Source of the DNA: Podarcis bocagei
Lineage: Eukaryota
DNA: 64,000 nucleotides
NCBI GenBank assembly: GCA_964188305.1
Contig: OZ076894.1
Reading direction: 5' to 3' (one strand)
Part shown: positions 1 through 64,000 of the stretch, piece by piece
Layout of the letters: every line of letters starts with the position of its first letter
How positions within the stretch are numbered: the first letter of the stretch is position 1
Notes under the pieces: generated by a model
Told to the model about the DNA's origin: nothing
The model's input: only the letters and a program-made list of their open reading frames with translations
The model's database searches: none
Program-made: the position numbers and the translations under genes

Positions 1-1239
1 CCTCACAGCTACATTGTGCAAAACTGAAACATTTAATGTGTATCTTCAACTACTGTTTTCATGGAGGAAAATTTGTGTCGTTTAAATATTTCCTTTTTAC
101 AAATGTATATTAAAATATATTAAATATTTCCAAATTTCAAACCATAATGGCCACATAAATACTACAAAATTTGAGTTGTGGGATGGGTTTTTTTGAGCAC
201 ACAGGGCAGAGATCATTATTTGATTTTTTTTAAAAAGCTGTTTAAGAGCAACTATTACATTTGAAGGATTAGAAGGCATTACCGCTAACTCTGTTTATAG
301 TGTTTTGCCTTGTGAAACTGATTTAAGATTTTGGTTCCAGACATTTTATAGTTCAGTCTCTGGGATTTAATCTCAATAATGTGTTACACTTGCTATTGTC
401 CCAGTGAATTTGTTGACAGACAGTAATTGGGTCACTGCATTGAAATACCAAGTGTAGGCTTAGAATTCTCTTTGCTGGTTGGCATGACAACCATAGTGGT
501 CGATTAAACATGCGCAGAGAGGAGTCAGCAGCCTGTGGTTCTCAGATACTGCAAAAAAGAGAGGGTAGAAATGTTAAAGAATGTTCCTTTAAAGAATACA
601 TAGGCAGAGAATTCCAGTGGCATCTGTTGTTTGTTAAAAAAAAAGGGCAGGGGGGAGATTGTGCAAACTGAAACGAGACAGAAAGACAATTAAAGCCTGA
701 CTATGTTTCATTGAATCTGAAACTTAAAGCACCCCCCAATGAATAATGAATCATCGCAAAAAGAAAATTAAAATCATTTGACAAAGTCAATGTCTGCAGG
801 GGAAAGAAAAGATAATTTCTTATGCTCTGCTGAGTGCAGTTCAAAACCAAGTTATGAAACAAACAGAAATGACCAATCTCCATGCAGATCAACTCCACTG
901 CATGTAGATGTCATTGGGTCAGTATGTTTACACCGATGTGAATTGTTTGCAATGCACTTCAAAGGTAATATTGCCTTCGTAGCAGTTTCAATACCACATC
1001 TACACTTACTGCAGTGTCCAGTGAGGTGTCCAGTGTGGCATTTGCTGCAACTTCTTTCGATCAGTTTTGCCTGAGGCGGCCTGATGTCATAGGCAGGGTC
1101 CTTGTGACAACAGGGCCAGCCATGTATCTCCCCAAGTGGGTCTAGGATCAATGCATCTTTGTGGGCGGTGATCCAGTCACTCCCATTGGTATGTGACAAC
1201 TACCACCTGGTCACAATTAACCCTCCCCCTTTAGGGAAA

Positions 1240-2220
1240 GTGATTTAAGAGGCTATCAGGAGAAGGCCAGGGTGAATATGATCCTGTTATTCTTACATGA
1301 TATCTCAACAGCTTTTTAGGATGGGTATTGGTGAAGGCATTGTTTCCCAGTGGTTCTGATCCTATTTCCAGGTTAGGTTCCAGAGAATAGAATTGGGTGA
1401 TTGTCTCCTTATCAGTGGGATGCCTTAGAATACCATCTTGTCCCCAATGCCATTTGACATCTACACGAAGCCATTGAGAACAGTCATTAAGAGATTTGGG
1501 GTGAGGTCATCAATACACTGATGATGCCCAGCTCTACTTCTCTGTAGCATCTGAATTGGGATAGGCCATGTAGGCGCTAGACTTGGACCTGAAGTTGGTG
1601 GTGGGCTGGAAGAGGGCCAATAAACTGACTCTGAATCCTGACAAGATGGTGATTCTGTGGGGTAGATGGTTCCCGAGTCTTGATAATTGGTCAATTGCCT
1701 GCTTTGGATGGGGCTGTACCCCCTCTGAAAGAGCAGGTTTGTAGTCCGGGGGTGTTCCTTGACCCATCTTTGCCTCTGGAATATCAGGTGACTTCAGCAG
1801 CTTGGAGTGTCTTCTATCAGCTAAGGCTGGTATGAGAATTACAGGCATTTATGGACCTGGATCACCTGACCACAGTCATCCATGCACAGGTAGCCTGAAG
1901 GCTGAATGACTGCAATGCACTCTATGTCCTTGAGGTTGGTTTGGAAGCTGCAGCAGGTGCAAAATGTAGCAGCTCAGCTGCTTCCTGGGGAAGTATATTG
2001 CTAACACTTCACCTCCCTGTTGAAATAATTGTGTTGGCTGCCAGTTAGCTACCAGGCTAAGGGGCTGTTTTTTGGTGCATGCAGTTTGGGACCAGGATAC
2101 CCGAAAGATTGTTTCACCCCTTATGTACCCAGTCAATCTCTGGGAAGGTGTGGGCCTCTTCTCATGATTTCTGTTTTGTACAATACGGAATTGGGGGCCT
2201 TTAGTGTTCTACACACAAAC
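1240..2220 (+). mobile_element. Old degenerate L2-clade LINE RT fragment
   Basis: Decayed versions of the LLDLSAAF, GVPQGSILSP..FNIY, QYADDTQLY and RLDYCNAL..LHWLPV motifs seen intact at 52649-53899; many stops and indels. Confidence 0.8.
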
Positions 2221-2516
2221 ACCCCGTGTGTTATGAAAAAGAGCACTCTGTTTTTCAGAGGTAGGCATTGTATCAGACAAGACTCAGGGACAGGCACAAG
2301 CAACTTGATATCTTGCTTGGGATAGCCACATTTTAAGGGGCATCAGTAAAACATGCAGTCAGAGATGCATATTAGAATCATTTGCGGTGTCAGAGAAGAT
2401 GCCAAGCATACCTTGCCTCTGCAACATATCTAGTGGTAATGGGACACACCTTGGATTCCTTAACACAACTGGTTGGGGCAGCCCCATGGTTTTGGGACAA
2501 CCCTGACTAGAATCAT

Positions 2517-2820
2517 GGGAGCTAATGTGGTGTAGTGCTTACAGTAAGGTTACCAGATGTCCCCGTTTCCTGGGGACAGTCCCTGGATTTACAAATAAAT
2601 CCCCTGACAAAATCCATCTATTTAGTAGGACGTTGAAAAGTGTTCCCGGATTCATTGAACAAAATCTGGTAACCTTAGCTTAGAGAGCTGTACTGGGACC
2701 TGGGATACCAGTGTTCACAATCCCCATTGGCCATGAAGTTCAGTGGGTGATAACATGACAAAGGGGAAAACCATTTATGCCACCTCGAGCTCCTTTGAGG
2801 AAAATGTAATAACAACTAAC
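2517..2820 (+). mobile_element. Old tRNA-derived Squam3-like SINE interrupted by a hAT MITE
   Basis: Head gctaatgtggtgtagtgcttag... resumes after the 2545-2677 insertion as ...agagctgtactgggacctgggataccagtgttc...ggccatgaagttcagtgggtga. Confidence 0.6.
2545..2677. mobile_element. hAT (Blackjack-like) MITE, 133 bp
   Basis: Perfect 14-bp TIRs TAAGGTTACCAGAT/ATCTGGTAACCTTA; 8-bp TSD gcttacag/gcttagag (7/8). Confidence 0.85.
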
Positions 2821-5800
2821 TAAAACAAATTTCTAGTATGTTAGGTTTCTTTCTTCACTGGTCATGTATGAAAATAGGTCTATCATTTCCGTAGTTATTT
2901 AAAAGTGTAAATGTACTTGGGTTTTTGCAATAAGTATACAGAGGAGAAATAACAAATGGTTTTGTATCTCTCATTCAAGCATCATGATGTCATAGTTTAA
3001 TATATCTGCCTGTGGATTGGCTCACGCTGATGAAAGCAGACAACAGTGCTAACAAATGAGTTAAATTGCTATTATGGGTCTTTAATAAAAAGAAACCATG
3101 TGGTTAATGAGAGAACTGGCTCTTTTCAGATTAGCTATTTACCTCTGTTGTTAACATTGTAAGATAATATAATAAATGTAGCACGTTGCACCTTGTATAC
3201 AGTGATTTGGTGCTTATTTTGGTTCAGCAACTGATAGTGTAGCAGAGTAAAGATGCAAGACTAGCTCATGGGACCGCTACTTATCTGCATAGTTTGCAAC
3301 AACATAAACCAATATGAGTGCAGATGAAAGTTTTTATGTAGAATAAAATGGAAATATGTGAACAGGCAGAAGATCTCTGTGCCAGTCTTTCCCCTACTCC
3401 AAAACAAACAAGCAACACAATGTGAGTATAAGATACTGCAGTTAATTAAATTGTTAAATGTGACCTCTTCTGCTTTGAATAGTGTGTGCGGATAAGGAAA
3501 TTTGGCCATATGCTGGTGGTTACATGTACACCCTGAGGTCATTCCTTGGTATTAATTGTTAGTAACTCAAGTAATCTGAGCTGACTTCTATATTGACATG
3601 AAGTGGTATAATTCAGACCAGACTCACAAATTTGTTACATTGTGGGGATTATTATGTATTGTATCCCCTGCAGAATTTTGCAGTAAACTGCAAATAATGC
3701 TTAAAATAAAGAATGTTTCCCAATATATTGAGGAAACACAAAATGGTCTTGCAGAAATCTCATTTAAATAGTAACAGTAATTTGAACCTATTTTATATAT
3801 GCACTGCATCCACAGGATCTAGTTTGCTTAGAAGTACTCTTGAGATTTGCTTTGTAATTTAAGAGGTCATTTTACAAATGCTTCAAAACACAGCATTGTT
3901 CATTTATCTTCCATGTGTTGCTTTTTCAGTTAGCAAAGAGTATCAGTGAGCAAGAAGAAGAAATGCTATATCAATATGTTTGTGCCTGTACTGTTCTACC
4001 ATTTTGATGTTCTCTTATATTATAATTTCCATGCAGTAGCATAAAGTGGTTGACTTGAAACCAGACTACTTAGTATTCCAGTGGTGTTTACCATTAGATT
4101 GCAGCTTTGAATGGAGTTTTACCAGAATATAGTTTCAGACATATTTTTATTAAATATTATTAGGAAAGAACATTTTGCATATCTGACATCAGGCTCGAAT
4201 CTTGCTTTTGATTTAAATGAAAAGTTACTGAGTTAGTCTGGTTATTTTAAAGTGTTGTAAACTTATGTGGCCCTCAGTGTGAACTTAAAAGAGGCTGGGG
4301 AGGAACAAGGATATGCAACTAGGAAAAGAAATTCATAGGAGAAGATAATTTGTATATTTCTCTATCCACACTGTAAGATCAAATAATTGTCTGGACTAAA
4401 TAAAAACATTATGGAAGGATGCCTTGACACTCAAGAAGTATTTGTGTGGAAAATCTAATAATTGATATCCAGTTGGAGTGTCCTGCTTATGCTAACAGTG
4501 TTGGGGAGCTGTAGGAGGGAAGGAGAAGGGGAAGTCATGTCTGTTGGTGTGATGTTGGGTGTCATCCAAATGGACCACCTTAGTAAGCAGTATTTCTGGA
4601 ACCAAAGGGAAAGGCCAATAAGGCCTTAAGGCCTTACACTGTCCATTCAACCATGGCCCATTCACTTGGGTCTTCTTATCTTGTTCAAGATTTAAGGCTT
4701 AGAATTATGGTCAGAAGAAAATGTAGGCTTCTGCAGCATTTCCACAGATTATGCATCCACAGATGATGATAGCGTTCTCAGCCCTGTCAATACCTTTTTG
4801 GTTGACTCACTATGTACAGAAAACAAAATAATTATGATGGTGCTGCATTTGCTGTGTTGGTGTGGTGTTTGGTTCATGAATTTTTATAAGGCAATTTGAT
4901 ATCTGTGGAAGAGCAACATACCTATAAAAGACAAGAACTGCTTATTCGTTCCATTATATTTTCCAAAACCACTTCCTTTATTAGATATTAGCATACATAC
5001 CTACAACAAACTATAAAAAAGGAGAGGGTTGTTTCGTGGAGAAAAACTGGAGTTAGTTTGGTATGGCTGTGAAGAAATGTGCATGTTGTGTGCATGAAAA
5101 TCTGGCAGCTGTGCATGTTTACTTCATTTTCATGTCGCAATGTAGTTGTTCCTCTTCTTTCTTTTTGAACACTTAGAAAAATAGGAAGATATCACTGCAC
5201 ACTTTATCTTATCTCTTGCAGTTTCTGTATATGGATTGCTCCATCTTTTATTTATTTATTGTTGTTTTTCAGCAGGTTTCAGTAGTTGTTTGTAAACAGC
5301 TGTGTCCAGTCTTGTCTCTCCCACTTCCCTCTACTTGTTTTGGATAATGTACGCACAGGAGGAATAGAATCCTTTAGTGCTCAGACATTTAATATCTGGT
5401 GACACATTTTGCCTTAACCAGTGCGAAAAGGACCCGCTTGCAATCAGCAAAGTGTGTATAAACTATGAAGTCAAGGCTGATTTGGTTGCATTAGAAGCAA
5501 GCAGACATTTTTGTTTTGTTCTGTCTGTTAGATACATCACTAGGGGATGATCTTGGCAGAGAAAGCCACTGCAGGAACTTCTGTGTGTTTATCAGAGCTG
5601 CTTCATTTGGAAGGAGCTTCTGAACTGAAGTTGCACATTTAAAATGGCAAAACCAGAACATCCCCCCCCCCGGCACTTTTTGCATAGTTCAGACCTGGGG
5701 TCCCCAACATTTTTGACCTGGAAGCCCATTTAGAAATCTAATAAACTACCATGGGTACCACAAAAATGCCCAATTCTCAGAATCCCCCCCCCACCCAAAT

Positions 5801-7658
5801 GAAACACAAGCAAATAAGTAGGAACCCTCCTAAATAGTCAACCTGTCAATCATTCAACTCAAAAAGTTCCCCAAACCTATCAATTTTAAAAGCTTAATGG
5901 CGGTGGCAGGAGGTCTGAGGGTCAAGGGTATGTGTGGCTGAGAGTGCTCTGGTGCCCACTGACATTACTTTGGAGAGCCCATGTTGAGAATATGAGAATC
6001 ACATTGTAATAGCTGCTTTTTTTGTTTTTGAAAAGTGCCCATGGTTGTAGAAATGTTAATGTTAAAAATATATTTGCTGTATATGTCAAAGCAGAGAACA
6101 TGCTAAGTGAGTTTTTGAATCATTGGCTTGAATTGTAAGATAAACAAATGGGAGGAAATTTGCAGCATGGAAGTTTGCCGTTCTTTTTCTTTCCTACAGC
6201 TGCCTACATTCACCCTCTGAGGGTTGAGAGGCCCTCCTGAATCATGTAGGATGAGGTAGAGGATGCTGTAGTTGGAGGTGGTGATTGACACCTGCCTATT
6301 TGGGGCTCTTCACCCCTCCTAAATGCCCCTTCCTTATCCCATATTGTTCAGAAGGGTCCCTGTTGTTCCAGAAATGCCTTTCAGGGTTACCAGCAGCTGC
6401 AGAGGGGACAAGGGGAGAGCAAACTTTTGTTAAAAAATGTGAACGTCCTTCTCCTTATGCATCTAAGGATCCAAGTCATTATATTTTACTCAGTCTTTTT
6501 CATTATTTTTGATCTGCTTGATGTCAAATTAACTAACTGGAGTACATATGTCATAGTTGTTGTATCAACTTTGGTTTTGCCTTTGGCCTGTTTATACAAA
6601 CTGCATGAATTGCAATGTGCATGTTTGCTGCGGGTTGCAGCTTTCCAGATCACACTATCATTTAACAAGTTTTCTCATGGCTCGATTCCCACCCACTTAC
6701 GATTGCATCTAAACCATGTCATAAATGTCTTGATGTTGGTGTCATGTGTTATTTTTAAAGTGTTCCTGAACCTGTGGAGAGTAATAGCAGAGAGGTGAAG
6801 GAAAATCAGCATCACACAGCTCTTCCTTATTTGTGTTAGCAGAGAGAATCCTCTGTTACCTGGAGGATTGTTCTGAACTACATCTCCCATCAGCTTTGGG
6901 CATCATGACTAATGGTCAAGGATGGTCAGAATTGTAGTCCAAAATGCCTGGAGGGCACCAGGCCAGTGATCTAGAGGAAATTTCAACTTACTATGCTGTG
7001 TTTGTCCACAGTAGTGCATTTAGATGAAACACGGCTGAGGCTGGCAGGACATTCACTGTTTATGTGATTTTGAGACACAATGCAGTAGCTAAAAATAACT
7101 GACTTTCAAGCCCCCCCCCCCCACATTGTGAATAGCAGACTGCATTGCTCTCTGCCCCAATGATGGTCCTTACACTCAACTGCTAAGAGAGAAGAATGTT
7201 CCACAGATTCAGGAAACTGCTCCCATATCAAACCATGCATTTCCCATGTTTATTTCATTTGACTGCATTAGTCATATACTTAATTTTTTTTCTGCCTACT
7301 TGGTGTTTACACCTTTCAGATATGGGCAGTAGGACAGGGAGAGAGGAAGAAATCTGCTTGGTTAACATGCACCTCACTTGTCATCGTTTAGGTAAGCTGT
7401 ACATTTGCTATTTTAGTTCTTCCTCAAAAATTGGCCCACTCCACAAGGATTCCCTCTTGGACAGCACTGCAGAGTAAAGACTGGACCTAGGACGATGTGG
7501 AAAAAGCAAGCAGATTATCAGAAGCGAGTATAAACTTACGTTACTTTGTAGATCTTTCTGATATGGAACTGTTGGGCACTGAATGTGCTATGCACTTACT
7601 GGTCTGCAACATATGCACAAGAGGCATGATTATACCTGGCTTCTCCCAGTCTCTAGGC

Positions 7659-7974
7659 CAAGGGTGGAACCCTTTTTAGTCCAAGGGCCACATTCCCTTA
7701 TGGGCAACCTTCTGGGGGCTGCATAAGCAAGTCTTGAAGAAAAAGTGGGGGGAGCAATGAATGCCACTTTCGCCTTTGTGCAGTAGAGTACATCCTAGTG
7801 ATTTTTAGACATGCACACATCAACCAATGCACCCAGGCAAGCAAGAGGCTTTGTCACAATTACGTAAGCACTCAACAAAGGAGTTCAGTGGGGCTGGTGA
7901 GGGGTGTGACCTGGGGTATGGCCTAGGGGAATTCCTGAAGACCAGTTAGAAAGGCCTGAGGTTTCCCATCTCTG
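7659..7974. mobile_element. Old non-autonomous hAT element
   Basis: Degenerate TIRs caagggtggaacc...ggtttcccatctctg; TSD ctctaggc/ctctaggt. Confidence 0.65.
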
Positions 7975-8235
7975 CTCTAGGTATATTTGCTGTTGCTTCA
8001 CTACCATTGCAGAATGAATACCCAAGGATGAGTGACTTGCTAGCCTGGTTATCTCTGTCCCTGTACAATATGGAAGAGCTAATCTTGGCAGCATCACCAC
8101 TAGGCCTGAAGAACATCATCTGAATCAGCCACATGCTTTCTAGCTCTTACAAAACAGAATTTTGTAAGAGACAGCATTTTGCTGCAGCAGCACATCAAAC
8201 TTCAATTCCCTGACTAAGGTCAGCATCTCCTGGAA

Positions 8236-8461
8236 CAGGGGTTGCCAACTTTATTGGACCAGTGGGCACATTTACAATTTAGAGAGGATGTTGGGGGTGC
8301 CAGTCACAAAATAGCTGCTCTGGGGTAAGCATGACCTAACACGAAATGGCTGCCATGCAAAGTGTGGCATAACACAAAATTAGAGAGACAGCTACCCCAG
8401 ACAGCCTTGTGGTTACCATGGCAAGTCCTGATTGTGCAGAATGAGTATTTTGTGATCTCTG

Positions 8462-8535
<74 letters not shown>

Positions 8536-8814
8536 TGTTGCTGTTGCTGTTGCTGTTTAATAGCAAGGAGCATGCCTCAGTACCAGTAAAAAGATACAAG
8601 GTAGTCACATCACACTTACTGCCATTTCAAAGAAATTGCTTAAAAGATACCTGCACATCTTATCTCATAACTTACTGCCCCAGGAAGTCTAGAATCGTAC
8701 CTTTTTTTAAAAAAAAAATATGAAAGCCCAGTGCCTAGCGCATTTGCCCAGGGGTGCCAGTCAAAGCCTTTGTGAATTCTACAGCACCTGTGGGCATTGG
8801 GTTGGCAAGCCCTG
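8236..8814. mobile_element. Old non-autonomous hAT element containing a compound microsatellite
   Basis: Ends caggggttgccaac...gttggcaagccctg; TSD degraded. Confidence 0.6.
8464..8556 (+). repeat. Compound microsatellite (CT)n(CA)n(TGTTGC)n
   Basis: Directly visible. Confidence 0.95.
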
Positions 8815-9985
8815 TTCTATAGTCTAGCCAAGTTCTGTCACTTGGATTCTGCCTTCCCACTCAAACTTATTCTGGGAAATGGTTTCCAATCCTTACCACT
8901 ACTATGTAAACCTCTACTAGCAGCAAACAGAGGGAAGTTCGAATCTTTAGGGTTCTTAGTGGCTACATAGTTCAGTTCTAAATCCCACCACCACTCATGG
9001 AGAAGTGCCTACACTATTTTCCCCATGGTCTGCTTTCCCTACACATCATGCAAGCCTTGTTAAACTCTCTCTCATCTGACAGTCATTTTGGAGTCTGAGA
9101 TTCAATACTCTGCTTAGTAGACTGGTTACAGCTTCTGGTTCTTTGTGGCTTGAGGTCAGCTAGAATGAGTTGCCATGTCACCCAGTTCTCCACAAAGCAC
9201 ACAACCACTCAGATGAGTTTCTCTCCCAGACTCTTTTCATAATTTTGAAAAGGTGAGGATTGTACACTGTCAGCCTCTTCAAGCTTCCTTCCTTCAATTG
9301 CTTATGAAAATAATCTCCAAACAGTGTCAATAAAGAATTTCCAGATAACAGATAGTAGACATTTATAATCAATTCAAAGAAGGCTGCACTGACAAATTAT
9401 TTGTGAACAAAGAGTCAGAGAAACAAAGTAGAAGATCAAAATTCTTCATTTGAAATCCTTTGGGAATGCATTGGCTGAAAGTGATTTATTTATATTGTGC
9501 TATTAAATGGAGCATTCATAAATGAGATGTGAATAATTTATTCAACAGATATGATAAAATATAGAAACTGTCTTCTGTTTAAATTCTGAGTGTATAATGT
9601 GGGTAATGGAAGTACTATGTGTAACCACATTTAAGTGCATGCAAAATTGCTTTCATGTGATGCAGCTTGAAAGTAGGACAGTGACATAAGAAGGAATCCG
9701 CTTATTGAAGATCTTCTCTCTCCCTCCCTTCCTATTTTCATAAGTTGGAAACAGAGAAAATTCAGATTTTATTTTTCCAGAGTGGAGGGACATTGGAAGA
9801 AAAGACCACTTCCAATTCATGGGTTTTCATGACCAACATTAGAGTTGTCAGAGCTTATATAACCTCCTTGATGTCTTGCTGTAGAGGTATTCACAGTGAC
9901 ACATATAAACACAAACACACACACACATATATATGCAACTGCCTACTGTGTGTGTGTGTGTGTATTTTCAATAGCAGACATGTTA

Positions 9986-10058
9986 GGAGCCAGTGTGGTG
10001 TAGTGGTTAAGAGCGGTAGTCTCGTAATCTGGGGAACCGGGTTCGCGTCTCCGCTCCT
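9986..10058 (+). mobile_element. 5' tRNA-head fragment of a Squam3-like SINE
   Basis: Matches the first ~70 nt of the full copies at 19947 and 44149. Confidence 0.8.
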
Positions 10059-10329
10059 GCAGTCCTGCAGATCATAATGATCATTTTAGTTTTGTAAAAT
10101 AGTATCAGCATGTGTCTGGAAAAGACATTTGGATAGAGGATGACAACGGGAAGCCACTGGCTGGCCAAATACGGTGACAGCAACTGCCATTGCTAATGCC
10201 ACCACTGTTGTAGCTTTTCAGGTGTCTTCTTACTGCCTGATTTTAACTCTCCCTCCCTTTTTTTCTTTTTGGCGCAGAGCGTAGTGGGAGAAAGGGAATA
10301 AGAAAGAAGCATGTAGATAGCTTCTAGTC

Positions 10330-10840
10330 CAGGGGTCGGCAAACTAAGGTCAGCGGGCCGGTTCAGGCCCAATTGCCTTCAGGATCCGGCCCACAGACTG
10401 CCCGTGGATCAGCATGGGGATTCTGCCCCATTTTTTCCTGCGCCATTCTGTCCCCTCCCACACCGCTGTGGCGCCTCCTCCCTCCCTCCTCCTGGCTTCT
10501 CCCCATCCTGCCTAGAGGAGGAAGGGGGCTGGCCTGGCCTGGCTGAACACCATTTTAAGCAGCCCCTCTCCAGAGCCAGCCCTTTCGCTCCACTCATCTT
10601 CCTGCCCCTGCCCTGGTGCTCCTGTGGGCCAGAGAGCGGAGCGGACGAGCTCATTCTGCCTACCCCTGAGAAGCAGCAGCCCCAGGGAAGGTAAGCACAG
10701 TGGCTGGGGGTGGGGAGGAGGACTACTTGCCCCCCTCACCTCTTTTTTCAGCTCCCCCCCCCAGTCCCGCTTCTCCGGCCCGCCACAAGGTCTGAGGGAC
10801 AGTGGACTGGTCCGCAGCTAAAAAATTTTGCCGACCCCTG
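10330..10840. mobile_element. Non-autonomous hAT (Charlie/Buster group) with GC-rich interior
   Basis: 14-bp TIR CAGGGGTCGGCAAA; perfect TSD ttctagtc (10322-10329, 10841-10848). Subterminal sequence shared, in inverted orientation, with the copies at 15520 and 32155. Confidence 0.93.
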
Positions 10841-11982
10841 TTCTAGTCAGTCATCCACGATCCCCTATATCTTCTGTGCTGTTGCAATGTCTAATGAAGT
10901 TAAAGTTTAGATCACATGAGTAGGGTGAACCCGGTCTCTCAATGAATAGCTCAGACCTGGGGAACTTAATGAGTGCTGTACTACTGAGTGGACTGGCATC
11001 ACTTCAATGTCTCCTGGCCATTCTGCTAGTTGCTAGCAATTTTACATGGCAAATTTCAGAGATTCTAGTTTTGTAGAAGAGCAGAAAAAAATCCCGCATT
11101 TCACATTTTTTGAAGGACAAGTCTAGATGCTAAAAATTGAAAGACTCAAATTAAGTCTTCATCATCAAAGCACAAATGGAATTCTGTTATGTGGTTCTTC
11201 TAAAAACAAAATACTTAAAAGTTAGTAAGAAATCAACAATGTTTGACATTATTGGTCATGTTCAGGACAAGTTACCATACTTCATGGAGGAGGGCTTAAA
11301 GAATATGACTTGGCTCAGGCGGTGAAGGAAAAGAATAGAAGTCAGATTTTTTCATCACTTTAAAAGGTTCTAAACCTATGAAAATACTGGTTTAACTATC
11401 AATAAATATAGCTTGGTTGCTCTTGGAAAGAAGAATTCACTAAAACACCTATAAAAGTCTGTGACTTGTGTGTTGGGTATTCTAAGCAAATGCCTTGATT
11501 CCTTTGATCCTATATAATGTTCATGGCCGAGTCAAATGTGCAATGCTTCATTCAGTAGAATGCCCTCAAGGCAGCTTTATTTGATGGTAAGAGCTAATGA
11601 AGATCTGTGATTTGCTCTTCCCCTTTCTTTTGCTCCATGTTTCCTGTTAAGAATTAATTTATTTCTTGAGCCCGAGGATACTGAAGTCCCAGCATTGATC
11701 CTAAACTCAGCCAGCTATTCATTGGTAGATTCTAATAAGATCACTCAGTTCATTGTTTGTTTGGGTGTCACTTCACAAAAAGTGTCACTACACATATTGG
11801 CCTAATCTTATAAATGAAACTAGTTCAGGTGCTTTGGGATCTTAAATACAAAAATACACTAGTTAAGCCTTATGCTGAAAAATGTCACCTTGATTCTGGG
11901 TGCACTCCAGTCACGCACAGAGTTCCTATGTTTCCATAGAGAACTGTCTCCTCTTGAAGAAGATAGGGGAGTCTTGAATATA

Positions 11983-12208
11983 CAGTGGTACCTTGGGTTA
12001 AGTTCTTAATTCATTCCGGAGGTCTGTACTTAACCTGAAACTGTTCATAACCTGAAGCACTACTTTAGCTAATGGGGCCTCCTGCTGCTGCTGTGCTGCC
12101 AGAGCACGATTTCTGTTCTCATCCTGAAGCAAAGTTCTTAACCTGAAGCACTATTTCTGGGTTAGCGGAGTCTGTAACCTGAAGCGTATGTAACCCGAGG
12201 TACCACTG
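11983..12208. mobile_element. Tc1/mariner (Tigger-like) MITE
   Basis: TIR CAGTGGTACCTYGGGTTA, TA TSD; sister copy at 38354-38593. Confidence 0.9.
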
Positions 12209-13860
12209 TACCCTGAAGACTCCAATGTTCCTGCAGCAAATCTATGTGAGGGAAATAAAGCCAGAGGTAGAAAAGGCTTCCCAAAGACGTGTTTATAAGA
12301 TCTTCTTCTGCTTGTCCAATTTTAATTTGTAGATGACTTCTTGTATCTGAAACAGTATTTTAGAAGGGTTTGTACAACAGTAAAACCCATGTTGGGTGCA
12401 GGACAATTCTTCATTTTACAAACACAGGGATTGCTTTGCTGCTCTAAAATGTCAAGACCTATTTGACATACATATTTCCTCAGTCATGTTATTGATTCCT
12501 TATTGCAGTACTTTGCCATCCATATTTTTGATTTGCCTTAGTTTGCTGTAAATTGGTAGATGCACTGACCATGTAATGCTTCGATTGATTTTGTTGCATG
12601 TTGATTTACAGTGTGTTATACCGATCATGGCCTTTTTGGTTGCTTTTGAGAATAGCTTTCATGATGACTGGCCTGCATCTCCTTTCAGTAGCACTATTTC
12701 AGCACTGCTGAGTTCAGTGGTGCTACCCATGAGAAAAGAATTCATTCTGTTTGGTCTTAGTACCAGGGGTGTCACGGTAAGCCCCACTTCGCTCAATCAG
12801 TCACAAGAGTGGCAATGTTCATCAACTTTGGGGATCCCCAGCCCCCTCAAATATTTCATTAGGGAGGTTGAGGGGACCTTGGCCCTTAGGAGTTGGCTAC
12901 TATGCCTTAGATCCTATGTGTTTTAATCACTCATACTTCGAGAAGGAGGGAAAGGGACATGTATTTTCTGCAAGATGTTGTTAGAATGTATTTGCATGCA
13001 ATTGGAGTTGTTGTAATGTTGGCTAATATCTCTTAGCGCTGGGATAAAACTTATGCGTGTGTGTGCATATACACATACATGTGGCATATACACACGTCTT
13101 TAAGCACTAGTATTATAAACTCGAACAATTTCTAAAAGTATAGTAAAACAAAACTTACAACTGCTATTTAATATTTACATTAAGCAAGAAATAAAACTGT
13201 TTGAAGTGTAGGACAGTGACTTCACAATCTTTTTAATTTAAAACGTTTCTCCTTTATGAAATCTTTGGAATTATTCCTTATTCTCACGAGTCCAAGTTGT
13301 TACTGCATTTGCTTAAATTCAACCCTTGTTGACATTGTTCCTCCCACCTCCTTTTTCATATATGCCACTGTCAAAATTATGACAATATGCTTTTCAGGTG
13401 GGTTTTGCATCTTGAACCTTTGTGATGGCACAGATTTTTCTGCTGAAACATCTGAAACTATCCAATGACGCAGTACGCAACTATGTGTGCTTTAGTCCTA
13501 TAATTGCATAGTGATCTCTGAAATACACAGGCTCTCAATCACACACCCACACTCTCTATAGTCCTATTCATGCAACTGAATAAAACAAACATGAAGGAAG
13601 GTGTGGGATTGTGGTGACCTTTGCATGTTGGCTGTATCACCTGTACAGTCTTTATGCACTTGCTTTATGGGTAGGTGAAAGCCATGCAGAAACTAGGTAC
13701 CCAACTGCTCTGAAAAACCACGCTTGCCTGTGTGTACATTTCATACACACAGAGAAACTGTACAGTAAATACATATAGATGGGTATGGGACTTGCTGCCA
13801 AGATCTCGCTCCTGCATATGCATGTTTTCTGTATATACTTCCAATTTTGTGACCAGTACA

Positions 13861-13862
<2 letters not shown>

Positions 13863-13910
<48 letters not shown>
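13863..13910 (+). repeat. (TC)n microsatellite
   Basis: Directly visible. Confidence 0.95.
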
Positions 13911-13913
<3 letters not shown>

Positions 13914-14297
13914 TCCCCCCTGGCTTTCTCTCAGACACCTAACCAATGAAGATTTGTTGGTTATATATAAAGCCAATTATGAATGTCAGTGCCAGTCTAA
14001 TATATTTTTTTTAAACACAAAAGCTCATACCAATAACAAACTTAGTTGGTCTCTAAGGTGCTACTGGAAGGAATTTTTTTACATATTTTGTTTCGACCAC
14101 GGCAGACCAACACAGCTACCTACCTACCTACCTACCTACCTATATTTTTCTAAAGAAGTGCCAATTGGAGCAAACATGCCATTGAGCCACTAATTCATGT
14201 CTCCATCTATTCCATGCATTGCCTGAATCAGGTTGCTTTACACTGTTGCTTAGCAGGGCTGACTGTGACCCCACCCCCATCCCAGCCATCCCCTGTA

Positions 14298-15203
14298 CAG
14301 TGGTGCCTTCTTGCGAGTTTTTCGTCTTGCGATGCACAGTTTCCCATAGGAATGCATTGAAAATCAATTAATGCGTTCCTATGGAAACCGCCTTCAGACC
14401 AGGTCCGGGGACAGTCTGTCCCCCGACCTCTTCTGAAGGCTGGGGGGGGGGGGACAAGGGCTTTTCTTCCCACCGCCAGCCTTCAGAAGGCTGTTCTGAA
14501 GGCTGGCGGTGGGAAGAAAAGCCCTTCTCCCCACCTCTCGCCCCGCAAGCTCCGGGGACAGGAGCGCTTTGCTGCCAACCGCCAGCATTTTAAAAGCCCC
14601 CGCTGTCCCGGGGCGATTTTAAAATGCTGGGGGTCGGCAGCGAAGGCTTCGCTGCCGCCCGCCAGCATTTTAAGATCGCCCGGGACAGCGGAGAAGTCTC
14701 CGCTGTCCCGGGAAGGCAGGCGGGGGGAGCAAAGACTTTTGCCCCCCGCCGGCCTTCAGAAGAGGTCCAGTCTTCCCCCCCCTGCCTGCCTTCCAAAGCC
14801 GTCCGGGACAGCGGAGAAACGCGCTGCCTTTCTCCGCTCTCCCGGGAAGGCAGGCGGGGGGGAGCAAAGACTTTTGCCCCCCGCCCGCCTTCAAAAGCCG
14901 TCCGCGATAGCGGGAAGTGCTTCCCGCTATCCCGGACTGCTTTTAAAATGCTGGCGGTGGGGAGCAAAGCCTTTCGGCCCCCGCCGGCCTTCCTGGACCT
15001 CTTCTGAAGGCCGGAGGGGGGGAAAGGCTTTGCTCCCCACCACCAGCATTTAAAAGAGGTCCCCGGAGATTTCCCTATGGGCTTTCGTCTTGCGAAGCAA
15101 GCCCATAGGGAAATTCGTCTTGCGAAGCACCTCCAAAACAGAAAACCCTTTCGTCTTGCGGGTTTTCCGTCTTGCGAGGCATTCGTCTTGCGAGGTACCA
15201 CTG
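14298..15203. mobile_element. Non-autonomous Tc1/mariner (Tigger-like) element with GC-rich internally repeated interior; left TIR partly deleted
   Basis: TA-CAGTGGTGCCT...GAGGTACCACTG-TA with subterminal TCTTGCGA repeats; ends homologous to the 15731-16147 element, in inverted orientation. Confidence 0.88.
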
Positions 15204-15519
15204 TATTGCCACAGTGACTGGCCCCATGTCTAACTCTACTTTTTGCAGAAAGTTTGGTAATGGCACAGTCTTAAGGACAAAATGAAGGAAGCAAATGCAC
15301 CCTTAAATCATTTGGTAGCCCCCAATAGACCATTTAAAAAGCCCTTTACCCATCATTTGCAGTAGGCTGTTGTATCAGGTTTCATTCTCCTTTCTAGTTA
15401 CTGTAAGGATAAGATGGGAACTTGCACAGCCATACAAAATGGAGTGAAAATTAGGCAGTTAGCAGTATACTATTCTATCATGAAACTGTTTGAGTCTTTG
15501 AATTTTTAGCATGCAGGTA

Positions 15520-16252
15520 CAGGAGTCAGCAAACTTTTTCAGCAGGGGGCTGGTCCACTGTCCCTCAGACCTTGTGGGGGGCAGGACTATATTTTGAAAA
15601 AGAAAAAAAATGAACGAATCCCTATGCCCCACAAATAACCCAGAGATGCATTTTAAATAAAAGCACACATTCTACTTATTTAAAAACACCAGGCAGGCCC
15701 CACAAATAACCCAGAGATGCATTTTAAATACAGTGGTGCCCCGCAAGACGAATGCCTCGCAAGACGGAAAACCCGCTAGACGAAAGGGTTTTCCATTTTT
15801 GAGCTGCTTCGCAAGACAATTTTCCCTATGGGCTTGCTTTGCAAGATGAAAACGTCTTGCAAGTGTTCCAATTTTTCCCCGCTTTCCCCCCTTTTTCTAA
15901 GCCGCTAAGCCGCTAATAGCCTTTTAGCCGCTAATCCGCTAAGCCTTTAATAGCCGCTAATAGCCTTTTAGCCGCTAATCCGCTAAGCCTTTAATAGCCG
16001 CTAAGCCTTTAATAGCCGCTAAGCCTTTAATAGCCGCTAAACCGCTAATAGCGCTAAGCCGCTAATAGGGTTGCTTCGCAAGATGAAAAAACCGCTAGAC
16101 GAATGGGCTCGCGGAACGGATTAATTTCGTCTTGCGAGGCACCACTGTAAAAGGACACATTCTACTCATGTAAAATCACGCTGATTCCCAGACTGTACAC
16201 GGGCCGGATAAAGAAGGTGTTTGGCCCCCGGGCCTTTGTTTGTTTACCCATG
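15520..16252. mobile_element. Non-autonomous hAT (same family as 32155-32478) interrupted by a Tc1/mariner element
   Basis: Colinear with the uninterrupted copy at 32155 on both sides of the insertion, including the duplicated ccccacaaataacccagagatgcattttaaata unit. Confidence 0.85.
15731..16147. mobile_element. Tc1/mariner non-autonomous element with internal AGCCGCTA/AGCCTTTAAT minisatellite (about 15898-16066)
   Basis: TIR CAGTGGTGCCYCGCAAGACGAA. TA duplication confirmed by the empty site aaaTAaaagg in the 32155 copy of the host element. Confidence 0.92.
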
Positions 16253-17204
16253 ATGTAGGAGATCCTTTGGTGCCTCAATATGCAGCTTTAAGTGCTAGGT
16301 GAAAGTGTTCCTCTTCAACCAAGCCTTTGGCTAACATCCTATATCATTTTAAATGTTTCATGGGAGAGGGTGGAAGGGGTTATTATTGTTTCATTTTCTT
16401 CTTCTTTTTATTAGGTCTTTTGTGTTTTTATCTTGTATTGTTATGCTGTGAACCCCCCTGAGAAATGCAGATGAAGGGTGGTATACAACTTTTAACAACA
16501 ACTACGACAACAACAATAATAATACTGAGAAGTTCCCCTCTGCATGTCCCACTGAAATGAAAGGGAATTGTGAAAGCCTGTGTTCCTGCTGCACTGTTCC
16601 TGTTAATTTTGATGTGCTATATTTTCCAGTAGACTGTGTCCAATAACCAGCGCAAGCCCAATATATTTTGTCACCTTAAGCAAAATACAAGATGCCACCA
16701 CCCTTTATTCCATGTTCAAAAGCTGGCCAGACTGGGCAGTTTGGGGCAGAATCTGCCATTGTACCTTAAGGGCAGCAGGTTAGCAGTGATATCCACTTTC
16801 TACCCTCAGCATTTGCCCCCTGAGGTGGATGCCTCATTCTGCCTCATGGTGGTAAATGGCCATTGTTCTTCTTACTCAGCCACCATTGTTCTACAAACTT
16901 GCTGGAGGGCTGTACCTTATCAAGTGTTCTCTTTTCTTAATAGAAGAAAACTTAGCCCAGCTTTCTCTCCCGTGGACGCAAAGATGTCTTTAGATATTTG
17001 TTTAATCATATCATAGTATTAAAAGGGCACGCTGAGGACACACTGCACTACATTTAGCACACAACTTTTTCAGTGACTGAAAAGTGTTCTTTAGTGTAGT
17101 GTCATAGAGACATTTACCGGATAGCTAATTGAAGGAACGAAACGTTATTTGACGGTTGTGGAGTGTGGATCTAGATTTATAAACTTTTGCCACATATTGT
17201 GGGA

Positions 17205-17470
17205 ATGGGAGCATAGCTCAATCAGAGATCCATGCTTTGCACATGAAGGGTCTCAAGTTCAATTCCTGGCACCCTCAGTTAAAAAGGGAGCTCAGGTTGC
17301 AGGGCAGGGAAAGACTTCTGCAAAGGACAACTGCTGGGTGTCACCATAGTAGATCATGGATCGGAATATAGGAATCTGTGTTATACCAAGTCAGACCATT
17401 GGTCTATCTAGCCCATTATTGTCTAAATTGACTGACAGTAGCTCTCCAGGGTTCCAGACAGGAAACTTTC
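17205..17470. mobile_element. Old tRNA-derived SINE fragments (head on +, tail-like fragment on -); related pieces near 29840-29985, 36665-36830 and 57330-57430
   Basis: A-box/B-box-like tagctca...gttcaattcctgg and a recurrent cagaccattggtc(c/t)atctag motif. Confidence 0.5.
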
Positions 17471-19946
17471 ATTGAATACCACCTTTAACCGTTCAGCTGA
17501 AAAAAATTATTACATAAAAAGGATTGAAGTTGGAACATAAACTGACCCTGAATGTGCAACTGAACCATTGGCCTTACAACTTCATATTGCTATGCTCATT
17601 TTAGCTGCTCATTTAACATAATTGGCTACAATACATGGGATAGAGACTCTGTACATCAACCACAGGTGAGAAACACTGCAAAAGAGTGGGAGTTTGACTT
17701 CTGGAAGAGTTAGATAACAGGAAGAGGAGGGCAGAGGAGTAAACATAGTAGTCCTGTGCCTTCCAAGGAACACTGACATGATTTGCCTTGGCTATTCATA
17801 GTGAAATAACTGGTTGAGAAACTGGGATGCTTCCTGGAAAATAACTGAACCCAGAGGTCGCTGCTCCTAATAGGAGCAATTCAGAACTCTCAACTTTTGA
17901 ACAGCGTTCAAAACTCCCATTGCTCTAGGTGCATTTTGTGACAGGGAGTTTCATCAGTGTGAGCAGTTTCTGAGCTCTGGGTGCAGTACTGCACCTAAGA
18001 TTTCAGATTAAAACTGCCACTGCTGGAAGAAAAGGAGGACCTTTTCTGCCTCCCCACTTCCAGCCACTCTCTGATGACTGGAGAAGGGACCCTCAAAAGA
18101 ATATTAGGGAGGAAGGCAGGGGAAGTATGGATTTGTTTTTTGCAGTCTTCAGATGAGGACTAGACCATGTGAAAAATGAACATAAGATTTTAGCTGTAGT
18201 TCATTCATTTTCAGCTTTCTATTCTTGTTATTAAAAAAAGCACCGTGCCTAGACACTCCGTTGGGGTGCCCATAACCTAGGTTTAAGGTGCCATTTAGCT
18301 CCTAGCTTTCATATCTCAGTTTCTAACACTGCTTTTGAACAATATTTTCATTTAAATATTATTTTGTCAACACGTGATGCATATGCTTCTTGAGCAAGAA
18401 GAGTGTGCTAATCAGTTTGCTAATCATTGCTATGAATCTTTTCTTTCCTGGGAGTTTATGCTTGTAAAATTTGAAGCTGTTGCATGTACTTCAAACCAAG
18501 ATATAAGCTAGAAACGTGGAAAACAATTAATTATGTTCCTCCTCAATGAAGCCCTTCGATTAAAGCTGGCCAGGGTTTAACTAAACCTCCATGAGAGCCT
18601 GTCTGTCTGTCTGTCTTTCTTTCACATGGAGGGGTCCATGCTGCGTGTGAGATGCACTGATTTAGGACTCATGAAAATGTGCTATAATTTTGTGACAGTG
18701 CCTTTCAACAATCTTTACAGCACTCTTCTAGTTATTGCTGTTAAATAAATTATAAATCACAGCCCTAGCTAGTATGCTTCAGTTGCAACTAAGATTTGGC
18801 CAATTTCTGTTCTGCTGTTGTGTTGGTCTTAAAACACTGTGATTTTGTTTGGTAATTGCACACATAGAGGAAGATGCCATCATTGGAGGCACAGCAATGA
18901 TTAAGGGCAGAGCAGCAGGTGGCTGTACTATGGATACAGAATGGAGGATGCCATCTGTTTGTAAAAAAAACCAAATGTGTGACTGTGGAACTCCTTTGCA
19001 GAAAACCAAGCCCAGTTCAAAACAAAGGGTGGTAGGGAGAGAAATTACAAATATAAATAATTTTACTGTGGAATCGGGCAGAGGAATATGGGTGGAGGAT
19101 AGCTTACATATTATAGAGTGGCATATATAGAAGTCACTACCCTTAATTTCTTGATGTGCATTAACCTAAAGACTAATTTTTTGCACTGCGAGATGTCAGA
19201 AATATATAATCCCATCACTAGCAGAAATAAGCTACTGCAGTCAGCAATGTGGGCTTTCTGATATTTTGCCCTAAATTTATTGGGAATTGAATTAACATAT
19301 TTTAGTAAGCAAAACTAAAAATAGAATGTCATGTTGATTTTATGTTTTGCATAAACACAGGGTTTTTCCTGCAGTTGGATTTTCCCTCTCCCACCCCTGC
19401 AGCCAGGGCTTAGCATACTATAGTATGTTACTACAGTAAACATAACTTTTTGATGGACTGGGAAACAAACAAAAATAAATAGATCTTCTTATTGTGGTGG
19501 TCTGGAACGGAACCTACAATATCTCCAATGTATGCCTGCAAAAAATCATCAGACTACCATCTTACTACCATTTCTACCATCCTACAATTATTATTGCATG
19601 AAATAACAGGGTCATACTTCAAGGAAAGCTTCATTAAACAAAAATGTATTTAGTAGCCACATAAATATTGAAACACTAGGTACTTGTCTAATTTCAAGTG
19701 GTAACTGATTCCAGAGGGCTGCAGTTGCAACACTAAAACCCTGGATTCTAGTGCATACTAAGAGCACTTCTTGGACCTGTGGTTTTCTTAGTTGTGCCCC
19801 ACCTGAGGATCACAGTTGCTAGGCAGGGATATTTGGGCAAGGTCATTCCTTTGGTTTCTTCTTACCTTGGCCAAAGCATCCTAGGTATAATCATTTGAGG
19901 CACAATCCTGAAGTAACCTTTTTAAAAAAGCAACCTTTAAGCATAA

Positions 19947-20199
19947 ACCAGTGTGGTGTAGTGGTTAAGAGCGGTAGTCACGTAATCTGGGAAAACGGGT
20001 TTGTGTCTCCGCTCCTCCACATGCAGCTGCTGGGTGACCTTGGGCCAGCCACACTTCTGTGAAGTCTCTCAGCCCCACTCACCTCACAGAGTGTTTGTTG
20101 TGGGGGAGGAAGGGAAAGGAGAATGTTAGCCGCTTTGAGACTCCTGAAGGGGAGTGAAAGGCGGGATATCAAATCCAAACTCTTCTTCTTCTTCTTCTT
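19947..20199 (+). mobile_element. Young Squam3-like tRNA-derived SINE with (CTT)n tail
   Basis: tRNA head ccagtgtggtgtagtggttaagagc, body gggtgaccttgggc..., tail tcttcttctt; near-identical to the inverted copy at 44149-44403. Confidence 0.88.
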
Positions 20200-20948
20200 G
20201 TCTGTCCTTTAAAATGTACATATTTCCTAAACCTTAACGATACTTGGAAAACACTGGGTTTTTTTTTGTTTTTATCAGCTAAAGATGAACTCAGCTTTGC
20301 TTACATGCACCCAGTTAATAGCACCTCTCTATCTCTGGTTCAGTTGCTATAGAAACCATGTCCTGCTAGCATCCCAATCTTACACTGTTCTAAATTCAGA
20401 CCACAGCGTTAGACAATAATATTAATTGTGTACCTTATACTTTGCTCTAATCTTCCTCATTTTAAAAATAATTCTGGTATACATTATGAGAGGGATTATA
20501 TATGAAATTCTCACAGGTGCAATGCCTGCACTGTGGTATACAAAGAACCCATGTGATTTGTAGAAATACAGAGCTCCCTAAAAGACATAGGTACAAAATG
20601 GAATTGCCCACTGCTGCTTGTAAAAAGCATAATAGCAAGCAAAAAGTGTCTTCCCTGGGGCTTAGGGCTACAGCTTCCTGTTGCTGGTAGTTACACACAA
20701 ATACAATCTAGTGTAATATAAATGAAGTTAAATATATGGCCAGGTCAGGAGAAAATGCTTGATCTTCATCGTTCATTTTGACTTAATGGCTACTTGATGA
20801 AGGGAGGGCCAGCAGTTTTAAAGGAATGCTACCCATTAATAATTTTAAAAGGAGATTGCTCATATTTCAAGGATCTGCCCACCGTAAGTGGAAATCATTC
20901 ACACACACCACCACCACAGAATTTGTCCATGCATTTTGTTAAGGCAAT

Positions 20949-21301
20949 GGGACCCGGGTGGCGCTGTGGTCTAAACAACTGAGCCTAGGGCTTGCCAATC
21001 AGAAGGTCGGTGGTTCGAATCCCTGCGACGGGGTGAGGTCCCAGCTCCTGCCAACCTAGCAGTTCAAAAGCACGTCAGAGTGCAAGTAGATAAATAGGTA
21101 CTGCTCCAGCCGGAAGGTAAACTGCATTTCCGTGTGCTGCTCTGGTTTTGCCAGAAGCGGCTTAGTCATGCTGGCCACATGACCCTGAAAAACTGTCTGC
21201 AGACAAACGTTGGCTCTCTCGGCCAGTAAAGCGAGATGAGCACTGCAACCCCAGAGTCGTTCGCAACTGGACTTAACTGTCAAGGGTCCTTTACCTTTAC
21301 C
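20949..21301 (+). mobile_element. Sauria SINE (BovB-mobilised), full length
   Basis: Head gggacccgggtggcgctgtggtctaaa, B-box ggttcgaatcc, (ACCTTT)n tail; 12-bp TSD tttgttaaggca (20935-20946, 21302-21313). Confidence 0.92.
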
Positions 21302-21758
21302 TTTGTTAAGGCAGAAATTTGTCTTGTCTTTGGTTTCAGAAATGTGTGTTTCTTCAGGTGGGGGCATGGATTACAAAGAGCTGTAGCAAGTATACTTTAA
21401 AGATATTATAAAGGAAAGTGTGTGTTTTTTTAATCCAATTGGCAGCACATGCTAATATTTTTGTTTTGATCATATTCGTTCTGAAAATTCTAGAATTGCT
21501 AGGTAGGATAACACAATTGGGCAGTACTTAATACTGTGGTAGCACAGTACTTACTAAGTCAGCTAATTAAAATGATGTGATTAGATACCCATGATTATAT
21601 TGTGATCATATAACATAATATTATGCACCTTCCTTGTCCCCCTGAACCGTCTATAATTTGCCTGGTCAAAAGGCGGCAGCTGTAACCCAATGACCCACCC
21701 AACCTGCACTGCAAATTGTTTTGAAGCTCTTCTAAGAACCACTTTAAACACCAGGCAG

Positions 21759-21908
21759 CAGAATCATGGAATTGCTGAGTTGAAAGGTACACTGAGAATC
21801 ATCTAATCCAAGACCTTGCAATGCAGAAATATGCAGTTGTCCAATACAGGGACTGAACCTGCAACCTTGGCGTTATCAGCACCACACTTTAACCAACTGA
21901 GCTATCCA
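21759..21908 (-). mobile_element. tRNA-Ile-derived SINE with CR1-type 3' tail (Squam2-like, name tentative)
   Basis: Minus strand reads tagctcagttggttaaagtgtggtgctgataacgccaaggttgcaggttc followed by a CR1-like ...ttccatgattctg tail. Confidence 0.75.
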
Positions 21909-24900
21909 GTGTGGGGGGATTCTGCACATAATACATGAAGTGGGGCTTGTGAATCTTATTCATGGTAAGATCTGTGAACATCAGGTAAATGTTTTGAGTT
22001 CATGAGCCCTACTCACAAGTAAAATATGTGAGCTGCTTTTCAGATACTGCAACAGAAGAAGTAGAAGCAAATGTTTATATAGGGATGTTTAGACCAACCT
22101 ATTTCCAGTTTCTGTCAATTTCACATTTCACATTCATAATTTTGATGTTTGCTTCCCTGGGCTCCTTTGTGAAGAAGGGCAGGATACAAAGTTAATAAAT
22201 AAAAATGAATAAAATTGTTCTCTCCCATTTCCACTTTTGTTTGCATTTAATAAAAAAATCTGCACAAAAGTTCACATTTAAATAGTATTTCATTAAAACA
22301 AAATGGTATTTATAGACAACTTTATCTCTATTTACACATTTTTTTCCCTTTTAAAATGCATTTAGCTTTTGGTCTTCTCCATGTACACTGCCAAAATCTG
22401 CTCCAGGGAATCCTCCATCTCTCTGGAGCATTATTTTAGTTGGGGCTGTGTGAGAGGTGGAGGAAGTCACAGAAGCTGAATTTCACAAGCACCCCTGCAA
22501 AGCCCTTTTAAAAATGCTTTCCTTTAGAAAAGGGGATTATTCAACATAGAGGCAAAGGTAAGATTTCTTTGTGATTTGTTCCTGTAGAGATTAGCACTAT
22601 TCATGGCATGAAAAGATTGTAGGACTCCTTGGAAGTAAATAACCAAGCAAGGGAACTATGAGATCTTTATCTCCCCACCCCATGAACGAACAGCTACCCA
22701 CCTGTCATTCATCTGACATCATCTGACATTCCCTGTGGGGAACACTTTGGCAAACAGTACCCAGAAGGATTGAATTTTCCACTCACCAGCTGGTGAGGAG
22801 AGGATTCAGTCCTCCTCTTTGCAGTGGTTTGCTTCAGCAGTGCATTGCCTGCAGTGAGTTCCCTAGTTGACATCATCCGGTGACATCAGTTGATTGACAA
22901 ATGGGTGTGGGTTGGGGAAAACGGCATCACAGGCCAAGATTGGCCCATGGGCCGGAGGTTCCCCATCCCTGAGAGCAAGGGAACTTGCTGTCTTGTTTCT
23001 AGACTAGTTATCATGGAAATGGTAAATCTTGGTGACGTAGTTGAATATTCATCCACAAATTGTTCCCAGGGAGAAGGGTTTTAGCATATGCATCCCCCTG
23101 CAATGGCAGTTATCTCTGAAATAATCTTTTTTCATGATGAAACAGTACATCATGTAAGGCTGTAAACAGGTTTACAGCCTCAATGAGAAATACTCCTATG
23201 CCTTCATAATTTGATTGTGACATACTTCATGAGTTTGTCACTGAAGGATTGTTGACAGATGCAGAACGTGACATGGCATCTATGTACTGAAGGCAATGAT
23301 TATAACTGGTAGGTGGTACCTTGTCAGAGATGTTTTAGATAATGGATATCCTGTTTGAGGGTAGGAGACTAGCTCAGCCACTGAAACTTTTCTATCTATT
23401 GTTTAATGAGCATTCAGGTAATTTGTCTAAACTGGCTTCTTATCGCTTTTGATATGTAATTTCCTATGAAATTTCTTATCACTTATTAGGCACATATATT
23501 TGAGACAGAGCAACTTTTTGATGGGGCAAATTCCCATAGGTCTTTAATGACAGTTATCTTGCAGTAATGCTTGTCAAGATGTCTTATTTTGCAGGACTGA
23601 AGGTCACCAAAGAATTAGATGTGGTGTTAAAGTTTTTTCTAGCAATATTTATAGTTTTATACTTAAAAACTAAGTTTTTAGTTTTGTCTTAAATGCACCT
23701 GTAGTTTTGTGTTTATAACTGTTTTTAATTAATGTATGCATAAATCACAGTGAGTTGATTGTTTAGAAGGTGGTTAATAAATCGTAACAACAACAACAAA
23801 ACAATCACAATACCCCCTGAAAAAGCAATACTAATACGAATACTAATAATAAATTCTCACACACTTATGTGGTGCCTACTAAAGTTGAGGGTTGGTTATC
23901 TACCTTGTGGGGATGTAATTCAATTAAACCAGTGGAAGATTTGGAGAAGGGATTCCACTGCTGCAGGGAACATTTTTTTTTAAAGTCTAAAAATAACTCT
24001 CTAGGGACTCCACAGAAATACCAACTGATGAATTATGTTTTACAAATCTAATTCTTTTCATTCAAGAGAAGATTAGCAGTTGCCTTTATGTAGAGCTGCC
24101 TCTATATGCAGTCCAAAGCCCTTTGTGAAGGGGATTATATAAGGGTGGGTTCATTTCCAGTTTTGGCAACTAAAAGTCATTCAGAAAATAAGCTCAGACA
24201 GTAGAGCTTGTTGTTAGAAGAGTACAGCTCCCTCTCTGTGAATGTTCATTATTTATGGGCGAGAGCACATCCATTTTGTATTAGTGTTAGCTTTGTTTTA
24301 TTATGTTTTTACATTTTTTAAGCACTGTGGATTATATACAGTTTTTATATGTACACAGAAGGTTAATGATCAGAAAAATATATTGTGAAACAATTTTAAT
24401 CTGTTTTATTAAATGGTGCAGGTTATGAATATTACAGGTTTGACAACATTTAAGAATGATTAAAGCCTAATTCAAACCACCATTGGGTCAGTGGCAAGAA
24501 CCTTTGAAAAGCCTTTCCATGTTGGTTTACAGATTATAGTGAATTGGCTGTGTGCATCAATTGCTGCATGCTGGATCCAGCTTTTTGCATGCCATCATCA
24601 TTTCTCAAAAAGTGATTTTTGAAATAATCTATGAGCAGCCAGCATTTCCTCACAGCTCCCATGCGCACAGATGGTCATGTGAATCAGCCTTACGTAATGA
24701 TTATGGGGTGGTAAGAATGTGGGTTGAATTCTGCTTGTGTGTGATTTATTTGGCATGAACACAACTGGCAGCCCAGTCTACCTTTATGGTGCCCTAGCAA
24801 CACATCTGGAAGGAAGTTGTGCGGCAGGACTTTAAATGTGTGTCTGGGTGGCACTGCTGGTTCTAAGCTACCTCTGCCTTTCATCAGAACAAGACAAGAG

Positions 24901-26217
24901 GACTAATCCAGCCCATGCACTTCCATGTTAGAAAGGCAATGTGTGAACTAAGTCTGAACAAATGTTGGTGGCTTGTGACTCAGTGGCCCAGTTCATATGA
25001 GGATTCATAAACCATGTTTATGAAGTGAGGAATAAGCTTTGGGGACAAGCACTTCTCCCTTGCCTTTCCTCTTCTCTGCTCCCACTGTATGTCGGGTTGG
25101 CACATAGATCCTGGCTTGTGTGAAGCCAGATTTGGCTGTTACAGTGGAATTTGAGAGCTCTAGCTTAAAGTCTGGTAACAAACCAGGCAATGGGATAGGA
25201 AGGATGAGGACCACCTGGCCCCGGTCCTTGTTTATGACTTCATTGTTTTTGAATGGTTTCCCAAACTAGGCTCATTTGGATATGTTCTGAAGATTCAGTC
25301 AAATGTTTCTTGTTGCATTTTATTAGGTAATGCTTCCCACAGCAATAAAGCAGATGTGCAAACACTTGCCTGCACCAAAGAAATTAAGCACATTGCAATT
25401 TGCTTTGCCAGCAAAGCATATGTATGATGTGTCTTCTTTTGATGTCTTGTCGAACGGCTGAGAATTTGGACTCCTCAGAAAAGGGAGGTATTTCAAGTGT
25501 AGCCAAGGTGACAGCCTCCAGATTTCGTAGAGACTGCAGTCGACACTGTCCCTCACCACTAGCCATGCTGGCTGGGTCTGATGAAAGTTATGGTTCAGCA
25601 ACTTCTGGAAAGCACATGTTAGTTACCCCCACATTGAAACAATATTTAATACAACTTTTTGATTCCTTTATTGATGCTTCAACATTCAGCAACAATTGAA
25701 ACGGAGCTTCCGCAGCAGTAGTATTTCTACAATTAGAATACTGCATTTTAGAATGGTCAGCATTTTAAAATTGTATATTTGGTGCTCATACCTAAATGTG
25801 GTATTCATATTTTCCTCCATATACTGCTGTTAACGTGCAGCACAGTAACCAGTATTAATTTTTATTCTCCTTTTTGAGTGCAAGAGATAACACAAGTTGC
25901 CTTAAAACGAGGGAGATGAAAATAAATGCAGAATGGAGAAAGAGATGTTATATTTCATTATGATCTGGAAAACTAAAGATACATGCTGTCTACCATGCTG
26001 AGCCACATGCTGAGAGCAGCAGTGATCTGTTTTTCAAGACATGCTAATCTCTATCCTGGGAAGCCTTTGGCCAGAATATGATCCTTAACCTTTACCGCTT
26101 GTAGTTTGTCATTATGATAGTCCAAGTTCCTTGATCTGGAATATGTATCTACACATCTTATAGTAAAACATTGAATAAAGCCCTTGAACTCAGTTGTGCA
26201 TGAGGAGGTGTCTAGCT

Positions 26218-26704
26218 CAGTGTTTCCCAACCTTTTTTGGGCAAAGGCACACTTGTTTGATGAAAAAAATCTTGAGGCACACCACCATTACAGCCCCGTG
26301 ACGTCAGCGCGCAGCGTCACGCCGGGAGGGACGCACGAAAGTGTAAGTTTCAATTGTTTTCCCTCCCCCTTGCCGGGGAACCTCCAAGCTTTGGGGGTGG
26401 GGGGGGGAGGAGGCAGCAAAGCGAGGCAGGAAGGAGAGCGCGGCTTGGCTGGGTGAGCTTTGGCAGGGGCAGGGAATGAGAGCCGCGAGGCGGGCACTGC
26501 GGACGGAGGCGCTGCCCACCGAGCTCGCAGGCAGCCAGGCAGCCAGACGGCGAGAGCCCCGTGCTGGGCAGCCTCTCCTCGCCGCCGCCGCCCCGCCTCT
26601 CGCCGCCCGACTCGCCCGCCTCCCTCCAGGCAACATCTCGCGGCACACCAGGCAACATCTCGCGGCACACTAGTGTGCCGCGGAACAGTGGTTGGGAAAC
26701 ACTG
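26218..26704. mobile_element. Young non-autonomous hAT, 487 bp, with unique GC-rich interior 26427-26575
   Basis: TIR CAGTGTTTCCCAACC; perfect TSD gtctagct; ends shared with 36861-37600; CpGs retained. Confidence 0.95.
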
Positions 26705-28419
26705 GTCTAGCTAACAGATGCACAGTGCAAAGGTCTTTCATCTTTTCCTATGTGAGAAAGATTTTTACCACATTTGTTACACAGGTGCTACCTGTTTCAA
26801 AAGCTGTACAAAGCCTGGCATTAATTCAGTGTGTGCCTCTTTGAGAAGTTAAGAAAAGAACTGTATGAAGGTTACCAAAACCTCTAGCCAAAGCATTCAA
26901 TAAGTGAAAAAAGCTCCCACCTCCATTGCTTCCTGACATGTTGCCCCCTTAAGGTTATTATGTCACAGTGCTGATGTGAGATGTCAGTGCAGGAGTCACG
27001 TGCTCTACTTCCTTGCCTGGTCTGTCTGTACTAAAAGTGGACACTGTGAAGGCAGGTGTGGTGGTGTGGCATTGGCAGCAAAGCAGGGCAGCTCTTACTG
27101 AACTTGTTGATAGAGAGACTATAGTTATGGAATTCCATTGTATTTGATGGTCTATATTTATGTTCCTAGTTTTAGAGATGGTTTAGCATTCTTTCACTTG
27201 TTCAACCATGCACAGCTTGCATTTTCTAGATCCAAACAAATAGCTTCATATCACTGAGTTCATGTTGATAGTGAAACAAAAGTTTTATGTATTAACAAGG
27301 TTCACTAGGTACCTTTGGGTTTAGTGAAATGCACCTGCCAAATACTCCTACCTATAGCTGAAATGAGCACACAGCTTATACAGTGTATGCAGTTCATGTT
27401 GAGTCAATAATATAAGCACATATACCAGAAGCACCCCTGCTGAAAAATACACATGGCCTTATGCTTCTCGTGCTAATACCAACATCAGCTTAAGACATCA
27501 TCTGTCCATCCTAAATCTTTCCCCCCACCTTGTTTCTTGTGCCAACCTGGGCTGCTGTCACCTCTTTCCTTCCATTCATGCATTATACAGGAAATAAATT
27601 CCATGCTGTTTCCTCCAGTGGTAGAATATAATGGTAGGAATTTGACTCTTCTGTTGAGTTGTGGGACAGCTTTGCATGGAACTGGGAAGTGTCACAACTG
27701 GGAAGTGCAGTTGTGTTTTCTTTCTCTTTTATCCACTCCTGAAATTTGCACGTTTTCTCCATGGATGCATGTGGATGCTTGCTATCAATGTTCAGCCAGC
27801 TCATGTACCTCTCCTCGCAAGAGATATGTAAGTTACATGAGAATTATATCTGTAATATGTAAAGCTGCTCATAAAAGCCTCCTTCATGTTATCCACATGT
27901 AGAGGGCTCCTTCCATGAAGGAGAACAGGATTGCACTACTGACCATGTTCTGATGTTGCATGCTTCCCCAACGCCAACAATGATACATTGTCTTGGGAGA
28001 GTCTCAAAATCCATTCTTACTGTTGGTAATCATATTTTTCTATGAGGGGGGAGTAAGGCATGAACTTCATGGACAGATCACAGCTGTTCAAGCAGTCCAG
28101 TCATGTATACATTGTCATCTGCTGCAGAGACAAGAGGAGAGACAAAGAGGAGAGACATACTGACCTGCTGTTGGGTATCTACAGTGCATGTTCACTTTCT
28201 CTGTTCCCCTGGGTGTGCATTTATTTTTTTCCAGCTGAAAATAATCCTGCATTAATTCCTCCTCTAGCAAAAGTTTTTACTAAAGCTGTCAGCATTGTTG
28301 CTTGAGAAGGGGTTTCATGGTTTGGCTCAGAATCAAACCCGTGTTTCTCATCTATTTTCTTATTAGAATCTTGGCATATTTATAAGCTGTGTGTGACATA
28401 TATATATATATATATATAT

Positions 28420-28694
28420 GCTTTCGTAGATTTTCACGGGTACAGGAATGCAGGTTTTGGTGTCTACGGGTGTCTTCCCGTGTAAGAGTTGGGGTGTCTA
28501 GGCGACGTTTCGACGAGGTCTCACTCGTCATCTTCAGGCTGGTGCTTTCGGCTTCTTGTTACTAGAACAGAGCCCTCTGTTCTAGTAACAAGAAGCCGAA
28601 AGCACCAGCCTGAAGATGACGAGTGAGACCTCGTCAAAACGTCGCCTAGACACCCCAACTCTTACACGGGAAGACACCCGTAGACACCAAAACC

Positions 28695-28699
<5 letters not shown>
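28420..28699. mobile_element. Penelope-like retroelement pLTR fragment in inverted (palindromic) arrangement, inserted in (TA)n
   Basis: 125-bp arms 28448-28572 and 28575-28699 with one mismatch; hammerhead core; minus-strand end ...ccgtgaaaatctacgaaagc resembles PLE termini; (TA)n on both sides. Confidence 0.8.
28504..28537 (-). ncRNA. Minimal hammerhead ribozyme core (Penelope type), core intact on the minus strand
   Basis: CTGAAGA-T-GACGAG(tgagac)CTCGTC-GAAA-C-GTC; stem II is a perfect 6 bp, stem I is weak. Confidence 0.6.

Positions 28700-28756
<57 letters not shown>
28698..28756 (+). repeat. (AT)n microsatellite, with a second tract at about 28399-28419
   Basis: Directly visible. Confidence 0.95.
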
Positions 28757-28758
<2 letters not shown>

Positions 28759-31700
28759 GTGCATGGTCTTACTTTTATTTGCATTTGATTACTCTCTCAA
28801 CTGCAATATTTTGAGAGCACGGGAATTATATTGGGAGTTTTTTCCCCTTAAAGTAAGAAGTAGTTGAGAGTAATTAAAGGATTTCAAAGGAAGTGCTTAC
28901 TGTATAAACCAGCAGGAAAGTAGAACAACATAAAAGTCTAGCATGAAGGTTTTTTTCACAGTCTTCACATAATACACTGAAACTTTGAAATGCCAAGATC
29001 ATTTAATAGGGTTTAGTCTGTCAGCTTACATATGAGTAGAGAGGCAGGGGGTGGACAGCTGCTAATGATCATGGGAATATCAGGTTAAATTAGGAGAGAG
29101 AGAAGCAGAATGAATGGTAGTAAAAGAGTTAAAGGAAAATGACAAGGGCTTTCAAAGATGTACCAAGGGAACGGTGTAAGTGGGTCTATTAATAGGGAAG
29201 AAATATGAGCATAATAACGACTCAAAAGTGTCGGAGTAATCTTGAGATTGATCCTTAATCAGGTGCTTGCCCCCTTTCCTGGTCAAAGAGTAATCAAGTT
29301 GTGTTCTCTTCAAATGGGGATAAGGACGGTTTCACATAACCAGTAAGTATAGGGCTGGCTCTTTTTATTTTGTTGAAAATGACAGCTTGCTTACCTCTGT
29401 CCTTTCATCATCATCTTGACTGCCACAATGTTTTAGAGTCCTTGCAAGTTTGTGGGTTTGGGAGTAATTTGTAGATGCATATGTTACTTTGTGTATGCAA
29501 AAGAGTAGTGTTTATATGTGATTGTAAATATGCAGGAGATGGTGTGATTGTTAGAGTAACTGTGTGTGGTTCTGCAAGTGTATGACTGTTCGGATAGTAG
29601 GTCCTGGATCTCTCTGACACTTCTGATGTAACTCCAAGCCAGAATCACCTGCCCCAGAGGATATCTAGCCAGTGAATCTACCAGACCTGAGGTCAAGGGG
29701 CAACTCATTGAAAACAATTATGAGGAAGAAAAGTTAACAAACTGCAAACTTGGGAGAAGCGTTTCAGAGTGGGAGCCAAATCTAAAACCAACATGGGACT
29801 GCTACCAAAAAACAGCAGCTCTGTGTCAACTCCCTTAGTGACATAGGAAGCTGCCTTATTCCTAATCAGGCCATTGGTCCATTTAACTCAGTATTGCCTA
29901 CAATGACTAGAATTGGTTCTCTAGGATTTTACTTAGGAGACATTCCCAACCCTGCCTGGGTATGCTGTGGCTTGAACCTGGGATGATTTGATTCGTTATT
30001 TGGCCCCCACATAGAGCTGCTGCACAGCACTAGTATTTTTGAACCTCCAATTGATATGAGATGATTTGCTGACAGGAGCAATGCCAGGATAGTGAGTGAG
30101 TCAAACTAGATATGACACAGTGGGCTGTTATTTTTTTTTATGCGTGTTTGTAACGTGTAGTTTTCTGCTCAGACCTTTCTGGTTGGGGAAGTTTAAATTT
30201 CTCTTCTCATCACCGGAAATGATAATGGATGCACACATTACATCTAATTGCCCCTCATTTGCTTTTAAAAATTATATATTTATAAAAATACAATTAAGAT
30301 TCACATTAACAATGGCTGTTTTTTCATTACACTGTGGAGTCTTTTAAGTTAATGCCTGCTTCCTTTGGGAAGTCTCCCTGGTCCTGTAAGGTCTGAACAT
30401 AGTTTCATGATTATGAACTTGGCATTTCCTAGAAATAAATAAATGTGGTTTTTTTAACTTAATCATCCAGGGATTCTTTTTAATGGCTTCTGCAAAAGCA
30501 TCAGAAATGTTAATATTTAATGTCATATTTATGATCCATTATTATTATTTCATTTAATTAATTGGTAGAATAACCCCCAACTTTTTATCGATTGAGTGAA
30601 GCCCAAGCAGCCACAATGTCAAGATTTTCAAGCTGTTACAGAATTGCTTTTGGTAATGTTGAAAGCATTATTTTGGCTTCATGACTCAATACAGCAACCT
30701 TTCTAGTGTCTTCCCTCACCCCCTTCAATATTTTTGTTTGATAGGGACATCATGTTAAGATTCATTGGCCCTTTGCAATGTTACCTAGTTCTGAATCCCA
30801 CATTTGAAGGAGATGCATTAGAATGTGTCAAGACTGTGCATATTGGTAGGGAGCAGAGAAACAGTCTAATCATATATCCCTGCTGGGGCTTTTGTAGCTG
30901 TCAGGGCTGAGGCATAAATTATTGGATGAAGTCAGTAGTGAGTACCAAGGAGCAAAACCAGGACCAAAGGATAAATCAGGAAGTAGCATCAAGAAGGAAC
31001 AAGCCAGAAGCAAGGACTAAAAAGCAATGCACTACTGTTCAGTAGCTCACCACACATGACAGTTGCACAGAAAGCCAATGACTTCCACTTTGAGCTCTGG
31101 TAGTAGCCTGGTGGGAGGATGTTAGTTTTCTTTAGTTGCAACAACAGCACAGCCAGTCCGTTATCCTTCATATAATTCAAGTTATTGCTCTAGAGCAAAT
31201 CAGTAGCTGAGATACCAAAACCTGCAATCTGGTTCAGCATCAAATAAATCATTGCAGAAGGGGTGTGTGTGTGCTTCTCTATTTGGAAGCCCCATATTGC
31301 TGGTAATATGATGGTTGGAGACAGCAGGAGTATTTAACTTTTAAGGAAGGAATGGAATTGGCCTGTAATGGAGTTATATCCCACTTTTTTGGGCCATATT
31401 TCACATAAGTTTATAAACATATCCTTTGGATTCCACCTAACAAACAATGCAATATTACATACACCACAGTGACTTGTTTGCATCTGCTCAACTCTACATA
31501 AAGTAGGAGCAATGTTTTGTCTGCCTTCATTCCTCTACTGCAACTCACATGCATGCACACATGATGGACTCCACTGTTGATTTCTGGTCTGAATAAATTA
31601 GGATATCATTACAAAGAAACTAATGCAACTGATATTGCCCTAGTGTTTCTTTTGAACAACAAATTCTAAACAGTTTCATACAATGGGCAATCAGCTATAA

Positions 31701-32154
31701 GAAGCATGTACAGTTTGTTAGGCTCTGGGAACCTAGGTGCCAGTGGGAATGATTAGGGAAACTGGGTGGAGCCTTTAAGCATCAGCTGCTAGTGCCCATA
31801 AATTAAGTGATAAACCTTTGAAAAGCTAATCTGAAAAGCAAGGATTTATATTTGGGATCACATGCTTGTACAGGAAGTGCATTCCAGATTTCAGCAAGGG
31901 AGAGAAAGATTTGAGAGGGACTGGAGATGCAAAAATTCACAATATGGTCCAAATATATGTTTCCTCTTGGTTGTATTCAGGATTAAACTGCAAAATTGAA
32001 AAAAAACAAAACAGCTGGTACATTTTAAGTGTGCTTGTTGTGGTTACTTTGCATGTCACCTAATAAACATCTTGGTGTTCCTGAGGAATAATACTATGTG
32101 AACAGAAATGATGAGGTACTGGCACCATGGCTCCTTGACCCACACAAGATAGAA

Positions 32155-32478
32155 CAGGGGTCAGCAACCCTTTCCAGACATGGGCTGGTCCACTATCCCT
32201 CAGACCTTGTGAGGGGCTGGACTATTTTTCGGGGGGGGGGGGAATGAACGAATTCCTATGCTCCACAAATAACCCAGAGATGCATTTTAAATAGAAGCAC
32301 ACATCCTACTCATGTAAAAACACCAGGCAGGCCCCACAAATAAGCCAGAGATGCATTTTAAATAAAAGGACACATTCTACTCATGTAGAAACACACTGAT
32401 TCCCAGACCGTCCGCAGGCCGGATTTGGAAGGTGATTGGGCCAGATCCAGCCCCCAGGCCTCGGGTTGCCTACCCCTG
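32155..32478. mobile_element. Non-autonomous hAT (Charlie/Buster group), uninterrupted AT-rich version
   Basis: Ends caggggtcagcaacc...ggttgcctacccctg; TSD agatagaa/agatagac. Confidence 0.88.
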
Positions 32479-35400
32479 AGATAGACTATCTGAGGAGAGA
32501 CAACAGATACATGTTTGTCTTAGTAACGGGCTCACTATCTGGCCATGACTGGCTCAGATTATGCAGTGTACATTATTTCCCCACCAATACCTAACATGAT
32601 AATTTGGGCATTAATCCCATTAATTTATCTAAATCATTATTTTTCCATTTAATTGTGTTTAGGATTAAACACTCCCATGCAACGCTGTGGGTGAATGTAG
32701 AAAACAGTACCAAAATTAAGATCTTAATGTTGTTGATTTCTTGTTCCCTTAAATGCTAATTAAATCAGTGCATCAAATTCAAGGCTTGGCACATAAGCAT
32801 TGTCAGCCAGCTCTGAGAGAAAGGCCACAAGAAAAGACTTGCTTAAACAGCATGTAATGAAAATTTGTTTTATTATTATGATTCCTGGAAGAACTTAGTA
32901 CCAATCTGTACTAAAGATTAGTACCAATCTGTAGAGGATTTTTAGCAGTAAGTGAGATGCCCCAGACCCCTATGAATGAAAAGGAAAAACACATGAACAA
33001 TAAATCAACCAGTTATGCAATAATGCATTTTCAGTAACCACCTCATATATAGTTTGAGGATTGTTGAAACATGGTGATGATGCAGAATTGCATATTCACT
33101 TTGCTTCAGTAATATCTTCTACTGGTGAGCAGGTGTCTAGAAATAGGATCCAGTTAATATTAAGTTTTCCATTCCTTTAAATGGGAAAGATGTAAGAACT
33201 TTTTAAAAGAACTTTCCCAGTGGGTTTCCAATATGTATAGCGTTGGCTGAACCAGAGTCAGAGATACACCTAAACATACTGGCCATAGTCACATAGTAAA
33301 TGGCTGTTGTGTAAGATGCTTTGTTGGCCATTTGATTAAATTAGCCGTATAAAGGGATCTTTGTCTAGTCCCTTTGCCTTGACTCAAACTACTGCACTGA
33401 GACATTAAGACCATTATTTCATATTTTGCTGAAAGTAAAGTAAGCAGCCCTCTTCTTTTAGAAAGCAGTTGGACCAAGCTGCTGAGTTTTCCAAGCCAAA
33501 AAAGAGAGTCTGTTTTGTTTGTGACTAATCTTGGTTGAGACATTCTCTGATCCAGGCCTGAGCTACATACTTGCAGTTTTGACCAACAGTGGATTCACTG
33601 GGGTTTCTCATGGATCCAATTTCTCATCCCATTGAAAATAATGGAGTCCTGACCCAAATGCAAATTATGCCCACCTTGATACTGCTCAGTAGAATTTACA
33701 TGGTTGAGCATTCCTACTTTGAATTCTTGCCCCATCCATTATTCAGACACTCATAAGATATTATGTACTGCATATTTTAGGCCACAATATGTTTCTAATA
33801 GGAGAGGAGAAAAGAGTTTAAAATGCAAGGTGAATACAGCTATAGTCTTTGGGTTTTCTAAAACTCCAGCTCCGACTAAACTCCAGCTCCGATAAAAAAT
33901 TGGTGCAACCGTAGGTCCAGTCACATAGTTGTTATTGTATAAGACCAAGCTCCTCACTTAACTCAGAAACAGATTCAATATGATTTCCTGCTGTTTGAGT
34001 CCTTCCAATATAATTCACCTATCTGTCTACTTCCTTTGGTTCAGTTGTTGAGTCCCAGAATGAATCTCTCCACAAAGGTGACCTTGTAATATATAGGATA
34101 GAATTTCAGTAATTTTACCTGATTATTTCAGGCCTGCTGTGTTGGAAACACCTTAAGAATTTCAATGAAGGTAGAGACTGTGGTCTTGTGCTTGTTTCTC
34201 TTTGTTTAAAAACCTCTGGCACTTTTGCTCATCAGAAGCTCAAAGTTATTCCCTATTTTATATCAATAATATGTTCATGATGCTTGAATCGGTTTTTAAA
34301 TATAGTGTGTGGAAAATTTTATTTTTATCAATTACATATGATGCAAATTGTTTGTGTGTATCTTGAATGAAGTTCACATAAAGATATATGTTAGCTGAAA
34401 TCTTATATTGTGTAATGGTTTAAGATAATCTGAAATCCCAAAGTAAAATTGTTGTATTACTAAAAATACAGGAGACGTGTGTCATTAAACTACAGAGTTA
34501 CTGGCTGACTACTCACTGAGATTGTCAAAAATATGTTTTAAATATAAATAGAAGAATCATTTATTCATGATAGTTGCCACAGAGAAGGGAAAATCACCCC
34601 CTCTTCCATTTTTCCAAGACCTAACGTGCATATAATTTGGCTAAAATTCAGAGACTGGAGATGTACATCAGATTGATAGATCAATGCATCCACCTTTTTT
34701 TTGTGCTCTTGCACCCAGGGTTGGGTGTTTGTTTGTTTTTTAATATCTGAAATGAAATGCTTTGGAAACACATACAACTAAAAAATTGACTGTGTGGAAA
34801 GAATAAACTAGAAATCAGTGGATTTGGAGCTATATGCATCAGATTCTGAATTTCCATGTTCGACATCTGGTCCAAAACAGGACTGGATTAGGCCCCTGGG
34901 CAGTAGTAGAAATATGGCTCTCATCATTTCTGATTATTGGCCATCATGGCTGAGACTAATGGGAGCTGTAGTTCAAATCACCAGAAGCTCACCAGGATGG
35001 CTACATCCTCCACACCCACAAACAGGACAGTTATAGCTTCCACAAATGTATATGTGCATGCATATACGCATACCAACACACATACATTCTTCATGTTGCT
35101 TAGTGAAGTTGGAACTGATGGGCAGGAAGAGTCACTTCATGGTGTAAAAGTCATAGTCTCCTGCACATGCAGGGAGACATCAGTTGCCTCCAGGATGCTT
35201 GAGATCACCATGCCATGAATTGTGACTTACTTACAACCTCTTTGAACTCTCATTAAGTAATATAAACTGAGGAGGAGGGGAACAATGCAATTTTCCCTAT
35301 AAGTAGCATGAGTGTTGCAGCGGAATTACACACAGGGTCCTGATGAATGTCAATTATGTCACTGCCTCTTATTTTAAAAGTCCAAAATTCAAACTTAATG

Positions 35401-36860
35401 TGGATGTCTGCATAAGTTTGTCCAAATTATTTCTGAATTGGATGGAATGAAGACATCCAAGGTATTTATGCTTGCTATAAAGTGGGAGTGCAATCCTAAA
35501 CCCTGAATCTGTGCTGCAAAGAGGAGCCTTCACTGGATTCCATCAAGCTCTGTCAGTCGGGAGGCTTCCATTGCTACAGAGGCCCCTTCTATACACAGCA
35601 GGGTGGGAAGCTACCTGGAGCTGATGCAGCTGAAGAAAGCCCTTCTCAAAAAACCACCTTCCCACCTGGCTAATAGGAGTGTCAGGATTTGGGATGTGTT
35701 CTGCCATTCCAATTTGCTCCACTGACCAGGTTTTAGGACCACTCCAGTACTTTCTTGCACATTACTGCTACCATAACCTTGCTCCCCGAGGAAGCAGGTG
35801 TTTATACCTTGTGACATTATCTTTAAAGGCTACAGGCAAGACTAAAACAAGGAAGAACTCAAATGAACTACAGTTTTACTCTTCTGCTTAGAAAAAATAA
35901 TAATCACATGAAATGAATATTTGCATTGAATTTTGAATTCTAGCATTGAAAATGATCAAAGTTCCAACAATGTGGACATGACTGAGAAAAGTTTTAGATC
36001 TGCAAATGTTCTTCAGCCATAAAACTAAGAAAAGCAATTCTCGAAATGGACAGTTTTGAGAACAAATGGAACCCATTTGTAAATATCCCTCTGGATAGAT
36101 ATTTAACTCAGAATTCAACAAATTTTAAAGGCTCAAATGCCTCTTGACTTCAAACACAATTAATTAATATTTGGATGTTTTCCTTTAGTTTAAGAAAAGG
36201 TCCCAGGGCTTCTAAACACCAGTCCATAAGAACAAACAAGGAGAAAACCAGGATAAAAATAAAACGAGCAGCAGGACCAATAAAAGACACACAAAGTGTT
36301 TGTTAAAACACCTAGGTAACATGCTGTTTATCACCAAATTAAAAGATCTGTACCTTGTGCAAAAAAGACATCAGGTTCTGCACCTGGCAAGTACCATATT
36401 TAGGGTACTGCAGTGGAAAAGCTTTTCTCTGGTCATTATCCACCTAACTTCAGGAAGACAGGGAGTCAGAAAAAGCATAATAACATTTAGTAGGTTCATA
36501 TGAGCAGTGGTAGTTCCTTAGACACCCAGGTCCCAAAACATTTAGGGCCTTAAGGTATCTGCACATTGAATTTACCTGGAAGCAGGCTGGTAACCAGTGT
36601 TGTTATTTTGAGAGCAAGCTGGTCCCAGCAGCTGTGTTGAGAACCAGTTGAAGTTTCCAAGAAGGGAAGGGCTGTAGTTAGTAGAGCTTATGAGTACAGC
36701 AGGTCTTAAATTCAATCCTCATCTCCAGGAGGATCAGGGAAAATATCTTTTCTGAAACTCTGGAGAACCACTACTAGTCAGTGTTGGCCATACTGAACTA
36801 CATGGACCAATTGCAGTTTGCTGTGTTCCTAAACTTCACATGCACTGCAGTAGTCTAGCC

Positions 36861-37600
36861 CAGTGTTTCCCAACCTTTTTTGGGCAAAGGCACACTTGTT
36901 TGAGGAAAAAAATCTCGCGGCACACCACCATTACAGCCCCGTGACGTCAGCGTGCAGCGTCACGCCGGGAGGGACGCACGAAAGTGAAAGTTTTCAATTT
37001 TTTCCCCTCCCCCTTGCCGGGGAACCTCCAAGCTTTGGGGGTGGGGGGGGGGAGGAGGCAGCAAAGCGAGGGACTGAGGGACGGCGGCAGCTGAGGCGGC
37101 GGCGGCTGTTGTTGTGGTGGCGGCGATAGCGGGCGGAGGAGGGGGTGGTGGCGGGGCCGAGGTGGCCGGCGGCGGCGGGGGAGGCGGCGGCGGGTGGAGC
37201 AGGAGGGTGGCCGAGGCTGGTGAGGGAGTAGGGTTGCCCGGGGCTTGAGGAGCCGTCGCCGGGAGTTGCTGCTGCTGCTGTTGCTGCTGCTGCCCGGACA
37301 TGCCGGCCTCCTCCTCGTCCGCTGTCTCGCGCTCCTCCCTTTTGCACGCGCTGCCCCGCCGCCGCCCCATTGGCTGGGTCCTGTCAGCTGAACCTGTGTT
37401 ATTTCCTGTGTGTGTGTGTGAGGGGAGAATGGAGAGAGAAACCTCGGCACCACCACCGCGGAGCCGCCCCCGGCTCGACGCGGATCCTCGCCGCCGCCGC
37501 CGCCTCTCACCGCCCGACTCGCCCGCCTCCCTCCCACGGCACACCAGCCAACTTCTCACGGCACACTAGTGTGCTGCGGAACACCGGTTGGGAAACACTG
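36861..37600. mobile_element. Young non-autonomous hAT, 740 bp, carrying captured CpG-island cargo (37072-37484)
   Basis: TIR CAGTGTTTCCCAACC; perfect TSD gtctagcc (36853-36860, 37601-37608); about 210 bp of left end and 110 bp of right end shared with 26218-26704. Confidence 0.95.
37077..37301 (-). pseudogene. Transposon-captured fragment resembling the RANBP9 (RanBPM) exon 1 N-terminus, first ~75 codons
   Basis: gccggcATG then MSGQQQQQQQQQLPATAPQ...ATLLLHPPPPPPPPPATSAPPPPPPPP, versus recalled human RANBP9 MSGQPPPPPPQQQQQQQQL...AALLLHPPPPPPPATAAPPPPPPPP. Low complexity and not searched. Confidence 0.65.
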
Positions 37601-37776
37601 GTCTAGCCTGGTGGTTATCAGGGCAAGGATCACCTATAGAGGTTATCTCTGCTCTGGAGAGGCCACAGCTGGTATAACAGCTGTATCTGGTGAAGGTTTC
37701 ATGGATGACACTTAGATTGATCTGGGTAACCAGAGGTCTATTAGCATGTGCAGACTGTGAGCCTGGCACTTTAGGA

Positions 37777-37873
37777 CAGAGGTGGCCAACATGGTGCCCT
37801 CTAGATTTGTTGCACTATAATGTCCATCATCCCTGGCCAAGACATCTGGAGGGCATCACGGTGGCTACCCCTG
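37777..37873. mobile_element. Short hAT MITE; related degenerate copies near 6860-6965, 34905-35010 and 57100-57315
   Basis: cagaggtggcca...tggctacccctg; TSD ctttagga/ctttaaga. Confidence 0.75.
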
Positions 37874-38353
37874 CTTTAAGATGGGTGTCTACCCATCCAG
37901 TATAGAATGAAAACCTCCACCCAGATTAGACAAACCACCCCATTAGCAATATTGCTGTTTTCAGATTGAGCTTCATTTTATTTGTCCTCATCAAGTCCTT
38001 TACTGATCCAAAGCACCATTTCTGTGCTTCCACTCCCAAATCCCTGGATGACCTCACTCAGTGTGATGTGGAAGTTGTATAGCATGGAATACAAGATAGA
38101 CTCCTATCTAATGTAAATAGATAGTACAGTAGACTTTCAGGACAATCTCCTAGAATCAACCATCCAGGAACTATTGAAGCATAATGCCCAACCTCCAAGA
38201 ATCACATTCAGTAGTTTCTATGATCAATGACACCAAAGCTGAAGTGTCCAGAATAATTAGCAGGATTACATGAGATATCCACCAAGACAACCCAGCCAAG
38301 GCAGTTTTGATGTTGAACCCAGGCCTCGTGTCAGATTTGCATGGATCCAGATA

Positions 38354-38593
38354 CAGTGGTACCTCAGGTTACGAACTTAATTCATTCCAGAGGTCCGTTC
38401 TTAACCCAAAACCGTTCTTAATCTGAGGTGCGCTTACACTAATGGGGCCTCCCGCTGCCGCTGAGCTGCCGGCAAGCAATTTCCATTCTCATCTGGACCA
38501 AAGTTCTCAACCCTAGGTACTACTTCCAAGTTAGCGGAGTTTGTAACCCGAGGTGTTTGTAACCCGAATCATTTGTAACCTGAGGTACCACTG
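38354..38593. mobile_element. Tc1/mariner (Tigger-like) MITE
   Basis: TIR CAGTGGTACCTCAGGTTAC, TA TSD; homologous to 11983-12208. Confidence 0.9.
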
Positions 38594-39424
38594 TAATTGG
38601 TTTAATCTAATAGTGACTGGAGACAGCATATACAGTAATATATTTCCCCCATGCCTTTGTAGTATAAGAAGGTAGCAGTTGTTGGGAAACGTGTGCTTTA
38701 CAAGTCTTTGTATAAGTCATTTCATTTATTTTATTTTTCAAATATAATTTAGGTGGTTAGGACTTCCACTATAGTTTGTTTCTTGGCTAGCGAACGTGTG
38801 AGCACTGAGCATGCCTTTTTTTAAAAATAATAATAAAAAGATTGTTGAATAAAGCAAATGTTGGCCAGATTGTGCTGTTATTATGATTGCACACTGGAGA
38901 GTAGTAACTGTTTTATAAGTTACCTGCTAGTGTGGTAAAATGCATTTCCATTTATTTTGATGATGCTAATCTCTGTTTCCTCTGAGAGGGTTATTAAACA
39001 TAGGTAATTCAGTAGCTTTCATTACTTTGGCCTAAAGGAGAAGCTTTAGAAGCAGGAATGCTTTAAATGCAGTGGAGCCAGGAGCAAGGAAAGCGACTCT
39101 ATAATGGATTATGTAAGTGTGCCACAAAAGTAATCTGACTTGACTTCTCAGTCCTTGTTTCAGAAAGCAATCTGTATGACATATTTATACAGTGAATAAA
39201 TAAAATAAATTTCAAGGTCTTACTCTTGGCAAAGTGTAATGATTCAAGAACTTGCCTGAGGGGGTGGTATTTAAAGCAAAGGGGTGGCCCTAAGGATTGT
39301 GGGGCCACAAGAAGGATTTGTTTGTGGGAAGATGAGCGAGATTGCCAGCATAATAGTAAGGAAATTATCTGTGTTTGCCATAATTCCATCTACTTTCCCT
39401 GTCTGACAACCTGCTCCCCTGTTA

Positions 39425-39961
39425 CGTTGTTGTTTAGTCATTTAGTCATGTCTGACTCTTCGTGACCCCATGGACCAGAGCACGCCAGGCCCTCCTGTCT
39501 TCCACTGCCTCCCGCAGTTTGGTCAAACTCATATTTGTAGCTTCGAGAACACTGTCCAACCACCTTGTCCTCTGTTGTCCCCCTCTCCTTATGCCCCCAA
39601 TCTTTCCCAATATCAGGGTCTTTTCCAGGGAGTCTTCTCTTCTCATGAGGTGGCCAAAGTATTGGAGCCTCAGCTTTAGGATCTGTCATTCCAGTGAGCA
39701 CTCAGGGCTGATTTCCTTAAGAATGGATAGGTTTGATCTTCTTGTAGTCCATGGGCCTCTCAAGAGTCTCCTCCAGCACCATAATTCAAAAGTATCAATT
39801 CGTCGGCAATCAGCCTTCTTTATGGTCCAGCTCTCACTTCCATACATCACTACTGGGAAAACCATAGCTTTAACTATTTGGACCTTTGTCGGCAAGGTTA
39901 TGTCTCTGCTTTTTAAGATGCTGTCTAGGTTTGTCATTGCTTTTCTCCCAAGAAGCAGGCA
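39425..39961 (-). mobile_element. BovB (RTE-clade) LINE, 5'-truncated 3' fragment
   Basis: Minus-strand ORFs MTNLDSILKSRDITLPTKV..VKAMVFPVVMYGSESWT and MRREDSLEKTLILGKI..RWLD..WRALVHGVTKS are typical BovB RT C-terminus; 11-bp TSD ctcccctgtta (39414-39424, 39962-39972). Confidence 0.93.
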
Positions 39962-40002
39962 CTCCCCTGTTATATGTATTATATGTCCCCTTAAATGAAA
40001 GA

Positions 40003-40005
<3 letters not shown>

Positions 40006-40051
<46 letters not shown>

Positions 40052-40598
40052 TTATTATTTATACCCCGCCCATCTGGCTGGGCCTCCCCAGCCACTCTGG
40101 GCGGCTTCCATAAAAACCAAAAATACAATAAAATATCACACGTTAAAAACTTCCCTGAACAGGGCTGCCTTAAGATGTCTCCTGAATGTCAGGTAGTTGT
40201 TTATCGCTTTGACATCTGCTGGAAGGGCGTTCCACAGGGCGGGCGCCACTACCGAGAAGGCCCTCTGCCTGGTTCCCTGTAGCTTTGCTTCTCGCAATGA
40301 GGGAACCGCCAGAAGGCCCTCGGCGCTGGACCTCAGCGTCCGGGCAGAATGATGGGGGTGGAGACGCTCCTTCAGGTATACTGGACCGAGGCCGTTTAGG
40401 GCTTTAAAGGTCAGCACCAACACTTTGAATTGTGCTCAGAAACATACTGGGAGCCAATGCAGGTCTTTCAAGACCGGTGTTATATGGTCTCGGCGGCCGC
40501 TCCCAGTCACCAGTCTAGCTGCCGCATTCTGGATTAGTTGTAGTTTCCGAGTCACCTTCAAAGGTAGCCCCACGTAGAGCGCATTGCAGTAGTCCAAG
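40006..40598 (-). mobile_element. Young L2-clade LINE, 5'-truncated, (TTA)n tail
   Basis: Encodes LDYCNALYVGLPLKVTRKLQLIQNAAARLV...ALFREVFNV, near-identical to 53440-53899. Confidence 0.92.
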
Positions 40599-41559
40599 CT
40601 CTTAGGTCCAGCAGTCCTTTCCACTGCTCTTCTTTATACTTCTTTGAATTTTGCAGGGCACTTGTCCAGCCTAGTAATGTATAGGGAAATGTATGCACAA
40701 GGGTAAAGTGTCCATGAAATACAATGCTATTTTTCAAGAAAAGAGCTGCCGGAACTCACCAGCAATGCCTCCATTGTTCTTTTATAATGACAATGGTGCC
40801 CACCTGAGAGGTGCTGGAACTGAGTTCCAGTGAGATCCAGCTGAACCCCCCCCCCCGATGAAATGCATGTATTAGTGAAAATATTATACAAATATGCATA
40901 TTATTTGGGAACATTGCTTTGTAAAAATGAGTATATTTGGCAAAATTGAACACCAATGTGCATACTAAGAGACAGCACTAAGATTCTGGTTAATTTTCAT
41001 GAGTTGTTTTTTTTAATCACAAACTGATGTGGAAATGTGGAGAACTGATGAGCAACCAAGAGAAATTGAATTTGACAGATTTGCCTTTCCTACTCCAGAA
41101 CACTCCAATAGATGCTTATTTAGTTCTTTTTTAAAAAATGGATTTGTAAACAACCCTAGGGAAATCCTACACGGAGGCAAAAGAAGAGAGGGCATTGTAA
41201 TGTGTGATTTATTAAAATGAGGCACGCCCTAATGGGGACAAATCTACAAAAGCAATAGGAATTATCTTATTTTTCACCTCTTAAATTTGTATTATTTTAG
41301 AATCCAGAACTTTATAGCAGTCACTGACTTATGCATACATTATTATTCCTGACCTTGCATTAAAGAATCAAAACTCTATAGGATGCTTTACAGATTTAAG
41401 CCACATATATCAACTTGGCTCCGTTAATTGTCACTGTAGCCATTTTGCTACATTATTTGCTAATCACCTCTGTCCTTTTAGCATTGCATTTTCTTCTTAC
41501 CTTATTCCTCTCCATCCTCACTCCTCAATGTGTGTATATAAGCCTGCAAATTTACGATG

Positions 41560-41650
41560 ACACTTCATACATCTGATGAAGTGAACTTTCATCTATTGGA
41601 GCTTATAAATTTGTTAGTCTTTCAGGTGACACAAGACTCTTTGGTTTTTA
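41560..41650 (+). mobile_element. Degenerate Penelope-like pLTR remnant with decayed hammerhead
   Basis: catctgatgaagtg...agcttataaatttgttagtctttcaggtgacacaagactc resembles sauropsid PLE pLTRs; the GAAA motif is lost. Confidence 0.5.
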
Positions 41651-42402
41651 TGAGTAAGAGAGAAATTGCTTCCATTTATGGTGCAGTTGTATCTAACTTT
41701 TCCAGCACACAGTATCAGCTCTGTGTTGGATTGAGTCTACCCTTTAATGCTTTAGGAATTCACCCTAGTGTGCGGCTTTACTAAATGTTACGTGAAACTC
41801 ATGACCCTAACCATCCCCTGCTAAGGAAGAATGGACACATTTTCTATTGCTGTTGACTGGCAATAGAAAAGGTGACCACAAAAGGGCAATTGAAAAACTG
41901 ACAACAAGCCTAAACAGCAGTCTAGGAGACATTTTCCCTACATGGTTTCTGTATATGGAATTTTTAAAGGCAATGGCCACCTAAGATGTAGACAGACAAA
42001 CTTCACATTTGAGTCGGTTTATGACTGCAAAACATACACGTAATACATCAGCTGGGGCAAGTTTATGCATGTAGAAGTAGCTTGGTTTTCCTTAAAATAC
42101 ATGAGACTGGAGGCTTGACCTTCATCTGATTCTTATTTCTTTATTTCTATCTATCATTTCATCATTGTTGATCCCAGAGCAGGATGCCTCATGTAATGAA
42201 TCATGATAATTTAATCAAGAGCAAACAACTGTTGAAATGCCATTATTAAAATTTCGCATTGTAGCTGTTGTTACACGAATACATCCCTTTCCCTGTAGAA
42301 CTGCTATTTATGTATATTACATGCCGGTATCTATGCCTGAGTATGGAGCGTAACCTGATTAACCCCTCTTAACTGACAGCTGTCTATGCACTTAAAGGAT
42401 TT

Positions 42403-42630
42403 ACAGTTCAAAAGCATGTCAAAGTGCAAGTAGACAAATAGGTACCGCTTCGGCGGGAAGGTAAACGGTGTTTCCGTGTGCTGCTCTGGTTCGCCATGCT
42501 TAGTCATGCTGGCCACATGACCCAGAAGCTGTACACCGGCTCCCTCGGCCAAAAAAGCGAGATGAGCGCCGCAACTCCAGAGTCGGCCACGATTGGACCT
42601 AACGGTCAGGGGTCCCTTTACCTTTACCTT
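42403..42630 (+). mobile_element. 5'-truncated Sauria SINE
   Basis: Matches the 3' two-thirds of 20949-21301; ACCTTT tail. Confidence 0.88.
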
Positions 42631-44148
42631 ACAATTATTATTATTATTTTGTCCAGAAATGATTAAATGACTCTTATTTGAGCTTTATAGCTCTTGTGGT
42701 TCACCCTTTGACATGGAAATCTTTATTTGGCTATTTAAAATCTCCAGTCCACTTCCAGTACCAATTGCCTTCAGTAACATACTGATTTGATCTATGATAT
42801 TTATTTCATGGAGCTATTATTGTTTTATTAGTTTTGCATGTAGCTATTTTTTTGCATGGATTGGGGATAGGTAACATTATAAGGGAGTCTTTTCAAATAA
42901 AGGCCGAAGTATGCTAATATTTCCTTAGTTTATTTGCTTGATCTCTTTTCCCACGTGAGGGATTTCTCTGTGTATTTTGATTTTAGCATGCAGATAGCAA
43001 TGGGATATGATGTCAGCTCTTTTTGTCCACAGATCATCTGCTGCAAGGCAACTACATTACAGGTATTCCCTGGATGTCCTGACAGTAATTGTAATGGTAT
43101 TCACATAGCTGATCTTCTAAGGGTCTATTCTCTTAACACACTGAATCTGGTGTTGAATTTGTTTGCCTCTGTTGTGGCAATGATGAAGCTGAGAGTATTG
43201 TGAGAGTCCCAAAAGTGAGCAATATTCCTTGTGAAGCAGCTTTGGAGGGAAAACTCGGATCAGACAATTGAAGGAGCTTGCTACTGGCTGCTTTTGAGGG
43301 CAACTCTGTGCATTGGGGACTAATAAAAAAACATTATCAGTTCAAACATAAAGTGGTCTTTATGAAATTGGATTTAAGCCTTTTCTCTCGTCCTCAGTCA
43401 TGTTATAACAGCTCAAGCTTCCAGTGTTACAAATACTGCAAACCATTTTTGCCTAAGTAAGACCCTTTAAAAAATATTTGGAATATTGGGCCAGTGTTGA
43501 AATTGTCTTCAGCATATATTATTCTGTACTTGTAAACATTTAGCTGAATCTTTTAAACTATTTTCAGAAAATGAAAGCTGTTCTGATTGCTCTTTAGGTT
43601 CTGGTTCATCATGTGCATGAACCTTAGTCCTGTGTACTTCTGTTTTATCTCCAGCATGGCTGTGAGGAGATCAGAAGCATCTACTTCCATTTTCAGTTAG
43701 CTGAAGATTGTTGTCATGCCCAAACTGGGATTTTCAGTTAGCATTAATGATGGTTTGGCCAAGCATGCTAGGGTAATTAACTGCGGTTTGAATTTGGTTT
43801 ATTTGGGCATGTCATAATTAAAGTGAACCACAGCTTATGCAGGTTCAGATATATAACTACAAACCTTGGTTAGTTGAAGGTGGAAAGAAATACTGAAGAG
43901 GAGAAAGGAGGATGAGTCCAGGAGCCTGAGATGCATGCATATAACATTAATTTATGGTTTAGTGCTACATGAAAACACAGCCTAGGTGCTATAAAATAGC
44001 CTAAACAAGGCACAATGGGCTTTTACAGAGCCCAAAGCCTAAGGAACAGTTAGGGATTGAAGTTGGAGTATTGTTGGCATAGATGTCTAAAAATAGTAGT
44101 CCACTCTACTGTGGTCATTCTCCAGATGTCCTTTTCTTTGGAAGTTAG

Positions 44149-44403
44149 AAGAAGAAGAAGAGAAGAAGAGTTTGGATTTGATATCCCGCCTTTCACTCCC
44201 TTTAAGGAGTCTCAAAGTGGCTAACATTCTCCTTTCCCTTCCTCCCCCACAACAAACACTCTGTGAAGTGAGTGGGGCTGAGAGACTTCAAAGAAGTGTG
44301 GCTGGCCCAAGGTCACCCAGCAGCTGCATATGGAGGAGCGGAGACGCAAACCCGGTTTCCCAGATTATGAGACTGCCGCTCTTAACCACTACACCACACT
44401 GGC
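44149..44403 (-). mobile_element. Young Squam3-like SINE
   Basis: Inverted near-identical copy of 19947-20199; probable TSD aagttaga (44142-44149, 44408-44415). Confidence 0.88.
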
Positions 44404-46225
44404 TTTAAAGTTAGACTTTACTGGAAAGTTTTCTAGTGCCTACTTTGCTGAGCTGACGTTCCAAGTTAAGGTAGCACCCTTAAGGTTTACCCAGCTTTTA
44501 GCAAACTATAAACTATTGAAAGTCATGGAAAAGCCATTATTTGCAAATCTGTTTTTGTTGTTATGCTGATAACCACAGAAATCACTGTGCAGCTATATTT
44601 GGCAAATATCAGGGTTGGTTGTTTTTGTTGTCCATTCCCCTCACTAAACTTACTTCCTTGCCATTGGCATGACATAACTGTCTTTTACTGTATCGGGTAT
44701 AATTTATTGCTGTCCTTATTCCATTTGCCGTTTTGCCTCTGCTACTATTTTCTTCTTGTAGGGCATAAAGGGGAAACAAAGGTTAGTTGTCTGTACAATA
44801 TATGTACTGTACTGTATACACAAATTTCCATAGTATTTGTAACAAGCAAAAATAAAGAGCTCTTCTGATAAAGGGAAAAATGCAGCAGGGAAAGCCAATT
44901 GAGATCCAGTTGTGATTTAATAAATAGCTCCCACTGTGTCTCATATCTTCAGCAGGGGAAATATTCAGCAGTTTAGATAGACATGAAATTGCAGCTCTTT
45001 CTAGCATTCCACTGCTAGAAGAGCTGCTCTATTTAAACGACTGAACAATTCCCCGTGACAAAGGCATCAAAATGGCCCAGGAATTAGTTATTAAATTCTG
45101 AGTGCACCTTCCTGGCTCTGTATGGGGCATTTTCCTACATGCTGTTGTAAGTCTTTACACCCTTCATATATGTTTGTGTTTATATGCATGTATATTTCAT
45201 TTATATCTTTGGGTCTGCTCTAACTCATCTGTCTGGTATACTGCTTCAGTTAATGCAAATCCACTGGAAAGATCAGGTCAAGTTGACTTCAGCATGTGAT
45301 GCTTGTGATTTGATAGAAACTTTTAGAACTGTTGAAGTACATGCATTCTCTGGAAGTGACAGTGTTTCTTTACATTAGTGGTACCATGTCAGCAGGATCT
45401 CTCTGAAGTACTTAGCAAAAGACAGCCTTGGGGGCATGTCTGTGCTGCAAGAAAATGGGCCTTTTAGTACATTGTTGATCATATCATTAAAAATGCAGTT
45501 GCAATGCATTGTTACTCTTTTGTGCTCCTATATAAGAACAACATCTGTTGTACAGATGGATTTTGCATGGACTTGCATTAGTTTCCATGCTCTTCATAGA
45601 GACTCATTCCTCTTCTAAAACAAACAAAATAAAACAAAACAAAACAAAAGGTTCTAAATTCATGCTCTGATTCCTTGCTTGACTGACAGTGAGAGAGGAA
45701 ACCTTGGAATCCAGAATTATTTCATTGGAAATCAGTAACAATCACTGAGGTTACCTGGTACTCATGGCAAGGGCACTCAGATTCTGAATGGAAATGGGGT
45801 GTAGTCAGAAATGAACTCCCTCCAGGTCAGAAAACCCATCATAAATTGAGCCCCAAAGCCTCCTGAAGTTTAGACCCAGCTCATACTGGCTTAATGCACC
45901 AACCCTTATCCCTGATTCTTCCCTTTTTGAAACTTATCCTGCTTGTGGGCACAGTGCACCTCTATACTACTCAGAATTAAGTCCTAATGAATTCAGTGGA
46001 GCTTTATTCCAGATAAATGGCTACAGGAGTGCAGCCTAAGTTATGAAAATTGCTCAGCAGTATTCTTTAAAAAATGAATCTATGTTTTACTGGGTTTATG
46101 GAAGAACCATCTTATCAAGGCCGGTCTTACTATTTGGTAGAGTGGGGTGGCCATATTAGGTAGCTGATTTTAAGTGGCATTCAAGAAACTAGTTAGCTAT
46201 TTATTATTATTGTTGTTGTGTGTAT

Positions 46226-46259
<34 letters not shown>

Positions 46260-47989
46260 CAAGGGAGGGGAAGAGGCACGTTTGAGATTTTCTGGTTCAG
46301 GTGCCAAAATACACTGACTAGCCTTAGGTACTACTGCAAATTGTTTGGTATTGAGAGGTGGGCATCATTTGCTGCTCTATCTCAGCCAGAAAAAAGTTTT
46401 GGGCTTTTACTGCATCTTAGAGAATGAAGAGAACTGCTGATGTTCTCTTCGTATTCCATTGGGTCTGCCCTGTTCCAAGCATATATCTCACAGCAGTCAC
46501 AGGGGAAAAAAGAGAAATAAATGTACGCTGTGTGGGTGGGTGAAACAAAGAGTGTCGCAGATCTCTTGCTAATATAAACGAGCTCATCTTCATTTATTTG
46601 CATTGAGAATCATTCTCTCCCCGAGATTATGTCTTTATGTGCCTTATGTGTTCTGTGTGTTCCAATATCAGAAAGCAGTATAACATTCCATCTTCTTCAA
46701 GGTGGGGGAATAAAATAGTCCAGATTCCTGACGATTCTGTCCCTCTGTATGTATCTTCAGCACCTACTTAAAATCTCTCACATAGAGAATTAATGCAAAC
46801 TGTGGATGCTTAAAGAGCAGCCCCAGATAAAAAGATAGCTTGATGGGATGTATAATTTGCTTCTGCCATTCCCAGTGTTAACAGCAGGGCATGGGTTGCC
46901 CTAGTATCTGTAGCTTCTTTGTTCATTTACAGAGGGCCTTGGCCACGGAACTGTGAGGCTTCCCTAATGCTTCCTTCCTTTTGTTGCACAGCTGAATCCT
47001 ATCAGTTGTGTAAGGCTTTGAATACCCACATAGGCGGCTGCCATTATCATGAAATGAAGAAGGGAAAATTCCATTTAAAAACTGGCCACAATCACTTGAC
47101 TTTACATTTTTTCCCCTGTAGCTTGTTTCATTGTTAGTTGAAGCTCTGTATTTCCATTGTGGTCTTTTCACTCATGCTTCAGAGCCAGAAGTGCAGGGTA
47201 CAGCTGGCTACAGACAACCTTGAAATCCTAAATAGGAGGAAGGGCAGCATAGGGCTATTTCAAATAAATGAATAAAATAGGGGGCAAGGGGTTGTAACAA
47301 ATGGCTTTCAATATGCTTTACTGACAGCTATGGAGCTGCAGGTGTGCAGCTGCAGGGGGAATTGCTGTCATTGGCACATCACTATTCTTTCCCATAAAAC
47401 ATCCAAAAGTGATTCACATTTTTTTTAAAAAAAAAAAATCAACAATAAAAGCTGATGTGAAACAATTTCAGGTTCAGTACAGATACAGGTATAGACTGAC
47501 ACAGATAAACTATGTACACCATTGTTTCTCACTGATTGCATGCAGAGAGGAGGCGGCAGAAGAAACCTGTGGAGTCTATGGCCCTCCATAGGGTGCTGGA
47601 TTCCAATTCTCATCATCTCATTGTGTGTTCTGGCTGGTGCTGATGAGAGCCAAAGTCCAACAGCCTCTGGTGGTCCACAGGTTCCACTCCTTGCAGCAGA
47701 GGAAGGGAGGCGGCTGGCACATTCAATGCACAGTGTTTTGTGGGGAGGTCCTGATGTCTGCTTACACATAAAGGGGCCCCTGGTACAATGAAAGGCATTA
47801 TCCTCTTCCTGCTCCCTTCTTATCAGAGACCTTGGAATTATATTTCCATAGCTGAATCAGAAAACAAAAGTTTTTTTTTATTTTTAAAAATCATTTTCCC
47901 CCAGAAAATTATCCGTAAAACATAAACTTATATCACAAGCCTGTAATTCCCATGTGATCAGCAGGGTTTACTCCCAGATAGTTATTACA

Positions 47990-48058
47990 AATAATAATAT
48001 TTGTACCTTGCTCATCTGACTGGGATTGCCCCAGCTGCTCTGGGCGGCTTCCAGCATA
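47990..48058 (-). mobile_element. L2 3'-end fragment; a similar stub lies at about 63244-63304
   Basis: Matches the 3' UTR of the young L2 copies (catctg...ccagc..ctctgggcggcttcca). Confidence 0.65.
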
Positions 48059-48165
48059 TATATATATATACATACACACATACATTAAACAAAGATAACT
48101 GCGCACAGGATTGTAATCTAAATTATGCAGTTCATAAACAGGAATCATAAAAGAACTCTTTAAGA

Positions 48166-48717
48166 CAGAGGTTTTCAACCAGTGTGCAATGCCACCCTGG
48201 GGTGCCTTGAATGATGGCCAGGGGTGCCACAGGCAACACTGGCCTCTGTCCCCCTTTCCTTCCCACCCTCCTCTAATGCCCTCTTGCATCTCTGCCTTCT
48301 AAAGGCTTCCACAGCTGTTTGTTGCTGCAGCCCTGCTGCCGCCACTGCTGCCTCCCTAGGTAAGGTGCTGGCCTCATGTTCACCTTTGGCCAGTCTCCGT
48401 TGGGCCACTAAGGCTGGGGGCATCCTCTGCCCAGATCCCTGTGGGGCAGTGTGAGGAGGCACCTCTTTTGGGGGCAGGAAGCAGCTCAAAGACCAGGGGT
48501 GGCAGCAGCGGCTGCCTGGAGGACTCCCAAGGAGAGGGGAGGAGAGGCGGCTGAGGGAACACTCCGCAAGGGACGGTGTTCGAAAAAGGGTGAGAGGCTG
48601 CAAGTTCTGCAGGCAAGGGGTGACATAGTAACAGGGCTCCTGAGCCCCACAGGGGTGCTGCAGAAAGATTGTAGTTGGTCAAATGAGCCGTGGACTCAAA
48701 AAGGTTGAAAACCTCTG
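48166..48717. mobile_element. Non-autonomous hAT with GC-rich interior
   Basis: Perfect 15-bp TIR CAGAGGTTTTCAACC; perfect TSD ctttaaga (48158-48165, 48718-48725). Confidence 0.93.
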
Positions 48718-51700
48718 CTTTAAGAGGCAGAATATTGAGAAATTTCTAACATTTACTTACTATCTTTGACCGATCGTCACAAGTTTGGATAACTGAGGTT
48801 TCCTCCCTACTCTCCATAGAGTGGTAACACCAGGGCTGTCCTGGGATTTCCATGCTGTTGGTATTTTTTCCTTCTTTTTATGACTCTCTTCTATACCTGG
48901 TTTTGAGAGCTTCTATTGGGGCCAGAACCATTTGTGACCCGCCATGTTTAACTGAGCTTAACATTTCTGTGTGGTGGCTCAATGGCTTGATTAATATTTT
49001 GGGTTTTTTGTTGTTGCCTGCTTAGAAATGTAAGAAAAGAAAATGGGGGGGGGGTACACATGTGTGCGTGCGCACACACACATGCATGTATTTGGCTGGC
49101 AATCACTGCTGCTGATAACACTTGATGCATCATGGGACAGCCCTGTATCAGTAAGAGGAAATAGTGCCAGATAGATTTCTTTACTGCCCTGGCAACCTTT
49201 GAATTAAAGAGTGTAATACAAATTCAAATTAATAATTATAACAACAATACATTTCATAGTGGAAAAATCGTATTCTTCTGTCTTAATTGAGCCAGGGATG
49301 CAGTGGTACTGATCAGGCCAAACGTAACTTTCATGGGAGAAGTTCCCACCTTCCCAGCTTTAAATACTAACTGTGAAGGAGACATTCCTTACAGCCATTT
49401 AGGTTACCATATCATAGCAGATATCTAGTTGCACAATATCTTGCTCACAATATGCTACATCGTTGCAAAAATGTCAGATCCCATACTTAAGTTAGGACCA
49501 AGATCAGTGCTCTCTGTCGCCTCTGGCATGGTATGCTGTTATTCTTACTGACCTTATATCCAGCTAGGCCAAGAGTTTGTGTAGAACTGTGTGTGTGTAC
49601 ACTGCAGTTTATATGTTGCTACTATGAGAAAACAGATACAGGTAGACAACTGTTAGATTACTGTTAGGCACCATAGATAACGACCTCTGCAGCAATCCCA
49701 GCAACAGAGAGTTTTATTTGGTTATACAATTTTCATGACATATGAGCTGATGCATGTCCAGATGGGAAACAGAATGTGTGAAATGAGCAGTTGCGGGATA
49801 TGGCTGGTAACAATTCCTATGATTGCAGTGGCACTTTCCCCAGCTGCCTCAGCCCATGGAAACCGAATTATCTTGTCCATAACAATGCAAACCTAAGGAA
49901 AAATACATTGTGGGAATTCTCCCATGAGCATCTATGGAATACCATTTTGAAAATTTAATGTTTCATTCTAGTTCTCATGAATAAAATGAATTTAATTTTT
50001 ATTCATAAAGGCACAGGAATCCCATTTTTATGTTTCAAGTAATAAAGAAAAAAACAATGTTTATGTTCAATACAAGCCTGTGGGGTGAGGTTCTATAAGG
50101 GTGTGTCCACAAATTAGCTGCCAAGTAGTGGACACTGCAGTGACCAATCAAAGTTGTGCAAAATATTTTTGGAACAATAATAGAATCATAGAGTTGGACG
50201 GGACCATGAGGGTCACCTAATCCAACTCCTTGCAATATTTTGCCCATCGTGGGTTTTGAACCCATGACACTATTCCCAAGAGTCCCTCAACCTCCAGGAA
50301 CAGATTTTCAGAAGGCGCAGTAGCCTACGATGGGAAGGGGAGGTCCCTTTCCATAAATCCCATTCACAGAAGAAAAGTTAGGAGCCAAACCAATGATAAT
50401 AAAATTATTAGCTGATTTGCGAAGACCACCACCTTTGTTGTAGAATGGGAAGATAGATGCAGTTGTGCCCTTTTTATTTTACAACTTTGTGATTATGTTA
50501 AGTAAGGCAGATGGACAAAGTGGACCAACACATTTGGTAAGTTTTTGGATGAGAGGGTCTGTTTGCAATGTGCCTGACTAATTTACCTTACATGCAGGCA
50601 CTGCTAAATGTCCATATCTTACATGTCTATTAGCTGTGGGAGTAGGATAACTCATTTATATTGCAATAAACTTAATGTACTGAAAACACATAAAAGCTAA
50701 TCACAACACAATTTTCCTCTGTATTTTCATAACCATTAATGTCCCATAAATGAGAGTTCTCAGTTTAATGAAATATATGAAGTGCAATTAAGTTGTTGGA
50801 TATATTGATTAATTTATTTCCAGTCTTTGTGTGCTTTGGGCATATTGTATGCTTTAAAAACCATAAATAGGCACACTGAGAGGTCTTTATAGAAACAACT
50901 TCCACTACTTTAGAAACTACTGAGTCTGTATCAGTTTGGGCATAGATTAAGTCTCAAATGGGCTAAAAATATACATGTTGGCCATAATCCAGAGAGCTCC
51001 TTTTGCTTTTGTATACCCATCCAGTCAGCCGAGCTTTGCTTCACTGAGAAAGCCCCAACCCTCAACCCTCAAGAGTTCCTATGTTTCAGAAATAATCTGC
51101 TGTGTGTTGCAATGTTTGAACAAACCTAAGTAAAATCCTTGCTGGGCATGTAGAGATACTTTCATGAGTGTTTAGACTTTGGCAACTGATTAAGGCAGTT
51201 TCAAAAGTACATGGTTGGGGGTGTGTGTGGAGAATGAGAAACAGAAGTCTTGATACTAAGTCCATGTCTTCCTCCTGGAATATCAGAGGGTGCATCCCTG
51301 TACTTTCCAGGCTGACATGTATGTCATGCAGCCACCAGTGAATCAGTGGCTCCTCCAGACTTGATCTGCACATGGTTTTGTCTGCTCGACTACTTTCCTC
51401 CTGCTCCAACTAGATTCCATATAGTTTCCCCTTCTTCTTCTCCCAAGGTTGAGCTAGTACATTTAGAAGTGTAATGTAGGCAAGGGCACTGACAGTGTCA
51501 TCTGCTGGGAGAAGAGCTTCTACTAAAAATGAATGGGGCTGAATTGTTGAGCTAGAAGGTGGTACTTCCCCAAGCCTTGTTCTTTTGGTGTAGGCTGGGG
51601 ACCGCCCTTCTTCATGTCTACCATTAGATTGACTTGAATTTGTCTGAGGATGGAGACCTATTTTAACTGGAAATGCCAGTGTCTAAATTCCAATGGGTTG

Positions 51701-51721
51701 GCCTACTGTTTATTTATTTCA

Positions 51722-51864
51722 CAGAATCATAGAATTGAAGAATTGGAAGGGACCCTGAGGACCTTCTGGTCCAACCCCCTGCAATGCAGGGATATGCAGC
51801 TGTCTCATACGGGGATTGAACCTGCAACCTTGGCATTATCAGCACCACACTCTATCAACTGAGC
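51722..51864 (-). mobile_element. tRNA-Ile-derived, CR1-tailed SINE; partial copy at 50181-50270
   Basis: Minus strand agctcagttgatagagtgtggtgctgataatgccaaggttgcaggttcaatccccgta...ttctatgattctg. Confidence 0.78.
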
Positions 51865-52155
51865 TTTTTGTTTATATTCATTTATTTTCTTAGATTTCTC
51901 ACCTGCCCTTGACTACAGGGTCACAGGGCAGGTTACAACAATAATATATACAATTATAAAACAAATGAAACAGCTCCATCCATCCATAAAATAATTACAA
52001 AGCATTTAAAAATAATTCCACAAATAAAAACAAAAGAAAATAGTTTTAGTAGAGATGCAGCTGGGATACAGATCTCCACTTAAAAGGTTTGTTTCAGAAC
52101 ACTGAACATTTCTGCCTCTCTTAGGAGAGTTTCATCCCCACAACTAAGTTATTTA

Positions 52156-52648
52156 NNNNNNNNNNNNNNNNNNNNNNNNNNNNNNNNNNNNNNNNNNNNN
52201 NNNNNNNNNNNNNNNNNNNNNNNNNNNNNNNNNNNNNNNNNNNNNNNNNNNNNNNNNNNNNNNNNNNNNNNNNNNNNNNNNNNNNNNNNNNNNNNNNNNN
52301 NNNNNNNNNNNNNNNNNNNNNNNNNNNNNNNNNNNNNNNNNNNNNNNNNNNNNNNNNNNNNNNNNNNNNNNNNNNNNNNNNNNNNNNNNNNNNNNNNNNN
52401 NNNNNNNNNNNNNNNNNNNNNNNNNNNNNNNNNNNNNNNNNNNNNNNNNNNNNNNNNNNNNNNNNNNNNNNNNNNNNNNNNNNNNNNNNNNNNNNNNNNN
52501 NNNNNNNNNNNNNNNNNNNNNNNNNNNNNNNNNNNNNNNNNNNNNNNNNNNNNNNNNNNNNNNNNNNNNNNNNNNNNNNNNNNNNNNNNNNNNNNNNNNN
52601 NNNNNNNNNNNNNNNNNNNNNNNNNNNNNNNNNNNNNNNNNNNNNNNN
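52156..52648. other. Assembly gap (493 N) abutting a young L2 LINE
   Basis: Run of N. Confidence 1.
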
Positions 52649-53983
52649 GGCACGCCTGGAGGATGCGGACCATTTGGATCCCTTCCAATCGGGGTTCAGG
52701 CCTCATCATGGGACTGAAACTGCCTTGGTCGCACTGGTTGATGATCTCCGGCGAGCTAGGGACAAAGGTGAGAGTTGTTTCCTAGTTCTGCTGGATCTCT
52801 CAGCGGCCTTTGATACAATCGACCATAACATCCTTCTGGACCGTCTAGAGGGGTTGGGAGCTGGGGGCACTGTTATACAGTGGTTTCGCTCCTTCCTCCT
52901 GGGAAAGTGGTGGTGGGGGATGAGTGTTCAGACCCTTGGGCCCTCACTTGTGGGGTGCCTCAGGGTTCCGTCCTCTCCCCCATGCTTTTTAACATCTATA
53001 TGAAGCCGCTGGGAGAGATCATCAGGGGGTTTGGACTGGGTGTCCATCAATATGCAGATGATACCCAGCTCTACCTCTCTTTCAAATCAGAACCAGTGAA
53101 GGCGGTGAAGGTCCTGTGTGAGTGCCTGGAGGCGGTTGGAGGATGGATGGCGGCTAATGGATTGAAGTTGAATCCTGACAAGACAGAAGTACTGTTCTTG
53201 GGGGACAGGGGGCGGGCTGGTGTGGAGGACTCACTGGTCCTGAATGGGGTAACTGTGCCCCTGAAGGACCAGGTGCGTAGCCTGGGAGTCATTTTGGACT
53301 CACAGCTGTCCATGGAGGCGCAGGTTAATTCTGTATCCAGGGCAGCTGTCTACCAACTCCACCTGGTACGCAGGCTGAGACCCTACCTGCCCGTGGACTG
53401 TCTCGCCAGAGTGGTGCATGCTCTAGTTATCTCCCGCTTGGACTACTGCAATGCGCTCTACGTGGGGCTACCTTTGAAGGTGACTCGGAAACTACAGCTA
53501 ATCCAGAATGCAGCAGCTAGACTGGTGACTGGGGGCAGCCGCCGAGACCACATAACACCGGTCTTGAAAGACCTACATTGGCTCCCAGTACGTTTCCGAG
53601 CAGAATTCAAAGTGCTGGTGTTCACCTTTAAAGCCCTAAACGGCCTCGGCCCAGTATACCTGAAGGAGCGTCTCCACCCCCATCGTTCTGCCCAGATGCT
53701 GAGGTCCAGCGCCGAGGGCCTTCTGGCGGTTCCCTCATTGCGAGAAGCAAAGCTACAGGGAACCAGGCAGAGGGCCTTTTCGGTAGTGGCACCCGCCCTG
53801 TGGAACGCCCTCCCATCAGATGTCAAAACGATAAACAACTACCTGACATTCAGAATACATCTTAAGGCAGCCCTGTTCAGGGAAGTTTTTAATGTATGAT
53901 ATTTTAGTGTTTTTTTGGTTTCTATGGAAGCCGCCCAGAGTGGCTGGGGAAACCCAGCCAGATGGGCAGGGTACAAATAATAA

Positions 53984-54032
<49 letters not shown>
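52649..54032 (+). mobile_element. Young L2-clade LINE, RT domain and 3' end, one frameshift near 52900, (TTA)n tail
   Basis: ORFs 52674-53003 (QSGFR..TETAL..LLDLSAAFDTIDH) and 52880-53899 (GVPQGSVLSP, YADD at 53051-53062, SRLDYCN, LHWLPV); 5' part lost in the gap. Confidence 0.95.
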
Positions 54033-54035
<3 letters not shown>

Positions 54036-57000
54036 CTATCAAAAAACACAGTTCAAATTTCAAATGCTTACTAAGAATTCTAGGCAACTGAGATAGCCTT
54101 TCATTACAAATGCTGCAGAGATAATATATCTGAACTGTCCCAATAGAGAAGATGAGAAGTCAGGTGGAGGTTGCCTTGTGCAAAGTCAAGGAAGAGTTCC
54201 TTCCTCTTATGCCCTTTCAGTACATTGGCAGAACTAATCTAGCATTTCTACCAGTTGTTCATGCAGACCTGACTTGGCTGCCATCTTGCCCCTCGCAAGT
54301 AAGTGGCAATGACTCCACTCATGGGAGGCTCTTGCTGTGACTCTGCCCCACAGGATGAGATACTTTTGTTTGGCAGATACTGGTTCCAAAACACTGAGCT
54401 AAGAGTTCAAAGGTAAAAGGTATAGTGAGTTTCTAGCGTTACTCATCTTTTCATTTCCCCCTCAATATTTCTATGAGAGATTGTCGAATAATTCGCCAAA
54501 TAATAATTAAGCAAGCAGTTTAAGCAGTGATAATTTACAGGTTCCTTTCTTACCAAGTGAAATAATGCACTGAGCACTAGAGAAGAGACTTCTGGGATCA
54601 CAGTATCAATCTGTTTTTTCCTCTAATATCCACAGCACTTGGTAGAAGACACACCTTGAGTCAGTGCCAAGGGAACAGGGCCAAATCTTGCCACATTGTA
54701 CTGGCAGTTCATCGTGAAGTCAGCACAGAGCAACAAGTCATGAAGCACAGTTGCCTTGGCAATGGGCTCGCACATCCCCGCTCTCCCCCCTGTGACCATT
54801 CTTACATCATTCACATGCCCTCTTAGGCATATTGAATTTTGGTGGATGCAAAACTGTTCAAGAAACTCACACATACACATACAAATGTCAGCTTAGCACT
54901 TTTGCTGTGTGCATTTTTAGGAACAAACACCTATACCTAAAATAGCCTTGTAAGTATGCCCCCAAATTTACTAGATTGCATTTTTTAAAAGAAACTTGCT
55001 ATGGGCTGGCAAGGTATAGACAGAGAGATGCATTTCTGTGCTGAATGCGGAGGAAGGGGCTTTCCTCCTCTATCAGTGATTGCTTTCAGTGCTGGACACA
55101 GAGGAGGGAAAGATCACCCTAGTCTTCCTGCTTCATCCCTCTCATGCATGGAATTTCCAATCTCCTATTGCTACCAGGCTAATGTTTAAAATAAGTGATC
55201 TCTCTTATTGCCATGAGGACATTTGTTTGTGCATGCCTAGCACTTTCATCTTGTATAGGATGAGTTTTGCTGTACATGAGAAGTGTGAAAGGAGGCTGGG
55301 TTTTTCATTCCTGAGCTTTCAAATGGAAGCCCAGAGGCAGAATTATTTTGATCATGCCCAACCCACCTCATCCTTTTTATAAAGGCAGTGGGAGGAATGT
55401 ACTGATTGTTTTAAAAAGGATTCTAGTAACATAAGGACATGCACTATTTCAACTGAAGATATATCCTGCATTTTAAAAATGCATTTACGATAAAGTTCCG
55501 TATTTTCAACCAACATCAAAGAAAACCATTCTTTTCCTTTGAAGCTGTAATTTAACATGAGTCATATCATTAGGTGCCCCCTCCCAACTTCCTGAGCAGT
55601 GGAACATGCTAGGGGCAATGTTACCAAGTTGGGTTTCTTTTGGATTGCAAATGTGCAAGCAGAGCATCCTGCAAGCAAATAGGCATTCTTTCAGCAGGCA
55701 ACAAATCCCTAGAGAGTGTCTTAATCTTTGCTCCTCAGGGTGCTTCCTCTACAGCTAGTTTACAACTCTGAAATATTCTCTGTCTCATTCTATTCAGATT
55801 CAAAACTGCTCTCTCTCTCTCTCTCTCTTGCACACCTTACTGACCACCTCCCTCTCACTGAAAACTGAAATGATACCCAGATATAAGTGGATAACTACAT
55901 ATAATCTACTTTATGAACATAGTTCACTCATTGGCACCATTCACCCAGGAAAGCAGAAATGGTTAGAATTTGTCAACTGCCCAAGTAGCCATATTCTATA
56001 TGGAAATTGATTTTATTGAGAGAATTAGATATGTAAAAAGAGGATGACCTTAAAGAATGGCTCTTTTTTGATGCAAGATCCTCGCAAAACCAAGCACATT
56101 TACTTTAAAATAAAAAGCAAAGTAAACTATTTTCATTTTACATATATCACATGTCCTAAAGTCTTTTCATTTTATGATTTTGATATGGAAATGCATTTCC
56201 AATATATAACATTCTGAGATATGCTCACTGAAATGCATAAACTCAAGTATTATTATTTGAGCCTTGTGATTAAATATGAATGGGTCTTGCCTTGAACTGG
56301 GTAAATTAATGACACATTAACACTCCCGATGGAGGAATATGATATTATTATTATGCCATAAAATGTATTTTTAAAATATTAGACTTTGTTGATTTTAAAC
56401 CTTTTTGTAAGTTGCTTAGATACCAGTACTTTCCCATAGTATGTGACTAATAAGTCAAAATACTAATAGAACATCTGCTTTACAAGGAAATTATTTTGAT
56501 ATTAAATTTATGTTGCAACCTAAATTTCAGCAGGTGTAATTGAGACATAACCCTTCAACAGGTAACACATACGTATCCCAGATTGAATGACCTCCAAAAG
56601 TGTTGGAACACTTATTTTCTTCCTTGAGTTAAAAACATATTTCTACATTCCCTGTGCTTTGAAGCAAAGAAGAAAAAGGAAAGATCCACACAGATTAAAT
56701 AGACAGTCCAGTTGGCAGTTATTCTCCAGGGAAGAGAAAAATTACTGTCAGATCATGTGAAGAAAAAGCTAAAGTTAGTCAGATTAGGCACCAGAGATTT
56801 TGTGTGAGAGTGTGCAAGGAGAATAGCAATGAACTTTCTTTCACCTTGCTGAGTTGTACATAGGAGTCTAGTGCACTTAATAAAAACTAGGTGTTGTACA
56901 TATAGATGGGAAACTCTTGCTGCAGTCTTAGAGGCATGACACAAAAGCATAGCAAAATGGAAGGGGGGATATCTTTGTTTCAAGAACAGTATAGCAGTGC

Positions 57001-58381
57001 CAGGGGAAACTATGGTCTAGAGATCTGTGATTTCTGGCATGAAATAGTAGTGCTGTAGTTTCCCAGTTTGTAGTTTGTTATGAAGAGAGATCAAGCTCCC
57101 CTAGAGTTGGGGAACCTGTGGCATTCCAGATGTTCTGGACCACAGTTGGACTAAAGTTGAAAAGAATTGGAATCAACCAACTTCTGGGGAAGATGTAGCC
57201 CTTTGACTGTTGCTGGACTACAACTCTTCTCATCCCTAACTCTTACTCATTCTTGCTGGGGCTGATTTAAGTTGGAGTTCAACATCTGGAAGGAAACAGG
57301 TTTCCCACCCTTGCTCTGTACCTATGCGGAGAGGCCATAGCTCAGTGGTATAATACAAGGTTTGCATACATAAGGTCCCAGATTCATATCACAGAGTAGA
57401 CAATGTTTGGTGTCTTTGGACCAAAATGGACCAGTAGACTAATTCCATATAAGAAACGGGAGAGAAGGGGACATCTGGAATATGTTCTTCCTTTGTTAAG
57501 GCAGGTCATTATCTGCACTGTTTGTGCTGTTTGGTTAGTGCAGGAGAACCATGTTCTCATCTCTGGATATACTTTTATCCCAACCTCTGCTAGGTTAATC
57601 AAAGCATGGAAGCCTTTGCCCTTGCATGCTAGAATGGTATGGAGGTTTACAAATACACTGCTGGTTCAGCTAAAAATAGTGACAATGTGACAATAACAAT
57701 GTGACTCATTCTTAGCATCTTCACTCTCCCCTGTATTAAATCATCTGTATTAAAATCATCAATAATAATTACAGCCTCTGGGGAGATATGGGCATTAAAA
57801 CCACATGTATCTTGGGATTAAGGTCCTTAAAGTTGAGTGCAAAAGGACTTTTGCATTGTTGCAGGTGATTTGAACAACCACAGCAATTCTAGCCCAGGTT
57901 TCTTGTTGGCCACACAACTTTCAGCCAGGTATCCAGAAATCTAACATTATCAATGGCAGACTTGAGCCATCATCATGCAAGGGAAGTCGCTGGTCCAAGT
58001 AGATGTGAAGCATGAAGAATGAGGGGGCTGCAGGAGCCAATAAAAAGCAAAGAATGTTAAAATGAAAATGGTCTTGTGCTTATACCACATTCCTTGCGTG
58101 TATACATATAATGTTGAATATGTGGCATGACTGGATTTCTTCAAGTCACTAGTGTTCTTCACTATCTTTCTCTTGATATTATTTCCTCCCTAAGCACTTC
58201 ATAACTTCCTCTTTGAAGAATCTGAAACCATGGATCTATGTTAATCCATAATGCTTGTGTGTGAGTGTTTGCTGTTATTCAGACATGTAAACTAATTCAT
58301 AATGTCAGGAGCTTCAGCCACAGGTAGGATGTTTTGGATAGTTCCCAGAAAAGTAATGTATTTGTTGTTTTTTCTTGATGT

Positions 58382-58468
58382 AAACAAAGAATCACGTAGC
58401 ACCTTAAACACCATGAAATGTATTGTGGCATAAGCTGTCATAGACTAATGTCCACATTATCAGGTGCG
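58382..58468 (-). mobile_element. Degenerate Penelope-like pLTR remnant
   Basis: Minus strand cacctgataatgtggacattagtctatgacagcttatgcc...taaggtgctac resembles the remnant at 41560. Confidence 0.45.
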
Positions 58469-58935
58469 CAAAAGTGTGGTCCTCAGCTGACAGTGATAAG
58501 TGAAAGGCATGCCGTGTGCATGAGTCTTCTCTCTGACCAAGACTCAAAATCAGGAGGTTTACCCTGCATATTGGATCTGCAGGCTTCCATTTTCACTCCT
58601 TTTCTCTACTTTCCTAATTGTGGCTAGCCTTTAGGTTCAAGGGCTTATTTCCTATCTGGCAGCAAGGGTTGGGTCTTCCAGATCACCTAGCTGCATCACT
58701 ATTTTTTTCAGGGTGCTTTGGTACTAGAAAGAAAAGAGAACACTGGTGTCTCTTAGAAATTTTATTTTAGAATATACCCTCAGGGTATTTGCATACTCAG
58801 ACTCCCAGCAGAGTGTATAGGCAACACATGACTGCAAATACTGTCCTGAAATAAGAAAAAGAAAACGTGGGTTGGCTTTGAGGCAGAGGAAAATTAAAAT
58901 GTGTTAAGAATAGTCTTTTCTTCTGTTTTGTCCAG

Positions 58936-59128
58936 GGTGCTTTGAATGCTGCATCAAGTGCTTGGGGGGCATTCCCTACGCCTCCTTGATTGCCACCATC
59001 CTGCTGTATGCTGGGGTTGCCCTCTTCTGTGGCTGTGGTCATGAAGCACTCTCGGGAACTGTCAACATTCTTCAGACCTACTTTGAGATGGCAAGAGCTC
59101 CTGGGGACACTATTGATGTCTTTACCAT
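58936..59128 (+). CDS. GPM6A: GPM6A coding exon (equivalent to human exon 2), 193 bp, phase 1 to phase 2; N-terminal Cys cluster and TM1
   Basis: Translates (G)[63 protein letters not shown](M), near-identical to mammalian M6a as recalled. Pyrimidine tract ttttcttctgttttgtccAG (AG 58934-58935) and donor GTAAGT at 59129. Confidence 0.97.
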
Positions 59129-60401
59129 GTAAGTCTCAGCTTAACCTTTGCATTTATACCACTGCAATACAAGATGTAATTACTAACCCTCCCTGTGTCA
59201 GGCATTATGCAGCCAAGTGAACAGAAAACATTTGCTTGAATTTCTTCTAAATCTATTTCACAGCATAAGGATATAAAATATTTCTCACTATATAAATATT
59301 TCTATTGATAGTTTTTCATCCTGCAAAATGAGTGTACATTTCAATATCATAAAAAAATGAAATCTAGGGTTGGATGAAATCTAGCTGTGGGCTGCATTCA
59401 GTCTGTGTGGACTATCCATGCTGGTTTCTAAGGAAATGTGAAGGTAGGTGGGTGCTTTAGTGGGTGCAGAAATGGACACTTGGTGGTATTAAGTGTCAGG
59501 CTGTTACAAGTGTTCTGACCATACATGCATTTCCCCTCCATCCTCCTATTTAATGTTCTGGGGGTTCACCTGACCAGAGCTGTTTGGGAGAGGGACACAG
59601 GAGAAGGAGAGAGGGGAAAGCCCCATTGCAGAATTGCAAATCCTTGCACAAGGCTTCCACTGGCAGGACTTGTTAAGTGTTAGCAGGTTGAGCGGTGGCA
59701 AGGAGAACATGGCCACCTAGTAGGAAGAGAGGGTTGTTTTCAACACTGCTTGTGTGCAAGTGCAATGGACTTCCACTCACACAACAGAACTTGGATCTTC
59801 TATTCGTTCCCATGCAATTCCCCAAGCAGGGAGTGTTGGAAGCTCCAGAGCAGATTTTGGGGACATACAGGGGGCTGAAGGGAGGAATTGAGAAAGTCCC
59901 GAAGGATACACTTCACTTTCCAGGAATAGGAAATACTTAATGTGGCGCTGTGTGTGTGTGGCTGGTGATGGAGAATTCACATATTTTAGCTTGATTGCTT
60001 TATGATTGGTGCTCATTAATATTGCTTATATTGCTCTTCTTAAATTCGGTTATATTTTTAGAATTGCATTTAGAATAATGTTTACAAAGCTGGCTTCACA
60101 GCTCAGTCTCTGGTTTATTACTGAATGAAAGCTAACCCGTTTTTCTAGACTTTAACTTAATGAGTCTCTGGGTAGCTGTTATTGCAGAAACATAGTAAAT
60201 CAATGCATTAAGCTTTTCACAAATTATCCAGGTCTGCTCTGTCAGAGCTGTACATGAAACATCAGTCAAGAAACATAGTTATATACAAAGAATTCAGAAA
60301 CAATGATAAAGTATTTATCAATTAATTTGTTCATTTTAAAATACAATTGATGCCTGAAGATTACTTCCATTCCTTGGGAATTCTGCATTTCCCCTGCAAT
60401 A

Positions 60402-61079
60402 CATTTTGGACTCACAGCTGTCCATGGAGGTGCAGGTCAATTCTGTGTCCAGGGCAGCTGTCTACCAGCTCCATCTGGTACGCAGGCTGAGACCCTATCT
60501 GCCCACAGACTGTCTCACTAGAGTGGTGTATGCCCTGATTATCTCCCGCTTGGACTACTGCAATACACTCTACGTGGGGCTATCTTTGAAGATGACCGGA
60601 AAACTACAACTAATCCAGAATGTGGCAGCTAGACTGGTGACTAGGAGTGGCCGCTGGGACTATATGACACCAGTCCTAAATAATCTTCACTGGCTCCCAG
60701 TACATTTCAAAGTGTTGGTGCTGACCTTTAAGGCCCTAAATGGCCTTGGCCCAGTATACCTGCAGGAGCCTCTCTACCCCCATCACTTAGCCTGGATACT
60801 GAGGTCCTCCTCCAAGGGTCATCTCTTGGTTTTCTCACTGTAAGAAATGAAGTTACAGGGAACCAGGCAGAGGGCCTTCTCGGTAGTGGCTCCCTCCCTG
60901 TGGAATGCCCTCTCTTTAGATGTCAAGGAGACGAAGAATTACACAACTTGTAGAAGACATCAGAAGGCATTGGAAGGTTTTTAACATTTGATGCTTTATG
61001 TTTTTAGATATACTGTAAGCTTGCTGGAAACCCAGCAAGATGGATGGGGTATAAATAATAAAATTATTATTATTATTAT
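60402..61079 (+). mobile_element. L2-clade LINE, 5'-truncated, older than the 52649 copy
   Basis: ORF 60406-60843 DSQLSME..SRLDYCN..LHWLPV with a deletion and a premature stop; (TTA)n tail. Confidence 0.92.
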
Positions 61080-61594
61080 AAGCAGGTGAAAGTCATAGTA
61101 AACCATTCATTATAGTTTCCCAAGATGTGTGAATCAATCCAATAAAACAATAAATCAGGGTCGCATAACATGTCTTTATCATCATTGTCTAACACACACA
61201 CCTCCTGCCAGGACTACAGAACTGATTTTGGAACTAATTGTGGTAAATTATATTTAATCATGCTTATGGCTTCTCTAGCATTTATTGGCACATTTATCTC
61301 AATATAACCTGAAGTTCAATCTTTACATGAAAGATTTATCATGGTTTGGGTAGAAGATTCAAATGGTCAGGGATGTGTAAGCCACCCACTTCTCAGCTCA
61401 CAAACCATATTGTTTTTTCTAAGCATTTCTGGCAAGAGATAATGCCTCTGAGTACGTTCAGTAACATCTATTCAAGTTCTGGAGCTTCCCAGTTGGGAAG
61501 TCTGCCTGTCTAATAGTTTAGTGCTACTCCCAGAAAGTGGCCAGACTGGCAGTTCAATGTGTAACAGAGACTTCCTTAGTTGTTCAGCAGTCTG

Positions 61595-61675
61595 GAAGAC
61601 CTCTGTGAGAAGAGGATGCTGGACTAAATGGGCCCTTGGTCTGATCCAGTCAGGCTCATCCAATGTTGTTATGTA
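61595..61675 (+). mobile_element. CR1-type 3' tail fragment
   Basis: ggatgctggactaaatgggcccttggtctgatccag...atgttgttatgt. Confidence 0.55.
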
Positions 61676-63243
61676 ACTTTGTGATAGTGTCTCAGTAAGA
61701 AGTTCTATTAGAGTGACTTCATGCTATAAGTGAGTATGTTTAGGAGGGTTCACCCAGCACCTATGATTTACATAAATTTAATAAATAATAACAAAAAGAT
61801 AATAATCTCTGAGAAACATTGCCATAGGAGGTAAAGCAACTTTGTGGGTGTCTCGGGATCATTATGATACGTTGCACTTTCACTAACTGAATGTTCCTAC
61901 ATGCCCCCCCCCCCGATTTCCTCCACTATTTATTTGTGAGAAGGGCTATAGTTTTAGCATTCTCTATGACACCTAGTTTTGTGTGTGCAAGGATTTTTAA
62001 AATTTATTTATGGAGGAATGTTCAGTCACACAGACCCCCACCTTCAATCTGAAGTGGTGGAACCCATTGACAGATTTATCACTTCAGTGAGAACTTTGTT
62101 TAGTACCTCTCTCGTTCAAATTTGCCATCTCTTTCTTGCACATCACAGTGTGGGAGCCTATGACGCTTCAGGAGTGTTATTGTTTCCTCTTAACAATTAG
62201 AATTTTGTAATGGGTGGCTGGGTAAGGTTGTATGCATTTTCTTTGACAAACCATCTGTTTCTCTGTTTAGAATATGGTATGTTCTCAATCACCATAATGC
62301 AGCTTTCGTAGGAAACTTTCTAATTTCATGCTGTCTGATTTTTAATTTTTCAATACCCATAAAGTACAACAATGTAAGTCTACACCACACAATAGATTCA
62401 GGATTCCTTCACCCTTTCATCCGGCATAGCAAAAATGGAAGTAGCTGAGCACTGATGTGACCATACACTCCCTCTAAGATTCCTCAGCTGCCTTAAATGT
62501 TTAAACTTGAGAAAAGAGAAAGCAGCCCCACATCCCTTTTATTCCTTCCTCTTCTGCAGCCTGATGGAATGGCTGCAGCCAGATGACAGTGACATCTTCA
62601 AACCATGTGATTTTGAAGTTATTGCCTACAGTTACACGACCTCTTGATTCATATTTAGGACCATAGATATATGAACAAAATTGAGAACAGACTTTTAGTG
62701 CATCAATTCAGGATTAATGTCAACTGTGTGAAATTCAGTTTTAATTATAGAAGCATTTCTGGCTTCTTTGGAGTACTGTATACTGTAACACTGTATACGA
62801 AGTGAAGGATTAGCAGCATGTCCCTGATTGCCATAATGTGAGAGATGTGGGGTGGTATGCATGTACCCTGATTTCCATGCACATATTCACCATGTGTCCC
62901 CAGACTGCTAGAATACCCTTCCAAAAAAAATGGATATTAATGACACCAAACATTAAAATAATAGATAGACAAGGTGTGGGAGTTTGTGGCTATGGCTAAA
63001 CTTTCATGCATTCTTAAATGGAAAGAAAGCAGGTAGACAAGATACATTCTTGATAATCTGGCAAAACTTCATTGACTGTAGTAGAAGGTATGGAATACTG
63101 CCATTTTATGAACAATGAATTGACATTCCTTTAATTAGTTAAGATAATATGATAAAAAAAGCTTTTTGAGGAACCTTTGTCTGCAACCTTCATCTGGGCT
63201 ATTGATAAATACCTCCTAATATCAATGTAAGCATTATATTTAA

Positions 63244-63282
<39 letters not shown>

Positions 63283-63850
63283 TTATTTATACCCCACCCA
63301 TCTGTATATACATGTTGCATTGACTTACAGTTTCCAAAGTATTTTTTAAAAAAATTGAGGGTGAAGACTACCAGTGAGAGTGGAAAGTGAGAAAAATAGG
63401 AATTCTGTAACAATTATAATGTAGAATTGCTAACAGCAAATAATTGATTTGGAAATGGCCTTGGTTGAACAATCCTAACACTTTCACAAGAATTGATAAT
63501 CTGCCCACCCACTCCTCCATGTGACAACCCTATGCTCAGCTGTGTGAGTGTGTCACGTGCATTGTGCCTCTGCTAGGTGTAGATATTTTAGCAATGGAAG
63601 GTGTTTCCCATCTTGTGAATGTCACTGTGGGCACTGGGAGTCCTTTGCTTTTGCAGAGCAGAATTGCATCCATCAGTGTGAAATGTTCAGTTTATTTTCA
63701 ATGAAAGGAGTCTGTAGTTCTTTCCTTAACATATCACTGGTCCTAAGATTGATGTCAAAATATAGAAACAACAAAGGCATTATTATTGTATACTGCATGT
63801 GGAGAAAAAGGAATCTTTCTTTTTTTAAAAAAGAATCACCATTAAAACAT

Positions 63851-63879
63851 TAACTAACACAGATACCTTTTAATTACAG
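63851..63879 (+). promoter_or_regulatory. Branch point (TAACTAAC) and 3' splice site of the GPM6A intron
   Basis: Consensus-like ACTAAC with the branch A near 63857, about 23 nt upstream of the exon; the pyrimidine tract is weak. Confidence 0.65.
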
Positions 63880-64000
63880 GATTGACATCTTCAAATATGT
63901 GATCTACGGGGTAGCAGCTGCCTTCTTTGTCTATGGCATTTTGCTGATGGTGGAAGGATTTTTTACAACTGGTGCCATCAAGGATCTCTATGGGGATTTC
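63880..64000 (+). CDS. GPM6A: GPM6A next coding exon (equivalent to exon 3, TM2), runs off the window end
   Basis: AT|G completes Met in frame with the previous exon; reads (M)IDIFKYVIYGVAAAFFVYGILLMVEGFFTTGAIKDLYGDF. Acceptor AG at 63878-63879. Confidence 0.97.

What the first reader, a model, noticed from the sequence alone, without database searches (positions are those of the whole stretch)
10330..48717. Recurring same-ends, different-GC-rich-middle architecture: a possible genome-wide CpG-island capture system in lizard DNA transposons
Seen in three families. hAT 26218 and 36861 have 149-bp and 413-bp unrelated interiors. hAT 10330 has a GC-rich interior while 15520 and 32155 have AT-rich interiors. 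Tc1/mariner 14298 has GC-rich repeats while 15731 has a minisatellite. A fourth hAT at 48166 also has a GC-rich interior. All sit in an AT-rich intron. Known: Pack-MULEs preferentially capture GC-rich 5' gene fragments, probably by template switching during gap repair. Inference: squamate non-autonomous TIR elements may routinely capture and disperse first-exon/promoter fragments, seeding mini CpG islands.
Basis: partly seen in the sequence, partly recalled or inferred. Interest (0 to 1): 0.8.

Follow-up and report, generated by a model that had tools for sequence, protein, structure and literature searches.

The report
Lizard transposons with swapped middles
Eight small transposase-less DNA transposons in this lizard intron do share ends while differing in their middles, but only one family carries a proven piece of a host gene (the start of RANBP9), so this is a known kind of gene-fragment capture and not a general CpG-island capture system.

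Summary
Three hAT families and two Tc1/mariner MITEs sit at the stated places with clean TIRs and TSDs. Related copies share termini but have unrelated interiors.

- hAT 36861-37600 carries the 5' end of RANBP9: ATG, about 75 codons and some upstream DNA. This was shown through a real RANBP9 exon-1 contig.
- Its sister 26218-26704 has a different 147-bp middle but keeps a 22-nt RANBP9-upstream trace, so it is probably a derivative, not a second capture.
- The GC-rich interior of hAT 10330 and the Tc 14298 repeats are family-level sequences, at roughly 10^3 and 10^3-10^4 genome equivalents. They are not private captures.
- hAT 10330 and hAT 48166 are CpG-poor and fail CpG-island criteria. Tc 14298 is a nest of palindromes.
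- CpGs in the two hAT-B copies mutate about 9 times faster than other sites, which suggests methylation rather than protected islands.

Same-ends/different-middle elements in lizards and Pack-TIRs in animals are already published. This scan has already noted RANBP9-, SIX5-, CDAN1- and SORCS2-carrying hATs elsewhere in this genome; I did not check those notes.

The parts
10330..10840 (-). hAT-A non-autonomous element, GC-rich-interior subfamily. The interior is 10411-10773. An internal TIR-like 12-mer lies at 10654-10668.
   Evidence: TIRs at 10330 and 10826-10840. The 8-bp TSD TTCTAGTC lies at 10322-10329 and 10841-10848. The arms align to 15520 and 32155. Interior summed depth is about 630-880 times the unique flank in three runs. 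CpG o/e of the interior is 0.23.
14298..15203 (.). Tc1/mariner MITE whose 661-bp GC-rich interior is made of nested palindromic units of about 40-100 bp.
   Evidence: TA TSDs at 14296-97 and 15204-05, and a CAGTGGTGCC TIR. Palindromes. Arm depth is 15-25 thousand times and interior depth 2-7 thousand times the unique flank. It meets CpG-island criteria over 14444-15110.
15520..16253 (+). hAT-A element of the AT-rich-interior subfamily, interrupted by the nested Tc MITE.
   Evidence: It aligns to 32155-32478 at 85% once 15731-16147 is removed. Depth is about 55-62 thousand times the unique flank.
15731..16147 (.). Tc1/mariner MITE with an 18/44-bp minisatellite interior, nested in hAT-A 15520.
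   Evidence: TA TSDs at 15729-30 and 16148-49. Tandem repeats. The joint 15728->16148, skipping 419 bp, appears in all four runs and represents hAT-A copies without this insertion. One 125-bp end is 91% like the end of Tc 14298.
26218..26704 (+). hAT-B non-autonomous element, short variant, with a 147-bp GC-rich middle at 26429-26575.
   Evidence: Perfect 15-bp TIRs. TSD GTCTAGCT. Alignment A1. The right arm holds the 22-nt RANBP9-upstream-like motif at 26603-26624.
32155..32478 (+). hAT-A element of the AT-rich-interior subfamily.
   Evidence: TIRs. TSD AGATAGAA/AGATAGAC. Interior GC is 41%.
36861..37600 (-). Pack-type hAT-B element. Its 413-bp middle (37072-37484) holds, on the minus strand, upstream DNA, the ATG (37301-37299) and about 75 codons of RANBP9.
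   Evidence: TIRs. TSD GTCTAGCC. The ORF matches P0001 at E 1.3e-11. P0001 is RANBP9 exon 1, E 1.1e-41 against 7nsc_A. Nucleotide identity is 74.6% over 228 bp to L001 and 89.7% over 175 bp to L002; the local score is 106-137 against a shuffle mean of 16.
48166..48717 (.). hAT-C non-autonomous element, a single copy in the window, with a GC-rich but CpG-poor interior of unknown origin.
   Evidence: Perfect 15-bp TIRs. TSD CTTTAAGA. GC 59% and CpG o/e 0.17. No Pfam match and no similarity to the other interiors.

Best explanation
The window holds ordinary non-autonomous cut-and-paste transposons from several established subfamilies. They keep the TIRs and subterminal sequences that a transposase supplied in trans needs.

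Their middles differ because, in the ancestor of each subfamily, the interior was replaced by filler DNA. The inferred routes are interrupted double-strand-gap repair or template switching, plus element-element recombination and internal repeat expansion. Each chimera then amplified as a unit.

In one lineage (hAT-B) the filler was the 5' end of the host gene RANBP9, which makes it a Pack-type hAT. The short hAT-B copy is most likely a later deletion-plus-filler derivative of that lineage.

The other GC-rich interiors are fixed family sequences of unknown or TE-internal origin, not fresh promoter captures. High CpG content reflects the youth of the copies. The CpGs are decaying as in methylated DNA.

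Shown: element structure, the RANBP9 origin, family-level abundance of the hAT-A and Tc interiors, and CpG hypermutability. Inferred: the repair mechanism, and which hAT-B variant derives from which.
For: - TIRs and TSDs are present for all eight elements.
- Arms are shared and middles unrelated.
- The RANBP9 origin of the 36861 middle is shown.
- A 22-nt exact motif in the right arm of both hAT-B copies also lies about 300 bp upstream of the RANBP9 ATG in L001. The longest exact match is 22-24 nt, against at most 16 in 200 dinucleotide shuffles.
- Interior depth is close to arm depth for hAT-A 10330, and in the thousands for the Tc interiors.
- The hAT-A interior holds an internal TIR-like 12-mer.
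- The Tc interiors are palindromes and a minisatellite.
- No transposase domains are found.
- In the hAT-B arms, 8 of 30 CpG sites changed (7 of them to TG or CA), against 8 of about 265 other sites.
- Literature: anole non-autonomous hAT and Mariner families are not deletion derivatives; they diversify by recombination and uptake of extraneous DNA (PMC3014272). Pack-TIRs arise by gap filling or template switching in animals (PMC8277862).
Against: - The sources of the hAT-A 10330, hAT-C and 26218 middles were not found, so an old host capture cannot be excluded for them.
- Two of these interiors contain AG|GTAAG donor-like sites.
- At about 10% copy divergence, CpG decay could have erased an original island in hAT-A 10330.
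- The RANBP9-like 22-mer in the hAT-B arm lies in the opposite orientation to the cargo, so the derivation order is uncertain.
- Summed contig depth is only a rough proxy for copy number; the tool itself warns of this.
- Copy number of hAT-B and hAT-C was not measured here.
Confidence: 0.7

Rival explanations
1. Lizard non-autonomous TIR elements of several superfamilies preferentially and repeatedly capture CpG-island promoters and first exons, and disperse them as functional mini CpG islands.
For: - The RANBP9 5' end lies inside hAT 36861.
- Contig L002 joins a RANBP9 5' fragment to a second promoter-like CpG-rich segment.
- Unchecked notes from this scan report hATs carrying the 5' ends of SIX5, CDAN1, SORCS2, a PKA regulatory subunit and CDK5R2, plus about 12 RANBP9 copies, in the same genome.
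- Exons are 3.2-fold over-represented among animal Pack-TIR cargo (PMC8277862).
Against: - In this window only one of four GC-rich interiors is host-derived.
- The hAT-A and Tc interiors are family-level repeats.
- Two interiors fail CpG-island criteria.
- CpGs decay about 9-fold faster than other sites.
- GC-rich middles stand out to a reader in AT-rich DNA, so ascertainment is biased.
- No Tc1/mariner capture is shown.
Confidence: 0.25
2. The interiors are leftovers of non-coding internal regions of the autonomous parent elements. That would make these elements simple deletion derivatives.
For: - The origin of the hAT-A 10330, hAT-C and Tc interiors is unknown.
- Interior abundance matches arm abundance for hAT-A 10330.
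- An internal TIR-like motif is present.
Against: - Ten interior ORFs give no transposase or other Pfam match.
- The 36861 middle is RANBP9.
- Anole hAT and Mariner non-autonomous families are reported not to be deletion derivatives (PMC3014272).
- No autonomous element was available here to compare.
Confidence: 0.12
3. The different middles are nested insertions of other transposons into one MITE backbone.
For: Nesting does occur here: Tc 15731-16147 sits inside hAT-A 15520 with a TA TSD, and empty-site contigs exist.
Against: - No TIRs or TSDs bound the 10330, 26218, 36861 or 48166 middles.
- These middles match no other repeat in the window.
- The hAT-A interior is not more abundant than its arms.
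Confidence: 0.05

Closest known systems
Pack-TIR elements of animals (Tan et al. 2021, PMC8277862), e.g. Xenopus hAT-N8_XT carrying the CAPSL 5'UTR
   Same: A transposase-less hAT with TIRs and an 8-bp TSD carries a few hundred bp from a host gene's 5' end. Template switching or gap filling is the proposed origin.
   Different: That survey found 0 Pack-TIRs in its only lizard, anoCar2, working from just 77 consensus TIR TEs. It found only four multicopy cases among 370. The element here is in a lizard and, by unchecked scan notes, is multicopy.
Non-autonomous hAT/hobo and Mariner families of Anolis carolinensis (Novick et al. 2010, PMC3014272)
   Same: The ends are conserved and the central regions are unique to each family. 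The families are built by inter-element recombination and uptake of extraneous DNA, not by simple deletion.
   Different: The extraneous DNA reported there is mostly other TEs, in elements of 1.3-3.4 kb. No host gene 5' ends or GC/CpG bias are described.
Pack-MULEs of rice and maize
   Same: They capture GC-rich gene 5' fragments between conserved TIRs and then amplify.
   Different: They belong to a different superfamily (Mutator, 9-bp TSD, long TIRs) and to plants. Thousands of independent captures are documented there, against one verified here.
Maize Ds elements (Ac/Ds family, PMC3260210)
   Same: [quoted passage not shown]
   Different: They are plant elements, and many are Ac deletion derivatives.

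Membership tests
hAT superfamily, non-autonomous | 8-bp target-site duplication | tested here: met
   TTCTAGTC (10330), GTCTAGCT (26218), GTCTAGCC (36861), CTTTAAGA (48166), AGATAGAA/AGATAGAC (32155). The flank consensus of other hAT-A copies ends in TCTAGA (loose ends).
hAT superfamily, non-autonomous | Short TIRs beginning CAG | tested here: met
   15-bp TIRs are perfect in hAT-B and hAT-C and have 1-2 mismatches in hAT-A.
hAT superfamily, non-autonomous | No transposase of its own; mobilised by an autonomous hAT with matching ends | tested here: inconclusive
   No Pfam domain appears in the interior ORFs. The autonomous partner was not available to these tools.
Tc1/mariner MITE | TA target-site duplication and TIRs ending CAGTG | tested here: met
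   TA flanks both 14298-15203 and 15731-16147. The 419-bp empty-site joint equals 417 bp plus TA.
Pack-TIR / Pack-hAT | The interior is host, non-TE sequence with a parent locus that lacks the TIRs | tested here: met
   This holds for 36861 only. The middle matches RANBP9 exon 1 on contig L001, which runs on into the SPRY-domain coding region and a splice donor and has no hAT-B termini. The parent came from another squamate. The parent in this genome was not retrievable.
Pack-TIR / Pack-hAT | The same criterion applied to the 10330, 26218, 48166 and 14298 interiors | tested here: inconclusive
   No source was found: Pfam, similarity to the two fetched contigs (L001, L002) and between interiors, and the only public contig scan, run with the hAT-B TIR, all came back empty. 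No lizard genome search tool was on hand.
CpG island (Gardiner-Garden criteria) | At least 200 bp, GC at least 50%, CpG o/e at least 0.6 | tested here: met
   The criteria are met by 14444-15110, 26169-26812 and 36810-37694. They are NOT met by hAT-A 10330 or hAT-C 48166.
CpG island (functional) | Unmethylated in the germline | not testable with these tools
   Indirect evidence only: CpG sites differ between the two hAT-B copies about 9 times more often than other sites, which is typical of methylated DNA.

The most novel reading that the evidence does not exclude
Wall-lizard-type genomes may host an active hAT lineage that repeatedly picks up CpG-island gene starts (RANBP9 here; SIX5, CDAN1, SORCS2 and others by unchecked scan notes) and amplifies them to tens or hundreds of copies. 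That would be a vertebrate counterpart of plant Pack-MULEs, with a real bias towards promoters and first exons.
Probability: 0.3. Interest if true: 0.65.

Novelty: new member of a known kind. Interest (0 to 1): 0.4.

Why it matters
Multicopy gene-fragment-carrying DNA transposons are rare in vertebrates: four cases among 370 Pack-TIRs in the one animal-wide survey, which in effect did not cover lizards. A lizard hAT that spread the RANBP9 start adds a clean example. Together with the scan's other notes it makes a testable question: do hATs in this genome favour CpG-island 5' ends? The multi-family 'system' proposed from this window is not supported. Most of the GC-rich middles are ordinary subfamily sequences, and the CpGs look methylated and decaying, so a regulatory role as seeded islands is unlikely without further data.

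Tried and rejected
- Protein word searches on hAT-B arm ORFs, meant to collect other copies, found nothing.
- The word search on the 199-aa ORF of 36861 found only P0001 and P0002. Low-complexity words filled the 8000-candidate limit.
- The full HMMER search with the same ORF returned only P0002 plus low-complexity hits, so no closer RANBP9 parent was obtained.
- phmmer of the 80-aa cargo ORF against PDB missed RanBP9 because of composition bias. BLASTP with composition adjustment scored it poorly despite 30/40 identities at the N-terminus. The link therefore rests on the HMMER word-search hit, the nucleotide alignments and the chain from P0001 to 7nsc_A.
- Pfam on ten interior ORFs gave nothing.
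- Rfam over 9900-49000 gave only a SINE tRNA-like hit.
- A metagenome scan for the hAT-B terminus gave 0 matches.
- Similarity of the 26218 middle to the 10330 interior (score 20 against a shuffle maximum of 17) is a GC-rich low-complexity match, and I rejected it.
- A 21-nt match between the L002 junction and the antisense CCAAT region of the cargo is probably coincidence between polyPro-coding CCG repeats and upstream GGC repeats. I did not use it.
- Reads were laid on 10300-16299, so copy numbers of hAT-B and hAT-C were not measured.
- The N run at 52156-52648 was left alone.
Full report
**What is there**

The window is AT-rich (41% GC, CpG o/e 0.25). Its sharpest GC peaks coincide with small TIR-bounded elements. 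Reading the sequence and searching for the TIRs gives three hAT families and two Tc1/mariner MITEs.

- hAT-A has the TIR CAGGGGTCGGCAAAC. Copies lie at 10330-10840 (TSD TTCTAGTC), 15520-~16253 and 32155-32478 (TSD AGATAGAA/AGATAGAC).
- hAT-B has the TIR CAGTGTTTCCCAACC. Copies lie at 26218-26704 (TSD GTCTAGCT) and 36861-37600 (TSD GTCTAGCC).
- hAT-C has the TIR CAGAGGTTTTCAACC and lies at 48166-48717 (TSD CTTTAAGA).
- The Tc1/mariner MITEs, with TA TSDs, lie at 14298-15203 and 15731-16147. The second is nested inside hAT-A 15520.

All TIR matches exceed chance (0-1 expected). The flanks of other hAT-A copies in sequencing runs converge on TCTAGA. This explains why the hAT TSDs look alike (loose ends).

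**Checking 'same ends, different middles'**

The claim is confirmed, with qualifications.

- The two hAT-B copies align over about 211-228 bp on the left and about 116-135 bp on the right. In the aligned arm columns there are 7 mismatches in 209 and 8 in 116.
- Between those arms lie 147 bp in one copy and 413 bp in the other. These middles are no more alike than shuffled sequence (score 14 against a mean of 14).
- hAT-A 10330 is inverted relative to the other two copies. It shares only about 70-80 bp at each end, at 84% and about 72-75% identity. Its interior is 363 bp at 64% GC, against about 37-41% GC in the others.
- The two Tc elements share one 125-bp end (91%) and otherwise only the terminal about 14 bp and CGTCTTGCGA-type subterminal motifs.

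**The one proven capture**

On the minus strand, the 36861 middle reads as upstream DNA with a CCAAT motif, an ATG at 37301-37299, and an ORF starting MSGQ(Q)n...LLLHPPPP.

- A word search with this ORF returned two ORFs from public lizard-run contigs. P0001 scored E 1.3e-11.
- P0001 lies on a 2.2-kb contig, L001. It continues into ...[37 protein letters not shown]... and ends at a GT splice donor.
- P0001 matches human Ran-binding protein 9 (7nsc_A) at E 1.1e-41. L001 is therefore a genuine RANBP9 exon 1.
- At the DNA level the cargo matches L001 at 74.6% over 228 bp and the second contig, L002, at 89.7% over 175 bp. Local scores are 106 and 137 against a shuffle mean of 16.
- The cargo stops after about 75 codons, before the conserved SPRY-domain region.
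- I could not show that the 165 bp upstream of the ATG come from RANBP9. L001 is too divergent, and L002 ends 15 nt upstream of the ATG.

I tested that claim here and it holds.

**The sister copy 26218**

The 147-bp middle of 26218 has no detectable source.

The 'shared right arm' of both hAT-B copies contains a 22-nt motif, CCGCCCGACTCGCCCGCCTCCC. The same motif lies about 300 bp upstream of the RANBP9 ATG in L001. The longest exact matches of 22-24 nt compare with at most 16 in 200 dinucleotide shuffles.

So part of what the pairwise comparison labels 'arm' is probably RANBP9-derived as well. On that reading 26218 is a deletion-plus-filler derivative of the RANBP9-carrying lineage, not an independent capture into a common slot. 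The motif's orientation is opposite to that of the cargo, so this remains an inference.

**The other GC-rich middles**

I laid contigs of three deep DNA-like runs and one RNA-labelled run on 10300-16299 at 80% or greater likeness. I compared summed word depth with the unique flanks, which run at about 100, 21 and 100 in the three DNA-like runs.

| Stretch | Depth relative to unique flank |
|---|---|
| hAT-A 10330, arm-containing bins | about 1000x |
| hAT-A 10330, pure-interior bin 10500-10699 | about 630-880x |
| AT-rich hAT-A type (15520) | about 55-62 thousand x |
| Tc 14298 arms | 15-25 thousand x |
| Tc 14298 interior | 2-7 thousand x |
| Tc 15731 arm | about 37 thousand x |
| Tc 15731 minisatellite | about 16 thousand x |

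The tool warns that summed contig depth is not a copy number, so these figures are orders of magnitude only. They still show that these interiors are fixed parts of abundant subfamilies and not private captures. They also show that the hAT-A interior is not a fragment of some more abundant repeat.

Other details from the same call and related checks:
- Contigs that skip 15728->16148 (419 bp) appear in all four runs, which confirms the nested Tc insertion.
- Contigs of two related organisms bridge the right junction of 10330, so that insertion is shared with them.
- The 10330 interior contains a 12-nt exact copy of the hAT-A terminal repeat at 10654-10668. The extension is weakly arm-like (z about 3.3). 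This suggests element-element rearrangement.
- The Tc 14298 interior is a set of nested palindromes, unlike a promoter.
- Ten interior ORFs have no Pfam match.
- The sources of the 10330, 48166 and 26218 middles remain unknown.

**The CpG-island claim**

A 200-bp scan with standard criteria flags Tc 14298, both hAT-B copies and several other young repeats. It does not flag hAT-A 10330 or hAT-C.

CpG o/e is highest in the AT-richer Tc 15731 (1.25). It therefore follows the youth of a copy, not GC-rich cargo.

Between the two hAT-B copies, 22 CpG sites are intact in both and 8 in only one, 7 of those as TG or CA. That compares with 8 changes in about 265 other arm positions. This is roughly 9-fold CpG hypermutability, the signature of germline methylation. 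The numbers are small.

The family consensus of the 10330 interior had at least two more CpGs than this copy, at 10652/3 and 10667/8 (table 3). An older island that has since decayed cannot be excluded there.

**Mechanism**

Structure, mobility (TSDs, nesting, empty sites), host origin of one cargo and family-level abundance are shown. How the middles were acquired is inferred from established models:
- interrupted synthesis-dependent repair of the excision gap, with template switching;
- fork stalling and template switching followed by transposition (PMC8277862);
- inter-element recombination, as documented in the anole (PMC3014272).

**Comparison with what is known**

- Novick et al. already described anole non-autonomous hAT and Mariner families with conserved ends and family-specific centres that are not deletion derivatives.
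- Tan et al. catalogued 370 animal Pack-TIRs with exon enrichment, including a hAT carrying a 5'UTR. Their only lizard yielded none, from 77 consensus elements.
- No lizard Pack-hAT paper turned up in the held library.
- The architecture is therefore known, and the RANBP9-carrying hAT is a new member of a known kind.

**What the scan found before**

Notes on other parts of this genome report about 12 RANBP9-carrying hATs of 520-740 bp. They also report hATs carrying the 5' ends of SIX5, CDAN1, SORCS2, a PKA regulatory subunit and CDK5R2. I did not verify these. If they are right, the 36861 cargo is also a family-level sequence, from one capture that was then amplified. The wider idea of 5'-end-biased capture by hATs in this genome would then deserve a proper census.

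**Verdict**

- A multi-superfamily CpG-island capture system is not supported by this window.

Noticed in passing
window 10654-10668: The GC-rich interior of hAT-A 10330 contains a 12-nt exact copy of the hAT-A terminal repeat (CAGGGGTAGGCA, minus strand), with a weakly arm-like extension. This hints that the interior arose by rearrangement of two elements.
   Followed up: partly
L002:1-1751 (public run contig): A RANBP9 5' fragment (-15 to about +150) is joined to a different CpG-rich, promoter-like segment with a GTGAGT donor and then to AT-rich DNA. No hAT terminus appears within 1.6 kb. It may be part of a larger mosaic cargo element or an assembly chimera.
   Followed up: partly
window 11980-12210 and 38351-38595: A Tc1-like MITE (TIR TACAGTGGTACC...) has summed depth about 10^5 times the unique flank in three runs, making it the most abundant repeat in the stretch laid.
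   Followed up: no
window 28448-28699: A near-perfect palindrome with 125-nt arms (99% complementary, 2-nt spacer), flanked by (AT)n. Another note of the scan calls it Penelope-derived.
   Followed up: no
window 15520 (loose ends): The consensus of sequences flanking other hAT-A copies ends in TCTAGAG/TCTAGAC. This indicates a strong palindromic TCTAGA target preference, shared by the hAT-B and hAT-A TSDs seen here.
   Followed up: partly
window 40005-40599 and 53436-54030; 53281-53869 and 60393-60969: Copies of a repeat of about 600 bp with an (ATT)n tail, 95% alike in inverted orientation and 78-85% alike in direct orientation. It is probably a SINE or LINE tail family.
   Followed up: no
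window 10353-10677 (run X15): Contigs of a run guessed to be RNA cover the hAT-A 10330-type interior at about 85-90% identity. Copies of this subfamily may lie in transcribed regions, or the run may contain DNA.
   Followed up: no
window 52156-52648: A run of 493 N (assembly gap or masked).
   Followed up: no

Follow-up and report, generated by a model that had tools for sequence, protein, structure and literature searches.

A probable Pack-hAT transposon family carrying the 5' end of RANBP9 in Podarcis lizards

Introduction

Among the major sources of exon shuffling in plants is the capture of gene fragments by cut-and-paste transposons. For animals, one systematic survey has been reported, and capture was almost always found to be single-copy (Tan et al., 2021; PMC8277862). 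This survey described 208 Pack-hATs in 100 animal genomes. Multicopy Pack-TIRs numbered only four, of which Xenopus tropicalis accounts for three and alligator for one, and the main text of the survey contains no lizard case (PMC8277862). Multicopy Pack-TIRs were reported to favour GC-rich cargo, and a gap-repair/FoSTeST scheme was proposed for the origin of animal Pack-TIRs (PMC8277862). The original prediction for the locus described below held that gene capture by TIR elements is rarely documented in vertebrates. This is true of the multicopy state, but capture itself is documented by the 208 Pack-hATs (PMC8277862).

The element described here lies in a 64-kb stretch of DNA from Podarcis bocagei (64,000 nucleotides of contig OZ076894.1), hereafter the window, which also contains a sister element. 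The two are called copy B and copy A, respectively. Copy B is read here, with a probability of about 0.85, as a Charlie-like non-autonomous hAT in which a DNA copy of the RANBP9 5' end has taken the place of the interior, that is, a Pack-hAT, belonging to an amplified family.

Architecture of the element

The features of the two copies are listed in Table 1. The 15-bp TIR of copy B, CAGTGTTTCCCAACC, shows no mismatch between its left (+) and right (-) occurrences, and the same 8-mer stands on both flanks, so that the perfect TIRs and perfect TSD of the original prediction are both borne out. Elsewhere in the 64 kb, CAGTGTTTCCCAACC occurs exactly only at the ends of copy A (26218 and 26690), and when up to three mismatches were allowed, 11 matches were found in the window against 2.1 expected. 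The TIR opens with CAGTG, in keeping with the YARNG start motif of hAT TIRs. Copy A (26218-26704) is likewise flanked on both sides by an 8-bp TSD, GTCTAGCT.

Table 1. Coordinates of the captured cargo, the hAT backbone and the sister copy in the window
Feature	Position	Strand	Description
Whole element, copy B, 740 bp	36861-37600		hAT ends and captured interior
Left TSD GTCTAGCC	36853..36860	.	same 8-mer again at 37601-37608
Left hAT backbone	36861..37071	+	TIR 36861-36875; GGCACAC at 36889 and 36919; TGACGTCA palindrome 36942-36949
113-aa chimeric ORF with stop	36960..37301	-	76 RANBP9-derived codons, then 37 from hAT backbone
RANBP9-derived cargo	37072..37309	-	8 bp 5' of ATG, ATG 37301-37299, codons 1 to ~76 of exon 1
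Upstream cargo, CpG-rich	37310..37484	-	CCAAT 37369-37373, GC-box-like runs, (CA)6; absent from copy A
Right hAT backbone	37485..37600	+	GGCACAC at 37538 and 37560; 15-bp TIR 37586-37600
Right TSD GTCTAGCC	37601..37608	.	perfect 8-bp direct repeat with left TSD
Sister copy A, including TSDs	26210..26712	+	same ends, other ~150-bp GC-rich interior, TSD GTCTAGCT

The two copies share both ends, as had been proposed. The left ends are 95.7% identical over 211 bp (36861-37071 against 26218-26426), and the right ends 84.5% identical, with indels, over ~116-129 bp (37485-37600 against 26576-26704). An 11-13 bp indel between the right ends derives from a tandem duplication in copy A: at 26621-26664 of this copy a ~22-bp subterminal unit (...GGCAACATCTCGCGGCACACC...) is doubled in tandem, giving one GGCACAC more than in copy B. 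In contrast to the ends, the interiors of copy B (413 bp) and copy A (~150 bp) could not be aligned with each other, and the claim of an unrelated, CpG-rich interior at 37072-37484 holds on both counts. Nine of the 12 GGCACAC heptamers in the 64 kb sit in the subterminal ends of the two copies, a pattern to be expected of putative transposase-binding subterminal repeats.

Both TSDs have T at position 2, a CTAG core, and C rather than A at position 7 when compared with the consensus nTnnnnAn / NTCTAGAN, a comparison that covers two sites only. In Anolis, the target consensus of Charlie-like hATs is NTCTAGAN, and their TIRs include CAGTGGTTCCCAACCT (PMC3014272, Table 1). The TIR of copy B is identical to the latter sequence, the TIR of hAT-N3_AC, at 15 of 16 positions. 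The near-identity of the TSDs of copies A and B can be attributed to this target preference of Charlie-like hATs; mis-set element ends were considered as its cause and rejected, since the preference for NTCTAGAN accounts for it. As a Charlie-like element, copy B has a TIR that begins with CAGTG, an 8-bp TSD whose target is of the NTCTAG type, and GGCACAC repeats in its subterminal regions. No transposase ORF was found in copy A or B, and no autonomous copy within the 64-kb window. As in Pack-TIRs generally, an interior derived from a host gene (37072-37309, from RANBP9) lies between intact transposon ends, here the same ends as in copy A.

Two further observations concern the backbone and copy A. 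The TGACGTCA palindrome is perfect, corresponds to a CRE/ATF-type site, recurs in copy A (~26299-26306) and lies in a GC-rich stretch of the common backbone, which makes the backbone look promoter-like by itself, apart from the cargo. The interior of copy A (26426-26575) has a GC content of 0.73 and a CpG observed/expected ratio of 0.69, and is unrelated to the cargo of copy B. It could be the ancestral interior or another captured CpG-island fragment.

The captured interior and its reading frame

The cargo has a GC content of 0.71 and a CpG observed/expected ratio of 0.84, compared with 0.39 and 0.11 in 5.8 kb of flanking intron. The RANBP9-derived part is laid out as a polyQ run, a non-repeat core and a polyP - ATSA - polyP block. 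A CCAAT box had been predicted on the minus strand, and the pentamer is found at that position. The predicted start codon is also present, but its Kozak context is partial, with G at -3 and T at +4. The frame that had been described as running into transposon sequence is indeed open, with its stop codon at 36962-36960. It is open 5' of the ATG as well, giving a 199-aa ORF that starts with GTG, and a protein search with this longer ORF for further copies returned nothing new.

No domain was found in the 113-aa ORF. The cargo breaks off near codon 76 and does not reach the SPRY lead-in shared by P0002, a squamate ORF described below, and human RANBP9 (7nsc_A). The SPRY, LisH, CTLH and CRA domains that follow the N-terminal low-complexity region of functional RANBP9 are absent, and the ORF product consists of a disordered polyQ/polyP tail and backbone read-through. 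By its predicted content, the cargo is a gene fragment and not a gene copy, and the ORF is a by-product, in which a low-complexity N-terminal tail is fused to backbone sequence.

Homology of the coding part to RANBP9 exon 1

When the 113-aa ORF was compared with 5.8 billion proteins by HMMER, only two matches were obtained. One of these (E=5e-12) is P0002, a squamate ORF on contig L001 (2.2 kb, from a public read set) that represents a complete RANBP9 exon 1; the locus contains the full exon through ...NNLRVHYKG, followed by a GT donor. P0002 matched human RANBP9 (PDB 7nsc_A, Ran-binding protein 9) at 1.1e-41, the match extending over the ALLLH-polyP-AT.A-polyP block, and this alignment agrees with the human N-terminus given in the original prediction. 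Its matches to RANBP10 chains were weaker (4e-22 to ~1e-22), and RANBP10 was rejected as the source of the cargo on the grounds of 4e-22 against 1e-41 for RANBP9.

At the nucleotide level, the cargo was found to be 82-84% identical, ungapped over 152 bp, to L001 and to L003, a contig from a sister read set; the reference for this identity is thus orthologous exon 1 from other squamate read sets. Around the start codon the identity is 24/24, and the homology begins 8 bp 5' of the ATG and stops no more than 2 bp short of the junction between cargo and backbone. The local score of the coding part lies at z=28 relative to dinucleotide shuffles, and that of the 77-bp non-repeat segment between the polyQ and polyP runs at z=14.5. 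The order MSGQ - polyQ - L - core - ALLLH - polyP - ATSA - polyP - A(I/V)A - TTTT is also seen in P0002 and P0131. The coding part of the cargo is thereby shown, at the level of sequence comparison, to be homologous to RANBP9 exon 1. The prediction that the interior is the start of RANBP9 is supported by the HMMER match, by the nucleotide identity and by gene models of Podarcis muralis, and a nucleotide match beyond the triplet repeats was found in the 77-bp core when checked against the squamate orthologue L001. The best orthologue reaches only 82-84% identity over the coding part, too little to fix either the parent or the age of the capture by this comparison.

A multicopy family in Podarcis muralis

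At least 15 distinct UniProt entries of P. muralis were found to combine the cargo, the remainder of RANBP9 exon 1, the hAT backbone and the TIR (P0006, P0007, P0009, P0011, P0023, P0044 and P0122-P0130). They were collected by a search with P0002 and a cluster look-up and compared with the window element by tblastn, and are predicted proteins, not DNA. The entries are short and named 'uncharacterized' or 'RANBP10'. Eight of the models open with a 31-residue peptide that corresponds to the +1 frame of the cargo and is identical at 28 of 31 residues to the translation of 37284-37192; in all of the models the remainder of RANBP9 exon 1 follows. Three (P0023, P0044 and P0129) open with a peptide that crosses the junction between right backbone and cargo at 37484/37485 (GGGGEDPRR). 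At the other end of the element, P0128 closes with peptides from the left backbone (36950-37010), where the tail VPRQGGGEKIE... of the window ORF recurs. Four models (P0007, P0122, P0124 and P0127) finish with GWETL, the translated TIR GGTTGGGAAACACTG, followed by differing residues (D, T, L and LYSIYTT), which implies different insertion sites. At least 15 models with the same cargo and backbone and with different flanks indicate that the family is multicopy and has moved after capture. For P. muralis, numerous copies that agree in backbone and cargo are thus shown, as read from predicted proteins.

Joins of HYKG to WETL in the P. muralis models imply splicing from the native exon-1 donor into the element end. 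On this evidence the long form of the cargo includes the donor and, with it, intron sequence, a point in favour of capture at the DNA level. The P. muralis gene-model copies carry the whole of exon 1, whereas the window copy contains neither codons ~77 to the end of exon 1 nor the splice donor. Because the upstream junction is common to the window copy and the long form, the short form is most simply explained as a deletion derivative of the long form. Peptide identity between the window copy and the P. muralis models is 90%, similar to the divergence among copies. The models are in a shifted frame, and thus give no sign of coding constraint. Overall, they appear to be annotation artefacts on transposon-borne copies of RANBP9 exon 1.

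A second context of the RANBP9 fragment

A further fragment, P0001, was found on another contig (L002:1-1751, read set ERR14042001). It is 97% identical to the cargo from position -15 to about codon 53, with a polyP run that is 12 bp shorter. After about codon 53, L002 continues into unrelated CpG-island-like sequence, where an ATG and a GTGAGT donor are found, and then into AT-richer DNA. No hAT end was found in the 1.2 kb downstream, and no hAT TIRs within the fetched stretch of either L001 or L002, so that within this stretch neither is a TIR-bounded copy. On this comparison, L002 gives at least one further setting in which the RANBP9 piece is found; L002 may belong to a larger mosaic cargo or represent a repair footprint. 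Four differences separate the window copy from the L002 fragment, and two of them are changes of CpG to CpA in the window copy. These changes hint at germline methylation and are consistent with a methylated, decaying window copy.

Alternative explanations

Three alternatives, concerning respectively the RANBP9 identity, the extent of the RANBP9-derived sequence and the route of capture, have to be weighed against this reading. The likeness to RANBP9 might be a chance similarity of polyQ/polyP/polyA coding-like sequence in a GC-rich interior, and some of the protein searches look as this would predict: the composition-adjusted BLASTP comparison of the ORF with P0002 was not significant (E=16), phmmer against PDB sequences returned protocadherin and other proline-rich chains but no RANBP9, and an exhaustive search of a representative library with the 113-aa ORF returned only P0001 and two unrelated long proline-rich proteins. 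The phmmer result can be attributed to composition bias, which masks RANBP9, and together with the BLASTP result it makes the protein-level signal fragile by itself; the case for RANBP9 is carried instead by nucleotide identity, HMMER and the Podarcis models. The z values for the whole coding part and for the 77-bp segment between the repeats exclude a chance low-complexity resemblance, and the same conclusion is favoured by the complete identity over the start codon, by the identical order of motifs in P0002 and P0131, and by the Podarcis models, in which this cargo is followed by the non-repetitive rest of exon 1. In addition, L001 and L003 are genuine RANBP9 and not transposon copies, with a complete exon 1 and a GT donor and without TIRs. 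A chance resemblance is effectively refuted, with hardly any probability left to it.

The proposal that the cargo is a mosaic deserves more weight, although it is on the whole unlikely. According to it, only 37072 to ~37316 derives from RANBP9, the upstream ~170 bp come from another CpG island or from older backbone, and no RANBP9 promoter was captured. It draws on the lack of similarity, on both strands (z=-0.4 and 1.7), between 37310-37484 and the 1.5 kb that precede the RANBP9 ATG of L001, from which it follows that the cargo may be a mosaic, and on the structure of L002, which begins 15 bp before the ATG, changes after codon ~53 to other CpG-island-like sequence, and implies that the RANBP9 piece can occupy other contexts. 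However, the orthologue is 16-18% diverged even in the coding part, and an unconstrained 5'UTR or promoter could be unalignable at such a distance; the null result against a distant orthologue speaks neither for nor against an origin of 37310-37484 in the RANBP9 promoter/5'UTR. The order CA-rich, CCAAT, ATG also exists in L001, with different spacing, and the right-hand junction recurs in the Podarcis models, which makes the upstream block at least as old as the family. Quite improbable, by comparison, is the entry of the RANBP9 piece by way of a processed, RNA-derived 5' fragment or of a nested insertion into a hAT MITE in place of DNA-level switching. The window copy does lack intron sequence, and the stretch from ~-183 to codon 76 could in principle fit one transcript, but the interior of the backbone has been replaced and not interrupted, the 150 bp of copy A being missing from copy B, and the piece is a 5' and not a 3' fragment. 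The HYKG-WETL splicing in P. muralis moreover implies intron sequence after exon 1 in the long form. A retrocopy origin was rejected, given that there is no poly(A), no internal TSD, and that the native exon-1 donor is used in the long-form models.

One feature of the right backbone may be mentioned beside the upstream cargo. A 23-bp exact match, GCCGCCCGACTCGCCCGCCTCCC, links L001:1219-1241, ~310 bp 5' of the RANBP9 ATG, with 26602-26624 and 37510-37531, and thus sits in the right backbone of both copies, including copy A, which lacks the RANBP9 cargo. It runs in the opposite direction to the coding fragment, and its probability of arising by chance was roughly estimated at <=0.004. It may be an older scrap of RANBP9 promoter in the backbone, or a common GC-rich motif.

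Proposed origin of the Pack-hAT

For the Pack-hAT reading, the following course is proposed. A donor hAT would have been broken, by excision or by replication stalling. Repair synthesis would then have moved to the 5' region of RANBP9 as its template before returning to the hAT, so that the interior was replaced and the ends needed for transposition were kept. The resulting chimera would have been mobilised in trans by a hAT transposase and subsequently amplified, and the window copy would represent one insertion of this Pack-hAT family, with the short form of the cargo. A backbone without the RANBP9 cargo is present 10 kb away, as copy A. Template switching during break repair, as in the gap-repair or FoSTeST models, is the most likely mode of capture, and mobilisation in trans is presumed.

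Genomic context in GPM6A

GPM6A exon 2 (...DVFTM) is found at ~58935-59129 and the start of exon 3 (IDIFKYVIYG...YGDF) at ~63881-64000, both on the plus strand and downstream of the element. The RANBP9-like ORF, being on the minus strand, thus runs antisense to GPM6A, at a distance of ~21 kb on the upstream side of exon 2, in agreement with the antisense insertion that had been predicted. A run of 493 N at 52156-52648 is an assembly gap or masked sequence. The window copy is most likely inert, apart from forming an antisense, 740-bp CpG-rich island in the CpG-poor GPM6A intron.

Significance and comparison with known systems

If the present reading is true, a lizard hAT with a captured first exon and at least 15 annotated copies would be among the most prolific of animal Pack-TIRs. 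It would explain the cluster of short 'RANBP10' and 'uncharacterized' entries of P. muralis as transposon-borne pseudo-exons, and would provide a natural system for studying the mechanism of capture, the preference for GC-rich 5' ends, and the effects of dispersed promoter/first-exon modules. A broader proposal, tentative and at somewhat less than even odds, is that the lacertid hAT family is a vertebrate counterpart of Pack-MULEs, one that repeatedly captures CpG-island promoters and first exons and scatters tens to hundreds of promoter/first-exon/splice-donor modules, from which orphan CpG islands, antisense transcripts and chimeric first exons would arise. On such a scheme, several captured modules would already be mis-annotated as genes of P. 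muralis. A literature search for the TIR sequence of copy B, or for RANBP9 together with transposon and lizard, found no report.

The system most similar to the present one is Pack-hAT-N8_XT of Xenopus tropicalis, which carries 291 bp of the CAPSL 5'UTR (PMC8277862). In both, the hAT backbone retains intact TIRs and is flanked by 8-bp TSDs, in both the interior has been replaced by a GC-rich 5' gene fragment of a few hundred bp, and copies of Pack-hAT-N8_XT, too, are located at several loci with distinct TSDs. Unlike Pack-hAT-N8_XT, which has ~3 copies, the RANBP9 family has given rise to at least 15 gene models in the proteome of one lizard, and a start codon is part of its cargo, as is the whole first exon with its donor in the long form. 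The Pack-MULEs of rice and maize are similar in being non-autonomous TIR elements with host gene fragments, post-capture amplification and a GC-rich 5' bias, but they belong to the Mutator superfamily, have TSDs of 9-10 bp and long TIRs, and occur in plants as thousands of elements with many cargos. For the lizard hAT family, diversity of cargo of this kind finds its support here only in the different interior of copy A.

Lizard hATs with common ends, whose centres differ by extraneous genomic 'filler' DNA, have been described as hobo_AC/hobo-N in Anolis carolinensis (Novick et al., 2011; PMC3014272). These elements differ from the present family in belonging to the hobo clade, in having TIRs that begin with TAGGCTTG, and in containing kilobase fillers that are mostly other repeats, with no reported host exon (PMC3014272). 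Helitron capture in vespertilionid bats is another case of a vertebrate DNA transposon amplifying host promoters and first exons, although Helitrons are rolling-circle elements with neither TIRs nor TSDs (PMC4224331). Among these systems, the RANBP9 Pack-hAT is a new and unusually prolific case of the known Pack-TIR type.
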